A DNA stretch of 63,861 nt, the filler included. It is 8 parts of 8 records of this genome, joined end to end, with 100 filler letters (N's around TTAATTAATTAA, not from the genome) between each part and the next. Parts side by side here need not be neighbours in the genome. Positions count along the whole stretch, not along the records: positions 1 to 12,484 come from SRR2962707_1195; positions 12,585 to 18,153 come from SRR2962707_1201; positions 18,254 to 26,972 come from SRR2962707_1203; positions 27,073 to 33,912 come from SRR2962707_1206; positions 34,013 to 40,551 come from SRR2962707_1220; positions 40,652 to 47,468 come from SRR2962707_1225; positions 47,569 to 54,530 come from SRR2962707_1252; 1 more part is not named here. One strand, 5' to 3'. The notes beneath the pieces were generated by a model. It was not told where the DNA came from. It ran no database searches and saw nothing but the letters and a program-made list of their open reading frames with translations. How positions within the stretch are numbered: the first letter of the stretch is position 1; each line of letters begins with the position of its first letter. Below are positions 1 through 63,861 of this stretch, piece after piece. A program made the position numbers and the translations under genes.

Positions 1-117
1 AAAAAAAAAAAAAAAAAAAAAAAAACTGCCTTCGTACACCAGAAGAACTAACCACTGTTCGTGTTGCATCTGACTGTCACACACACACACACACGGCAGT
101 GGGCGTGACGCTGCTCA

Positions 118-3100
118 ATGAGCGCCTCGAATGGTCGGCTGCGCCGACCCATTCATAAAGGAGTGACCTCCTCTTCCTCCTCCTCGGCAGGTAATCCACA
201 AAGTCACGGACACTACACAGTGGCTTCGGCGGCGTACGCTGCCGACAGTAGTAGCAGTAGTAGTGGTGGTGGTAGTAGCAGCAGAAAAGCTGCAGCAAGC
301 CGCTCAGGTTTCGATCCTGCGAGTGGCGCAACTGCCGGTACTACAGCAGCAATGGGGAGTGTCGGCAGGGCATACGCGTATGATAGACACGCTACTGCGT
401 TTTCTGCCGAACTTCGGCCGCTCCCGCATCTACACGGGACCCCCGGGCAGTATGCAGGAAGAATCCACGAGGCTGGTCGTGCGCGAGATGCGCGCCCAGT
501 TGGCACGATGCACACTGGCAACTATGCACAGAGCTATGATCAGCAGAAGCATCACCGGCAGCATCATTATATTCAGCAATCCTCCTTAGGTGCCGGGCTG
601 CAGCAGCCCCCGTCGCGAGCATTGAGACGGGCACAGCCTTGTGAACAGGTCGAGCCTCTATTAGCACTGGCGGAGGATTCCAACGACGATTACTTGACGG
701 ATGACGAGGGCTACTCGACCAAAGTCATCGTGAATCCAGCCGGTAGCGCGCGCCTGGTGAAGCAGCATCCACACTCTGGAGTTCTGCCTCGACCAAGTTC
801 GACGGCATCTTTGTTGGGCGCAGCTGACAAGGGCAACCTTGGCATTCATGAGAACGGAGCAAGCGCATCCAGGGAGCGCAGGGTGAAAGTGGTGGTGCGA
901 TGTCGCCCGGCTTTTGAGGACGAAGTGAGCAGGCCGATGTACCGTCAAATCGTCGACATTCAACAACAACCACCACCTGTTTCTGGACAGCCACGTCGCC
1001 TCGGAGATGGTAAGTCGCTGCATTACATTTGAATTTAATCCTCTCGCTGTGCTTCAACTTCAAAGCAACCCGTGCTTTGACTCGGTTCAGGCCAAGATCT
1101 GTTGACTCTGGACCTACTGGAGGACGGCAATATCCGAGAATTCGGATTTGACAAGTGCTTTCCAAACGTTGCATCCCAAGCGAAAGTCTTTGACACGTGT
1201 GCCCGTCCAGTCATTGACGAAGTATTTGAAGGATTTCATGGCTCTGTTCTAGCGTAGGTGGACCAGTTCACCCGCCCTTCTGTCACTGACTTCACACTCA
1301 AGCACCAGCACCATGACTTGCCTTTGCCTTTGGACTGGCCCTTGCGAACAGGTATGGACAGACAGGGACCGGAAAAACGTACACAATGGGATTACTGGAG
1401 TCGTCGCAGGATTTATTGCCCAAGTCTGCCCAGGAGCGGGACAATCCGTCGTTTATAAAAGACCGTGTGCGTCGGAAGGGAATCATACCGCAGTCACTGT
1501 ATGAGGTGTTTGATCGCATTCGACGGTTTGGGAGCAGTCGCGAGGTCCGAAAATTAAGCGTTGCTTGAAACGCTTGCTTTTGATGTTTTTAATGCATTTG
1601 AACCGAGCTTATCGGGCGTATCTGGCCAACAGGTTGTGGTCAAAATGTCGTTTCTCCAAGTTTACTTGGACTCAGTATATGACCTTTTCTGCGAAGCTGG
1701 CTCTGTCGAAAGTACACAGTCACTGAAAGTGCGAGAAGGACAGGGGGGATTCTATGCTCATGGTTTGTGGAATTTTATGGGCACATAGCGCTGTCTTGGT
1801 CTTCGCCGTGTCGGGCATAAAGTGTGTTCTGCACCTCTGTCACTCCTAGGCCTAGCTGAATATGAGGTGGAATCTTTTCCCGAGGTTTGTGGGAATGATG
1901 TCTGATGACCACTGCGTTGATCTAATGTTTGCCTGTGTTGCCACTCGTGCTGTTGGAGGCTGCCATCCTACCTACTGCGTGTTACGGGTTTCGTGTAGGC
2001 AATCGAGTTGTTAGAATGGGGGCTGCAGAATCGTGTTTTCAGCTCGACGTACATGAATATCACTTCATCGCGGTCTCACACAGTGTTGTTTCTTCGCGTT
2101 TTTCAAAAAGTGTTCCGCGGTCCCGGAGCAAAGCCAACGAACGACTCCCGGCGCTCAACTCGCGACTCCAAGCGTCGTGGCCCGAGCAATGGGGCAGTAG
2201 CTCATACTATCAGCGCTACACTTGCCCTGGTAGATTTAGCTGGCTCAGAGCGCATTAGGCGCACGGGTAGCACTGGAACCGCACTGAACGAGGCCAAAGC
2301 CATTAATTCGAGTCTAGCTGCGCTCGGCAATGTGGTATCTGCCTTAGCGGATGACTCAAGGTCAGTGGGTAGAGAGGGTCGACCGATGAATCTTGTAATC
2401 TTTTTGTGAAGTGCAAAACATTAGTTCTTGTTTGCTTTGTTTGCAATGTTCTTGTTGATTTGTTGATGTTTCCGCCGTATTTCAGGCCGCACATTCCGTA
2501 CCGTGATCACAAGTTGACCAAGATTCTTGCTGACTGCATTGGAGGGTCTGCCAACACTGTTTTCATCACAACCATAGGACCGTCAGACTGGGACTACAAC
2601 GAAACGTTGTCCACCCTAAGTTTTGCGTCACGGTGCATGAACATTCGCGCAGCCCCAATTCAAAACCGCATCGATACGGCTGCTGATCAGTCTGAACTGG
2701 TGCAAAAGTTAAAGGTCCGCAAATGAAGCACTGCCTTTTTGTGTGAGGCCGTTGAATGGTTTCTGTTCAATGTGTGCGCGTATTTTTATTTGCATCCTTC
2801 AATGAAGTATGCACAATGTTGTGGCGTGTCGGGGTGCGGTATAGACGCAGCTAATGGAGTCACAGGACGAAGTGCAGAGGCTCAAAGCACAAGTCCATGA
2901 GTGGCAGTCGACTGCTGCATCGTGGAAGCACGAATACGAGCAGCAATATCAGGCCCTACGCCGTGCCAATGCTGCCAACGCTGCAGCGGTCACTGCCACT
3001 GCAGGAAGTGCGAGAAAACATGTGGCATTCAACAATGAAGGCGCCACTGTGCAAGATCAGCGTGTTGTCGATATTGGTCGGCCGCTGCGGCGGGTGATGA

Positions 3101-5141
3101 GTCAAATGTTTGAATTCTACGACGCGACCCTTGCACGCACGAAAGTGAGTCTCCTACAGTTTTTGAATGGGTCCGGTGCTCACGATCCGAAGCATATGGA
3201 TTCTGCACCCGCAGTAACAGCAAGCTTTATTGCTCGGTCATGGAAGCAGTTGTACGCAGATGAGAAAGATCGCTCCCCCTCCAGGTCTGCTCGCTCATCG
3301 CTGGTGCAAATGGCGTCGGCGCTGGTGTTGAAGCACAGAGCTTGCTTCCCAACTCTAACCTCCGAAAACTGCTGGTGTTGGACGAACAACGAGACGAATT
3401 TGATTTCATCGAAGCCATTTCACGAGCTAGTGGTAGAAGCAGTGGAGATGGAGAAGGCTGTTGCGGCCAAAGAAGCTGCGATCACGCAGCATCAAATACT
3501 GCTTCAGGATATCCTTGCTTTTCATGATCGTGTCTCCGCGCGGCATCCCTCGCAACCGAAATCTGCATCACATCCAAATGCAGGGCATATCCCACAGTTA
3601 TCCGGTGAAGCACGAACAACTCACGCTACCTCCACAAAATCCGAGAACGAAGCTTTGTGTCCATCCCAGACTCGGACATCGACCGTTGTCAGACAACAGA
3701 GTCCCGGAAGCAACAACGCAATCGATCAGTCTCCTCGCATCCCGCACCCTCAATCGCCACGTTTTCAAGAGGTGGCGCCCCTGGTGGTGTCGCTGGACAT
3801 GACTCTTGACGATGGGCTGTCAACAATCGCGTCTCCACCAGCAGCACTCGCTTTACGACCTGACCTCACCCCAGAACGCGACAGCGCTGGGAATACCCGA
3901 ACAACAGGGCGAGGGTCCAAGTCTGCTGCAAAGGCCACGGAGTTTGTTTCGCCGGTTGAGAGAGCGAAAATTCCAGTTCCGACGCTACAACCATCGCTCC
4001 GATCAGCGCCCGAACAAGTTTTGCAGAAAACGTCAACTTCTCATCCCGACGCTCGTTTGCAGCCTCCGTTGTCCAACACAAACCCAGCTGATAGATCTGC
4101 GCGGCTGCCAAAGCCACGCGACACAACCGCACAGCACGAGCATGGCAGGTCCATCGGGCAGCACACACCAAGGCTTACATTGAAACTTGAAGACTCAGAG
4201 GTCACAGATTTGACCAGCGTCGCCAGCCCCTCACCAGACACGGACCGGCGGTCCAGTGGCAGTGAGATGCACTCCCAACCGCTGTCCCTCAACTCTGTGG
4301 TGTCAAAGTCTGTGGCATCCGCTGAACCAGGCATTTCCGCAAGCACCACCAGCGCGCCCATCGAGGGAACGCCCTCGCCTAAACCTTTAATCAAACAACG
4401 GGAGAACGACGACGTCAAGGCCCCGTCGTCGCCTCAGGACATCATCGAGTCATTAAAATGGCAAGTTCGAAACAGGTTGGAAAATCTGAAGCTGTCCATG
4501 GCTGAGACGCATGCGCACGCAATGGCTCAGCAGGCAAAGTCAGCATCTCGCAGATCAACGCCACCAACGACTGCCGCCTCGTCGACCAGGTCGGGGTTTG
4601 ATGCACTCATCCAGCGCACCCCGCCTCCTGTAAACATCACGCTGGACAATCGCCCCGGGGTCAGCGACAGATCGCCTCAAAGCCACAGTCAAAGCAGCGG
4701 GATCGATGATGTCGATCATATTGAAGCAATTGTTGGGGTTCGAACGAAACGAGTGCAGCTTTTGTCGGGCGAGGTGAACACTGTGATCCAGTGAGTGGAT
4801 TACAGCTCGACGCATTGCCAATGCTGCCAGCTTCGTGTTTCCTTTGCTCTTGCTTTAGTTTTGCATATCGCCTGGTTGCAGATACAAGGTTCACTGGGAA
4901 AACTCCGATCCGTCGGAAGACGAATGGTTCAATCGCGATGACTTGTTGCAGGACTTTCCGGACACAGTGCGTGGTGTGGGTGTATGGCCGACTGCGCTGT
5001 GCACGCTGGTACTGCTTTGCGAATGTGTAAACTTGGGCGTAAAGCTGGACACTTTTTCGTGAATTTTCACAGGTGCATGCCCATGAAAAGCAGCGCAGAC
5101 AACGACTGGGAGTCTCTGCATCAACGCGAATCCATCAATAG
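118..5141 (+). CDS. Kinesin motor protein with a low-complexity tail and C-terminal chromodomain-like module (about 10 exons)
   Basis: Spliced motifs: VKVVVRCRP, FGFDKCF, P-loop AYGQTGTGKTYTMG (across intron 1254-1351), switch I MNITSSRSH, switch II LVDLAGSER, INSSLAALGNVVSAL, HIPYRDHKLTKIL, ETLSTLSFASR. Last exons join via GT-AG introns 4791-4881 and 4967-5072; stop TAG at 5139-5141. Confidence 0.92.
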
Positions 5142-5269
5142 AAGACACTTTCATCATTGAAATTTCAATTTTAAAACAACGCGGAAAATTACATTTGGTG
5201 TACTGCATTGATAATAAGTGCCATTACGCAAGCCGTGACAAAGTAGTTGGATTGTCAAGCCACAACAAG

Positions 5270-8200
5270 CTATTCACCATTCACCTTTTCTGCACCACCA
5301 ACCTTTGGAGCGGTTACTCGTTTCAACTTCTCTATGCTCCGCGAGGCGTCTTCTTGCTCCCATTGTCGAAGCCGAGCCGCAACTAAGTCATTCGCTTCCA
5401 TCAAGATTGGCTGCTCCTCCGCGCAATTCAGAAACGACGAATAGCCCAACGATGGAGCTGCGTATCTGTTTTGCATAATGCGGTTGAGGTGATTGCCAGC
5501 AATCAAATTGATGTGTTCGTAAAAAGTCAGCCAAGTCTGTGGACTTACTTAAAGGGCGATTGGCCGAGATTCACGCGGACAAAGACGTTTCCTGCAACGC
5601 AGACGAGCGGCGTGCAACGAGAGCTGTCGTCTCTAGGGTCCACGTCAGCCTGCAGGAGCAAAGCCGGAAACTCAAGCTCGAGTGTCAAACAACCCAACGT
5701 GCACCAGAACAGCAAGCACTGAAGCAAGGTTCATTGGTTGACATACCATGGAGAAACGCTGCCAGTTGTCGCCGTTAACTGAAACTCTCATAGTCATGGC
5801 CGCTGGGTTAAGAGCGACCCCAATCACGTCCAAGCGATTCCATGGCACGGTTGTCGCAATTGGTCCTAACCGGTTTTGGGGCATGCTCGATGTGCCTCGG
5901 CGATTGGACTCACCGAACCGTTCTGCGTTTCGCGTGTCATCGTACCCAGATTTGAAGTTAGGCGATGACTTATTTCGTTTGTGAGAAGGGTGCGCCTCAA
6001 TCACAACACCTGACTGAGACCGTTTCTGCATGCAATCTGCCCAGACACAAACACAGCCATCGCTCAGAAACTCTACAGGGGACTCTAGCTGGGCAAGTGT
6101 AAATCGCACTGCGCAGCGTGTTTGACGCACCTTTGACGCCGTTGTTTGGAGTCACATCCCCCTGCGCACAGCGCAAAGTTTGCCCAAAGGCGGCCATATG
6201 CTCAAACCCGGAAACTAAGAACGCAGCCCGGTCAAACAGCGCGCCGCTGGGGTCCCCAATATCGGGGCGGTGGGATCCCGTTCGGAAACCACGAAATGCC
6301 ACGCCAACAAATAAATTCGCAGTATCGAGATGCCCAGTGCCAACGAGGGTCACCTCAAAATAGCACTTGGCCGGCCCAACCACTGTCATGGAGTCAGGAA
6401 CGAATGAGCAAAATTCGTCCTGCAAGCTTTCAACCTGGAAAGCGCAGACGAGACAAAAATCACCAATGGACGTTATGTTGTGGCAACTGCAACACAAGCT
6501 AAATTGTTCCTTGATTGAATACGGACTTCGACGTTCGGTGTTACTCTGGCTGCGCCTGGGGTTCCTCGCACTCGTTCCAGACTGAATCCGTAAATGCGTC
6601 GCTGGCTAACGTACGACATGTTTTCTCGGTGGCGAGCGTCATCAAGTTGAGCAGATTCCTGCAATGCATGTGACCAAGGCACAAAACGATTAACACAAAA
6701 ATAAAATGACCCGGCCCCGTCGCCGTTATGAATCAAACCTGCCGCTCACCTGTGACAACCGCCGGCGATCCCCACTAAATCCAGGAAAAACATGTTGCCT
6801 GAACTTCGGGGACAACTGAAACACTTTACGGTCACCAGACACTTCGCGCACAGGTTCGCGGTTCACGTCGGCGGAGCGGGAAGACTTATCCGCACTGGTA
6901 GCACCGAACGTTCGTTTCGACCGATCTAACGGAGAATCGTACTTGACTTCTTTGCGTGTGCGCCGGTTTCTGGTGTTTTCGCCGAAATTTTCGGCGCTAA
7001 GAGACGTCGGTGCGAGCTGCTGCAGCCGCTTTAATTTCAAACACCCGATAGGCGCTGGGTCCATCGCAACCCCCAAACCGTTCAAAGCGTTGCGGGGCCC
7101 ATCGCCATTCATCTTAGCCTCGCGGCGCATAGTACCCGGTGACTTGTGACGAAGGGTCGACGGCAGAGTAGACATGGCAGAGCCCCCTGCCTGACGCCAT
7201 CCGCCAGAAAAATGCCCAGCCTCTTCATCGTCCGCCTGGGTGCCTGGATCCCAAGGCGGTGGCGAACCTGGCACGACAATGGATCCACCAGAGTCCACAC
7301 GTCGATGACGCCCAGCTGCATTCGCTGAGGCAGGGGCGTTTTGGCGAGAGCGTCGCCTAACACGGCGTGTGGGTGTTCCGGTCGAACTATGTTTTGATCG
7401 CACGGATTCACTGCGAGGAGTGGATTTCAACGGTCTACTCTCGCTCGAATCGTACTTCCGAGCGTTCCTTGAGCGCGATTTCGATAACGCCGGCGATGGC
7501 GAAGGGCTCGGACGAATGTTGCTTTTGTTGAGACTGCGCTTCGGGCGCCCTGGGCTAAACTTTCGCCACGTTGTTGGTGGATCGATGCCACCTTCACTGC
7601 CCACCTCCTTTGCTGCACTACTGCCGGTTTCATTTCGACTTGAAACATTGTTGAGAGCTGGAAGCGCGGAGTTACTTGGGCGATGTGTGCCATCGCGAGC
7701 CGCGGACGAGGTCACATTTCGACTCGACCGTGGATCTGGGATGTGAATGGTGTCATTTTCGTATTCAGTTTGTTCTTTGACCGGCACCTCACTGCTTGCA
7801 AAAGGCTTCACGATGAAGGTGCCCCCGAGTGTGCCATCGCCATCAATATCCCCCGTCGATGAAGTACTTGAGCTTGCCGTGGATCCTTCGCCTTGGGCAT
7901 TTCCCGGGCCTGGTGAACCGACGGTAATATTTGAGAAATCTACCACGCGCGCAACATCATCTGAATCATCTTGATACCTGCGATCACCCACCCAAACAAA
8001 CACATGAACAAAACAAGTTGCAACGTCACCGTGGTCCACACAAATTGAATGGTGACTTACATGTCTGAGTCGAAGTCAAACGCACTCCCTGTGCCAAGCA
8101 GTGACCCCTGATTGTCAGACCCGAGATTGTCGGTTGAGTAGAGATCCCCTTCAAAAGAAAGCCTTCAAACACGTGCAATCGGCCATACACGTCAGACAAA

Positions 8201-11200
8201 ATGTGTACCAACATGTAAAACAAGGGCTCCAACATGTTGCCACGACATACGGCAGAGATTCCTGGTCCGGGTCCACTGAGCCCGGGGCACCGAGGCTGTA
8301 AAAATTGAACATCTCGGCTAAGTGCGGGCACCCCGCCGCAGGGATACTCTCCTCGCCAATATCATCGCTGTCACTGTCGGCAAGTGACCCAGCGACCTTA
8401 GATCCAAGGTGCAAGTCCAATTCATACCTAAGAATGCCCGAACGAGGGTCACACTTCCACTCAAGCAAGAGGACGATGTTTACTGAAATAGTATTGAAGC
8501 GACGTACTCGTCGTCAGTGAAAGGCAGCGATTCAGCATCGTCGGTGACGGGGCCTTGGCTACTTTGACCAGGTGTCGAAGCGCCGACATTCGAACGAGCA
8601 TCGGTCGAAGCAGTGCCACCGACCGCACGGCTAAGTGTAATGACAGAAACGCTGCTGTCGTGGCTGTCGCCTGCACTCTCTTCTTCGGCCTCTAAGACGC
8701 CCTCGAGACGCGCGGGTTGTGGGGCGGTACCAGTGAGTTCCTCGCCGTCGCTGAGGCCAAAAGAGAAATCAGATTCATTGCTGTCGGCGCGGAGCTTTCC
8801 GCCTGACAGCAACAAACCATCGCTGGGCAGTGGACCAACGCCGTCTCCGTTGACGTCTCGCTTTGCTTCAAAGGTGGCAAGAGTTGACAGACGGTTGTTG
8901 GCGGCGTGGTGACGAAGTGACCGTCGGTTCTGTATCCGTGAACGGTGGCGTTGCAAACGCTCAGCGCGGTTTGGTTCCAACTCCGCGACCGCGGACGCTA
9001 ATACAGGATGGTCAAGCAGCTGACTGGCAGAGGGCCGAAAGCGCGGATCTTTGGTGAGGGCCTGAGCGAGAAAATCGTTCATTGCAGGCGTGCGCGACGT
9101 GGGATCCAGCAGTTTCGGTGCAGCCTGCGCGACGAACGTTGAATGATTGCAAAATGTTGAGATTGTTCAAACAAAACTGCCAAAATGCAGCCGGACGGAA
9201 AAAAAACTTCCGTTCGTGAAGACGCACTAGGTTGGGGATACGTATCATCGCCATGTATGGAGTCCGAAACTTGTACGGCAGCTGAGTTTGGCAAAGCTCA
9301 ATTAAAACAATTCCGAAGGACCAAATGTCTACTTTTTGGTCATAAGCTGTGCGTGAGGTGCCTGATTGCAGTACCTAAAACGCAAGCACGACAGCCCAAG
9401 GAAATGGGAAATGCAAGGTGCACTCGACGCAAAAAAGGATTCGCTTTCGAAAACTGATGAGCGTTGGGGCCCAGCCTCACCTCGGGGGCGGCAAAAACTG
9501 GGGTTCCGACCATTGTGTCAGCGAAGCTGCCAGAACCGCTTGATGCATTCAACTGGCGTGACACACCGAAATCGGCAATTTTGACGCAGCCACTGCTGGT
9601 AAGAAGTACATTGCCACCCTTCAAGTCTCGATGAATGATTTTTTTGCTGTGGAGAAACTCCAGACCTACGCGTTACCAACCATGCAACGCAACGTGTCTC
9701 AGCCATTCAAAACGCGGCAACCGGCAGCGCGTGACACACACGGAAAAAATACGCAATATGCTCAAACCAAGGAGAATGAACGTAGAAATGCGGGTGATGG
9801 TTTCCTCCTTCAGCGAACCCATGCGCCCATCTTTTTCCCAGGCCGTGTTGATGAAGTCTAGCAGGCTGGAATGTTACAAAATGTACAACGCGCAAAATTA
9901 AATATCATGATAGGGCAAACGCGTGCGAGTGGATTTTAACTTGACAAACGCATGACAGACCTTCCGCTGTCACAAAATTCCATGATGATCCAGAATCGGT
10001 CATTCTTGCGGCGCTCGCTGCACAAATGAGCATCGAGGTACTGCGTAACGTAGGGACTCTGGCACATCTACAGACACGTTAACGTCAGGTGAAGGCAAGC
10101 ATCTCGAGAGAGCAGTGCGAGGGCCAGAAGCGAGTCAATAAGCAACCAGTCTTCTCGCTTGCCTGCAAAATGCGGATTTCATTTTCAAGCTCCTTTTCTC
10201 GCTCTTCACGATCGTGATTCTTGGAAACCGTGACTGTGCATATCTTGATCGCCACGGTTCTTGAGAGCTCTGAATCAAAACCCTGACGGCAAATTGGCGA
10301 GTCGGAAAAGGTGCAATGTCAGTACATAAATACATGAGAACTCGAGGGAAATCCTCCATCAAGGCAACGTCTCGCTCATGCTTGGTTGCGCACCTTGTAA
10401 ACTCGGCCGTAAGCACCTTCTCCAAGTTTCTCGTGAAGGTGGTACCGGTTGATCACATAGTCAAGTTGGGCACACGGCAGGCCGTACTGACTTTTATAGC
10501 GCGTGGGCGATTTATGAATGGACTCTTCATCGGCGCTGCCGTCACCATGACTGTCGTCATCGTGCATGATGCCTTGCATAATTTTGTTGACGAACGCAGT
10601 CGTGCTGTCTGGCTCTCTGCCAGGCGACGCTGGACCCACGTCAGGGAGAGCTCCACTGCTTTGCACCGCATCGCGTGAGGCTGGATCTCGAGTTCGATCT
10701 CGCCAGCGGTCTGGCTCCGGCGTTCCTATTGAGAGCCCCTCCGCGAGCAGTGCTTGGCCTGACAAGCGCGGCGCTTTCATTTTGCCCGGACGTCGCGGCC
10801 CTGCCCCTGGTGCAGGCTTGCCATGTGGCGATGGGTGTCGAAAGCTGAGTCGGCGCACTTTGGCTTTTCCTGGGGTGCCTCCTGGGGTGGGATGCATGCG
10901 ACCAGGGCTTGGGTGTATCCGACCAGGACTTGGGTGAATCCGACCAGGACTTGGGTGTCTTCGACCAGGGCTTGGATGCACTCGGCCCGGACTAGGGTGA
11001 AGCTGGCGGCCTGGGCTCAGCGGAACCTACACGCAATGTAAACTTAAAAATGAGCCAAAGTGGGACGTATTTGACAAACCTTTGTGTACAGTGTTTCCAT
11101 CATGACCTACCCGATTTGATCTCGGAAACCGCTTTTGCCTTGACCCTCTAGACCGACCCGGCGACGGCCCGTACCCACTGCAAGTGGGGGGCGGCCCGCT

Positions 11201-12004
11201 TAAAATGGCAGCGCTTAATTTGGTTGGCAGTCGGCGCCCAAGGGGCGGAGTGCACAGCACTTGCCCCGTTGAAACGCCTTTCGTTCCGGCGGTCGAAGAT
11301 TGGGGCGTGGCGGGACGACCTAGCCCTGCGGCACTGTAGCTCGAGCGGTCACTGCCTGTGTGTGGACGATTATTGTCGTGACTCAAGTGTTTATTCCAGT
11401 CCGCTCTGAGCGTTGATTCCAGGTCTCCGCTGCCTGAGCTGCCGATGGCCCCTCGGCCCATCTTCGCCTCGGGGGCGCTGGTTGGGCGCTGTTTTCTCTG
11501 CAGTGTGCGTGGCGCAGTGTCAACCAGGGAACCAGCTGACGCAGATGCCTTGCTCTTACGTGTCAATGGCAAGTGAGTGTCAGGGCTGGCATTGCACTCT
11601 CGCGCTGCGGCTTCGTGCCGGTGAACCGCGGCACCTCCACTCATGCGCTTCATGTCGCGGACGCGCAGACCTTCCACAAGGCTTGGTTTTGAGCGGGCAT
11701 GGCCAACACCTGCACCACTTTCTCCAGACAACCCACCATTCTTGGCTGCAAAAATAGCCTCTTCAATTCGCTGCATCCCACTTTGTGCCCGCGCCACCAT
11801 TGCCTGAAGCTGCTTCGTCACCTCTGCTAGGGCAGCTTTGTCACTCAAGCCTGCGTCGGTATTGCGACGAAACTGATCGAGCAACACACTACGAAGATCT
11901 TCGGACGTGCCCAAACCGGCACGGCCATGGTCTTCGAGCATGCGCTCGATCGTGGTGGCAATTTTCGTCTCATCCGGGTGGTTTGTGGATGCCCCCGCCC
12001 CCAT
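5270..12004 (-). CDS. STE20/MST-like Ser/Thr kinase with N-myristoylation motif and C-terminal SPRY domain (multi-exon)
   Basis: Starts MGAGAS. Spliced kinase motifs: [85 protein letters not shown]. In-frame introns 8428-8507 and 7978-8250 link it to a SPRY-like region ([34 protein letters not shown]). A few splice sites in the SPRY part are uncertain. Confidence 0.82.
10880..11020 (-). repeat. Coding 21-nt tandem repeat encoding (xHPSPGR) about 6 times
   Basis: Translation [42 protein letters not shown]; plus strand shows recurring cgaccagg(g/a)cttgg. Confidence 0.92.
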
Positions 12005-12372
12005 GGCTGAGGCGTCGTCGCACCAGCAGAAAGTCTTTGGGCTTCAGAACTCTAACTCAACTTTATAGACGGTGCAGCCAGGGGGAGAGTGGCAGCGCAA
12101 CCATCACGGACAACAGCAACAGGCAACCCCGCTCCCATTCTGAATCGTAGCGTGAATCCCTCGAAAGACTCGCCTAAGCCGAAGCCGGCTATTTCATGAC
12201 CATATCCACCAATGTAACTCTGCGTTGCGTACAGTCTGTACAACGGTTCAAGGCGGGATAAAAAGGACCAAAGTGAAGCGGCAACCCCGCCCGAGGAGCC
12301 AGAACCCAAAAACCCACAGACGCCCAAACCCCCAAAAAAACAGAACCACCAAAACAGCAGCAGCCGCAGCGG

Positions 12373-12400
12373 CACACGCACGCACGCACGCACGCACGCC
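12373..12400. repeat. (GCAC)n microsatellite; similar tracts near 12585, 26326, 27630, 40391, 47408, 47571, 54510 and 63769
   Basis: Directly visible tetranucleotide tracts, mostly near contig ends and gene 5' ends. Confidence 0.9.
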
Positions 12401-12484
12401 AAAAAAGACAAAAAGAAAGGCGAAAAGCAACTCACCCACACACACAAACACACACACTCCACCACTCCACCACTCCACCACTCC

Positions 12485-12584
12485 NNNNNNNNNNNNNNNN
12501 NNNNNNNNNNNNNNNNNNNNNNNNNNNNTTAATTAATTAANNNNNNNNNNNNNNNNNNNNNNNNNNNNNNNNNNNNNNNNNNNN
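12485..12584. other. Artificial contig linker
   Basis: 44 N + TTAATTAATTAA (stops in all six frames) + 44 N. Confidence 0.98.
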
Positions 12585-12822
12585 CACGCACGCACGCACG
12601 CACGCACGCGCACAGAGCACAGCACACACAAAGTACAAACAAAGTACACACATCAAGCAACGCACAACGCATCTCACGGAAGCACCCGGCTTACAGCCCG
12701 AGTTCCGTGCAGGAGTGCAGAGATTCGTCTCTTGTTCAACAGGCCGCACGTTTCTCTCGATTTTTATCCTTGTTCCTTGATCTCCCTCGCTCCCGCCCCT
12801 GCCCATTCCCTCCCCTCGCAGA

Positions 12823-14162
12823 ATGTCTCTCTTTGCTGCTGCGCGCGTGGCTGCCTCGCGCACGTCTCGCCGTGTGTTCACGATGCAACAGCGCAATGCT
12901 TCCAAGATCGCCATGATCGGTTCTGGAAATTTCGGGTCTGCGCTGACGCGTATCTTGGGCTCCAACGCGCTCCGACACTCTGAGTTCGACGACGAAGTCA
13001 AGATGTGGGTGTTCGAAGAGCAAGTGAACGGCCGCAACCTCACGGACATCATCAACGAGGACCACGAGAACGTCAAGTACTTCCCCGGGGCCAAGTTTAC
13101 GCCCAACGTGCGCGCAGTGCCGGACTTGATCGAAGTTGTGAAGGACGCGGACCTGCTGGCCTTCTGCCTCCCGCACCAGTTCCTGTCGAAGATTCTCCCC
13201 GACATTGCTGCCAACGCCAAACCTGGCGTGATCGGGCTGTCGGCCATCAAGGGCATCGACTTCGACGAGAACGGCATCGTGCTGATTTCAGAGTCCATCC
13301 GCAATGCGGTCGGTTGCGACACCAGCATTCTCATGGGTGCCAACGTTGCCAAGGAAATGGGCCAGGACCAGTTCTGCGAAACAACCATTGGATACAGTAA
13401 CGCTGAAAACGGCGCCAAGTGGAAGCTGGTACGAGATAGAGCAGCGGCTTGATTTGTTGTCTTGAACTCACAGGTGTCTGTCTTCTTCTTCTGCGGCTGG
13501 TTGGTACTTACCGCACTGCGTGGATTGAACCTGCACTTGCTGCATAGGCGTTCAACCACCCGACGATGAACGTTGGCCTTGTTGAAGACACTGTTGGTGT
13601 TGAGCTCTGCGGAGCTTTGAAGAATATTGTTGCCATCGGCGCCGGCTTCTCGGACGGCCTTGGCTTCGGCGGCAACACCAAGGCTGCCCTTATGCGCATT
13701 GGTCTCAAGGAGATGGTCAAGTTCTGCAAGACCTTCTACACTGGCATCAGCGACGACACCTTCCTCGAGTCGTGTGGAGTGGCGGATCTTATCACGACCT
13801 GCTACGGTGGCCGCAACCGCTTGTGTGCTGAAGCTTTCGCCGCTGCCCAGAAGGAGGGCAAACCAAAGACTCTTGACCAAATCGAGGTGCGTACGCATTT
13901 TTATTTTTCGTGTGTCCGTGGGCGGCCGGTTGTCCGTCGTTCATGTTTAAACACCCAGTCTTACCCCTTTCGCATCGCGCTTGTGTAGGCTGAGATTTTG
14001 AATGGCCAAAGTCTTCAGGGCACCCTCACAGCCAAGGAAGTGAACCACATCCTGGCAGCCAAGGGCATGACGGACGAGTTCCCGTTCTTCACTCAGGTGT
14101 ACAACATTGCCTACGAAGGCCACCCGGTCGAAACAATTGCCACCACTGACTATGGAGTATAA
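12823..14162 (+). CDS. GPD1: NAD-dependent glycerol-3-phosphate dehydrogenase with an N-terminal extension (3 exons)
   Basis: [80 protein letters not shown]; two GT-AG introns; TAA at 14160-14162. Confidence 0.97.
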
Positions 14163-14319
14163 ATATCTCCACGGCCAAGAAACTCGACGAGATGCTCATA
14201 CACACGACGCAAGACTCCGCGCCTTTCCGTTCAAGTCAGGAGCGAGGTCTTAACTTAAGTGTATCTTAGTCGTTCCCAGCTTCCTGATTGGTTGATTGAT
14301 TTGTATTCGCGAACGAACG

Positions 14320-17816
<3,497 letters not shown>

Positions 17817-18153
17817 GGTGACGTGGTGCCTCCCAACAACCGGCACTTTAAGCAATCCGTTCAATCAAAGTCATGCTGCACAGTCCCCACCTCACTGGAA
17901 CTTGCGAACGGCAGTGGAGCAGGAGACTTTGTGCGATATTACGCCTTCAAGTTTTGAAAACAAAGTTGTTGTTGTTGTTGACGAAGCAGGCCCAACAACG
18001 CCAACCAATCCCCTCCAAACAAGAAGAAAGCGGAAAAGAACGCGACAACAAAATAAACAAAAATGAGAGCAGCACCCACGCTTTGTTTCACGATCCAAAC
18101 ACTCACGCTTGCGTGCCATCTGGGAGCAACAGCAGCAGCAGCAGCAGCAGCAG

Positions 18154-18253
18154 NNNNNNNNNNNNNNNNNNNNNNNNNNNNNNNNNNNNNNNNNNNNTTA
18201 ATTAATTAANNNNNNNNNNNNNNNNNNNNNNNNNNNNNNNNNNNNNNNNNNNN
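18154..18253. other. Artificial contig linker
   Basis: 44 N + TTAATTAATTAA + 44 N. Confidence 0.98.
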
Positions 18254-18591
18254 AGAGTATCAAGAGAGAGCGAGAGAGAGAGTTGGAAAACAACCCTTTT
18301 TACTTGCCGGCATAAAACAAGTGGAACCAAAGTCGCCGCCACCGCCGCCGCCACTGTCGGAGGCCAAGCAATCAATTCAATTGCACGGTTGTTCACTTGC
18401 CGCTTCGTTGACTGGCTGGCTGGCTACCCACGAGAAGTGCTGACTTCATTCAGTAGAAAGCTTGGGGAGCTTGACACGGCGCTGATTGGCGTAAGACGCA
18501 CTTCTGCTCGCTTTGCAGTTGCGCGTCGCCGAGCCCCTCCTTTTCCCAGGCCAAGGGCTGTTGCAGCTTTGTTGCGCGGAACTTTTTCTCG

Positions 18592-21500
18592 ATGGAAGTG
18601 GCGCCCGCCCATCCCAGTGCAGGCGGCAAGGCTGTCGTGAGATTGCGATCGATAGCATGCCACACAGTTTCTTCCGTCCGAGCGAATGACCGTAAAACAT
18701 TGCTGCAGTTGGTACCTTCCGTTGATGACCCACTTCTGGATACGGAGTGGGCTCGGCGCCACCTCGCTTGGATGGCAAAAAAAGACGCGTTAAATCAGGA
18801 TATGTTCCTTCTCGGGTCGCACGGCCCCTTACGTCGGCGCCTTGCGTTCAAGTTTTGCGAGTTGTCTCACCGTGAGTGTGAATACGTTGCATTGACCGCT
18901 GACACTTCAGAAGCAGACCTGAAATCGAGACGCGAGCTTCGGCGCACAAACGATCGCGACGGGCCTGGGGCTCTTGGCAGCTCTTTGTCGGTTGTTTGGG
19001 AAGACCAACCAGTTGTCCGAGCCGCTTTGTTGGGGCGCGTTTTAGTGCTTGAAGGACTTGAAAAAGCAGAACGCAACGTATTGCCAGTTTTGAACAACCT
19101 CCTCGAAAATCGGGAAATGCAGCTGGAGGACGGGCGCTTCCTCGTCGCTCCGAAGCGCTACGACGCCCTTGTGGCTCAACAGCTTGAGGAAGGCGGTGAC
19201 CGGCAAATGCACGGACTCGTTCGAGTCTCTGAAAAATTCCGCGTGATTGCCATTGGTGTACCTTCCCCTCCTTTCCCCGGCAATCCTTTGGACCCACCGT
19301 TGCGATCACGTTTCTCAGCCAGGCATGTAGCGCGGGCTCCGGCCCAAGATTTGGTGTTTGTGATTCGCACACACTTCGCACCTCATGTTCCACTTGCCAA
19401 GTTGCAGCGGCTTTTGGCATTTTTTGAAGCGATCTGGGCACTTGGAGAACAGCAAGGGGCATCCTCAGGTGCAGAAAGCAAGGCCATTGCATTTTCATCG
19501 CTTGTGTACCCATGCGAGCAGTCAATTTTTTCTGCATGCAAGCTGCTTGAAAGGCTTCCCAGCATTGGAGTCATGGACGCGCTTCACCGCGTTTTCCCGA
19601 GCCGCGTGGCTTCCGGCTTGCTGGACGGAGAAGCGCAATCACTTGTGTTGGCCGTCCTGGAATCAACTACGGAGGCTCTAGGGTCAGAGGAACAACTAGG
19701 GTTGCTGTTCCTTTCGTCAACCCCAATTGTCAGTGTAAAGGCCGCAACGGCAAACGACTTGCGTAGGTGTGGCGGTGCCATTGAAATCGACAAAAGCAAG
19801 GGGGTGGACCTTGGGCACGCAGCTCGCATGGTACAACTGCAATTTGCCTGCCAGCCGTCCGACACGCTGCGGATGACCACGACTGCTACGTCGGGAATCA
19901 GTCCACCTCGCCTGCCAGAAATCTCACGGTTACTTCCTGGACAGCGTCACGTCCTTGCTGGAATGCTTGCATCGGCTTCTATTGGAAGCGACGTGTGCCT
20001 GATTGCACCACGAGGCGAAGGGAAAACATTCATAGCACAAATATTTGGCGCAACTCTTGGATACGAAGCACAAATTGAAACCCTATTTTTGTTTGATGAC
20101 ATGTCCGCACGCGATTTATTCACTCGACGCTCAACTAACTCTCACGGGGAATCAACGTGGCAACCAACACCACTTACCACCGCAATGCTCCATGGCCACC
20201 TCTGTGTACTGGACGGTCTGCATCGGCTCCGTGCGTCTTCTTTGAGCGTTTTGGCACGACTTCTTCAGGACCGTGAGTGTCAGTCACCCGACGGCACCAG
20301 ATGGATATCGCCGCAACGATGGCAGCGATTGACGACGATGCATGGGCTTACAGAATCATATTTGCTCAGTCAGGGCTTGAGGCGGGTTCACCCGGCGTTC
20401 CGCGTCGTAGGATTGGCAATCCCGCGCGCTGCAAAGAACCGAAAGTGGTTGTCGAATGAGGTTTTGCAGCTTTTTCATTTCTTTGTGATGTCGTGTGTCA
20501 GCGAAGTTATTGATTTCGCTCCGCTTGTGCAGGCGACTGTACCCAAGTGCCCAGCGTCCATTGTTGCTTCCTTAGTGCGCGTTCGTAGACTATTGCGCGC
20601 GGCCGCTGTCGACCGAGGTTCGCCTTTGTGGGTAGGATCTGATGACCAAACTCACCCTGAACAATTCATGGATCACGAGCGAGATTTTCTTAAGATTCCG
20701 GATGCAGATTTGGACGGTGATTCCCTGTGGAATCCCTCGTTGCCGCCAGGCGCAGAACCCATCTCATTATCGTTACGCTCAATTCTGCGCGCAGCACGGC
20801 GGGCAGCAACTGCCCCGGCAAATGCAAATGTAAGCCGTGATGTTGGAACAAGCGTCGAAGCAGCACTTATGGCTGAATTCATGCCCGTACCGGAGCGCGC
20901 GGCAGTTCGTGCGATTATCAAAACCGCGGGTCTCGAACTTGAATCTAGAAATTTGAGGGTGTCCGCTGCGCAAAACATCCGCATCGATGAGGCCACTTTT
21001 CGAAACTCTGAACAATGTGAACTCTGCATTGGCAGTGAGCTGCTCGGGCATGTTCGACTCGTTCTTTCTCCGCCCACTACTCCGTCACTAGTACCGGACA
21101 CTGTTTTTTTTGACATTCCTCAAGCAAAGCTGGTGCTGATGGAAATGTTGCGCGATGTATTGAGCGGAGAGCACATGCTGCTCATGGGTAATCAGGGTGT
21201 CGGCAAAAACAAAATAACTGACAAGCTGTTAATGTTGATGCATCGTGAACGTGAATATGTTCAACTGCATAGGGACACGACTGTCGGAAGTCTGACGTTG
21301 TTACCATCCTTGCGGAACGGGGTGGTTTCATTTGAAGACTCGCCGCTTGTCAAAGCCATGCGCCATGGGCGCGTCCTTGTCATTGACGAATTTGACAAGG
21401 CTCCCACAGAAGTAGTGATTGTGTTGAAGGCGCTTCTGGAGGACGGCGATATTCTACTCGGCGACGGCCGTCGTTTTGTATGTGAAAGCCACCCAATGGC

Positions 21501-24500
21501 TTGCCATGGCCAAGTTGACTCGCTGCACGGAATCAACCTCATTCACCCTGACTTTCTCGTGATAGCCCTTGCAAATCGACCTGGATTTCCTTTCTTGGGC
21601 AATGATTTTTTCCGCGAAATGGGTGATAGCTTTGCTTGTCACGCGGTCCAGAACCCCGATGTGCGATCTGAAATGAACCTGCTGCAACGCTACGCCCCGC
21701 AGCTGTCACGAAAGCTGTTAGGCATGCTGTGTGCTTCATTTTCTGAACTTCGCGAGGCGACAGATGCAGGAAAACTGTCGTATCCATATTCGACACGTGA
21801 GCTTGTTGCGATTGTACGTCATCTGGCTGCCTATCCACAAGACAGCATTGGTTCGGTCTTGGAGAATGTATTCGCATTTGATGTGTACGACCAGCAGCTC
21901 CGAGATTTCATTTTTGGCGTATTTTCAAAGCATGGCGTCCCATTGGCCGACGCTGCTGTGTCCGGGCAAACAAAATCTCCAATTTTACTCGCACAGAGCA
22001 TGCCACTCCCACCGCCGCGCAAAATTGCCAATATTTTGACGCCACAAGCAATGAATAGCATTACAATGAACCCAACGAGCAGCTTACATTCGACTTTTTA
22101 TTCAGCGACATCATTTGAAGCTGGCCCGTTTGTTGTGAACTTCGATCGTGATGGTAGCGGCCCAGCTTGGGTTGCTTCTTGGCGGGCTGTTTCACCCGAG
22201 AGTGCCGAGGCAAGCGGTGGCGTTGAAGACTCACTTTTGCAAGGGCGGCCTGGTGCCGAATGGGCTCCACTAGCATGGCACTCCGCCCGTGCACACAGCT
22301 TCTCTGAAGAGGAATTATGGTTCAGAATCGCGTGCGTAACACGGGATGGGGTAATGATCGAAGGTTCCGACCCACAACAAGGATCGTGGCTGGGCGACAT
22401 GGTTGGATTTCAAGCTGCTCAAGACTGCATCTGTATCCTGACGACGATGCAGTGCTTGTACGTGGTAGATATAAAAAACATGAAGTCCCGGAAGCTGCCC
22501 ATTGCAGTTGCAGCCGGCGGTAGTTTAATGAACCGTGCAAAGTACGCCGCTGGGTCAACTTTGGTGGCTTTTGAGGACTCTTTGTTGACATACGACCAAC
22601 ATAATGAAGTGCTTATTCGAATGTGGCCTGCGCTTGGCCGAATTTCAACACTTTCCTTGTGTCGCCCAGCATCTGGGCTAACAACAAATGCCTGCGTATG
22701 CGCAGGGCTCATGACGGGATTCCAACCCCTATTGGTGCTGTTTGCCGAGGGCGGTTTCGAAGTAATGCTTGTTCACGCCTCTCAAGACCAATTGGGGAAG
22801 GCAAGATGCCGAAGACTCACGTTGTCAGAAGCAGTTGTAGGCAGGCAGGGAATCAAAAGTGTTGCATGCGTGTCGTCCTCCCAGCTCGGGATAATCACCT
22901 GCGAAGGCCAAATTGTGGAATTGGAATTCAGTGGTATGCCGCTCTGCGATGATACACATTGTAATGTGCGAAGTATTGGCAAATTGCCCGAGGTAAATGC
23001 AGAGTTTGTGCACATTGCAAGTCCCCCGGAGTTGCCTCACCACCACGTGCAGCGATGTGAGTTTATTGCAACTTTTGCATTGCGCGAAGCCGCAGGGTTG
23101 GCGGTTTTTGCATTTGAACGACCCGAAGACTTTCCTCACGCTGCTACCGTGCGGAACCGTGGACTAAAGCCGGTTGTTGGATGGCATGCTCCGTCGCATT
23201 CAGTGATCAATGTCTTTTCAGATTCGACTTCCACGTGGACGGATAGCCGAGGGAAAGAACTCACTAGCAGCAAAATTTCCGTTGCAAATGGGCAGGTTTT
23301 TGTTGAAATTGTCGATCCGCTAGCGCCACAGGTACGCCTTGTCGTTTTGACGGAGTTCCCAGGGAAATTCACGGGAGGGAAAGGAACAGGGGGTGATCTC
23401 ACTGCTAGAGCACTGCTCTTGACAGATGCGCAAAAACAGCGTGATGCAGCAAAGCAAGAGACGAGGCTTGGCATGGCCGCGTGTGTTGCTCTTTGTACCC
23501 TGCAAGATGGCCGCTTGGGGCTCCTCTTTGCAGATGGGCACGTTCGAATACTGGAGGTGCGCCCAGAGAAACTGGCTGCCGACAAATCACAGTGCGGTTT
23601 CTTTGATGATGCAGCACCGCCGCCAAGCACTGGCTTAGCCCCATCGCGGCATATTGGTGATGCAGCAACCAATACCGACGCCGATGGGGACGGCGATGGC
23701 GACGGTGACGGCATTGGCACGGGAAGCAGTAGTAACAAAGAAAGACATACGACGAACATCCTTCATCAGATGCGAAAACAATCGGCTTCGGATGCGCAGA
23801 GTGTCCTCCGGCGGGCGCGCGAGCTCGTTGCTCGCGCGTCTACAGGTGCTCGCGTCGAACTCGACCTCAATGACCTGGAGGTGGCCACATACGACGAGAT
23901 ATACGAGTCTGTTGAACCGCTTATTTCACAGCTTCGCGTTGTTCTGCAGTCGGTTGAAGCCAAGGAAAAGGAGCGCGTTTGGCTGCGCAACAAGACAAGC
24001 GGGGAGATGGATGATTCTCGTCTCGTTGACTTGGCCATCGGCGAGAAAAATGTTTTCAAGCAGCGCGGGATCCGGGACGAATCAGTTCTACGACAGCGAC
24101 TGCCCAAGCGACTAAGCTTTGTCGTGGACGTATCAGGATCAATGGCCTACTTTAACAGCGATCTTCGCCTTGATCGACTGTGTGCTACAGTTGTTATGCT
24201 GATGGAAGCCCTTGTCGGCCTAGAGCACAAGTACACGTACGAAATAGCTGGGCACTCCGGGGAAACGCATCATCTCCCACTCGTGGATTTCGACGTCCCG
24301 CCACGCAGTAGAAAGGAGCGACTGGCTGTTGTGCAGTCCATGGTTGCGCACGCAGCAGTGTGTCAAAGCGGCGACAACACTTTGGCAGCCGCGACAAGGG
24401 CAGTTCGTGATGTTCGATCCAGCGAGGCCGACGACTACTTTGTTTTCTTGGTATCCGACGCCAACCTGGAAGGCTACGGAGTCACCAGCTCAAGTCTCGC

Positions 24501-24684
24501 GTCTGCCTTGCTGGCAGACTCGGACGTCAACGCCTACGCTATTTTCATTGCCGAACCAGAAGTCGCTGAAGAGATGGCCGAACGAATGCCAGCCGGCCGT
24601 GCACACTTGGTACTTGAAAATGATGGCATGCCCCTACTATTGAAAGACATATTCTCTCGGGCGCTTTTGCGAAGTAGGCTGTAA
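18592..24684 (+). CDS. VWA8: VWA8-like AAA+ ATPase with C-terminal von Willebrand A domain, intronless, 2030 aa
   Basis: KDALNQDMFLLGSHGPLRR, EGLEKAERNVLPVLNNLLENREM, GNPLDPPLRSRF, Walker A motifs PRGEGKT and GNQGVGKNKI, YVQLHRDTTV, NRPGFPFLGNDFF, YPYSTRE, MIDAS DVSGSM, VSDANLEGYG. Confidence 0.93.
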   Translation: MEVAPAHPSAGGKAVVRLRSIACHTVSSVRANDRKTLLQLVPSVDDPLLDTEWARRHLAWMAKKDALNQDMFLLGSHGPLRRRLAFKFCELSHRECEYVALTADTSEADLKSRRELRRTNDRDGPGALGSSLSVVWEDQPVVRAALLGRVLVLEGLEKAERNVLPVLNNLLENREMQLEDGRFLVAPKRYDALVAQQLEEGGDRQMHGLVRVSEKFRVIAIGVPSPPFPGNPLDPPLRSRFSARHVARAPAQDLVFVIRTHFAPHVPLAKLQRLLAFFEAIWALGEQQGASSGAESKAIAFSSLVYPCEQSIFSACKLLERLPSIGVMDALHRVFPSRVASGLLDGEAQSLVLAVLESTTEALGSEEQLGLLFLSSTPIVSVKAATANDLRRCGGAIEIDKSKGVDLGHAARMVQLQFACQPSDTLRMTTTATSGISPPRLPEISRLLPGQRHVLAGMLASASIGSDVCLIAPRGEGKTFIAQIFGATLGYEAQIETLFLFDDMSARDLFTRRSTNSHGESTWQPTPLTTAMLHGHLCVLDGLHRLRASSLSVLARLLQDRECQSPDGTRWISPQRWQRLTTMHGLTESYLLSQGLRRVHPAFRVVGLAIPRAAKNRKWLSNEVLQLFHFFVMSCVSEVIDFAPLVQATVPKCPASIVASLVRVRRLLRAAAVDRGSPLWVGSDDQTHPEQFMDHERDFLKIPDADLDGDSLWNPSLPPGAEPISLSLRSILRAARRAATAPANANVSRDVGTSVEAALMAEFMPVPERAAVRAIIKTAGLELESRNLRVSAAQNIRIDEATFRNSEQCELCIGSELLGHVRLVLSPPTTPSLVPDTVFFDIPQAKLVLMEMLRDVLSGEHMLLMGNQGVGKNKITDKLLMLMHREREYVQLHRDTTVGSLTLLPSLRNGVVSFEDSPLVKAMRHGRVLVIDEFDKAPTEVVIVLKALLEDGDILLGDGRRFVCESHPMACHGQVDSLHGINLIHPDFLVIALANRPGFPFLGNDFFREMGDSFACHAVQNPDVRSEMNLLQRYAPQLSRKLLGMLCASFSELREATDAGKLSYPYSTRELVAIVRHLAAYPQDSIGSVLENVFAFDVYDQQLRDFIFGVFSKHGVPLADAAVSGQTKSPILLAQSMPLPPPRKIANILTPQAMNSITMNPTSSLHSTFYSATSFEAGPFVVNFDRDGSGPAWVASWRAVSPESAEASGGVEDSLLQGRPGAEWAPLAWHSARAHSFSEEELWFRIACVTRDGVMIEGSDPQQGSWLGDMVGFQAAQDCICILTTMQCLYVVDIKNMKSRKLPIAVAAGGSLMNRAKYAAGSTLVAFEDSLLTYDQHNEVLIRMWPALGRISTLSLCRPASGLTTNACVCAGLMTGFQPLLVLFAEGGFEVMLVHASQDQLGKARCRRLTLSEAVVGRQGIKSVACVSSSQLGIITCEGQIVELEFSGMPLCDDTHCNVRSIGKLPEVNAEFVHIASPPELPHHHVQRCEFIATFALREAAGLAVFAFERPEDFPHAATVRNRGLKPVVGWHAPSHSVINVFSDSTSTWTDSRGKELTSSKISVANGQVFVEIVDPLAPQVRLVVLTEFPGKFTGGKGTGGDLTARALLLTDAQKQRDAAKQETRLGMAACVALCTLQDGRLGLLFADGHVRILEVRPEKLAADKSQCGFFDDAAPPPSTGLAPSRHIGDAATNTDADGDGDGDGDGIGTGSSSNKERHTTNILHQMRKQSASDAQSVLRRARELVARASTGARVELDLNDLEVATYDEIYESVEPLISQLRVVLQSVEAKEKERVWLRNKTSGEMDDSRLVDLAIGEKNVFKQRGIRDESVLRQRLPKRLSFVVDVSGSMAYFNSDLRLDRLCATVVMLMEALVGLEHKYTYEIAGHSGETHHLPLVDFDVPPRSRKERLAVVQSMVAHAAVCQSGDNTLAAATRAVRDVRSSEADDYFVFLVSDANLEGYGVTSSSLASALLADSDVNAYAIFIAEPEVAEEMAERMPAGRAHLVLENDGMPLLLKDIFSRALLRSRL

Positions 24685-24774
24685 TACATTGTGACATGAG
24701 TAAACCCACACAGTAGTGAAAACAAAGGAGCTCCGAGTTTTTCTTTTAAATTTGGCAAAAAGCGAATACAGCAA

Positions 24775-26478
24775 CTATGAGACTTTCTTCGCCGCCAACG
24801 CTTTGTCGATACAGGCTTTCGCCTCTTTCTGGAACGCCCAATACTTCTTGTCGGTTCCGTGAAGGCCGTCGAGCCAGCCCATCAGCCCAAAGTTCCTGCA
24901 AAAATGACACAATGCAGCGTCAGTGAGCGTCAGCCAATAACATCAATGCATTTGTTTTTCTTTCTCTCCTCTTATTTCTGTCGAAGTCGACGCAGAGCAA
25001 GTTCAGGCAACCGCAACACATTCAATTCAACCAAGACCACATGAAGAGGACAATGCGCGCAAACGAACGAGTTGAACTCCTTGTGGTGGAAGTCGTGGTA
25101 ATCACTGCAACGAGTGCGCGCAAGGATGCAGGTCAGAGTAAGCATTCTAAGGCAACAGTGGACCGATCAGGCACGATCAAACTGCACAGCACGCAGGAAC
25201 GACGCGACACGTACGGTTGCTGGTCAAATGGGAACGTGTATGGCCATCGGTAGCCGCTGTGGTGTGTCTGTGTGCCAGCCATTGCTGTGCACGCCCACAC
25301 AAAGGCAGTGAAATAGTTGACACGGAACAGGAGAAGGCCTGAAAGGTCGATGCGCACATGGGTAGGCATTGTCACCGGACACGATCACTCATCACAGCAT
25401 CAGTGCATGTTCGGCGTCACTGGGTTGCGGAACTTGCCAGCGCCAAGTGGGAGCACGTTGCAAAGCACCATTTCAATTGGATGAGCATACGCTGCAACAA
25501 TTCCGCACGGGTATCTGTGGTCGCACAGCGCACAAACGGGTCGAATCACGAGGGAGAAAAAAAAATGCAGCTCCGGCAAAACCCTGCACTCAACCACGCG
25601 TGGCAGTATGTCGTAGCGACGCACTGAAATTCGTGGTGAATTTTGTGGACTTTGATATACAGCCACTTGCTTTCATGGAAGAGTCGGTGCCCATAATAGA
25701 AAAGGATCTCGTCCACAATCACCACTAGCATAATATCAATCGCCATCTCCCAGCCATTGGGAAGAACGCCATCTGTGTCGCGCATGCTAAAACCACGGGG
25801 CACGAGCCAGCCAGCAAGATACGCAAAGGGAAGAAGAATGCAGACTTGACCTGCGAAACAGAAGCACAATTGTGCATGAGTTGGGTTGCATTGCAGGGGA
25901 GGGAAAACTGCAGTACGTGGGCAGGCACAATCTTGAACGAACCAATCACCAGGTTTTTGACGACGTGCAGAACGCGTAGCTCTCCGGATCGATGCTCGGG
26001 GCCATCCAACACCACGTTCAAAAATTTACCCTTCTGAACTTTGTACTGCGCTCGGAATTCATCGATTCGCCTCTGAAGCTGAGCATTGGGCCACTTCAGC
26101 TCAAGCAGGAGTAAGAAGAGGCCGTTGACCCAGTAAACCAACGAGGGCATGACGCCCGCTGTGATGAAAATAAACATCTCCGGGGACATTGCTCGCACGT
26201 ACGATTGCCACACTTGCTGAAACGTCTCGCTGTGAAGTGCAACACTAGACACGCCGCATGTCAACAAAGGATGGATGAGTGTGGCACGCAAAACAAACCT
26301 CAGCAACGCACACACACACGCGGACGCACGCACGCACGCACGCACGCGCACGCGCACGCACACACACTATGTGCGGCACCACTTACGCAACGCTAAGATG
26401 TGGCACCATCAGCCACGGGTGTGGGCTAGTCGTCATGGTCAGAAGCACGACGACAAATAGAGAACCAAGCGCGTCCAT
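24775..26478 (-). CDS. Fatty acid hydroxylase / sterol desaturase family membrane protein (FAXDC2-like, about 7 exons)
   Basis: His boxes after splicing: FYYGHRLFH, KVHKIHHEF, AAYAHPIE, THHSGY, YHDFHHKEFNSNFG, WLDGLHGTD; hydrophobic segments present. Confidence 0.9.
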
Positions 26479-26972
26479 CGTTCCATCCTCGTGCGCCTTG
26501 GGGAAGGTGGACTGTGAAAAGTTGGTCACAGATTCGACAAAGGAGTTGTAAATCATTTTTGCTTGCTTGGTGCAAAGCAGTCAGTAGCTGCGGAATCCAG
26601 ACTTGGCACGACGGAAGAAGAAAGAAGCGGCCCAGGGATGCCCTTTGCGACGCGGGACTGGCGTGCCGGCGTGGGGAAATTGTGGGAGTAGGACACGGTG
26701 GTGGGCACACGAAAACGAAAAAACAAAAGAAGAAGAAGCAGAACAAGAACAAGAACAAGAAGAACGAAAAGGTACCAGATGATACTGGGGTACCGCCGCA
26801 AGCCCGCAAGAAGTTCGTTCACTGACAATGACTGTGGGGATAGAGTGTGTCTTTTGCTTTTATCTTCTTCTTCCTCTTCTGCATGCGAGCGATGGTAGTC
26901 AGCACCAGCGCACACGGAGTGTGTGGTGGTGGTTGAAGCTGTGTGGTAGTGGTGGTGGTGGTGGTGGTGGTG

Positions 26973-27072
26973 NNNNNNNNNNNNNNNNNNNNNNNNNNNN
27001 NNNNNNNNNNNNNNNNTTAATTAATTAANNNNNNNNNNNNNNNNNNNNNNNNNNNNNNNNNNNNNNNNNNNN
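26973..27072. other. Artificial contig linker
   Basis: 44 N + TTAATTAATTAA + 44 N. Confidence 0.98.
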
Positions 27073-27925
27073 GAGGTTGTGTATCCAAAGTTGTTAATAA
27101 TAATATCTTACTTGGCAAAGACAATGCCGACAGTTCCACTCAGTTGCCCATTCATTCATTCATTCATTCACACCGGACCAGACAGTCATGAAGGCTGGTG
27201 CCCTCCCCATTCGTCATCCGGAAAAACCCGCACCCCGTGTGACCCCTGTAGCAATTTGAGACCGTACTTTTCATGTTTTTCGAACTTAACTCCACGCACC
27301 CTCAAGACCTGGCATACACACAAGGGCCAGCAACACGAGTTAGCAAATCAAGTTGTGCAACAGGATGGATGTTTGGACTCGCGAGTGCAGTTGTACATAT
27401 TTTTTTTGCCCTGGACTCCGTCAGTGATGCATTTTGTGTAGTGGCGCATTCACTGCGCGGACCAGTAAGACGCGTGCGTTATGGTGGCAGCTCGGAGCTC
27501 GGGACCAACAGTGTGGCAACTGAGGGCCATTAAAACTCGCAAATTGGACAGCGTTTATGTATTTGTCTGTAGGCACCTGGCTAAATGGCCCAGATTGTAG
27601 GAGCACGAAAGACACACAGACATGGCGACACGCACGCACGCACGCACGCGCAGACACGTACGCAGGATTGCCAACGCATCATCATCTGCAATTTTTCGGA
27701 TTTCTGCTGAGGCACTGCAAAACCGTGGAACTTCCAGCAGACATCCGAAGAAATGTGGTGGATAACAAGCAAGCAAAATTTAGTGCAAATACAATGGAAT
27801 CCAAATTTGTAAATCTTATATTATCAACTTGCTGCACAGGAAAAACGTCACGCCCGACTGCACGGGCAAATGCGGTGCGCTGCGACGAGCTTCTTGCCCC
27901 TCGGCCTTGCTTCAATTTTTACAGT

Positions 27926-30900
27926 TTAAACGCTTGTTTTTGCAAGCAGCGACGCCAACTGTCCTTTTAAGTCAGCAAGTGTCTTGGCCTGCCTTTGAAC
28001 CACCATATCTTGTTCAGCATCTCTCTTGGCCATTTCAGCAAGGGTCTTCTCTTGCTGGGCGAGAGTCTTGGCCTGGACATCTTCGACTTCTCCCAGAGCG
28101 CGACGTCGCGAAACCAATGATGTTAAATCGATATCATTGATGAGCATTGATTCGGCGCAAATGTTGACGTCCTTTTCCATCCGCCCCGTACAGATAAAGC
28201 TTGAAAAGCCAAACGAAGCACCGAAATCCTGAGTGGCTTCGGCGCGGTAGCCAGCCGCCAGGGAATACCGTCCAAACGCTGTATTGCGAGAGCCGCCGAC
28301 AACCGTACCAAATCGGCCGGTCACGCGGTTCATAAAGCCTCCGGCCACAGACCCATAGTTTGACATCACGTATGACTTGTAGCCACCAGCAATGGACGCA
28401 TAGTCAGCCTTTGCAAAGTTGTACTGCCCTCCGCCCAAGGTCGTGTAGTTGCCTGTAACGGTGTTGTCAGACCCTCCGGCGAGCACGCTGGTGGCCTGGT
28501 TGAAGTTGTCGTTGGACGGCGCAATGGAATTGAGCTTCACGCCATTGTGGTAAAGTCCCTCCACTTTAGTACACATGTTCACGGTTCTGTCACCCATAGA
28601 ATAGCAGTTCTCTCCGGAAAATCCGAACGCAGCCGCATAGTCGTCTGTGACCTGTGCGAAAGTTCCCACGGCGTACGACATATATCCATTTGCAGAGTTC
28701 ATGTAGCCGCCACCAACTGCGCTGTATTTCCCGGACACAAAGTTCAGCTCTCCTCCGCTGATTGCGCCAAGTTCTCCAAACACTGTATTCGAATTGCCAC
28801 CACTGACAACAGAATAGTCACCAGTAACGTAGTTTTCACCGCCGCCACCAATTGAAGCATAGTCTCCTTCAACGCGATTTTCCTCACCACCAGACACCAC
28901 ATCATATGATCCATACAAAGTATTGTACCGACCACCCGCGATGGTAGCGGAGTATCCATAAATGAGCTGGTGCGAACCACCAACAATCACTGAATAATCT
29001 GCTTTGGCAATATTTTCTTGACCGCCACCAATGGCAGCATAACTTGCACCGGCGTTGTTCACGGCACCACCAGAGATGGCAACTCCGAGCTCACTGGCAT
29101 AGTTGGCGTACCCTCCAGCGACATGGCTCCAAGTTCCATGACATTGGTTGTATTGGCCCCCGCTGACACTGCTCCACGATCCATAGGCAGTGTTAAAGTT
29201 TCCGCCGTTGATGTTTGCTGCATATCCATAAATGTAGTTCAACTCACCCCCGGTGATATGCGAGTACGATGTGTAGATCTTGTTCTTGTAGCCCCCGTTG
29301 ATGCTGGTCGCATAGCCGTACTGATGGTTGTACTCGCCTCCCCCGATGTACTGGTAGCCAGAATCGCAAATATTGTTGGTCCCGCCCGTGATCGCAGAGT
29401 ATGACGAGTACACGGTGTTGAAAGCACCTCCGCTGATTCCAGACCCATACCCGTACATGTAGTTGCCAGCTCCGCCGCCAATTGTCGCTCGCTCAAGATA
29501 GATGTAATTCGATTCTCCGCCACCAATAGTGCTATACTGGTCAACGACCTTGTTGCCTTCACCACCAATTATTGCGGTATGGGTTGATGTAGCCGAGTTT
29601 CCTTTGCCACCCAACAGCGTGGAGTATTCACCTGTGGCGTACGTTGCATAGCCTCCGCCAACAAAGGTCTTTGGTCCCATGGCGTTTGCTGAGTAGCCAC
29701 CAGCAACAACAGAGTGTGCGCCGTTAGCAGAGTTTGCGGCTCCGCCTCCAACACTTCCACAATAGCCATACACATAGTTGCCAGAGCCCCCTGCAACAGC
29801 TGCGTAAGTGTTGGCAACATAGTTCCCAGAACCGCCACCAATAGTGGTATAAGAGGCATAAATTTTGTTTGTCGTGCCCCCTGCGATGACGTGACTGGTG
29901 CCGGACGCATAATTGGAGTAGCCACCAGCAATGGTTCCGTACGTTCCACGGCCGTGGTTGTACCAGCCGCCACCCACATGCCCCCAGCCGCCGTAAACAG
30001 AGTTGTACTGGCCGCCGCCAATGGTTCCACTGTACGAGAACATGTAGTTGGTGTAACCTCCAGCAATGGTAGCATACCAAGCGCCATACTGGAAGTTCGA
30101 GTACCCACCTCCAATTGTGCTTTCTGGGCCCAACACGGTGTTGTCGTAGCCACCGCTGATAGTTCCCCAATCTCCACCAGTCTCCAGGTGATTGTCCATG
30201 CCACCACCACAGGTGGACCATTCCCCCTCTGCAGTATTGGAGTCACCGCCCCCAATTGATGCTGCGTAAGCACTGATGCGATTGGACAGGCCACTATTGA
30301 TGGTTGCGTGAGGAGCATAAATCCGGTTATTGCTTCCTCCATTGATGCTGTCATACGAAGAAAACGCATCATTGTCGTTGCCACCGTTGACATTGCTGCG
30401 ATACCCGGAGCAGTAGTTGTACTGGCCACCGCTCACCGTGCTCCAGTCTGCCGAGGCCCAATTGTAAAGCCCACCAGTTACAGTGGTTTCCTCGCCCATT
30501 GAACGAGAATATTGCCCGCCACCCATCGCGGAGGCATAACCATACGCAGAGTTTCCGTAGCCGCCAGCAACAGTGGCACCGTAGGAATAGATGTAACCGA
30601 AAGCCCCTCCGCCGAGAGTCGACCACTTTGAGTAGACATACGAGTTGTAGCCACCATGAATTGTTGCATACATTCCGTAGTTCCAGTTGAGGTAGCCACC
30701 GCTAATTGTGCTCCATGTACTGTACAGACGGTTGTACTTTCCACCAGTGACTGTGGACCAGGCACCGTAGGCAGAACTGTACATACCACCCGCGATGGTG
30801 GCAGCGGTGTTGTAAATGTAACTGTTGTGCCCCCCGGCAATAACAGCATGCGCAACGTAGACGTAGTTGGACTGTCCACCGCCAACTGTGCTGTAGCTGC

Positions 30901-33586
30901 TGTACACTCCGTTGTAAGCACCGCCGCCAATGGTCCCATGATACGTTGACGCATAGTTGTAGCCTCCGCCGCCAACGCTCGCCCACTGCCCTGATGCCCA
31001 GTTCCAGTGTCCGCCGGTGATCGCTGCACCCTCAGACATCGACTTCGAGTACCATCCTCCACCCACAAACGTGTATGAAGAATAGCCGGAATTGTACATA
31101 CCACCTGCGATGGTCGACGAGTAACCATAAATGACACCTGCGTGGCCAGTCGGGATGGTGGTGTACGCAGAATACACCCGGTTCGAGGTACCACCACCAA
31201 CCAAACTCCAACTGCTGTACACACGGTTGCTGATACCACCTCCGAGAAGTGCAGCGGTCGCACTCACGTATTGGTCATGACCACCTCCGATGGCTGTCCA
31301 TCCCCCAAAGCAGTGATTGTACCACCCACCACCAACACTGCCCCAATGCCCATACACGCTGTTGTACTGGCCACCACCGATTGCTGCAGCATATGCGTAT
31401 GTGTAGTGGTTGTGCCCACCACCAATGTGCACGAACAAGTCACGATTGGCCCAGTTGTAACTTCCACCACCGATGGAGTTGTACGCACCGTAGTTCCAGT
31501 TCCACCAGCCGCCGCCAATGACAGAGCGACTGCCGTACATTTTTTGATACCATCCACCACCAACGCCACTCCAACTCCCGTAAGCTGAGCAGTACATACC
31601 CCCTCCGACAGTGGCAGCGTACGAGTAGACGTACGAGTTGTGACCTCCTGCGATCGCTGTAAACGGTGCGTACACGTAGTTGGACTGGCCACCTCCCACA
31701 AGCGAGTACGATCCATAGGCACCATTGTACGCGCCGCCATTAACGGTCGCACGGAGCCCTCCTGCGTTGTTGTAGCCGCCACTCATGGACACTGAAGCTT
31801 CACCCCCAGCATACCCATAGTGGCCAACGCCAACGTTCGACCAGGAGCCCATGGCGCGGCTGTACCAGCCACCTCCAACAGCACCAGCGAGCCCGTAAAC
31901 AGAGTTGTACATGCCACCGCCGATGCTGGCACCGTAAGCGTAAATATAGGAATTGTGAGGTCCAGCCATGGATGACATTTCAGAGTAGATATAGTTCGAT
32001 TGGCCACCCCCGATCACACTGTACGGACTGTAGATGCGATTGAGCGACCCTGCGTTAATAGAACTCCATGTACCACTTGCCGCATTGTAGCCACCAGCCC
32101 CAACCACCGTGGCAGTTCCGTAAGCCCAGTTCCACATTCCTCCACCAATCGACGAATAGGCTCCCCACGCATGTGTGCTATAGCCAGAGAGCGCCGTTCC
32201 TGAAGACCCATATACGCTGTTGTACATACCTCCTCCAATGGTTCCCGCATACGAGTAAACGTAGTGGTTGTGGCCTCCGGCAATCGTCATGTAGTTTGCG
32301 CCATACATCCAGTGGTTGGTACCGCCACCAATTGTTGAGTATGGCGAGTAGTTCCAATTGTAGTAGCCGCCACCAATATGGCCCCAGCTCTTGTACATGC
32401 GATTCCACTTTCCGCCGCCAACGGTTCCTTGGGGGCCGTAAATGCTGTTGGACATTCCGCCCCCCACGGTGCCAGCGTAGGCATAGATGTAACTGCTGTG
32501 TCCACCCATAGTACTCCAACCAGCACCGACCCAATTTGACTGCCCCCCGTTGACAGTTGCTGCGTATGCGTACACCTTGTTGTACGCACCCCCAGTAATT
32601 GTACTCATGGTAGCGTAGGCATAGTTGTAGCCTCCACCTCCAACGGTGCTCCAAGCACCACCTGTCCAGTTATCATAACCTCCGCCCGTGAAAGACCATG
32701 ACGACATTGCGTTGTTGTAGTGACCACCGCCTGTGCGCGATTGGTGTCCGTAGGCCGAGTTGTACATGCCACCACCAACAGAGGACGCGTACGTGTACAC
32801 ATAATGGTTGTGCCCACCGGAGATGGTTCCGTACTTCGCATTTGTGTTGTAAAGCCAGTTGCTGGTCCCGCCCCCGATCACACCGTTGACCTGATAGTTG
32901 CGGTTGAAATACCCGCCTCCAATGTGGCCAGCGGTGTTGCCGATAAGGTTCTTCCACCCCCCACCGAGTGTAGAGTAGCCACCCCTGCATGTGTTGTACC
33001 AACCGCCTCCCAGACTGCCGTATCCACCACTCACGGTGTTGTATTGGCCACCAGCAATGGTGCCTCCGTACGAGTAGACGTAGTTGTTGTGCCCACCACC
33101 AATCGTAGCATATGCACCCCAGTTCCAATTCCAAGCCCCGCCTCCAATCACGGCATACTTATTGTACATCCAGTTGTATGCCCCGCCGCCAACGACGGCA
33201 TAAGCTCCCCAGTTGTGGTTGTACCACCCACCGCCTGTTGTACTTGCGTACCCTTTTGCGGAGTTGTACATGCCACCTCCGACTGTGGCGGCGAACGCGT
33301 AGGCATAGTTATTGTGGCCGCCAACAATTGTACTCCAATGGCCATCCGCGCGGCTTGAGCTTCCTCCGCCGACAGTGGACCAGGATCCCCACGCACCGTT
33401 ATACATACCGCCAGATGTTGTAGCACCGACGTTGTACGCGATGTTGCCATATCCACCGTTCACGGTTGCGGTTGTGCTGTAGGCAACATTGTATCTCCCA
33501 CCACCTATAACTCCAGCCGCAACAGAGGCGGTGCCAATAGCCAGGCATAGCAACACGGACAGCGAACGCTTCACAATTGAAGCCAT
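27926..33586 (-). CDS. Secreted 1886-aa Gly/Tyr/Asn-rich repeat protein (predicted beta-solenoid fibre, YadA-head-like repeats) with C-terminal coiled coil; intronless
   Basis: Signal-peptide-like N-terminus MASIVKRSLSVLLCLAIGTASVAA; about 107 + 5 repeats of xGGxxNxxxGxxSx(V/I); two similar Cys-containing cap modules; RRRAL; heptad-like tail. Repeats are diverged at DNA level while the ORF stays open for 5.6 kb. Confidence 0.88.
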   Translation of the reverse strand: MASIVKRSLSVLLCLAIGTASVAAGVIGGGRYNVAYSTTATVNGGYGNIAYNVGATTSGGMYNGAWGSWSTVGGGSSSRADGHWSTIVGGHNNYAYAFAATVGGGMYNSAKGYASTTGGGWYNHNWGAYAVVGGGAYNWMYNKYAVIGGGAWNWNWGAYATIGGGHNNYVYSYGGTIAGGQYNTVSGGYGSLGGGWYNTCRGGYSTLGGGWKNLIGNTAGHIGGGYFNRNYQVNGVIGGGTSNWLYNTNAKYGTISGGHNHYVYTYASSVGGGMYNSAYGHQSRTGGGHYNNAMSSWSFTGGGYDNWTGGAWSTVGGGGYNYAYATMSTITGGAYNKVYAYAATVNGGQSNWVGAGWSTMGGHSSYIYAYAGTVGGGMSNSIYGPQGTVGGGKWNRMYKSWGHIGGGYYNWNYSPYSTIGGGTNHWMYGANYMTIAGGHNHYVYSYAGTIGGGMYNSVYGSSGTALSGYSTHAWGAYSSIGGGMWNWAYGTATVVGAGGYNAASGTWSSINAGSLNRIYSPYSVIGGGQSNYIYSEMSSMAGPHNSYIYAYGASIGGGMYNSVYGLAGAVGGGWYSRAMGSWSNVGVGHYGYAGGEASVSMSGGYNNAGGLRATVNGGAYNGAYGSYSLVGGGQSNYVYAPFTAIAGGHNSYVYSYAATVGGGMYCSAYGSWSGVGGGWYQKMYGSRSVIGGGWWNWNYGAYNSIGGGSYNWANRDLFVHIGGGHNHYTYAYAAAIGGGQYNSVYGHWGSVGGGWYNHCFGGWTAIGGGHDQYVSATAALLGGGISNRVYSSWSLVGGGTSNRVYSAYTTIPTGHAGVIYGYSSTIAGGMYNSGYSSYTFVGGGWYSKSMSEGAAITGGHWNWASGQWASVGGGGYNYASTYHGTIGGGAYNGVYSSYSTVGGGQSNYVYVAHAVIAGGHNSYIYNTAATIAGGMYSSAYGAWSTVTGGKYNRLYSTWSTISGGYLNWNYGMYATIHGGYNSYVYSKWSTLGGGAFGYIYSYGATVAGGYGNSAYGYASAMGGGQYSRSMGEETTVTGGLYNWASADWSTVSGGQYNYCSGYRSNVNGGNDNDAFSSYDSINGGSNNRIYAPHATINSGLSNRISAYAASIGGGDSNTAEGEWSTCGGGMDNHLETGGDWGTISGGYDNTVLGPESTIGGGYSNFQYGAWYATIAGGYTNYMFSYSGTIGGGQYNSVYGGWGHVGGGWYNHGRGTYGTIAGGYSNYASGTSHVIAGGTTNKIYASYTTIGGGSGNYVANTYAAVAGGSGNYVYGYCGSVGGGAANSANGAHSVVAGGYSANAMGPKTFVGGGYATYATGEYSTLLGGKGNSATSTHTAIIGGEGNKVVDQYSTIGGGESNYIYLERATIGGGAGNYMYGYGSGISGGAFNTVYSSYSAITGGTNNICDSGYQYIGGGEYNHQYGYATSINGGYKNKIYTSYSHITGGELNYIYGYAANINGGNFNTAYGSWSSVSGGQYNQCHGTWSHVAGGYANYASELGVAISGGAVNNAGASYAAIGGGQENIAKADYSVIVGGSHQLIYGYSATIAGGRYNTLYGSYDVVSGGEENRVEGDYASIGGGGENYVTGDYSVVSGGNSNTVFGELGAISGGELNFVSGKYSAVGGGYMNSANGYMSYAVGTFAQVTDDYAAAFGFSGENCYSMGDRTVNMCTKVEGLYHNGVKLNSIAPSNDNFNQATSVLAGGSDNTVTGNYTTLGGGQYNFAKADYASIAGGYKSYVMSNYGSVAGGFMNRVTGRFGTVVGGSRNTAFGRYSLAAGYRAEATQDFGASFGFSSFICTGRMEKDVNICAESMLINDIDLTSLVSRRRALGEVEDVQAKTLAQQEKTLAEMAKRDAEQDMVVQRQAKTLADLKGQLASLLAKTSV

Positions 33587-33912
33587 GGCTCGCTGCGCGC
33601 CTCAGCCCAAGCTCACCGGCGACCAGCCACTACGTTTCTGATTCTGTGCTTCCAATGCAACAGTGCCAACGAGTCTTGGCCCAAAGTCGGTCTTTTTCTT
33701 TTAACAATGGCAACGATGCCAGGAACTTTGCCTGAAAATCCTAAGAAACTTTTACACGCCCATTCAGACGGAACCCTGCAACGCGATGCTTTAAGTCAGT
33801 GAACTTTGCGGTTGACCCATGGCACGTTGCCGAAATCCGATGACACAAACGCGAACATGGAGTGCGACTGGCTCGCCGCTCAATAACCAAACTCCACACG
33901 AACAATCGTTCG

Positions 33913-34012
33913 NNNNNNNNNNNNNNNNNNNNNNNNNNNNNNNNNNNNNNNNNNNNTTAATTAATTAANNNNNNNNNNNNNNNNNNNNNNNNNNNNNNNN
34001 NNNNNNNNNNNN
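33913..34012. other. Artificial contig linker
   Basis: 44 N + TTAATTAATTAA + 44 N. Confidence 0.98.
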
Positions 34013-34232
34013 GTTGTTGTTGCTGCTGCTGCTGCTGCTTTTTGTGGGGGCGGACTGGATATGCAGCCCTCTGTATTCGTCTCTGCTTCTTCGGTTTCTC
34101 GTGTGTGCGCGCACCATCTCCTGCATTTAGGCGAAAAAGAAGCCGCTTGATTGACCTTTTGAGAAGCACCTTCAATCGGATATGCGCCAAAGCTAATCAA
34201 CAGCCCGTGTTGGCGTCTTCGCACGCTCAACG

Positions 34233-37200
34233 ATGACGACCACGCACGTCTCGCAGACACGCTCCGATAGTGGTGGTCACAAGGTGCGAACGAAAATGGA
34301 CTGATTGAGCTTGCTGCGCTGTGCTGGCGAACAACATTTTTTTGTCAAGCCACTTTTTCGTTGCGGGGTGCATTGTTGTAGTTCTCAATGTTGGGGGGAA
34401 TTTGTTTTAATATCTCTCCCTGAATTTGTTTTGCTGCTTCTGCTGCTGTTGCTGCTGTTGTTGGTGGTGGCGCTGATACTGTTGCGGTGCGTCTGCCTGC
34501 AACTACGTGTGCGTGCAGCCGATATTTGAACTCGAAAACGACTATTTCGCAACGTCTCGGGATCATCATCAGCAGAGCCCGCGAGGTGGCTTGTTCTCAC
34601 CAACGGAGACGAGAAAAGAAAGGTCGACAGGGATCCAGGAAAGCGTTCCCAAAGCAGCTGGACGACGGCGGAGCAACAGTGATGGGAGTAGTCCGAGGAA
34701 CAACGGCAGCCCCATTAATAGCGAGGCAAAGTTTGCCTCGTTATTTTCACCAGATTTGTCAAGTAGTGAAAAGGCCCGAGATCTACGGACTCGCTCCGAA
34801 GGAGCACCGGAGGATTATGCGCCAACCTCCTCTGTAGCGATTCCTACCGCCGCTGCAGATTCAAACCAGACAGAAACGAGCAACAACACTGGTGAGACAA
34901 CTGCTGCAGGTCACTACGGCGCTTCCCTTGACACGTTCCAACTTGGGACGCCTGCCGAAAAGTCGTCGGTGCTATTAAGTCAACAACGGGACCGAACGAC
35001 GTCTTTGAACTTTCGCCAACCCTCGACAGACAGTGCCACAATTGCGGCGGGCTTAGGGCCAGGTGCTGGGCGTTCGGAAGCATCGAGTGCCAGAATACGG
35101 AAAAATACGCCACACGTTCGCAGTCCTTCGACGAGGAGTGAAGTTGGTGCTTCAGAGAGGACAGCTGCTTCAGTAAATGGCGACGATGCGGCTCTTGCGA
35201 GTAGTGAGGCTGGCCCCACCAGTGATGCTGGTAGCAATGGGTATCACCTTGCGGCGTTCCCTGGGGATCTGTCGCCTACCCAACAAAGGTCCTTGAGCTC
35301 ACGTGATCTTACTTCCTATTTTGGTGTGCAGCCGCGAAGCCGTCAAACATCTCGGTCAGTTAGTAACACTTCGCCGTCGTCAGCTCAAGCTGCCGCGGTT
35401 GTTGCAGCCAACATTGGGATGCGTGCACGTGTTCCTTCCGTACGCGACATCATTGCAGCCAAAGACATCTCCGCTACCACGCCACTTTTTCATCAAATGT
35501 ACGATGGTGAAAGGCTTTCCCCGAAGCCACAGTCATCGCCAAATTTGGCGCGCCTGAACCGCACGCATCACGTCAACCGCAGTGCTTCGGACGGACCCTC
35601 GTTGTACCGCAACGATGGCGCTGGAGGCCCAGCGGCAGCGGCCGCTGCAGCAAATGCTGCAGCACGTGCACGCGGTGCCGGTGGCGGAGGCAGCGCCATG
35701 ATTCCCCGAAGTGGCAGCGCTGTGGACTTTGGAGCTGCCGGTGCGCGCAGTCGAGCAAGAGGAAAAAGCAGCAGCCAACTTAGTCTTAGCGATGCAAAAC
35801 AAGCTTTATACCAGCAAAGCGTGTCGGGAATTTTGATCAAGCGTGGTTTCGGTGGGCTACAGCGCTGGAGACCGAGGTTTTTTGCGCTGCGCGGCCGCAT
35901 CTTAAGCTACTACACCTCGCAGGCAGCGGCCTTGCGCGCTCCCGGACGGCCTCGTGGACAGCTCGAAATTCAAAAGTTGACAAGAATCCGGCGATGTTCA
36001 TACGGTCCTGACCGTCAATTTGGCATTGAAGTACTGCCGCCCCCAGTGCATCCACGTCCACCACCTGTGCCTGAAGAAGAGAAAGCCAGAAATGAAGGTG
36101 CTGGTGGTATCAATGGCAGCGGTGGCAGCGCTGGCGGGCACAACGGTACTGCACCAAGCCGACCCCGAGCAGCCAGCACAAATCGGACAAGGCGTGGTTC
36201 TCAAGTAAAACAACCGAAGCAGCCCCCGCCATGGATGATGGTGGCACGGCACGAGGCGGAAAGGACCGCGTGGCTCGAAAAGCTTGTAGCTGTGATCCGA
36301 CTCATTGAGCGGGTGGAAGAGCCAGCGACCCTCCGTGGCCTTGGCAGCGTTCACGATCATTTCAAAATGGGAAAATTCCTCGGCAAGGGCCGGTTTGGTG
36401 TAGTGCGCATGTGCACGCACCATCTCTCGGACAAGGTGTTTGCAATCAAAATCATCAACAAAAACAAAAAGCGTCTAGTGTCCCAGATGTCGTCAAACAA
36501 GCACCTAACTGTGGATGCTCTCGACGCTACCTTGCAAAATGAGCTTCGAGTTTTGCGCTGCATCAAACAGCGTATTGGCACAAAGAGCCCATTCCTTTGC
36601 AACACATATGAGGTATACGAGGATAGTCACCTCGTGTGCATCGTGATGGAGTACCTTCCGGGCGGCGATCTATTTGATGCCATTATCCGTCACGGTAACT
36701 TTCAGGAATTGGACGCTGCTCGTATTGCTTTGCAGCTGACATCAGGGCTAAAGTCGCTCCACTGGGCGGGTGTCATCCATCGTGATATGAAGCCAGAAAA
36801 TATCCTTTTTACGGCCGCGCGTCCAGACTCTGGTGCGATGAACGTGAAAATAGCGGACTTTGGTTGCAGTCTTCTCATGTCCAATAAGAAAAAGGCGAGA
36901 CTGAGCCGCGGGACGACAACTTATTTGAAGCTGCGGCAGATTGTTGGAACCCCTGGATACATGAGCCCAGAAGTCCTGGAACATGGGCACTATGGTCCAC
37001 CCTGCGATGTTTTTGCCGTTGGTGTAATCTTGTACGTAATGCCGGCCCTGTTCAAACTTGATGAGCTTCATTTGAGTGTTCTGCACTTTCTGCCGGTCCC
37101 AAATTTGCCGAATGTGTTGCGTATCCCGTGGTCTGATGTACTTGCTGCCTTCGTGCCCGGATCGGTTGAATACCTGTGATGGTATCGCGCCCCCAATTGT

Positions 37201-38178
37201 CCTCACCAATCCCCACAGGTACATCATGTTGGTTGGGTACCCTCCTTTTTGGGGAAAAACGAACGAGGAAATTTTTGCGCGCACCAAAAGTGGCAAGGTG
37301 AATTTCTTCAAGTCCGATTGGATCCACATTTCCTCCTCGGCGCGCCGGGTTTGCCGTGGAATGCTTAAGCTGGACCCTGACGAACGCTTAACTCCTGGGG
37401 AAGTGCTCGAGAATAGTTGGATCCTGAACCCACCACGCGGCACAGGGATCACCGCTGTACCCGAGCGCATTAAGATTCTGGATCAGATGCGGCGCGAACA
37501 AAAGGCCAGCACAGCTGCTTCGGATGTTCCGAAAACAGCTGCTGACTCTGCCCTTACAGGTCACTCTGTAGCACCTACTACGGCATCAAATACGCTGGTC
37601 ACTGCTGATGCCGCGCCTAGCACGGATGGTGGAATCAAAACGACAGGCGAAACGACCAAAGCCTCTTTGGTTGAGGGTGATAGCAACATGTCGTTGACGT
37701 GTGAAGCACAAGTTGGCGGAGAACCTACTTCAGGTGCACCTGTAGCAGACACAACATTGAATGTTAAACCAGGCAAGGCAGATACACCCGCAATGGGGGA
37801 CGCATTGGACGATCAACCCGGCCCGCTTCCAAGCACACCGCCGGGTTCTGGCACAAACGACATGTCTCCCCTCCAAATGGGCTCAGGTGCAACGCTCTTC
37901 ACCCAGGTTCGAGTTGCTGCTGTCCTGTCGACTTCAGCCAATCCAGGCACCACGCTTTGTGCTGTTGAAGGTTGCATTACACTGATGCGTGTGTGTTGCT
38001 GTTTGCTTGGCGGTTGTGGCAGGATGCAATCAAACTTATTCGAACGGCAACACCTCGAGTGTCTCGCCGGTTTCAAGTGGGTGAAGATGCCGCGAGTGAA
38101 GAAGATGATGCCGACAAGGAGGTGGTTGACGACGAAGAGCTTGATGATGCACTTGTGTATGACGAGATGACTGTGTAA
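34233..38178 (+). CDS. PH-domain CAMK-family Ser/Thr kinase (4 exons)
   Basis: PH: SGILIKRG..WRPRFFALRGRILSYY..GQLEI..ERTAWLEKL. Kinase: LGKGRFGVV, FAIK, VMEYLPGGDLFD, HRDMKPEN, KIADFG, GTPGYMSPE, GVILYIMLVGYPPF (across intron 37032-37218). First exon (ATG 34233, AAG|GT) is inferred from an in-frame splice. Confidence 0.9.
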
Positions 38179-38236
38179 AGATTTGTGGGATGGCATACCG
38201 ACGGATTAAAAAATTCAATTATTCCCTGTGAGCATG

Positions 38237-39977
38237 TCAAGTTCGTGTCAGCAAGATATTGATCACATGCTGAACGTTGCCGCGGTGAGCTTGACACAAT
38301 TTTCGGAGCTCCGCGTCGGACGCATCGAATCCCATTGCTCGCACCTGTATCCATTCAAAAAGCAACATCAGATTTGATGAGCGGCAGGGCCAATTGGTGC
38401 CAAATCACACGTGGGCTGGCGCGCACTTGAGTGAGATTTAGTTGCATCAAAACACTTACTTGTTCCATTTCGCGGGCCCATTTTTTCTTCTCGCGGCGCT
38501 CAAGCCGGGCGGCCTTTGACCCTGCCGCGATCCTGTCTTGCTGTTTGCGCTTCGCTGCCCCTCTTTCTCGTGAGTCAGGAGACGACTTGGGTGCTGGTGA
38601 TTGCTGCGACGCACTCCGAGAAGGCACAGCCGATGACGATGCTGAGGTTGCCTCGCACCTGGGCGATCCGAGCGGTGAGGATACTGGTCCACGTTCGCTT
38701 CCGCTTTCACCTTTTGCAGGCCGTTCAACAACGGCGCTTTCTTCAACAACGACGCTTGCTTCAGGAATTTTTGCCGCTTCAGCCACCGTCTCAGCTTCGG
38801 CGGCATTGGATTGCCTTTCAACCTGAGTTTCCTGCAACTGTAATTTTGCGTTCTGGCGCTGCGCTACCCCCGCACTGCTTCGGGACTTGCTGCTCCCTAG
38901 GCCTCGAGGATCGATGCAAATCAAGTACGGCGTATTCAATTTTTCTTTGTCCTGCAGTACCGAGGAAATATCCAACTCTGCCGGGACGTCAAATTGGCCG
39001 AACCCAGTTTCAGTGTTGTAGTAAAAGGGTCTTCCGGCTCGCTCCGAAAAAACCGATCGCCACACCGGCGCTCGTATATGCGCCTTAAGTGAAGCTTTTC
39101 CTGCTGATGAGCCAGCCACCCCAAGGTCGGGCCGCCTTCGTCCACGCACTTGGTTGATGAGCTCTTGCTGAACGGAATTGGATTCAGCATGAGCGAGAAA
39201 ACTATGTTGCCGCGTGGAAGTTCGACTACGTTTCGTTGCGCCAAAGAAACTAGCAGCACTGCCTTTGGCCTGGGGATGGAGTCGGTGATGGTTTTCAAGC
39301 GCTCGTCGAGCGACATCCTTCGGGTCAATAGGCCCTGGCGAGTCGCAAGCGATGTTGTGCTGGAGAGTGTATTCTGCATGCAAGTTGATCCAGTCGCGCT
39401 TCTTCCCAGAGATGGGCAAATTCAGATCTTTGAGCATGCCTTTCAATTTTTTCTCAGTGAAAAGCCGGTACGTTAGCGTAGGCATCGGAACTTTTTGCTT
39501 CGAATCGGCACATGAATCGGTGGAAACCGAAGCACGCGTGGAGTCTTCGTTGGAGGGCACGGAAGCAAACAGTGACGGATCGGTTCGCACAATGTCCAAG
39601 AGCGCTGTCCGCGACGCCCTGAAGCTGGCGATGAGTTTGTCAATGACTGCGTCATTTGTCAATTCGGCTTGATTCATGTCCTTGCGACATTCTGGGCAAC
39701 TTTGCTTGTAGTTGCGCAAGAAGCGGCGGATGCACTCCGAGCAAAAAAAGTGCCCACACTTTCCGCGCAGCGTCACCTTGCACAAGTCTTTGCAAATTGG
39801 GCAGCGCAGTGTTTCGTCAATGTTTCGAAGGCACGGAGCTGATGTTCCCCATTGGCTGGGGTCGTCGTCGTCATTATCATCGTCACTTTCTGAGGACGAA
39901 CCAGAGGAGGGCGAGCCACTGTCAGAGGGGTCACTGCCGCGCGGCGGCTGATCCACGAGGCTAACTATTTCAGCCAT
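38237..39977 (-). CDS. RAD18: RAD18-like RING E3 ligase: RING, SAP, WW, UBA (2 exons)
   Basis: C3HC4 RING LRCPICKD..CGHFFCSECIRRFL..CPECR; RAD18-type SAP region MPTLTYRLFTEKKLKGMLKDLNL..HAEYTLQHNIACDS; intron 38345-38459 adds VRAMGF..GNVQHVINILL. Confidence 0.85.
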
Positions 39978-40551
39978 GACCAACTTTGGCGGGTTGCTTG
40001 GATAGCACAGCGCGGTGTGAACGAAGTGAATCTGCAGAACAACGGTCTGCACTCTCCCAGCCCCCCGGGTCCTTCACGAAAGCGGCTCGTTGTTGATCCC
40101 CATTCTTGTTCCTTTCTCTAGCCAAAACCCTTCTCGAAAAGACTCAGGCACGGACCTGATCCGACCTATGTCTGGAGAGTCGGGTTTGACGTCGCTCCTC
40201 AACAGAGGAGACACGGTTGCGTGACCAGACCCTGTCGTCCCCTACGTAGCAAACTAATCTCTGATCTAGTTTCTTCCTCTCCTCCGATCTCGCAATCTCC
40301 CACAGACGACGAAAACGACGTCAAGAACAAAGAACAGCACACAGAAACGAAAAGAAAAAAGATCCGTTGCGATTGCACAAAACCGACTCCGCACGCACGC
40401 ACGCACGCTCGCTCGCTCGCACGCACAGATGCACAACACGAAAGATGCCAAGCCGGCGAGAGTGCTCGAAAGAGTTCGTTAGCCACAGAGAGAGACTCGT
40501 ACGCGAGTGTCGAACTTCGAAAACGAGCCGAAAAAAAAAAAAAAAAAAAAA

Positions 40552-40651
40552 NNNNNNNNNNNNNNNNNNNNNNNNNNNNNNNNNNNNNNNNNNNNTTAAT
40601 TAATTAANNNNNNNNNNNNNNNNNNNNNNNNNNNNNNNNNNNNNNNNNNNN
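40552..40651. other. Artificial contig linker
   Basis: 44 N + TTAATTAATTAA + 44 N. Confidence 0.98.
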
Positions 40652-40823
40652 AACAACAACAACAACAACAACAAAAAGAAACCGAAACAGGAACAAAACT
40701 CCAATCGCGCTCCTTTTGCGACAGCTTTGGAGTCTGCCTGTGGGCTTTTTGCTGCTGTTGTTGCTAAGAGATTCAAAAGGAGTCGTAGCGCTCGCGCACT
40801 GTGTCTCACAGCAACCTGCTCTG

Positions 40824-42457
40824 ATGGCGGACTCTAGCGGCTCGCCATCGTCAGCGGCCAGCTCTGTGCACCAATCAGATCCGGAGGCCTCACAGGCAGA
40901 TTCTGCTTCTGCTTCACCTGCTGCTGTTTCAACAGCGAGTACGACCCCCATTCCCGTGTCTGCAGTCGCTTCAGTGTCAGCAGCTGAGTCCAACATTTCT
41001 TCTTCTGCGTCCTCGGTTTCGTCAGTGGCAGCTTCTGCCACACCCAAGATGGAAGCTGAGGGAGATGGCGAGGCAGAAGGCCTCGTGCAGACAGCTGTGC
41101 CTGCGAATTCGAACTCGAACTCGAAGAGAAAAGCAAAGCCATCGGCAGCAGATGCTGGTGCTGCTGGTGCTGGAGGGGCACCACCTGTGGCGGTGGCGGT
41201 GCGATGGGAGCGCAAATTCGCGCTGCTGTCGAAATTCCGCGACGAGTTTGGGCACTGTGAAGTGCCCTGTAAACCCCGGTCCGAGCTGGATGCCCAGTTT
41301 CCAGGGTTGGGCAAGTGGGTCAGCGCGATGCGTCAAGCCTATAAAGCGGAGCAGCGCCGGGCAGCGGAAGGGCCAGATGCCAAGGTGAGCTGTTCTGCTG
41401 GTTTTGTTTTGTTTTGTTTTGTGTTTCGTGACTCGCGTCAAAGCTGTTTGGTTGTGGCAATGCGATGGAACCAATTGTGACCGAAAGTCGTGCTGATATG
41501 TTCTTCATCGTGGTGCACACGGGCGCGTGCTGTGATATCTGCAGGTACGCTGCACAATGCGTGTCTCGAAAGAACAGCAAGAGCGCCTCATGAAGCTGGG
41601 TTTTGTGTGGGATCTTCCGAAACATCACTGGGAAAAGAAGTTTGAGCTCTTGAAAAAGTACAAAGAAGAACACGGCGATTGTCTTGTGCCGCCGCGCTTA
41701 GAAGACCCAAAGTATAAAGGTGCGTCAAGTGAACGGCCGTGGTTGGCGCACGTGGAGCACTCCCTTCGGTGAATTTGCTTGTTTTACGCATCAGTCTGTT
41801 GTTCCACGTCATGACTCCCCGTGCGCGCCAGCTCTTCCATACTGGGTCACAAATCAACGACAGGCCAGGCGTAATATGGAGGCGCTGGCAAAGGGCGCGC
41901 AGCCGACAACCATGCATCGTATTCTGGACGAGCACATTCAGAAGCTCACTGACATCGGGTTCTATTGGAACCCAAAGGCCGCCAGACAAAATGTCAAGTC
42001 GAAAGCCGCTTCAAGAACTCCAAAGGAAGCCACTGATGCCGCTGATGCAGAAACGGATGCCGCTGCGATTGCTTCAGCGAAAGATACTACCACGTTAGCC
42101 GGTGAGTCTGCAGCGGGAGGCAGCGTGACAGCTTCGGCTGTGAAGAAAGTCACTGCTGCTGCTGCTGCCGTACCGGCCACGGCGGTACCAGCTGCGTCAT
42201 CGTCTCCGGAAGCCCCCGATGGAGTCGTCGTCGCTAAGGTATGCGCCATTTCATCTTCTCCTTTCCATGTCAGCGTTCACACTCACAATCATCGCTGGAA
42301 AATTGTGGCCAACTCCAGCATTTGCCTTTTGCTGCGCAATTCATAGGCCAAGCACCCACGCTCCGCCGTTGAGGAGGCCCCCAAGAAGAGGCAACCACCC
42401 AACACCGCACAATCTGCCAAACCTGTGACAGCGCCAAAACCCGTCCAAGCTCTTTAA
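40824..42457 (+). CDS. Helicase-associated (HA) domain protein with two HA repeats, putative nucleic-acid binding (4 exons)
   Basis: WERKFALLSKFRDEFGHCEVP..LGKWVSAMRQ..RLMKLGFVW and WEKKFELLKKYKEEHGDCLVP..LPYWVTNQRQ..KLTDIGFYW. Confidence 0.88.
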
Positions 42458-42671
42458 TTCACCTTCTCCTGTGTGTTGTATCAACGACATATTAGCATGA
42501 TCTGTGCCGATATGCCGATACGCGTGGTGCGCACTCCTTCTTGCCGTCGGGCGCATAGGGTTTGGAGCGGTTCTGCGCGCTAAACCATTTATTTTATCCT
42601 CAAAATCCATTCCGCGGCACTGCAATGCAGCCGTTTCACTCAGCGACAACAGCCTTGGTTTTTTTGTTTCC

Positions 42672-45600
42672 TTAGCGACTTGCTTCAAGCCGCTTTTTGG
42701 CTCTGTCGTTCTTCGCCCCATCCAGCGCATACCTAAATTGCACCCGCAAGCATCCAAGGAACCACGAAAACAAGAGATTTTAAATGTGCAACAGGAACAG
42801 GCACGTAGGCGAGTTTGTTCTTTTTCCCTCGGCCCTTGCCAGCATTCAGAAATTCAGGACTCACCGTCGCCGCTTCAAAACCTTGGTCGAGGCGGCCCGG
42901 CGGCTCTCCTCGACTGCCTTGCGCTTTCTCATCTCTGCCATTCGCTCGCTTTGTTTGGCCTTCCGTTTGGCAGTTTTGTCATTTCGGATCGTGCGCAGTT
43001 GGTGAAGCATGGCCTTGACTTTTCGTTCCTCACTTGTCCCGGCCACAACTGCGTGTCGAAGTTTTGCGATCGGCTTTTTCCGGCGCGCTTTCGCCTTTGC
43101 ACGAGCAGCATCGGTCTAGCCACATTTTCGAAACATATTTTGCGGTGCATGCGGTCAGATACGGTTCCAGACAAGTATGTGTGCCGCCGCGAAGAGCAAA
43201 AGCACAGAAACCGTGCAAATCACGAACCGCAGCCGGTGCCAGCTTCGGCTTCGACGCAAACGGCAGCGCAGCTTGGAGCTTCGCTGGGACGCGGAGGGCG
43301 GAAAAACGTTTCTCAGTTCTCACGATAGGCTTGTAAGTCGAATCCTTCTTTACTGGAATGGCGAGCTGGCGTTCGTGTCGCAGCTGACCGGATAACAGGA
43401 GCCCAGTCAAAGGTAATCGAAAACTGGAGGAGTCGCAAAGCAGCAAAGGAGCAACACTTCTCAAATCACACGCATCAAGTCACGAACTTCGCCAGTGCGC
43501 TTCATTCCCGCCCATTCAGCATCTTTGACAAGGTGAGAAACCACTGGATTGTAAAACCGTTTTGGCTCCACTTGAACCCACGATGTGAGGAAAACAATGT
43601 CTGACATGAGAACCTTGTCTTCGAAGGTCGCGCGGAAATTTCCTTGCTGACCGATTGCCTTTTTGATCTGACCACGGATCTTCGACACTGTTCGAACTTT
43701 GGCTCCCTCGAACCGAGCCACTTCCAAGTCGGAAGTGAACATATCCTTCACAAAGGCCGTGTTTTTGAAAATTTTGTATCTGGTTCATGTGAGTCGCAAC
43801 GAAAACGTCAACGCGACTCGGACAACGAAAAATGCTACGACCCGTTTGTTGCATGCAATGCGCTTGCACGTACGGGTGCCCAACAAGCTTGAGCTTTTTC
43901 ACAATTTTGAAACTGCGATCCAGCTCCAACACCACACCCGTCGCAGCGACACAAAAGTCTTTGCGTCGGTGGGCCGATGTCGTTTGAAAAGCCATCACGC
44001 CAGTGTTGGGCGCTGCCATACCGCCGTAAATCGTCGCAATGCAATGCATGTGCTCTGGGGTGTACCTACGGCCAGATCAAATCCCAGCGAAAAGCGTGAA
44101 CAATCTTCGCAATATTGAGGCGCACAGACCCGTAGCTGTTCACAGTGCAACATCTGCTGGCATGGCCACGCACTTTAGCATACGGTTACGCTCGCCTCCG
44201 TTGTCTTCAATGCAAAACAACGGCAGTGACTGGAAACGGCGCCAACCGATACTGAATACAAGGGGATCCTGGTTTTTCAGCCGTCGCTTGAACCAACGGT
44301 GAGCTTTGAAGCGCATACGAATCAGCCCAAGTCCTTGCTCGTGGGGGAGCAGACCACCAGCAACAATTGGTTGGTTTTTTACGTAGTTTTGAAAGAACTC
44401 TGGTGGCACACCTGACACCTCCATGCGAACGTAGTGACCCGCCTTGACACCTTCAAGGGCGACACGCTCTGTCTCCGAAAGTCTGGCATGTACACACCAC
44501 AAAACTTGAGTCTGGAGTCACGCAACACTCAGATTGCAAGTTGTCGCATGCAAACAAGTACCAACATGCGACACTTTTTGTTTGAGGAATATCTTACCCG
44601 TCGAACGCCGTGTCATTCAGTTCCTTTTGGTCGGAGAGTTTGTCATGGACCGCCTTCATATGCTCGTCAAGTTCGAATTCTTCGACTTTGTCTTTGGCCA
44701 CCTTCTTTACTTTGTCGTATTCGGAATTGAACTGGGCCTTCTCAGCAGCCTTCGCCGCCCGAAGCTTCTCCCGCTCTTCGCGCCAGTCGGCGTTGTAAGG
44801 TCCGGCAGTGGGCGCATCGTCGTCCTCCCCGCTGCTGCTATCGCCACTTTCACCATCATCGCCATCGTCGCTACCATCACTGTGTTTGTCAGAGCCATCA
44901 GCGTCCCCGCCTGCACTTGTGTCGTCACCAGTGTAGCCAGTGACCAGCTCCTCATCACTGTAACCCAAGTCGCCCGCTCCATCTTCTCCCTCTGCAGCTT
45001 CGCTCCAGTCGCCGGTGACAAAGCGGTTGCGAATGGCTTCTCGCACGTCTTCGTCGTCCCAGTTTCGAATTTCAGCTTGTTCCCGTGTGACTCTTGACGA
45101 ATCGATGGCATCAATGTCCACAATCGCGTTTGTTGTTTTCTTTCCGCCGCCACTGCTTGCACTGCGCCCTGTGTCTCCGTACGATTTCACCTAAGAGCAC
45201 CCAACAAGCGTTTAATCATTGAACCACTTCACCCATTCCCCATACAAAACAACAGAACGGCATGAACATCATAACGCACTTTGAAAAAATTATCGCCGTC
45301 ACTGCTGCTCCCATCGTCAGAGTCAGAGTTTCCCGAATCACTGTCTGCCCCTTCATCGCCGCGACCAGACCGACCGTAAACAAGTTCCATCAAGTTCACA
45401 CGCGTACGCTTTCGTTCGGCAAAGGCTTCGGCAGCCTTGGCGGTAAGCGCCTGCTTCCATCGGGCGCTACTTTCTACACCATCGCCGCTTTCTTCACTGT
45501 CGCTGTCGCTTTCCCCATCATCGTCGTCACTACCGCTGGCGTCGCTGCGCGCGTCTCGACTCGTATCGCCATTTTCTTCGCCGTCACTCCCACTTTCTGA

Positions 45601-47205
45601 TTCGTTGTCGCTGCTCCCCTCTTCGTCGTCACTGGAGCTTACACCGCCTCCCAACAACAACGACGTGCGTTGCCTTGCAGCCTTGGTTCGAGTCTTTGTT
45701 GCCGCACGACCCGAATCAACCTCGCTGCTAACTTGAGGGCTTTCACCAGTGCGTTTGATGGGGTCACGAACGGATTTGTAAACTTTTCGTCGATTGGAAA
45801 ACAGCTGAAGGCCACCACTGGCCATTTTACGGTCAATGCCAGCGTTCAATGACTGCAACTCATGCACCATAGCCACGCCCTCAGGCTTTGGGGCATCGTC
45901 GTCCACGTCCTCTTTGCCCGGCGCATTACCACCAGAGTGGTCAGCGTCATCATCGCTGACGACGCCACCTTGCTGGGCTTTCGCGGATTTGGGGTCTACC
46001 TCTTCCACAAGCTGTTCTTTTGGCGTGAAAACTGCCGATGGCAAGTCAATATAGACTGCGTCACGATCGTAAATCACGTTGCCCATGTTACACATTGGGG
46101 CGTAAAGCAACGCTTCTTTCTGATCAAGACTCTTGCGGCTTCCTGCCTTGCGTTCCGGAATCGGGATTGGATCTGAAATGAAAAGCATTTCCGGCACACA
46201 CAGCAAACTCAGGCAAGTGGCTCTCAGCAGGGTTCGGCGACCATCATGGCCGGGGCGCAGTCATTAGGTACCTGGGAGAATGGATAGGTCGTCCAAAGCA
46301 AAGTCTCCAAGTCCGGCAACGTGGACCTTGGCGCCCGGCCGCAGGTTAGTGCCGCGCATGAAGCCATAGAAGGTCGCGCGGCGACTGCAAGCAGGGTTCT
46401 CTTCGATGAGTGCGGGGTCTGTTATATCCTCATAACGATCCACAAGGACGTAAGGGTGCGCATTGCGCCACGAGAGAGGGCGAAACTTCATCCGTGAAAT
46501 AAAGAGCCCCAGATTGTGGATTTCAGTCTTTGGGTACTTGCCATTCACCAGACCTGAAAGGTAGAAGAGCTTTGCGCCCTGGAACACTTCTGTCCAAAAT
46601 CGAGCCTTCAGTGCCTTTTTGGTCTTTTGTAGCTTTTTCCCGCTCTTGAAAGAGTCCAAGTGCGTCAGGCACCCTATGACTTTTGGCATGCCGTGCACCT
46701 GCAGGATGTTCAAAAACTCAAACGTCGACATTTCAAAACCTTTGCTGGCATCGATCATGAGGATGACGAGGTCTGCGATCTTGGCCAGGTCGATCATTCC
46801 ATTCAAGTCGCGTGGGCACTCGTACACAGTCACACGTCGCTTTTTCGACGCAACCACGTTGATCGGCCCGTTGACGTCAGTCAAATTTCGGCGCGTCCAC
46901 ATCTTGACCAAGTTCTTGACGAGGGTGGTCTTCCCGACTCCTGGCGGACCCATGACGACCACCACACAAGGAGGGGCCGCTGCTGGCTGCAGTGGCGCAC
47001 GGTCAATCACCTCGCGCACTTCTTTCTTGTGGCCACGATCCAAGTTCCGCTGAATGGTGCGGTGCACGCGGCCAAAGTTCGCAACACCGAATGCCTTATG
47101 ATTGTGGGCATCTTGCAGGGGCTGCTGGTTTTTCTTTTTCCGCTTGTTGGCCTTGGCGCCGACCTTGGACTTGCGGTGCTTCTTTGGGGGCGCAATTGCC
47201 TGCAT
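42672..47205 (-). CDS. BMS1: Ribosome biogenesis GTPase BMS1 (9 exons)
   Basis: GPPGVGKTTL, MIDLAKIADLV, FEFLNILQVHGMPK, RFWTEVFQGAKLFYLSG, KFRPLSWRNAHPY, LLYAPMCN, HRWFKRRLKNQDPL, RMLKYTPEHMHC, KKLKLVGHPYKIFKNTAF, FRATFEDKVLMSDIVF. Confidence 0.97.
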
Positions 47206-47468
47206 GTTGAGCTCGTGGGAGTGAGAACCAGCCTGCAGCTAAGATCCACTGACTAAAATCCACCCGATAAAACCCCCTTCGATGTTTCTCTCGAACTGCT
47301 CTCGGACTGACTGTTGAAGCTGTACTTGATGGATCTTCACCGAGCAAAACTGAACAAGTAACCTCAAAATATGTGGTAAACAACAACCAGCGCCGCAACA
47401 CTGTCTCACGCACGCACGCACGCACGTACACAACAAGAACTAGAACAACAACAACAACAACAACAACA

Positions 47469-47568
47469 NNNNNNNNNNNNNNNNNNNNNNNNNNNNNNNN
47501 NNNNNNNNNNNNTTAATTAATTAANNNNNNNNNNNNNNNNNNNNNNNNNNNNNNNNNNNNNNNNNNNN
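47469..47568. other. Artificial contig linker
   Basis: 44 N + TTAATTAATTAA + 44 N. Confidence 0.98.
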
Positions 47569-47661
47569 ACACGCACGCACGCACGCACGCACACACACCA
47601 AGCGCTGAGTGAAAACAAGCTGCAGTGAAGAACACCACGCGCAAGTTCCGAAATAAATACA

Positions 47662-50600
47662 TTAGATTGAAAGCGAGTGGGCACTTCCCTGCCCCACTGA
47701 GTCTTGCAGGCCATCCTTCTTGGCCACGGATCGGGCGGGGCTGGCGGTTTGCGACGAAGGAACTGGCTCGGGAGCAGGCATGACCTGTGAGCGCTTTCGA
47801 ACAAGCGTTTTGTGCTTCGCGGGGGCAGAAGAACGACCAGGATCGGAGCTGCTTGCTTGACCCATTGAAAGACTCTTCTTGTGGCAGGCCTGTTCGTTTT
47901 TGGCGCCGCACTCTTTGCACCGGGCGTCCAATAGACTTGTTCTTTCGTACTCATGTTCAGCATCTGTTTCACTGTGGGCCTGTGGAGACTTTGGACTGCT
48001 ACCAGGCGCCCCATTAGGGACTGAAAACGCCTGTTTACCAAAATCGACAACAATTTTTATTCAGGATTGACTTTGGGCAAAGATGAACCAACAAGAACGT
48101 TTCAACATGGCAGGGGGTATGCACACCTTTTCAAGTTTTGCTTTGGTGTCGGTCGCGGACTTGTCCATGGCAGTTTTAGCCTGCATCATGCCATCGAGCA
48201 CAAGGGAAACATAATTCGTTTTTCCTGGGGCACACTCGCTCGCAGCATGCATCACAGCGTGTCCAAAAATAAGTAACGTACTTTTTCAAGTCCAGCTTTT
48301 GTCGCCGCAACGGCAGCAGCAGTCGTGGCTTTCAGATCCGTGACGAACTTGCTGTCGTTGATAGTTTTCTGCAGCGATTTGGCAGCGCGATTGACCAGCA
48401 GCAGCCTCAGACTATGAGCACTTGCAGACAAAATGGTCACTGCATCTACAACAAGGTTGTTCACAGACCTTGATTTCATCCTTCAGCTGATTGCGGTAGT
48501 CGCTTTCAAACACTTTAGTCCAAAAAGTATCAACCTGTGCTGCAGCTTCTTCCTAACCACCACCACAGCGCATTGTTGTGAGCAGCGTTTCGTAGCAATG
48601 ACAGTTTGCAAACTCGTACCGACATTCTAGCACGGTATTCACTCTACTGAGAACGTACCCGGGTTTCTGTTTTCGGAAGCGGGTCGAACAGGTGAATGAA
48701 TGACAGCGGAACACGTCCTTCGGCTCCATTGTCTTGGTTTCTGACGCGAACCCAAGTCGAGCCAGCAGCAAATTGGGTCTCCAAAAACCTGTAGCAGCGT
48801 CACAGTTTTTAAATCCACATGCAATTCAGGGCAGAATTGAGTTTCTTTTTAAAGTTCAAAGTGATGCAGCTGAACAAGGTGCGATGGCCCGCAAAAGATC
48901 ATGCCGAAAAGGCAAAACGTACGTCTGCAGCTGAGCGCTGCTCATGCGGGCGTCCTCAAGTTTGCGGGCAGTTCCGTTGGGGAAATGCAAACTTTTCGGG
49001 TCCCCATACTCGGCAAAAATGTGCCGCAGCGCAGAACCGCTTTCCTCGCCCACTGCGTCCTCAGGGGCTTGGATGTCACCAGCTTGCAGGCAAGCCAGGA
49101 ACCCGTCGGGGTCAATCTGTGCAACGGACGGACGTTCACCGCTACCAACAGCACCACCCACAAGTTCCACAAATTTGGATTGAGCACGGGCTATTTGATC
49201 CTCTTGCGTGTTGTAAACCTCAAGAATCTCAACGTTCGCATCTTCGGGCACAGTTAGTTCGCCTGCATTTTCAGCTGTGAAAGCGAACAAAGCTTTCCCC
49301 TCAACAACTTTTCGCGGGGCCTTTTTGACCTGAACAACCTTGAACTCGTCCTGTGTTGCCTACCAACGGAGGTATGGACCCACAAACAACTCACTAAGTT
49401 AACGATTGACTCACTGGAGACGCAAGAGATGGTTTCTGCACAGAAGGAACCCCACAAACAGCAGGTAGATAGCGCACGAACTTTAAGCTGCTGGCCAACT
49501 TTGCTGGCTTTGAACTCGGCAGCCTTTTTCTTCCACTCCTCAACCATTTTAGCCTAAGCCGACCAATATCGGTACCAGCGTTATTATTCAATGCAACGAG
49601 TGCGGCGCTGCACAACGCGATAGGCATCATTCGAAAAGCTGGTTCGCACCTTCACCATCTCTGCTTTGCTTTGAAGATTCTCTTTCGAGAACGTTTTCTT
49701 CAACGCTGCCTTAAACTTGTCCATGCCAGCCTTGGCTTTGTCGGCAAGGGTCTTGGACTGCTCACGCATGTCTTGCGCCAGCTTTTCAAACTTCTCTTTG
49801 ATCAGGACTCCGGACTCCGCTGCCTTCTTATCCTGAATATTCTATGCAAAAGCAGCATCAAGAAGTCAACTGTGGCAGAAATAGCAGCATGTATGTCTTC
49901 TATGTTCTGAGTGGGTCATTTGCCAACCTTTTTAAGCTGTTTTGTTGCCCGTGCGAATTTGGCCTTAAGCTCTTTTTTCTTTCTGTGCCTCGCTTTCTCG
50001 GCTTCTTTCTCACGTATCTTTGCCATTTCATTGTTGACAGATTTGGAGAGCTTGTCCGCTAGTGTCTGAAGGCCAACCGATTCCACGAATATTAGTTGGG
50101 CGACTGGAAGAATCGCTCAAAAACACTTTATGCACGCACAGCGCAGGGCGGCGGAGAGGGTACCTTTGCCTTCGATACCATGAGTTGCACATGTCCCTCG
50201 ATCGACCGCTTTTTTGTCCGGTGTAGGTACGCAATTTTTTGAAACTGCAGCACAGACAATCCCCCGTTGGGTCCAAGCAGCACAAACATTTAAACCAATC
50301 CCTCCGCTCATGCCAGCATGAAGTGCCGAAGGTAAACAGCAGACTTGGGATCACGCACTTTTTTAAGGGCTGTCTTTTTAGCCTGTCGACCACGAAACAC
50401 AGTTTGGATTTTGAGGGCTGCCGAGTGATCCACGTTACTCGAGTACCTGTGCACATGGAGAAAAATGTGACACAAACTCAAGCAACAAAGACTAGGCAGA
50501 CAAGAAAAACAAGAAAAAACTGAACAGCGTACGTCCAAACCCGTAGACGATCCGCTTTTCGCGCAGCGATGCGGCGTCGCACGGCCCCTTGAATAAGTGT

Positions 50601-53600
50601 TGCTGCAAGATTGTCATAGTCGGAATTATACGTTTTTCGAACCCGCAAGCCATCAAATTGCTTGCGTTCCTGACGACCACGAAAGTGCTTCTGAATGAAT
50701 CGAGCGCTGTCATGTGCCTGTTTGTTGCAGTTGTGATGACAAGGACAAGAACATGGGGATGGGCAACGTGGTTGCAACGATCAGTGACAGCATTCATACT
50801 GTCACACAAAACGTGATCGTACTTGGTAGGCAACGTGCTACGTACCCATTCTTCGCGTCGTTGTGCGATCTGCTTTTTGGACATCCCTATCTCCTGAAAC
50901 CAGCGTTTTACAACGTCAACCTTGCGCTTGTTTTTCGGTTTCGTCTTAATTTTGATTTTTTCCTATTGAAAATAGTATGATAGTATGTCCATCACAATGC
51001 ATTCAGTTTGCGTTTTGCCGAAACGACACCCATTTGAAAAAGATCTGACTAGATGCAGAAGTTCTCTCTTTGCAATCAGCAAGTCAAAGCAACACAACAA
51101 ATCTATCCTTGCTTTCGCACCAAAAATTGCCGCATTTTAATCTTGCTATTTCGATTCTTTGCAGACTCGGACTTGACTACGACATCCTTCTTCCCTTCGC
51201 CAAGAGCGCCTTTCAGCAAGTTTTCTTGCGGGACGAGTCATCAGACAAATTCATCAGCCAAATCGGAGTGACCAGTGACCAATATGCATCAAGGGCGAGA
51301 AATTGCAAAACGCCTGCAATCGCTGGGACACATTGGGATTCTGTCTACCAGCTAAACATACCAAGCGATCGTTTGACCTTATAGAGCTTCCATGGGACTT
51401 TGGTGTGGCCAAACTGATCAGAGAGTGTTTTTTGCTTCCACAGTAAGCGCATCCACTCTGGCTCCATCTCAGGAACCTCGACTAAAGCGTTCCCATCGTC
51501 GTAAACATACCTGCACAACGCAGAAAAACCCGGACCAGCATATATAAGCCAACGCATCGACCAATCAGCGATGAAAAACTTGGAAAACGTCCTCGCACAT
51601 ACTGAATCAAGTGCGGAAATGCGGTTGGGTCACCCTCGAGGTCCTTATCAACGTCAAGGACAGTCGCAGTGTAGTGCTTGATGTTTTCTTTGCCACTCTT
51701 TCGCATGCGCGTAATCGTAAACGAAAAAACCATCCCCACAGTTACGCGTTCTTTCTTGCGCCGCTCCTCGTCCGCAGCCTCCTTCTTTTCCTGACGTTGT
51801 AGTCGTGCTGTTTTGCTGTCCAACCCCTTGGCTTGATCCAAGAAGTTCATGAACATTTGGCCGAGCGACATCTTCCCTGACTGAGCAGCCTTTCGAAACA
51901 GAAAATCACACTACGGATGAGCGCCTGCCAACGTCTGACAAAGGAAATAATAGTCTCCGGGCCAGGGTCCAATACGTACCCATACCGCCACACAAAATTC
52001 GCAAAATTCGATTTGACCACTGTTGTCAGCGTCGCACATTTCCATGAACTGCTTTGCCCGCTCTTTCGACATTGTTCCCTCGTATGTCCCCAAACTCCGC
52101 AATGCAGTTGTTAATTCTTCCACGTTCATTGTGCCACTGTCATCAAAATCATACCTGTTTCCAGATGCACGAACCGCAGGATGTCAGGCGTCACCAGGCA
52201 GCTGCGCAAGACACACACTGGCAGTACGACCATAAATCGACTGACTTATCAAACAGCTCTCGAAACCGCTTCAGCTCTTTTGGTGTAAATTCTGTTTCAA
52301 AGTCGTCAGGAAGATAATACCTGCAGCGACGATGCAATGCCACACACTCACTCACACACACACACACACTTTGCTTGGCGACACTGATGATGGGGCGCTT
52401 CCGCCAATCATGTCAAAATGACCAAAACTCACCGCTGCTCGTCAGGCAGCACCCATGACGTTTCGTGGGTGCGAATGTTGTAGTAAAACTCTTGGTCATT
52501 TTCGATGGTCTTGCGCCAAATCGGTGGCATGCGGCGGCGTAGCTTTCTTGCCATTTTCTGACGAGTGTTTGCGACAAGGTCAGCGAGAGATTCCTCAAAC
52601 CTGCACGACCAGAAACGAATAGTCAGGGGTCCAGCAGCAACATTCTCGCAGGACCGACACAACAAACGAGACAACATCACAAACCGAAGTCTTGCATTCG
52701 TAGAAAACTTCGTTGCAAAAGACTTGATTGCCTCTCCCCATTTTCCGAAGAGCCCTTGGAAGAGTTTTGAGTCACTCATTTTAACATACATTCCCGCATA
52801 CCTAAAGCCAAGAAAGTGTGCAGGGGGTTCTAAACTAAGAAAGCGCGTAAACCGCGCTTTCCTCCTTCGCATGCAACTGCTTTTGACACGACCACATACT
52901 CTTGGAAGTCTACAAAGCCGCTGCCATCTGCATCTACTTTAGCAAAGATTTTCACAAACTGCGGTTTTGAAAATTTGAAGCCGAGGTTCACGAATGCCGC
53001 TTCCAGTTCATCAGCACTTATACTACCTTTCAAATGGGCAAACGGGCGGAGGTGTGAGCCACGCTTGCCCGTAGACATGAAAGGCCTACGACATCAACCA
53101 ATGCGAAAAGATGAACGAAAGACAGAGTGCTGGGCCCCACCTGAGTTGTCAATGTCGAAAGAGTCAAATTCACGGCGCATTGCAATAACTTCTTCGGGAG
53201 TGAAGTGCTTTGCCAGCTCCAGCGGTAGAAATGTCCGACTTCCAGCAGTCGGCTTCTCCCATTGGGTGTGCTGAGTTATTACGTTGAAATAATACCTGTG
53301 CACACGATCAATGGCGATAATTGTAGAGTGAGCTGCCTCGTTCGTGAACGTCTCAACAAGAAGCAATTGAGAACGTGGTCATGACGTGAGCTGTTCGAGC
53401 ACACTACGGATTGCAACAACAGCTGGTCCGGAGGCACACACCGCTTGCCCTCAGGAGTATCCGCTGAAGACCACCCTTCCGGCAGTTCTTCATACACCCG
53501 GAATTTGTTCGTCATTGCTTGCCGTCCATATATTTTATGGCGAGAGCCATCGTAGTGCCAAGCTGTCACCTTGTACCTGCAAGAGTCATGAAGTTCATTC

Positions 53601-54049
53601 GCAACGGTAAAGCCGATCATACCACAATCAAGGCAAAACATCTCCCGCAGCAGGTAGCGCGCAATGCAAAGGAGAGCAAACCTAAAAGTTGTGTTCTCTG
53701 CTAGGTTTTTCTCGTCAAAGTAGAGCGTTGATTCCTTGACGAATGTCTCGTTCTTCAGCTGCCAGGTGTAGATGGGTTCATCGACCGGAGAATCGGGGTC
53801 TACCTGCTGGCGAAGCCGGGTAATGCGGTACCCGTCCACTTTGAAGTCTTCCGGCGGGTCCCACGTCACTCGCACGCTGCTTACACTGCCACACGTAGCC
53901 CGAGCGTTCCGAACTGCAGACTTGGGATCCAGCAGCTTTTCTTTATCCTCCGAGTCTTTCTGAGACTTTGTTGCGGTGGAAGCGAGGTCGTCGTGATACC
54001 AGGCAGCGCCTCCACCTCCACCGCCTCCGCCTGTACTTCTGCCAAGCAT
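47662..54049 (-). CDS. Large multidomain Ca2+/calmodulin scaffold: FN3, WW, EF-hand pair, WW, EF-hand pair, IQ motifs, coiled coil, split SH3 (more than 20 exons)
   Basis: FN3 VRVTWDPP..VDGYRI..LAENTTFRYKVTA; WW LPEGWSSADTPEGKRYYFNVITQHTQWEKP and WRKTIENDQEFYYNIRTHETSWVLP; EF loops DIDNSGSISADE, DADGSGFVDFQE, DFDDSGTMNVEE, DADNSGQIEFCE; IQ motifs IQKHFRG, IQGAVRR, IQTVFRG. Exons around 50900-51380 are not fully resolved, so a two-gene model is not excluded. Confidence 0.75.
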
Positions 54050-54530
54050 TCTGCGCTGCTTGGCACCCCCACCTCAATTGACGACTTTACGTGACGTTGC
54101 AACTCGCCATTGCAATCAAATATTCATAATGCATACATACACAAATACATGCACACAGACATACACCACATAGGCTACTCAGGAGCCTCCTTTCTGGTTC
54201 AAATATGTCGGTTTCTGGGCGAGCACTTTTGCCCACGATAAAGGCAGGCCATTCATTCCAACCTTCGCAATGTAATAGACTCGACAAGAAACAAAAACAA
54301 AAAACAATGGTTGTTCCGGAAGAAAACCAACGCAAGAGAAAACGAAGCACAGAAGAAAACAACACGCAAAAACACCCAAAAAACGGGCCGAGACATCGCC
54401 CTGCAGAGGCGACCAAGCCCCCGTGTCTTGCCAATTAATTGGCTGCATCTGTAATATCTACCGATGCCGGTGGGCATGACTGCGTCTTCGTGAGTGAGTC
54501 CGTGAGTGAGTGCGTGCGTGCGTGCGTGAG

Positions 54531-54630
54531 NNNNNNNNNNNNNNNNNNNNNNNNNNNNNNNNNNNNNNNNNNNNTTAATTAATTAANNNNNNNNNNNNNN
54601 NNNNNNNNNNNNNNNNNNNNNNNNNNNNNN
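54531..54630. other. Artificial contig linker
   Basis: 44 N + TTAATTAATTAA + 44 N. Confidence 0.98.
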
Positions 54631-55861
54631 GAGGAGGAGGAGGAGGAGGAGGAGGACGAGAAGGAGGAGGAGGAGGAAGAAGAAGATCCAGCCGGAGTGC
54701 CAAGATCTCCAGAGGAAGCTCCCGACCGGGGTCATCTCGCAGTCGTCCCAGCTCAAGTTCCAGTGACCGCCAGCCAAAAGGGCGAAGGAAGCAGTCATCA
54801 GCAGCGGCAAAGCAAAGGTCACAGGGACCTGGCGCTACATCCAAGAAACGTCGACAAAAAACCAAGAAGAGCTTACCCCCCGAGGTGATGTCACAGGTCC
54901 GTGATCAGTATCCCGTGTGTGGAAGGGGTAATCCCTCGAAAGCAACACTGTGAATGCGGCTTGGGGTCATCTGCGATCATGCTTGTGTCGGAAAATGTTG
55001 TGCAGCGTTGTCTTTGTTTCATTCATACACGGAGCAGCAAGCTGCAAGACAATGGTGTTGTGCACCTTTGTTCTATGCCCGCACGTCTCCTCTTCCACAT
55101 GTTGTTCACATGTGGCTTTTTGGGATGCCTGTTGATTGTTGCGCAGCTTTCCTCCAAACGTAACATTGGTCATTTCACTGCGGAGCAGCTTTCATCGAAG
55201 AAGATTGTGGTTGAGCAGAGGGGTACCATTCAACGTGAGAAGTCGTTTGATGCTGCAGACGTTGGGAAATCTGGAATGGTGCACTTGGGAAAAGCGGAGC
55301 TCCTCATTTTGGACAAGGTGACAAGTACAGATCAGGTCCCTCGCGCAACACGCAGCACTTTCACGTTGCTTGACAACGACGAAATGTTGGAGAGGCACAT
55401 GCAACACTATGACGTGCGTCGAACCAAACAGTGTCTATCCCCCACACATGTTGTCACATGCGAACGTAGCTGCCCGCTTCAATTTCGTCCCTCATTTCAC
55501 TTTGTGTGTTGCACAGTCCAATGGTTCGGTAGGCGGCATGCCAACAGAGTACTTTGCCAACGTCTACGCTTCATCTCAAGCAGACGAGTCATTAGCTTCC
55601 CTCAATGAACAGAAGAACTCACGGTTGTCTCCTAAAGCTGCGAGAGCAGCTGCAGCTGCGGCACAATCCAAGCGAGTTGGGCGACCCGGTGTACCTCGCT
55701 CGAAATCCGAGGCAGTTCGAAGTGCGCACTCTGACGAAAGTCGTTTGTTGCCAAAGTTGAACAACACGACCACCGGTAGCTCTAGCCGACGGTCCATTCC
55801 TCGTTCGAAGTCGGTTGCCGCTGGATCGCAATCAACACGCTTGCCCCTTTTGAAGCCATGA
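54631..55861 (+). CDS. 5'-truncated hypothetical protein, basic/Ser-rich, possibly with degenerate EF-hands
   Basis: In-frame splice model ..KKSLPPE|LSSKRNIG..FDAADVGKSGMVHLGKAE..MQHYD|SNGSVGGM..LLKP*; GT-AG junctions; start lost at the contig end. Confidence 0.5.
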
Positions 55862-55972
55862 TTGGCATTTTTTTACAAGGGGACCCTGATTTCTGGTTGC
55901 ATACACATTGAAATGAAAATTAAAATAAATTATTTGAATCGAAAGCCCACTTGAAACACTTATCGGACAACC

Positions 55973-58900
55973 TCACACAAGGGTTAAGGCAGGCGACACC
56001 CTGTCCCACCAGACTGCCTGCATTGAGGACGGCAGCGCCTCAAACGTCAACACAACAAGCTGACGCACAGTCGACGTTTGATCTGCGGACGGTCCTTCGC
56101 CTTCAGCCACCGTTGCCTCTATCCGTTCCCAAGCCTGCAAAAAAGCGCCTTGCAGCTGCTGAAGCACACCGGTTGCACTTTCGAGCTTAGCATGCCGGAG
56201 CAAGTGACGGTAGCATTCAATAATCTCACTCCCAATGCATTGCGACGCTGCGATGGTGATCGAACAGTTGGCAAGGATGTCGTGGCGTTGCTGGGATGAC
56301 CATGCGACAAGCAAAGCACCAAGACACTGCAGCACTCGGTCGCCCGCCCACAATTTCTCTCCCGGAACTTGATCCTCGGCGGTGTGTGGGTGCTCAATAG
56401 TTCCGAAAGATTTCGCAAACACATAAATCAACTCTAACAATGTCACGGTGTTGTTGGTCCCGATTACTCTGCACGCAAGTGAGGCATAGTAGCCTATGGT
56501 TCTAGCCAAGCTGCCATCGACAACATTTTCCCGCGCGGCGGTACTCGGGCGTTTGACCAAAAAAGCTGTGACGGACTCGTCGTGCAAGAACTTTAGAAGC
56601 ACTTCGCGGTCGCACACACCACCAGGATTTACCGATACCGGGCTTGATGAACGATGAAAGCAGTATGAAAACCACATGGCTTCGACTGCGTCAGCAATCG
56701 GGACAGTCGGTCTTGTGGAGGCTGACCGTTCGAACACGAACACATGAATCCACGTCGGGGGGACCACTGCTAGTGCACTAACTGCGACCAATGACTGGCC
56801 GCCAGCTTGTTCGCCAGCTTGTTCGCCAGCTTGTGCACAGGTGACAAAATGCGCGACGACAGATTCTGTGGCCTCAAACGGTGCCGCTTCTTTGGCGCGG
56901 AGCAGCCACGGCACCCATGTGTCTAGGAAAAATGATTTTTGAAATAGTCGACGTGGCATTGGATCAGCGGTGGACGACGATGACGCAAATTGCGCCAGCT
57001 GTTGGCAAAAGAGCCGGGCAATTTCCACGCGGGACCCACTTGCAGCACCATTTGGCAGCAGCATGTCGCTAAGGCTCACGCTCTGCGTGACAAACGCTGC
57101 AAAAGCGGTGACCAATAGAGCGCCTCGTAACTGGGGGGCTGCGCACCGCAGTATTTTCGCAAAATTTGCTGCGATGAACACGCGAAGTGATGAGACGGCA
57201 GCAGGAGGAGGTGTAGCTCCGTCAAGCAAACAGCATGGCTTCAGTATGGCGCTGGTTGTCAACAACCTGCTCAACGACCCCTCCCGATACGAATAGACGA
57301 TGATGAGACGAAGGCAGCTTTCCGTCAGTGCGGCTGCTGTTGCTTCAAACTGCTTCGTACCAGGCATCTGCTTCATGAATTGTGACGCAGCAGAGAGAAC
57401 AGAGGCAGCCACAAGTTGTAGTCGGATTATGGGCAGGGTGGAGTCTGCTAGAATACCGCAGAGAGCGGCAATTTTGGTTCCTATCAAGACTACCGTTTGC
57501 TGGGAGGAGGGGTGCTGGTGCCTGGTTGCTTCGTCTCCTTCGAGAGGCTGGCCAAAGGCATCAGCAAGCTCTTGTATGGCTGACATTAGTGACTTTGCGA
57601 TGAAGCGCAGCATTGAACCTTGTGGGAAAGATTTCAGGATGGTGAGCGAAAAGCCACTGGGCAACGCAATTGCGTGCATCGTCGGCGCTTCTCTTTGCGC
57701 TGAGCGACTGGAGATCATCCTGGAGTTGGCAACCTTCGCAACGTCAGCATGAATGCCCTTTTCAGCTGGATCGTACTTGGCAGCTTTGTCCCGAGGAACC
57801 AAACTGAACGGGTTTGCCAATTGCGGCAGTAAATGTAAACCTGGTGACGAAGCACCAACCTCGCTATAAAAAATGCTTGCCGCAGAGAGCACACTACCGT
57901 GAATCAGCACCCCGACTTGGAAGATCGGATCGCTGCCGGCTTCGACAGCACTTGCGTCTTTGCTCAAACAAGCGTCGCAAGCTGTTGACAGGGATTGCAG
58001 AAGACCCCACGTTCCCGATCGAGCCAACCACCTGCACAGCCACGTCTCATCAGAGAGTGTTACAGCAGCATCCAGTGGGCTTGCCAAAAGATGCGTGCCG
58101 GCGTGCATTGTCATTGATGCCAACAAGGCCCCCACCACACGGGCGAGAAGACAACGCGGATTGGTAGTGCTGCCATTCTTGTCACGTTCACTGAGCGAGC
58201 TGGTGGTTGCTCTTGCTGCGCCAGTCGCGGATATCAACTGAATTAATTCACGCCGCACTGCTCCAGTGACAACAGGGCCTTCTGCGCCATTGTTTTCTGA
58301 GACGCCATGTGAGAAAAATGCAAAGCTACTCAGCAAAAATAGTGACGTTATTGATTCAGGAGTTGACACGCAGTCCGCCAGAAGACGGCGGGCTTGGGCA
58401 GACATTGTTTTAATTCTGGCCTTTAAAATGCGCTGGGAGGCGTTCGGGTTCAAGTCAACTCCCCAACGGGGAGTCGACTCAGCCTGTGCAGATGTGGCGC
58501 GGTTGATCGTCGTTTGAAGCTGCTCAGCAACTGAAAACACTGAAGCGCAGGTCACGAACCAAGCAGCAGATAACGGGTCGTCGGTGTTGGAACCGTCGGA
58601 GGGGATGACGTGACGAGAAAAAGCGCTTACCAACACCTTGACACAATCAAATACTTCGAGAGTATCGTTTGCAGAGTGCACACATGCTTCAATAGTCGGA
58701 CCGAATGTTTCGGATGCCAACAGCAACTGCACAGCGTTGCAGGCCCACCGCACTGCCACATGTGCTCCGTGTGCCGTTGCGGTCACACATGCATCGGCTG
58801 TGTCGTGCACTGCCACGTGGCTTCGAGTAGCATTTGCGATGCAACCAATAATCGTTTGCACAAGGTGCTTATGCGCTGGTTCAAAGCGTGAGTGACGCGA

Positions 58901-61900
58901 ACGCAGCACCACACTCCATTGCAAGCACGCTGCAGCGCACTGGCCAAGCGCCGAAGTCAGGAGGAAACAGATCAGTTGATTCTTTTCCGCCAGAAAGGGC
59001 CTCGCAGCATCTGTGCTTCGGAATGACGCTTGAGTGACCGACTCCTCAACGTTAACAGCATGCTGCTGCCATTTGGTTAGGATACCTTTGCTTAGCCCGA
59101 GGATAGCTGAGGTCGTTGAGGCCATGCCCGAGTCTCCACTAGAACCCAAGGCGCTTGCTTCTCCGACAATGACTCGTGCAAGAAAACCCAGAGCTTCAGC
59201 AGCAGCTGCTACAACGGTGTGGCCACCTTTCCACACGAAGGCGGCATCTTGTGCGAGCACCTGCGACAGGAGTCGCAGAATGGCCGTCTTGACTGACGCG
59301 CAATAACTTCTTGGCAGCAAGCTATGTAGCGCAGCAGCGGCAAGAATAATGTTGGCCACTTTTGGAAATTCCTCCGGAAGATACACTGATGGGGACGATG
59401 CCTCTGATCCTGGCTTTGCACCACCCGGGCTTCGACTTCGACCTGCACCTGGATGAGCCGCTTTGTTATGCATTGCCTTGGCAGCGCTGGTTGTGTTGCC
59501 TGGTCGAGAAGACGCAAGACACCGCTCAAGTGCAGGTTTCAATGCTCGATTCCAAATAGTCTTGCCAGCTTGTTTCAGCAATTTCTCTTGGTCCACAAAT
59601 TTGCTATCACCATGTCCCTCAAAATCCTCGACGCAAGAAATTATCTGCACTTCAGCAAGAAGCCAACGTGCACAAAACAAACGCCACGCTGGCAAAAATG
59701 TAGCTTGGCCAAGCCAAAAGTCTGGATTGGCCAGCTCGCCATTGCGAAGGGCAAGTCTCCGCACAGGGGGCTCAACGTCTGCGCACAGTTGTGGGAAAAG
59801 GTCCCAGAACGACTTTCCAAACTCAAGGATGTCTGCCCTCAACGCAGCACCCAGACTATGCACTTCGTGCCCATATAAGCACACGACGCGAAGAGACATT
59901 GCAGCTCGTTCTTCTGGAGCACACGAGGCATACGATGCCAAGAGGCTGTTGCTACTGCCAGGCAGTGTCGCAACAGGCGATGGATTTTGCACCCCGTCCC
60001 CATGCCCACACAGCAACGCCATCAAGTGCTCCTGCCAAGAGCGTGAACTTGGTTCATCCTCAAGGAGAGTCAATGGGCGACCCTTGGCGGATTTGTGGTG
60101 CCTCGCAGGCCTTTCCGTGGGTGAGTCAGGTTCAGAAGCCACAAGTTGGTGAGTGTGGCTGCTCCACCGACGCATGTACGATTGCGTTGCCGCATCATGG
60201 GAACAGACGGTTGTCAACAACATTGACACAGCGTTGCGCACAAGCGGGCTCTCCGATGCAAAACCGCGTGATTCAACGAGACGCATCCGCCGCCCAGTAT
60301 CGCTTGAAGCGGAAGCAACAGAAGCAACAGAACCGACGACGTTGACGACTGGATCACCATCCTTACCTGCACGGGCAACCGGCAAAGTCGCAATGACACG
60401 CAAACAGTTCCACCACGCACAAGTGGCGCGCTCCAAGTCCCCGCCCACGCCAATGAAATCCGATGGCAATTTTGCAATAAAGTTCCATGATTCAGCAACA
60501 ATCCCATTAATTTGTTCGGCTGTTTCAGAAAGCTGTTTGACTGCACTTCCGACTTCCGCATCAGCAAGGGTGGAATTTTCCATCCCAGCGGCAACTACCT
60601 CCTCAACATGGACACCACACTCCTCCAGCTCCGCCAAGAGCTCCAAACGCTCGGTGCACAGTGCTTCTGCAATTTCAGAATAGAATTGTGCTAGCGCTAG
60701 ATGAATAAGATATGTCAACGGGCATCGCGTAGAAGATGTGAGCTCGCTATCCGCAGGAAAATGCTGTCTTACTATACGTAGGCCAGTAGCAAAATTAATA
60801 TGACCATCGCGGCACAAACGTTGAAGCGACAAAATACACAGAGCAGTTGCCTGTGATGCCCACCGTTCGCCCTGAAACTGGGCACGTTTAGCCTCAACAA
60901 GTGCGTTTCCCACAAACTTGACAAAATCTGCACCAACCTGCCTCCCGCCGTGGTCACAAAGTTGGATCAAGCTGTGAAGTTGCACAGCTAATATGTCGGC
61001 GGGTATTTGTGTGGGCATCTGACCAAGCCCGCAGTCATGAATGAATTCGCTTAGAAGGCCGACGGTCGCTGAGTTTGCAACGAGTGTCCGACACAATAAG
61101 CGCCCGGCCAATGCCAAAGCCGCTGCAGATCGGGTAGCCTCCTGCGATCCAGAACGCGCCAACATCATTGGCCTGGCGAGGAAGCACAAGGCCGCCTTTG
61201 TGCATCTCGGATTGGCAACGAGAGCGGTAGCTGCGTCAAGAATTGACATGTAGTGAGCAAACGAAGGTGAGTTTGCTAGAGGCGGTCTATTATTGCCGGC
61301 GGTCGCAGTTGGTAAGCCAACAATACTGAATTGGGCGGCAAATTGAAGACATGGGAGCAATTCCAGTGCCGCACTCGGTTGGCTATTTACGGTTTGGCGC
61401 ACAATACGCTCGATGAGCGACGCAGAAGTGGATCCCTGCCCGCCTGCATCAACTGATTGCGACAGTGTGTGCATTAGACCTTCCTGTGCCCGTTGCTTGC
61501 CATTGGCAGCCAAGTGCGGGTGAAAGAGCGCTAAAGCACAGATAAGCACCGGTAACGACCTTGTTCTTGGCACACCAAAAGTACATGCGCCACTGTTGCC
61601 AACCATGTCCGATATCGCAGCGTAATAGGCAGCCATGACAGGGGATGAGCTGCTGGTTTCTGTTTCTCGAGCGGAGTCGAAATCGAAGCTGTTGAGGCCA
61701 CAAAGGATACTTTGGTTCCCCAGCGCAAGAAGCCTCGGCAGAACTGCTGCGATATTCCCATTCTTCAATAGGGCGTCGAGGGTAGCAGACGGCACCAGCG
61801 GGTGCTGCAAGGGACTGGTCTCGGCTGCAGTTTCTTGAATGACCTTGAGTAGACGCAAGGCGAGCGACGAACTTGGTGGCGTTGCTTGGAGGTCAGTTTG

Positions 61901-63622
61901 CCACGGCAGGTCGCCACGTGCGACCAAGTCGCACCCAGGGATGTGAGGTGTGCAACGAAATAAATTGTCATTGGCACTGGGGCAAGCAATAAGAGCCACA
62001 AGAACATGCACCAGAGCCGAAAAGCTTGCCGTTCTGTCACTTCTGCCGACAAGTTCAGCCGTCACTTCCACCAAAATATTTTGGGCCACGTTGCGATGTA
62101 TGGCTGACTGTTCGAACCGCACAATGTCGCACAGTTGGTGCAAGAAGGCATCCCCAAGGCCACACCGTTGCTTCGCCAAGGTGGCATATCCACCAGAAGT
62201 TACCAACGTTCGCAGCTGCGCAATCATTCGCATCTTGTGGTCTGCGGTAGCTGCCCTGAGCCCCTCAAAAATGTTTTCTTGGTTTGAATCACGCAAAAAA
62301 GGATGATCTGCTTCCAAAGAGTCACTTTTCTGTGCATGGCAGTTGTTCAGAAAGTCATTGATAGCGTCGCTCTCGCGCCAAAGCCGCAACAACAAAACAG
62401 CAATATCTGATCCAAGCTCGGCAAAGGTAATTGCTCTTGATGCAGCTGAGACAGATATTTCAAGCCCCATGCATGCAAACACCGCGTCAAGGGCGCGAAG
62501 ACAATGCCCATGCTGTTCAGATATGGCGCCAATGTTGGTCAAGCATCGGCAAGCCGCCAGTTCTTCGGTACTCCACTGTATTCCATCGACAAATTTTTGC
62601 TCGGCGACGACGGCCGTTTGCCGCCCTAGGGCGGAACTTGAGTCCAACCCGCTGTTGGGCAACTGATAACTTTTGCACGCGACCCCTACAAATTGTGCAT
62701 ACCACGTCAGCAAACGTGCCACCGCAATTGCATACCGCCCCAGGAAATGCCCATGCCAGGAACCGCTACTGTAAGTTGGTGTTGACAGTGGCGCTACGAC
62801 AGCCGCAGCAGAGGGCAAAACACACTCCACCACGATTCTCCTCAACAACGACACGCCTAACTCCCGCAGCTTTGTTGGGACAGTCTGATTGAAAAGCAAA
62901 AACTCAAAGAATGGTTGGTTCTGTGCAACGAGCTTTTCAATGACTCTTTCTCGAACTTTCACGGTGGAGGCTTGCCCTGCAGTGAGTGCAGCCCGGTGCT
63001 GAGATGCGATATCCGACAAAAATGCCGTCTGGGATTGAAAAATGCGCGTCAAAATCCGCACTTGCGCTGCTTGCTGCCCAGCATGCGCGCGAATGATCGC
63101 AATCAACGGGTGAATCCGGCCGTCGTCGAAAACACGTCCGTTGCTGGAACTACTTTCAGACGAAGCCACGGTGAAAACTTTGAGGAACAAAACTTCGCAC
63201 GTGCCTGTAACACCAGCTTCAAGCTCCTGCAGCACAGCAGATCGAGACAATATTGCCAGCGTGTCCACAGCATCCCTGAAGCCCAGCTGACTCCCACTTG
63301 CCAACGCGACCACAGCACGAGCTGCCGCAGTGCGAACGCTGCACTGGGCTAGAGGGTCTACATTGGAAGTAAAGCTAATCAACGTTTGCACCGCGTCACG
63401 TGTCGCAGCAGCAGCAGCAACGGCTCCGTGCCGGCGCGCCTCTCTCACAACTTCCCACACTCCGTCGCTGTAGAACCGAGGAGAATTTCGCTGGGCACGC
63501 GAGGAGGCAGTCGCGGTGGTTGAGCGAGAAGCTGCGCCAATGGATTGCAGGAAGTTCCGGGCGATTTCAACGCACCGGTTGGTCCCTGCACTGTCGGCGC
63601 GCGAAACTCTATCGGAGCTCAT
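55973..63622 (-). CDS. Focadhesin/RST1-like ARM-repeat protein, intronless, about 2550 aa
   Basis: Long helical Ala/Leu-rich ORF. ALCILSLQRLCRDGHINFATGLRIV, FLPAWRLFCARW and ANIILAAAALHSLLP..VKTAILRLL resemble conserved blocks of plant RST1 / animal FOCAD (recalled from memory). First ATG at 63622. Confidence 0.65.
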   Translation of the reverse strand: MSSDRVSRADSAGTNRCVEIARNFLQSIGAASRSTTATASSRAQRNSPRFYSDGVWEVVREARRHGAVAAAAATRDAVQTLISFTSNVDPLAQCSVRTAAARAVVALASGSQLGFRDAVDTLAILSRSAVLQELEAGVTGTCEVLFLKVFTVASSESSSSNGRVFDDGRIHPLIAIIRAHAGQQAAQVRILTRIFQSQTAFLSDIASQHRAALTAGQASTVKVRERVIEKLVAQNQPFFEFLLFNQTVPTKLRELGVSLLRRIVVECVLPSAAAVVAPLSTPTYSSGSWHGHFLGRYAIAVARLLTWYAQFVGVACKSYQLPNSGLDSSSALGRQTAVVAEQKFVDGIQWSTEELAACRCLTNIGAISEQHGHCLRALDAVFACMGLEISVSAASRAITFAELGSDIAVLLLRLWRESDAINDFLNNCHAQKSDSLEADHPFLRDSNQENIFEGLRAATADHKMRMIAQLRTLVTSGGYATLAKQRCGLGDAFLHQLCDIVRFEQSAIHRNVAQNILVEVTAELVGRSDRTASFSALVHVLVALIACPSANDNLFRCTPHIPGCDLVARGDLPWQTDLQATPPSSSLALRLLKVIQETAAETSPLQHPLVPSATLDALLKNGNIAAVLPRLLALGNQSILCGLNSFDFDSARETETSSSSPVMAAYYAAISDMVGNSGACTFGVPRTRSLPVLICALALFHPHLAANGKQRAQEGLMHTLSQSVDAGGQGSTSASLIERIVRQTVNSQPSAALELLPCLQFAAQFSIVGLPTATAGNNRPPLANSPSFAHYMSILDAATALVANPRCTKAALCFLARPMMLARSGSQEATRSAAALALAGRLLCRTLVANSATVGLLSEFIHDCGLGQMPTQIPADILAVQLHSLIQLCDHGGRQVGADFVKFVGNALVEAKRAQFQGERWASQATALCILSLQRLCRDGHINFATGLRIVRQHFPADSELTSSTRCPLTYLIHLALAQFYSEIAEALCTERLELLAELEECGVHVEEVVAAGMENSTLADAEVGSAVKQLSETAEQINGIVAESWNFIAKLPSDFIGVGGDLERATCAWWNCLRVIATLPVARAGKDGDPVVNVVGSVASVASASSDTGRRMRLVESRGFASESPLVRNAVSMLLTTVCSHDAATQSYMRRWSSHTHQLVASEPDSPTERPARHHKSAKGRPLTLLEDEPSSRSWQEHLMALLCGHGDGVQNPSPVATLPGSSNSLLASYASCAPEERAAMSLRVVCLYGHEVHSLGAALRADILEFGKSFWDLFPQLCADVEPPVRRLALRNGELANPDFWLGQATFLPAWRLFCARWLLAEVQIISCVEDFEGHGDSKFVDQEKLLKQAGKTIWNRALKPALERCLASSRPGNTTSAAKAMHNKAAHPGAGRSRSPGGAKPGSEASSPSVYLPEEFPKVANIILAAAALHSLLPRSYCASVKTAILRLLSQVLAQDAAFVWKGGHTVVAAAAEALGFLARVIVGEASALGSSGDSGMASTTSAILGLSKGILTKWQQHAVNVEESVTQASFRSTDAARPFLAEKNQLICFLLTSALGQCAAACLQWSVVLRSRHSRFEPAHKHLVQTIIGCIANATRSHVAVHDTADACVTATAHGAHVAVRWACNAVQLLLASETFGPTIEACVHSANDTLEVFDCVKVLVSAFSRHVIPSDGSNTDDPLSAAWFVTCASVFSVAEQLQTTINRATSAQAESTPRWGVDLNPNASQRILKARIKTMSAQARRLLADCVSTPESITSLFLLSSFAFFSHGVSENNGAEGPVVTGAVRRELIQLISATGAARATTSSLSERDKNGSTTNPRCLLARVVGALLASMTMHAGTHLLASPLDAAVTLSDETWLCRWLARSGTWGLLQSLSTACDACLSKDASAVEAGSDPIFQVGVLIHGSVLSAASIFYSEVGASSPGLHLLPQLANPFSLVPRDKAAKYDPAEKGIHADVAKVANSRMISSRSAQREAPTMHAIALPSGFSLTILKSFPQGSMLRFIAKSLMSAIQELADAFGQPLEGDEATRHQHPSSQQTVVLIGTKIAALCGILADSTLPIIRLQLVAASVLSAASQFMKQMPGTKQFEATAAALTESCLRLIIVYSYREGSLSRLLTTSAILKPCCLLDGATPPPAAVSSLRVFIAANFAKILRCAAPQLRGALLVTAFAAFVTQSVSLSDMLLPNGAASGSRVEIARLFCQQLAQFASSSSTADPMPRRLFQKSFFLDTWVPWLLRAKEAAPFEATESVVAHFVTCAQAGEQAGEQAGGQSLVAVSALAVVPPTWIHVFVFERSASTRPTVPIADAVEAMWFSYCFHRSSSPVSVNPGGVCDREVLLKFLHDESVTAFLVKRPSTAARENVVDGSLARTIGYYASLACRVIGTNNTVTLLELIYVFAKSFGTIEHPHTAEDQVPGEKLWAGDRVLQCLGALLVAWSSQQRHDILANCSITIAASQCIGSEIIECYRHLLRHAKLESATGVLQQLQGAFLQAWERIEATVAEGEGPSADQTSTVRQLVVLTFEALPSSMQAVWWDRVSPALTLV

Positions 63623-63861
63623 AGTGCCCCTCAACACAAGCTCCACCTACTTCAGCTCCAAACACTCCGCCGTGCGTTTTTCCGAGACAAGAAGCAGGGT
63701 TTATTCATCGGCCTCACACGAAACGAACGTCCGAACGAACGAACAACACCCACGGACTGCCACACAACACGCACGCACGCACGCACTCGCACCCGAAAAC
63801 AAAAGCCCAAGCAAAAACAGCAAAAGCAAAAGCAACAACAAGAAGAAGAAGAAGAAGAAGA

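Follow-up and report, generated by a model that had tools for sequence, protein, structure and literature searches.

How new spliceosomal introns originate and what causes the bias of introns towards particular codon phases are old open questions, and the known introner cases have been recognised through the similarity between their copies. The introns of a marine protist raise both questions in an unusual form. In the window analysed here, a stretch of 63,861 nt (about 64 kb) made of eight joined parts of SRR2962707 records, most phase-2 introns of the validated set lie exactly one base ahead of a Tyr codon. What could have placed them there?

The earlier note on this DNA had listed 18 phase-2 introns followed by R-TAY, and a check bore this observation out (Table 1). 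A coordinate check found a GT start and an AG end on the stated strand in 18/18; the downstream exon begins with GTAY in 14/18 and with ATAC in 4/18, and its positions +2 and +3 are TA in every case. Fourteen of the 18 are confirmed by a transcript-like contig, by homologues or by Pfam profiles; for the remaining four (4791-4881, 5466-5548, 7978-8250 and 8428-8507) the basis is limited to flanking open frames and in-frame intron stops. At 7978-8250 an ab initio finder places the same acceptor but two introns instead of one, at 8428-8507 it places the same donor with a different acceptor, and a homologue search for the gene interrupted by 5466-5548 found none. A weak Chromo match is located downstream of 4791-4881. 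The kinesin Pfam profile aligns from 39 to 79 up to the last residue of the exon upstream of 1254-1351 and resumes at 81 with the first residue of the downstream exon (81-117), and the intron at 14935-15011 is the only phase-2 intron in MCM8.

Table 1. Phase-2 introns followed by R-TAY, and the one intron of another phase with a GTAY exon start (positions along the window; a slash marks the intron position)
Gene	Phase	Positions	Strand	Exon start	Basis and remarks
Kinesin	2	1254..1351	+	GTAT (A/YGQTG P-loop)	GT..AG, Pfam profile
	2	4791..4881	+	ATAC (Q/YKVHW)	ab initio finder; 299 + 59 open codons
	2 (claimed)	5466..5548	-	ATAC	60 + 64 open codons, in-frame intron stop
	2 (claimed)	7978..8250	-	GTAT	87 + 299 open codons
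	2 (claimed)	8428..8507	-	GTAT	219 + 91 open codons
Kinase gene	0	9375..9480	-	GTAC (APE/VL)	motif scan, translations, Pkinase profile
MCM8	2	14935..15011	-	GTAT	spliced alignment, 5/6 guides, flank scores 41/27
Fatty-acid hydroxylase	2	25515..25624	-	ATAC	spliced alignment to P0273, flank scores 41/19
PH-kinase	2	37032..37218	+	GTAC	Pkinase profile 2-190 then 188-263; found ab initio
BMS1	2	42733..42864	-	GTAT (R/YALDG)	homology; absent in L002
BMS1	2	43780..43873	-	ATAC (P/YKIF)	3/3 guides; absent in L002
BMS1	2	44066..44173	-	GTAC (K/YTPEHMHC)	3/3 guides; absent in L002
Contig-7 gene	2	50447..50532	-	GTAC	intron start also GTAC; joint among those listed
Contig-7 gene	2	51511..51602	-	GTATGT	intron start also GTATGT; listed joint, 6 letters fit either side
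Contig-7 gene	2	52155..52245	-	GTAT (K/YDFDD)	intron count, exon length, open frame
Contig-7 gene	2	52321..52432	-	GTAT (R/YYLPD)	intron count, exon length, open frame
Contig-7 gene	2	52802..52899	-	GTATG	intron start also GTATG; intron count, exon length, open frame
Contig-7 gene	2	53296..53441	-	GTAT (R/YYFN, WW domain)	intron count, exon length, open frame
Contig-7 gene	2	53577..53681	-	GTAC (R/YKVT)	intron count, exon length, open frame; record piece resumes at 53680

Support at the RNA level, which the note had called for, was obtained in one gene with 23 introns. In this contig-7 gene, a 4033-letter contig of run X2, whose label 'RNA?' is a guess and which is taken here as transcript-like, skips 23 stretches, all with CT..AC ends, and the DNA run X1 has no joints at those positions. 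The introns at 50447-50532 and 51511-51602 are among the joints listed (15/23), and the other five claimed for the gene agree with the count of 23, with the record's exon length and with the open frame. By their ends, and in the contig-7 gene by the removal of the 23 stretches from RNA, the introns are of the U2-type GT-AG kind. U12-type introns were considered and rejected, given that RTATCCTT is absent from the intron 5' ends, that the donors read GT-[AG]-N-G-T and that the R-TAY motif is exonic.

The 49 validated introns are distributed over phases 0:1:2 as 25:6:18. Within the window the claimed enrichment was borne out: R-TAY follows 13/18 phase-2 introns compared with 1/31 phase-0 and phase-1 introns (Fisher test, 4.0e-7), and with the background rate set at 0.65% (9324 codons of long ORFs) a binomial test gives 3e-25. 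The strings YAGGTAY (22 versus 8.7 +/- 3.05 in shuffles) and YAGATAY (16 versus 7.4 +/- 2.3) are also in excess across the window. The R-TAY introns are real and strongly non-random. Their strict phase-2 bias is not explained by motif availability. A simple model that multiplies donor tetramer frequency by availability in coding sequence yields expected phase shares of 0.39:0.35:0.27, with GTAT at 3.7% of phase-2 starts, whereas the observed GT starts are distributed by phase as 5:2:13 and GTAT makes up 7/13. The 11/12 GTAY starts found in phase 2 are an excess because GTAY is available by phase at 30:31:38 without the repetitive contig-4 ORF and at 31:48:113 with it (hand-calculated P ~2e-4 and 0.017, respectively); the sole GTAY start outside phase 2 belongs to the intron at 9375-9480, around which the Pkinase profile runs 110-169 and then 171-198. 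Likewise, 10/12 GTA starts are in phase 2 against a G^TA availability of 81:94:113 (hand-calculated P ~0.002). Occupancy of the sites is high: the contig-7 gene has introns at 7/17 of its purine-wobble Tyr sites and BMS1 at 3/7, or ~40% in these two intron-rich genes.

The age of the introns can be judged in BMS1, for which a close relative is represented by the metagenome contig L002 (91.6% identity over 311 residues, ~77% identity in exon DNA). Two phase-0 introns are common to both genes at identical positions. The presence/absence differences between close relatives by which introners are recognised are found for six BMS1 introns, namely the 3/3 R-TAY introns and three others, which are present in the window and missing from L002; 79 other BMS1 loci have no intron at any of these six positions. 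The check on BMS1 orthologues that the note had proposed thus favours lineage-specific introns, in this one gene and one relative. Since L002 has uninterrupted CAA/GTAT, CCC/ATAC and ACG/ATAC at the three R-TAY sites and 24/24 sequences in the BMS1 alignment carry Y904, the Tyr codons predate the introns. With a close relative that does not carry them, the introns therefore look like recent gains, and we infer that the R-TAY class is lineage-specific and arose by gain rather than loss, a call whose basis is one relative and one gene.

No sequence is common to the intron bodies. When 34 introns were compared all-versus-all, the best score was 26.8 bits versus up to 25.4 in five shuffles, in agreement with the note, which had seen no similarity between introns; no copies were found in the 64 kb. 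The terminal inverted repeats that it had proposed to look for are absent from the R-TAY introns (mean terminal match 3.3 versus 3.3 in shuffles), and a search for a class-specific motif in their bodies found none, the bodies being alike between classes. Its count of nine GTA donors among the 18 introns stands, compared with 7/16 in other introns, and GTAY donors number 7/18 versus 8/16 (hand count). A weak match, which may be a duplication footprint, is seen between intron start and exon start. In the 23 introns with a GT exon start, matches to the intron's own exon number 38 versus 25.3 expected over intron positions +3 to +6 (P 0.0002) and 51 versus 37.8 over +3 to +8 (P 0.003), the latter being 44 versus 32.4 in the 20 validated introns of this kind (P 0.0046), whereas the 29 non-GT introns give 66 matches versus 65.4 (P 0.48). 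Position +4 matched in 14 versus 8.8 of the 31 introns of an earlier validated set (P 0.028), the contig-7 gene alone gives 17 matches versus ~13.4 (hand count), and the match of intron start to own exon start, which includes +4 to +6, exceeds chance (P 0.0002 to 0.005); these figures come from ~8 related tests with permutations unstratified by gene, and the match is modest and was weaker in the earlier subsets. A boundary match test of the 3' type was negative.

Tentatively, and with a probability of about 0.45, we propose a lineage-specific class of U2-type introns gained at NN/R-T-A-Y through insertion with a target duplication of ~4 bases. Within this stramenopile-like lineage, introns gained recently may have arisen or survived almost only at such sites, one base ahead of a pre-existing Tyr codon. 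Incoming DNA would duplicate about four bases of its target, counted from the G of GTAY; the upstream duplicate would then serve as the beginning of the 5' splice site, the insert itself would supply the branch site and the AG, and splicing would restore the original codons. The element bodies would by now be too diverged for recognition, and the ATAC starts would have come about when the wobble G was silently replaced by A at a later time. Counted against this proposal are the missing copy similarity and inverted ends, the GTAY donors, which are not in excess, the A in L002 at the site of 43780-43873, the phase bias beyond availability, the modest footprint and the reliance on one gene and one relative.

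Splicing rather than insertion might impose the pattern, introns surviving only where the flanking exon aids their recognition, with no target duplication, and G-T-A-Y would then be recognised by the lineage's spliceosome or by one of its splicing factors. An upstream AG is rare in phase 2, where it needs AGN codons, which would leave such introns reliant on a G-T-A-Y signal downstream. In line with this, the upstream exon ends with AG in 1/18 phase-2 introns versus 10/25 phase-0 introns, so that the note was right to set the class apart from the classic AG/G proto-splice site; exon +1 is a purine in 17/18 validated phase-2 introns, and T at intron +6 is found in 16/18 R-TAY introns versus 10/16 others, a slightly stronger intronic donor. 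The intron bodies are the same in both classes, and diatom-like BMS1 genes (L027, L029) have a phase-2 intron of their own ahead of a Tyr, at AG/G-TAT. However, the motif is not required, because 5/18 validated phase-2 introns work without it (GTTT twice, ACTT, TGAT, GAAC) and a GTA exon start occurs in only 1/25 phase-0 introns, and neither the locus-specific match between intron start and exon start nor the absence from the relative is predicted. No snRNA was found in the window. We consider this account somewhat unlikely.

The phase bias could also be taken at face value, as the product of a so far undescribed, frame-dependent process of intron gain under which new introns would be made or tolerated only where the exon opens with a wobble base followed by a Tyr codon; we regard this as doubtful. 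After the sister species split off, the process would have filled ~40% of the available R/TAY sites of intron-rich genes and left long neighbouring genes untouched. Frame dependence beyond motif availability would imply either that the +1 base is altered or re-created in the event, or a coupling to an RNA- or translation-level step, unlike a plain DNA insertion with duplication.

Quite improbable, in our view, is that the R-TAY introns predate the split from L002 and were lost in the relative and in other lineages, for instance by cDNA recombination, in which case the pattern would reflect differential retention or a burst of gain long past, and not recent gain. The BMS1 gene of L002 has no private intron, 5/6 of the introns that it lacks lie next to one another (46173 to 43780), the outcome expected of a single cDNA conversion, the intron bodies are fully diverged, and the A at exon +1 of 43780-43873, which the intron-less L002 has too, is what precise loss would leave. 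Parsimony argues against it, with none of the six positions occupied by an intron in 79 other BMS1 loci; the two retained introns sit between lost ones, so that two or more separate losses must be assumed, and the original placement ahead of Tyr codons is left unexplained.

The model put forward in the note, a Tc1/mariner-type insertion at G^TA in which the duplicated TA gives a GTA donor and an element ending in AG-R replaces the host G, is very improbable: it fits the invariant TA at exon +2/+3 and the palindrome-like R-T-A-Y with ATAT missing, and introners from many transposon superfamilies are documented, but GTA donors show no excess, inverted termini are lacking, the locus-specific match reaches +4 to +6, beyond the 2-base TA, the intron-less L002 has A and not the required host G at 43780-43873, and phase 2 holds more GTA starts than G^TA availability allows. 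Its reason for phase 2, a swap that is silent at the wobble position, covers the ATAC starts and nothing beyond them.

Several known systems share features with the R-TAY class. Tc1/mariner elements and Stowaway-type MITEs duplicate TA and have the TA at the junction in common with the window class, which differs in having no inverted termini, no duplication of 2 bp only and no GTA donor excess. The classical proto-splice site MAG/GT, which the phase-0 introns of the window match (AAG/G), likewise opens the downstream exon with G and often T, but differs from the R-TAY class in its upstream AG and in lacking A-Y at +3/+4. Intron gains in Daphnia, reportedly described by Li et al. in 2009 and attributed to break repair, similarly have short direct repeats at both intron boundaries and no recognisable mobile family; we know of no codon- or phase-specific target reported for them. 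Introner elements are said to have been described by Huff et al. in 2016 in Micromonas pusilla and Aureococcus anophagefferens. According to the review PMC11282704, these too are marine protists (Aureococcus being a stramenopile) in which one splice site comes from the duplicated target, through a 3-nt duplication giving the 3' AG in Micromonas and 8 nt in Aureococcus; they have thousands of similar copies, and neither is described as lying ahead of Tyr codons. An element that carries the 3' site, with a 4-nt duplication giving the 5' site, is a scheme documented in bioRxiv 10.1101/2020.10.14.339549 and Gozashti et al. 2022 for dinoflagellates, in the Symbiodinium introner-like elements and Polarella glacialis classes 4/5 (Fig. 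2B legend of the latter paper). There, intron and downstream exon have identical first bases, the insert contains the 3' splice site as in our scheme, the introns are lineage-specific and their phase is set by the recruited exonic motif. In those families the copies can be recognised, the duplication is a 4-nt GHNN and inverted termini are common, whereas the window introns show neither copy similarity nor inverted termini and combine a GTAY motif (Tyr) with a phase-2 bias above motif availability.

What the window preserves is a sharp site rule, phase 2 and one base ahead of a Tyr codon, accompanied by presence and absence between sister lineages, by sites that are very often occupied and by a weak putative duplication footprint. 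Should the rule apply across the genome, a burst of intron gain would be readable from its target sites alone, even where the element bodies have decayed. The bias to phase 2, opposite to the usual phase-0 excess, would then provide a test of proto-splice-site theory, and R-TAY after phase-2 introns would be a simple marker for finding more such lineages.

All 18 introns that the earlier note had placed in phase 2 one base before a tyrosine codon run from GT to AG, and the next exon opens with GTAY in 14 cases and with ATAC in four (together R-TAY, the intron lying one base before the Tyr codon). Read evidence covers contig 7 of the eight contigs. Here, a 4033-letter contig from X2, a run tentatively labelled RNA, leaves out 23 segments of the contig-7 gene, each with CT..AC ends, and no joints are found at the same 23 places in the DNA run X1. 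Fifteen of the 23 joints are listed, two among them at claimed introns; the remaining eight introns were placed so as to agree with the number of introns, the record's exon length and an open reading frame, and one of them is ambiguous, being either 52601-52684 (phase 2, GTTT) or 52558-52641 (phase 0). The phases in this gene are 12:2:9 (phase 0:1:2 throughout), the nine phase-2 introns being followed by GTAY seven times and by GTTT twice, and none of the 12 phase-0 introns by GTA. A 149-base exon of this gene is flanked by two identical 10-base sequences, GGTATGTTTA as read on the gene strand: one (51502-51511) falls on the acceptor junction of intron 51511-51602, the other (51353-51362) on the donor junction of intron 51225-51361, which comes next. 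We estimate a chance expectation of about 0.7 for a 10-base repeat in the region 51300-53700, where a repeat search gave 11 short two-copy families, within the chance range.

In the other genes, introns were mainly placed with a spliced protein-to-DNA aligner written for this analysis, the intron score of which contains no exon-side term. BMS1 has eight introns, four of them in phase 2 and followed by exons that start GTAC, ATAC, GTAT and ACTT, and MCM8 has twelve, nine in phase 0, two in phase 1 and a single one in phase 2, which is the claimed intron with its GTAT start (five of six guides). The hydroxylase alignment, based on a single guide, places three introns in phase 2 with good flanks; the exons after them start ATAC (the claimed intron), TGAT and GAAC. 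Introns 37032-37218 and 1254-1351 are backed by Pfam profile continuity, and by motif scan a phase-0 intron, 9375-9480, also precedes GTAC. For the contig-1 kinase gene, a homologue search with its 449-residue exon found none. An ab initio gene finder recovered 9 of 15 known introns in its first version and 19 of 22 when improved, with 26 predicted; its output serves as a lead only. An MCM8-like ORF fragment, P0216 (89% identical), diverges from the MCM8 of the window right after SKAKQV, the site of the phase-0 intron 14545-14642, and the relative from which it comes probably shares this intron.

The window has about 52% G+C and its eight contigs carry eukaryotic genes. The top BMS1 matches are to oomycetes (60-62%) and to a EukProt protein (66%), and we read the source organism as a probable stramenopile-like protist. 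No RNA genes were detected by Rfam in the 64-kb window. Intron density shows a bimodal pattern: the contig-7 gene has 23 introns in 3.8 kb of coding sequence, against none, or at most one doubtful predicted intron, in three ORFs that encode 1891 to 2557 residues. The extreme codon bias of the 1891-residue ORF swamped the first coding model. At the end of contig 7, positions 54326-54530 have loose ends and reach 6753 in summed word depth in X1, compared with about 45 elsewhere, which suggests a high-copy repeat.

Genes and open reading frames of the window
Feature	Contig	Coordinates (strand)	Remark
Kinesin; kinase	1		weak Chromo match in kinesin
MCM8	2
Midasin-like AAA protein; fatty-acid hydroxylase	3
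PH-kinase; RING/WW protein	5
BMS1	6
EF-hand/WW protein	7
Intron-rich contig-7 gene	7	47737-54263 (-)
Long intron-less ORFs	4 and 8
Intron-poor ORF		18475-24684 (+)
Intron-poor ORF		27926-33601 (-)	1891 residues; weak antifreeze beta-roll (LbR_Ice_bind) match
Intron-poor ORF		55973-63646 (-)

The statistics are based on 49 validated introns with phases 25:6:18, the kinesin intron 1254-1351 being excluded. An R-TAY start follows 13 of the 18 phase-2 introns and 1 of the 31 others (Fisher 4.0e-7; binomial 3e-25 against an R-TAY background of 0.65% in 9324 codons). With the kinesin intron added the count is 14 of 19, in agreement with the 18 of 26 of the earlier note, whose phase-2 introns before Tyr are confirmed, far beyond chance, in this 64-kb sample. 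In the contig-7 gene 7 of the 17 Tyr sites with a purine wobble base carry an intron, as do 3 of 7 such sites in BMS1. A model based on availability, in which donor tetramer frequency is multiplied by occurrence in coding sequence, would lead one to expect phase shares of 0.39:0.35:0.27 and few GTAT starts; the observed GT-starting exons are distributed 5:2:13, with GTAT accounting for 7 of the 13. GTAY itself is available in the three phases at 30:31:38 without the repetitive contig-4 ORF and at 31:48:113 with it, this ORF (27926-33601) contributing 75 of the 113 G|TAY sites in frame, and the phase-2 share of GTAY starts (11 of 12) exceeds this availability.

A BMS1 alignment was used to retrieve 80 metagenome loci, and the spliced aligner, run on 79 of them, gave 195 raw intron calls that reduce to 48 distinct, well-flanked introns that are not read-through. 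The R-TAY excess is not general among eukaryotes, though single cases occur, because these introns have phases of 36:7:5 versus 25:6:18 here (chi-square P 0.009), GTAY follows none of the 36 phase-0 introns, and R-TAY positions are few. The four phase-1 cases are all ATAT with near-identical flanks and are read here as one conserved position. The two phase-2 cases, from the diatom-like loci L027 (8679-8772, AG|G-TAT) and L029 (2007-2087, AG|A-TAC), likewise seem to share a single position, R|YLKYTPEH, which precedes the K|YTPEH intron of the window by three codons.

A close relative is represented by L002, part of a seawater-metagenome contig with a BMS1 frame open from 393 to 3572, in which BMS1 exon 1 is 91.6% identical and exon DNA about 77% identical. 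Two phase-0 introns, MKRTGE|LRHE and LAPAA|, are found in both organisms at identical positions; one of the shared introns (43384-43487, L002 3462-3538) has a 5' end (GTNNGTNACTTGNTGCGT) that is still similar over about 20 bases, the remainder having diverged. Six BMS1 introns of the window are missing in L002, namely 46173-46271, 45191-45279, 44483-44597 and all three R-TAY introns of the gene, at the sites of which L002 reads uninterrupted CAA|GTAT, CCC|ATAC and ACG|ATAC. No intron was found at these six positions among the other 79 loci, and parsimony favours gain in the lineage of the window over loss; two or more conversion events could instead have removed the introns from L002. All 24 BMS1 proteins in the alignment have Tyr at K|YTPEH, so the codon predates the intron.

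Lineage-specific, site-directed intron gain, as suggested in the earlier note, finds support in one clean comparison, that with L002, and in a weak footprint of duplication. The TA-targeted Tc1/mariner mechanism proposed there is not supported. GTA donors are about as common in R-TAY introns (9 of 18) as in other introns (7 of 16), no similarity was found between the window introns compared, and the R-TAY introns have no terminal inverted repeats and no special donor or acceptor, so direct support for such a wave is gone. For 43780-43873, L002 also has A at exon +1, a poor fit for models needing a host G. The footprint was sought by matching the first bases of each intron with those of its own downstream exon, as is done for introner duplications in the literature. 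In 23 introns with GT-starting exons, 38 matches at +3 to +6 were counted versus 25.3 expected (P 0.0002) and 51 versus 37.8 at +3 to +8 (P 0.003), and the 20 validated ones gave 44 versus 32.4 at +3 to +8 (P 0.0046), among about eight related tests in all, with earlier subsets weaker. The 29 introns with non-GT exons gave 66 versus 65.4 (P 0.48), and a hand count inside the contig-7 gene alone gave 17 versus about 13.4. Matching intron and exon starts include GTATGT/GTATGT, GTATG/GTATG, GTTTG/GTTTG, GTGAA/GTGAA and, twice, GTAC/GTAC. These matches are suggestive of a target duplication some 4 to 6 bases long, more than a TA; a 3'-side duplication test on the introns was negative. Tandem duplication, which would make each intron a copy of the exon after it, was rejected, as the match extends no further (31 versus 30.0 at +5 to +10).

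Introners stem from many transposon superfamilies, according to published reports. In Symbiodinium and Polarella, introner-like elements bring the 3' site with them and a 4-nt GHNN duplication supplies the 5' site; an 8-nt form is reported as similar to that of Aureococcus, phase bias follows the recruited exonic bases and modes of splice-site recruitment are wide-ranging (bioRxiv 10.1101/2020.10.14.339549; Gozashti et al. 2022); a 3-nt case is described for Micromonas introners (PMC11282704). No description of phase-2 introns before Tyr codons was found among the papers listed by the literature searches. The R-TAY class resembles the Symbiodinium and Polarella elements in its mode of working; unlike them, it does not form a family by copy similarity, and it adds a Tyr-specific phase-2 rule.

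What the first reader, a model, noticed from the sequence alone, without database searches (positions are those of the whole stretch)
27926..33586. Giant intronless secreted 15-residue-repeat fibre protein resembling bacterial/phage adhesin repeats in a protist
Seen: a signal peptide, about 107 tandem repeats of mostly 15 aa (xGGxxNxxxGxxSx[VI]), a Cys-containing cap, 5 more repeats, a second cap, RRRAL and a coiled-coil-like tail. There are no introns over 5.6 kb. The N-terminal two-thirds is low in charge and packed with Tyr/Trp/His/Asn, while the C-terminal part gains Glu/Asp. Established: Gly-rich 14-15-residue repeats form the beta-rolls of YadA-type trimeric adhesin heads, and C-terminal coiled coils often drive trimerisation. 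Inference: a rigid beta-solenoid of roughly 50 nm (about 4.8 A per rung if one repeat is one rung) with aromatic ladders. It could be an undescribed extracellular filament for prey capture, adhesion, coat/hair or extrusome structure, or ordered-surface (e.g. ice or polysaccharide) binding. It may have been acquired laterally.
Basis: partly seen in the sequence, partly recalled or inferred. Interest (0 to 1): 0.78.

Follow-up and report, generated by a model that had tools for sequence, protein, structure and literature searches.

The report
Giant trimeric beta-roll fibre in a stramenopile
A single-celled eukaryote encodes a secreted 1886-residue protein built from about 110 copies of the 15-residue repeat that forms the sticky heads of bacterial trimeric adhesins, probably making a rigid, tyrosine-studded rod about 60 nm long, a kind of eukaryotic fibre we found no description of.

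Summary
An uninterrupted 1886-aa ORF (27926-33586, minus strand) encodes a signal peptide, about 107 slots of a 15-residue GGxxNxxxGxxSx[IV] repeat, a two-Cys cap, 5 more repeats, a second cap, RRRAL and a heptad coil.

The repeats are homologous to the UspA1-type left-handed beta-roll of bacterial trimeric autotransporter heads. A profile scores E 7e-31 against UspA1. The best fold matches are BpaC (Z 20.4) and UspA1 (Z 19.1). A three-copy fold passes its controls (0.87 against 0.00).

It is not an autotransporter or a phage fibre: it has no membrane anchor and no S74 chaperone domain.

Its C-terminal module (cap, 5 repeats, cap, RRxL, coil) defines an unnamed subfamily. The fuller-length members look eukaryotic, and some are membrane receptors with a GPS-like motif.

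A metagenomic orthologue is 71% identical over 1749 residues with only two indels and dN/dS about 0.09. Rung number and the Tyr/Trp ladders are therefore conserved.

Caveat: the window is eight contigs joined by linkers, and the gene sits alone on a 6.8-kb contig. A shared (CACG)n microsatellite, codon usage and the eukaryotic relatives place it in a stramenopile genome.

Function (adhesive or structural extracellular rod) is inferred, and lateral origin is unresolved.

The parts
27073..33912 (.). The gene's own contig (6840 bp) between two artificial 44N-TTAATTAATTAA-44N linkers; it holds only this gene
27926..33586 (-). Uninterrupted ORF, 1886 aa plus stop (P0001)
   Evidence: a contig from another run of the same organism label, filed under a different study code, covers 27926-33667 with 0 differences
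33515..33586 (-). Signal-peptide-like N-terminus, residues 1-24 (MASIVKR / hydrophobic SLSVLLCLAIG / TASVAA)
   Evidence: read from the sequence; no signal-peptide predictor was available; start context GCCATGG
28667..33502 (-). Main array, residues 29-1640: about 107 slots of the 15-residue unit G-G-x-[Y]-N-x-[AV]-[Y]-G-x-[YWA]-[SA]-T-[IV]-G
28478..28666 (-). Cap 1, residues 1641-1703 (YadA-like SxAxGxxAxA turn, FGFSGENC...C, GLYHNG)
28253..28477 (-). Five further 15-residue repeats, residues 1704-1778
28121..28252 (-). Cap 2, residues 1779-1822 (FGFSSFIC...C, INDIDL)
28094..28108 (-). RRRAL, residues 1827-1831; R1829 and L1831 are invariant in the 9-sequence alignment A2
27929..28093 (-). 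C-terminal helix / heptad coiled coil, residues 1832-1886 (a/d positions L1842 ... L1880)
27629..27648 (+). (CACG)n microsatellite in the 3' flank, shared with all seven other contigs of the window
   Evidence: 26 matches, 0.05 expected

Best explanation
The gene encodes a secreted protein that assembles into a homotrimeric rod. Each chain forms a left-handed parallel beta-roll of the UspA1 type, with one 15-residue repeat per 4.8-A layer. Three rolls pack around a common axis, as in the heads of bacterial trimeric autotransporter adhesins. With 107 + 5 layers, two caps and a coil of about 6 nm, the rod should be about 55-65 nm long (inferred). The conserved C-terminal module (two-Cys cap, 5 layers, second cap, RRxL, heptad coil) takes the place of the bacterial membrane anchor or the phage S74 chaperone. 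It most likely sets the three chains in register in the ER. The dibasic RRxL site could allow later removal of the coil (inferred). The face outside the trimer interface carries ladders of Tyr/Trp (unit positions 4, 6, 8). These are conserved between orthologues and would suit multivalent binding to polysaccharide or other surfaces, or Tyr cross-linking into a wall or coat. I therefore read it as an extracellular adhesive or structural fibre of a stramenopile. Shown: the repeat anatomy, the homology to UspA1-type heads, purifying selection and the conserved rung number. Predicted: the beta-roll fold and the trimer. Inferred: secretion, processing and adhesive or structural function.
For: Sequence homology. 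P0001 against PDB sequences gives the UspA1 head 3pr7 at E 1.9e-16 over 252 in-register residues. The 9-sequence profile A2 gives 3pr7 at E 7.2e-31 (110.7 bits) and 3ntn at 1.3e-7, with weaker hits to LpIRI 3ult (1e-3), CbpF (0.04) and YadA (0.13). UspA1 is the TAA head with mostly 15-residue layers and an extra conserved Gly (PMC9543794 passages).

Fold. The AF2 model of residues 861-1160 (pLDDT 76.1) was aligned to 48,161 chains. Best matches: BpaC head 7o23 Z 20.4 (280 aligned, rmsd 8.7, 22% id), CsgA Z 19.9, UspA1 3pr7 Z 19.1 (234 aligned, 28% id). Also listed: CbpF 15.0, LpIRI 13.6, YadA 12.1, AtaA 12.1, EibD 11.0.

Trimer. Three copies of 1560-1886 scored ipSAE 0.87/0.87/0.86 with a best control of 0.00. 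The mark was reached by 21 of 30 proteins solved as pairs and 0 of 23 solved as single chains. On eukaryotes it was 17 of 29 and 0 of 30, but only 1 of the 7 with no older solved relative. The runs agree in at least 76% of contacts and pLDDT is at least 76. Contacts recur every 15 residues (unit positions 11-13 and 15 against 15 and 1-3) and at a 3-4 heptad from L1842 to L1880.

Real, selected gene. The metagenome orthologue L001 aligns over 1749 residues at 71.3% identity with 2 indels (4 aa and 2 aa), pN 0.20, pS 0.73 and dN/dS about 0.09. Aromatics at positions 4/6/8 stay aromatic in 97/90/94% of cases (n 33/29/50). In run X4, an orthologue about 90% identical differs at third codon positions in 32 of the 37 listed sites between 27980 and 28361 (my count).

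Eukaryotic setting. (CACG)n occurs in the gene's flank and in all 7 other contigs. RSCU correlates 0.34-0.71 with other ORFs of the window, within their mutual range. The start context is GCCATGG and there is no second gene on the contig. Relatives that carry the cap have a TSP1-like domain (below the Pfam cut-off), a GPS-like motif and TM tails, and one is a EukProt entry. BMS1 on another contig is 66% identical to a EukProt protein and 60-62% to oomycetes.
Against: Foldseek against PDB found nothing at E <= 1e-3 for either monomer model.

Its wide search was generic: CsgA Z 12.6, UspA1 9.7.

The rmsd of the TAA matches is high (7.5-8.7 A), and a curli subunit ties with them.

Pfam YadA_head and UspA1_rep did not match at E <= 1. 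The only Pfam hit is LbR_Ice_bind at 28.8 bits, below its cut-off of 30. PHROGs and NCBIfam gave nothing.

The trimer pass may come from memory of solved TAA heads. It was also folded without an alignment and with three copies, unlike the calibration.

The gene's contig carries no other gene, so linkage to eukaryotic genes is not physical. Its tetranucleotide profile correlates only 0.21-0.43 with the other contigs, which is expected for a biased repeat gene but is not proof.

Secretion rests on reading the N-terminus by eye.

No functional or localisation data exist.
Confidence: 0.68

Rival explanations
1. It is a structural wall, cyst-coat or hair component rather than an adhesin. The Gly/Tyr-rich rods would be cross-linked through dityrosine, or stacked laterally through their aromatic ladders, into a resistant layer.
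For: Gly is 409 and Tyr 209 of 1886 residues. There are only 3 NxS/T sequons and almost no charge up to residue 1050. Y+W makes up 15.4% of the repeats, the highest of all stored relatives with at least 10 exact units (the 186 others average 5.4%, highest 13.3%; among cap-family members the highest is 13.6%). Rung number is conserved to within 2 residues between orthologues. That Gly/Tyr-rich proteins are often cross-linked structural proteins is established knowledge, recalled.
Against: There is no peroxidase or wall context on the contig. Relatives with the same cap sit at the tip of membrane receptors, which suggests a binding role. Nothing here tests cross-linking.
Confidence: 0.2
2. It is an ice-binding or ice-recrystallisation-inhibition protein, a giant version of the grass IRI beta-roll.
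For: The only Pfam hit is LbR_Ice_bind (E 1.4e-6, 28.8 bits, residues 1544-1627). LpIRI 3ult scores E 3e-5 and 1e-3, and Z 13.6 over 114 of 114 residues.
Against: The Pfam score is below its cut-off of 30. The hit lies in the C-terminal, less aromatic part. The non-interface positions 4/6/8 are 59/41/82% bulky aromatics in the first 1050 residues, not the flat arrays of small residues of known ice-binding faces (recalled). UspA1 matches far better than LpIRI. The organism's habitat is unknown.
Confidence: 0.05
3. It is a monomeric beta-solenoid, or an amyloid-like curli-type fibre subunit, and not a TAA-like trimer.
For: The curli subunit CsgA ties with the TAA heads in both wide fold searches (Z 12.6; Z 19.9). 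The monomer models fold as solenoids on their own.
Against: The sequence profile matches UspA1 at E 7e-31, and CsgA does not appear in the PDB sequence searches. The three-copy fold scores 0.87 against 0.00 for controls, with contacts recurring every 15 residues. The heptad coil has Gln and Leu at core positions.
Confidence: 0.05
4. It is a contaminant: a bacterial or phage tail-fibre gene assembled with the protist.
For: The gene is alone on a 6.8-kb contig joined to the others only by linkers. Thousands of bacterial and phage relatives exist: 15,001 hits at E <= 1e-3, and named hits include 'tail fiber domain-containing protein' from bacterial MAGs. The contig's tetranucleotide profile differs from the other contigs.
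Against: (CACG)n is shared with all 7 other contigs. There is no S74 domain, no anchor and no phage family hit. About 1.2 kb of flanks contain no convincing gene, and the start context is Kozak-like with no Shine-Dalgarno motif. The cap/RRxL/coil module was found only in relatives whose fuller-length members look eukaryotic. There is no close relative in IMG/VR and no match in the phage records. GC and RSCU are like the other ORFs.
Confidence: 0.02

Closest known systems
UspA1 head of Moraxella catarrhalis (PDB 3pr7, 3ntn), a trimeric autotransporter adhesin
   Same: A 15-residue GGxxNxAxGxYSTIG layer with the extra Gly. It is the best sequence match (E 1.9e-16 for P0001, 7.2e-31 for profile A2) and a top fold match (Z 19.1, 28% id). 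The array ends in a YadA-like SxAAGxxAxA turn. A trimer is predicted.
   Different: There is no neck, no long stalk and no YadA_anchor beta-barrel. The host is a eukaryote and the protein has an ER-type signal peptide. It has about 112 layers, against about 42 predicted in the BpaC C-terminal head, 20 of which form 'the largest such structure solved' (abstract, 51 listings; passages). It has two-Cys caps, RRxL and a short coil, and its non-interface positions are dominated by Tyr/Trp.
BpaC C-terminal LPBR head of Burkholderia pseudomallei (PDB 7o23)
   Same: Best fold match: Z 20.4 with 280 of 300 model residues aligned. It is a long, uninterrupted beta-roll with an Asn ladder and a rise of 4.8 A per layer.
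   Different: BpaC has 14-residue layers, a very acidic surface and a hydrophilic core, and it belongs to a type Vc autotransporter. The array here is 15-residue, nearly uncharged and aromatic.
Bacterial and phage 'tail fiber domain-containing' beta-roll proteins with a Peptidase_S74 or Peptidase_G2 intramolecular-chaperone C-terminus
   Same: The same repeat family: 25 of the 84 hits carry PF13884, and P0003-P0005 are 33-36% identical (best local alignment) over 66-72% of residues 1560-1886. They share the logic of a long trimeric repeat fibre registered from the C-terminus.
   Different: There is no S74 or G2 domain here. The caps differ: bacterial forms have GDRSFGFNG...GIGTTNP and lack the Cys pair. 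0 of the 5 cap-bearing hits carry PF13884.
Grass ice-recrystallisation-inhibition domain (LpIRI, PDB 3ult; Pfam LbR_Ice_bind)
   Same: A two-stranded left-handed beta-roll of similar period. It gives weak sequence and fold matches.
   Different: LpIRI is monomeric, has about 8 layers and a flat ice-binding face of small residues (recalled). The Pfam score here is below the cut-off.
TLP-12 glycofibril (CryoSeek, bioRxiv 10.1101/2025.09.30.679562)
   Same: An extracellular trimeric fibre made of a short tandem peptide repeat. Its candidate genes are in protists, with a C-terminal trimerisation (ICA) domain of phage type (passages read).
   Different: TLP-12 has 12-residue repeats woven into an interleaved triple beta-helix, is heavily O-glycosylated, comes from alveolate candidates and has an ICA domain. 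Here there are 15-residue per-chain beta-rolls, 3 N-glycosylation (NxS/T) sequons and a coil instead of ICA.

Membership tests
Trimeric autotransporter adhesins (type Vc secretion) | C-terminal 12-stranded beta-barrel membrane anchor (Pfam YadA_anchor, PF03895) | tested here: not met
   The Pfam scan at E <= 1 lists only LbR_Ice_bind. The protein ends in a helix or coil at residue 1886.
Trimeric autotransporter adhesins (type Vc secretion) | Left-handed parallel beta-roll head repeats | tested here: met
   UspA1 head at E 1.9e-16 and 7.2e-31. BpaC Z 20.4, UspA1 Z 19.1, and CbpF, YadA, AtaA and EibD at Z 11-15. Pfam YadA_head itself did not match, and Foldseek was not significant.
Trimeric autotransporter adhesins (type Vc secretion) | Obligate homotrimer | tested here: met
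   In silico only. ipSAE 0.87 with a best control of 0.00; the mark was reached by 21 of 30 solved pairs and 0 of 23 single chains; contacts agree in at least 76% and pLDDT is at least 76. The pass may come from memory of solved TAA heads.
Trimeric autotransporter adhesins (type Vc secretion) | Protein of a Gram-negative bacterium exported through the outer membrane | tested here: not met
   The contig shares (CACG)n with contigs that encode midasin, BMS1 and a PH-kinase. BMS1 is closest to stramenopiles.
Phage/bacterial tail-fibre proteins with an intramolecular chaperone (Peptidase_S74, PF13884; Peptidase_G2, PF11962) | C-terminal autocleaving chaperone domain | tested here: not met
   No Pfam match, 0 PHROGs, 0 NCBIfam.
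Grass antifreeze beta-roll (Pfam LbR_Ice_bind, PF21300) | Score at or above the curated cut-off of 30 bits | tested here: not met
   28.8 bits, E 1.4e-6, residues 1544-1627.
Unnamed subfamily, apparently eukaryotic: beta-roll + two-Cys cap + coil (P0002, P0009, P0015, P0065, P0407, P0142 and others) | Cap motif [F/L]xF...C-x(5-10)-[hydrophobic]-x-[hydrophobic]-C...G[LF][FY]xN directly after the last roll layers | tested here: met
   Present twice in P0001 (1654-1681, 1792-1818). The motif is found in 28 of 240 stored proteins and in 3 of 74 further ones. C36, C47, C174 and C185 are invariant in A2.
Unnamed subfamily, apparently eukaryotic: secreted double-cap form | Cap 1, then 138-139 residues (5 layers), cap 2, RRxL, a coil of about 55 aa, then the end of the protein | tested here: met
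   Cap spacing is 138 in P0001, 139 in P0142 and 138 in P0214. The aligned tails of P0191, P0203, P0126, P0143, P0159 and P0130 end 94-97 residues after cap 2. R and L of RRxL are invariant in A2.

The most novel reading that the evidence does not exclude
Stramenopiles have domesticated the bacterial/phage trimeric beta-roll as a cell-biological building block, in two forms. One is a free aromatic-laddered rod of about 60 nm whose rung number is held constant between species. The other is the adhesive tip of multi-pass membrane receptors that carry a GPS-like motif. The free rod could be a fibre of defined length whose protein has not been identified, for example the thin filaments of the tripartite flagellar hairs or a prey- or particle-capture fibre. 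The C-terminal coil would act as a removable registration device cut at RRxL.
Probability: 0.12. Interest if true: 0.85.

Novelty: new variant of a known kind. Interest (0 to 1): 0.62.

Why it matters
A review abstract calls trimeric autotransporter adhesins 'exclusively found in bacteria' (PMC3417366, abstract as listed). This gene shows that their head fold, in its UspA1-type 15-residue form, is used by a eukaryote without any autotransporter machinery. It carries a different and conserved C-terminal trimerisation module, and the array is roughly 2.5 times longer than the predicted 42-layer BpaC C-terminal head, a 20-layer fragment of which is described as the largest such structure solved (PMC9543794).

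It also exposes a whole family, mostly unnamed metagenome and transcriptome proteins, that includes receptor-like forms with a GPS-like motif and TM segments. That gives a handle on cell-surface adhesion in heterotrophic stramenopiles, which are poorly studied.

The near-exact conservation of 1749 residues of repeat register between orthologues that are saturated at synonymous sites suggests that rod length itself is functional. That is unusual for tandem-repeat proteins and is testable.

As a material, an uncharged Tyr/Trp-laddered trimeric rod of defined length is an attractive scaffold.

Tried and rejected
1. Whole-genome search of the window's own assembly: no genome is held.
2. Earlier notes of this scan: nothing for this genome or this sequence.
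3. Expression: no RNA holder is listed. Run X1 is only guessed to be RNA. Its contigs cover 27872-33667 and not the flanks, which DNA run X2 covers. I do not count this as evidence on expression.
4. The first read-laying run failed on the N linkers; I repeated it on the gene's contig only.
5. Foldseek against PDB for both monomer models: no match at E <= 1e-3.
6. tblastn of residues 1387-1886 against 50,697 phage records: no match, with the low-complexity filter on.
7. PHROGs and NCBIfam: 0 families. Rfam on the window: 0.
Absence of the Cys-cap module from prokaryote genomes was therefore not tested.
9. IMG/VR scan with the C-terminal 261 aa: none.
11. Protein Atlas: the best cluster scores 0.91 (S74 fragment family, Eukaryota 91%, commonest Haptophyta). 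This is a lead only.
12. Paralogues in the window: none.
13. A super-repeat: identity by lag shows only a faint bump at 105 residues.
14. Literature: 'trimeric autotransporter' plus 'stramenopile' gave 0 papers. Searches listed nothing on TAA-like heads in eukaryotes. One search found no structure of stramenopile flagellar hairs.
15. A tree to test lateral transfer was not attempted, because repeats cannot be aligned in register across families.
Full report
**1. What is in the sequence**

The minus strand of 27926-33586 is one open frame of 1886 codons, starting at its first ATG.

The N-terminus reads as an ER signal peptide: a basic stretch (MASIVKR), an 11-residue hydrophobic core, then TASVAA. 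This is read by eye, as no predictor was available. The repeats start immediately after it.

From residue 29 to about 1640 the chain is a 15-residue unit:
- Autocorrelation at lag 15 is 0.60 for Gly, 0.46 for Asn and 0.51 for V/I/L.
- 79 of 114 GG-to-GG spacings are exactly 15.
- A matrix built from those 79 units chains 104 units (99 + 5). 100 windows score at least 8 bits, against a mean of 0.12 and a maximum of 1 in 200 shuffles. The matrix was trained on the same protein.
- The consensus is G-G-x-Y-N-x-[A/V]-Y-G-x-[Y/W/A]-[S/A]-T-[I/V]-G.

After the main array come cap 1 (C1661, C1672), five more units (1704-1778), cap 2 (C1799, C1810), INDIDL, RRRAL (1827-1831) and a helix to the end.

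Tandem Repeats Finder sees no repeat in the DNA, so the units are old and diverged.

Acidic residues are 0-2% up to residue 1050 and rise to 7-9% in parts of the C-terminal third. Gly is 409, Tyr 209 and Trp 54 of 1886 residues. There are only 3 NxS/T sequons.

**2.

The window is not one piece of DNA. It is eight contigs joined by 44N-TTAATTAATTAA-44N linkers. The gene is the only gene on its own 6840-bp contig (27073-33912). The midasin, PH-kinase, RING/WW, BMS1 and focadhesin-like ORFs are therefore not proven neighbours.

Evidence that the contig nevertheless belongs to the same eukaryote:
- A (CACG)n microsatellite occurs in the gene's 3' flank and in all seven other contigs: 26 matches against 0.05 expected.
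- GC is 0.53, like the rest. Synonymous codon usage correlates 0.34-0.71 with the other ORFs, within their mutual range.
- The start context is GCCATGG, with no Shine-Dalgarno motif and no second gene in about 1.2 kb of flanks.
- The nearest relatives of the C-terminal module that are near full length look eukaryotic (section 5).

The contig's tetranucleotide profile correlates poorly with the others (0.21-0.43). That is expected for a gene this biased in composition and does not settle the question.

BMS1 on another contig is 66% identical to a EukProt protein, 60-62% to oomycetes and 57-59% to diatoms. The organism is therefore a stramenopile without a close named relative.

**3. Is the gene real?**

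A run of the same organism label, filed under a different study code, holds a 5742-nt contig identical to 27926-33667. The long repetitive frame is therefore not an assembly artefact of one data set.

A run of another organism label (X4) covers 27940-33696 at about 90% identity. Of the 37 listed differences between 27980 and 28361, 32 fall on third codon positions (my count).

A metagenome contig (L001) carries an orthologue whose 1749 available residues align to P0001 as follows:
- 71.3% identity, with only two indels (4 aa in the signal peptide and 2 aa).
- pS 0.73 (saturated), pN 0.20, dN/dS about 0.09.

The number and register of the rungs are thus conserved while silent sites have been randomised. 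Aromatic residues at unit positions 4, 6 and 8 remain aromatic in 97%, 90% and 94% of cases.

**4. What fold**

Sequence:
- P0001 alone matches the head of the Moraxella adhesin UspA1 (3pr7) at E 1.9e-16 over 252 in-register residues.
- A profile of nine C-terminal modules matches it at E 7.2e-31. That alignment runs through the last layers into the SxAAGxxAxA turn that opens the cap.
- According to the passages I read in PMC9543794, UspA1 is the one solved head with mostly 15-residue layers and an additional conserved Gly. Left-handed parallel beta-rolls rise 4.8 A per layer.

Structure:
- The single-sequence AF2 model of residues 861-1160 (pLDDT 76.1) was aligned to 48,161 representative chains.
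- Best matches: BpaC head Z 20.4 (280 of 300 residues), a curli subunit Z 19.9, UspA1 Z 19.1 (28% identity).
- Further TAA heads and the grass IRI roll follow at Z 11-15.

Against this:
- Foldseek gave nothing significant.
- The rmsd values are high.
- The model of 1491-1886 is weaker: pLDDT 64.9, with the caps below 50.

Trimer: three copies of 1560-1886 folded together score ipSAE 0.87/0.87/0.86, against 0.00 for the best of three controls.
- Calibration: the mark was reached by 21 of 30 solved pairs and 0 of 23 single chains. On eukaryotes it was 17 of 29 and 0 of 30, and only 1 of the 7 with no older solved relative.
- Contacts agree in at least 76% between runs, and pLDDT is at least 76.
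- The job differs from the calibration (three copies, no alignment), and the pass may come from memory of solved TAA heads.
- The interface recurs every 15 residues (unit positions 11-13 and 15 of one chain against 15 and 1-3 of the next). It continues as a 3-4 heptad: L1842, Q, L, M, D, Q, V, Q, L, L, L, L1880.

Positions 4-10, which hold the Tyr-rich 4, 6 and 8, are outside the interface. At 4.8 A per layer the 112 layers give about 54 nm. With the caps and a coil of about 6 nm the rod would be 55-65 nm (inference).

**5. Relatives**

The repeat itself is very common. A profile search of 1.84 billion representatives returns 15,001 proteins at E <= 1e-3 and 391 at E <= 1e-30.
- Named hits are bacterial MAG proteins, some called 'tail fiber domain-containing'.
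- 25 of the 84 hits carry Peptidase_S74.
- No relative exceeds 38% identity to P0001 in the 5.8-billion-cluster collection, and P0001 itself is absent from it.

The two-Cys cap marks a subfamily. It is found in 28 of 240 stored proteins and in 3 of 74 more.
- 12 of those 28 also have a GPS-like C-x-[ST]-S-H-[LF]-T-x-F motif. In the members I read (P0002, P0009, P0015, P0407) hydrophobic transmembrane-like segments and a long charged tail follow.
- One starts with a thrombospondin-type repeat (28 bits, below the Pfam cut-off).
- One is a EukProt entry.
- None of the 5 cap-bearing hits has an S74 domain.

A second form ends as P0001 does. P0142 and P0214 show the same 138-139-residue spacing between two caps. 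In the alignment, P0191, P0203, P0126, P0143, P0159 and P0130 share cap 1, five layers, cap 2, RRxL and a coil of about 55 residues that ends the protein. P0065 shares the last repeats, one cap, RRxL and the terminal coil. R1829, L1831, N1817 and the four Cys are invariant in A2.

**6. Mechanism proposed**

- Shown: the anatomy, homology to UspA1-type layers, selection on sequence, length and aromatic positions, and absence of an anchor or S74 domain.
- Predicted: the per-chain beta-roll, the trimer and the coil.
- Inferred: co-translational entry into the ER; registration of three chains by the C-terminal coil and caps, the role played by the anchor in autotransporters and by the S74 chaperone in phage fibres; possible removal of the coil at the dibasic site.
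- Also inferred: an extracellular rod whose non-interface face carries ladders of Tyr/Trp/His/Asn that bind polysaccharide or other surfaces multivalently, or cross-link.
- The receptor-type paralogous architecture argues for a binding role of the roll.

P0001 has the most aromatic repeats of all stored relatives with at least ten exact units: 15.4% Y+W. The 186 relatives outside the cap family average 5.4% (highest 13.3%), and among cap-family members the highest is 13.6%.

**7. Rivals**

- A structural wall or coat role is a variant I cannot separate from adhesion.
- Ice binding is unlikely because of the bulky non-interface positions and the sub-threshold Pfam score.
- A monomeric or curli-like solenoid is disfavoured by the sequence match and the three-copy fold.
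- Contamination is disfavoured by the microsatellite, the start context and the nature of the relatives.
- Lateral origin from bacteria or phages is plausible given the distribution, but it is untested. If it happened it was not recent.

**8. Novelty**

- The review abstract listed (PMC3417366) calls TAAs 'exclusively found in bacteria'.
- My searches found no paper linking TAA-like heads to stramenopiles or other protists.
- The nearest eukaryotic parallel I found is the TLP-12 glycofibril. It is a trimeric fibre of 12-residue repeats with a phage-type chaperone domain in alveolate candidates (passages read).
- The Atlas lead to haptophyte 'Peptidase S74' fragments suggests that related proteins sit unnoticed in other algae.

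I rate this a new variant of a known kind. The fold and the trimeric-fibre logic are known. The eukaryotic setting, the cap/RRxL/coil module, the extreme and conserved length, and the aromatic surface are new.

Noticed in passing
window 12485-12584, 18154-18253, 26973-27072, 33913-34012, 40552-40651, 47469-47568, 54531-54630: Seven artificial joints (44 N + TTAATTAATTAA + 44 N). The window is a chain of 8 contigs, so gene order across the joints is not evidence of linkage.
   Followed up: yes
window 12375-12398, 12585-12608, 26327-26346, 27629-27648, 40392-40407, 47407-47426, 47570-47589, 54513-54528, 63768-63783: (CACG)n microsatellites, 26 matches against 0.05 expected. Many lie at contig ends. 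At two joints they lie on both sides in the same orientation, which suggests the assembly broke inside them and that those neighbours may be truly adjacent.
   Followed up: partly
P0002, P0007, P0009, P0112, P0114, P0121, P0157, P0160, P0183, P0184, P0373, P0374, P0407 (stored proteins): A receptor-like architecture in unnamed metagenome and EukProt proteins. As read in full in P0002, P0009 and P0407; the others are listed for their cap and GPS-like motifs only. Elements: signal peptide, sometimes a TSP1-like repeat, a UspA1-type beta-roll, a two-Cys cap, a long coiled coil, a large ectodomain, a GPS-like CxxSH[LF]TxF motif, several hydrophobic segments and a K/R/E-rich tail. It recalls adhesion GPCRs or polycystin-1, with a trimeric adhesin tip.
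   Followed up: partly
window 28094-28108 (-), residues 1827-1833, and the aligned relatives: The conserved RRxL fits RxLx[E/D/Q] in 7 of the 10 aligned tails. This is the form of the apicomplexan PEXEL export motif (recalled), but here it is about 60 residues from the C-terminus. It is probably a dibasic processing site or a structural feature.
   Followed up: no
residues about 89-1000 of P0001 (window about 30587-33322, -): The unit pair GGHN[HS]Y[VI]YxYAxT[VI]G-GGMYNSxYG recurs at residues 89, 164, 257, 361, 437, 542, 647, 723, 813 and 918, a spacing of 75-105 aa (5-7 units). This hints at an old higher-order repeat. The identity-by-lag profile shows only a faint bump at 105.
   Followed up: partly
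run X1, records 3-5: Contigs of 4.0-8.3 kb from the same organism label match short parts of the gene with mismatches, and many loose ends carry repeat-like sequence. The organism probably has several paralogues of this family.
   Followed up: no
window 18592-24684 (+), 55973-63622 (-), 35419-37179 (+), 46264-47205 (-): Long uninterrupted ORFs for a midasin-like AAA protein (2030 aa), a focadhesin/RST1-like protein (2549 aa), a PH-domain kinase and the N-terminus of BMS1. These suggest a compact, intron-poor stramenopile genome.
   Followed up: partly
L001 1-1117: The 1.1 kb upstream of the orthologue shows no detectable similarity to the window's 326-bp upstream flank and has no (CACG)n. The two organisms have diverged beyond recognition outside the coding region.
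   Followed up: partly
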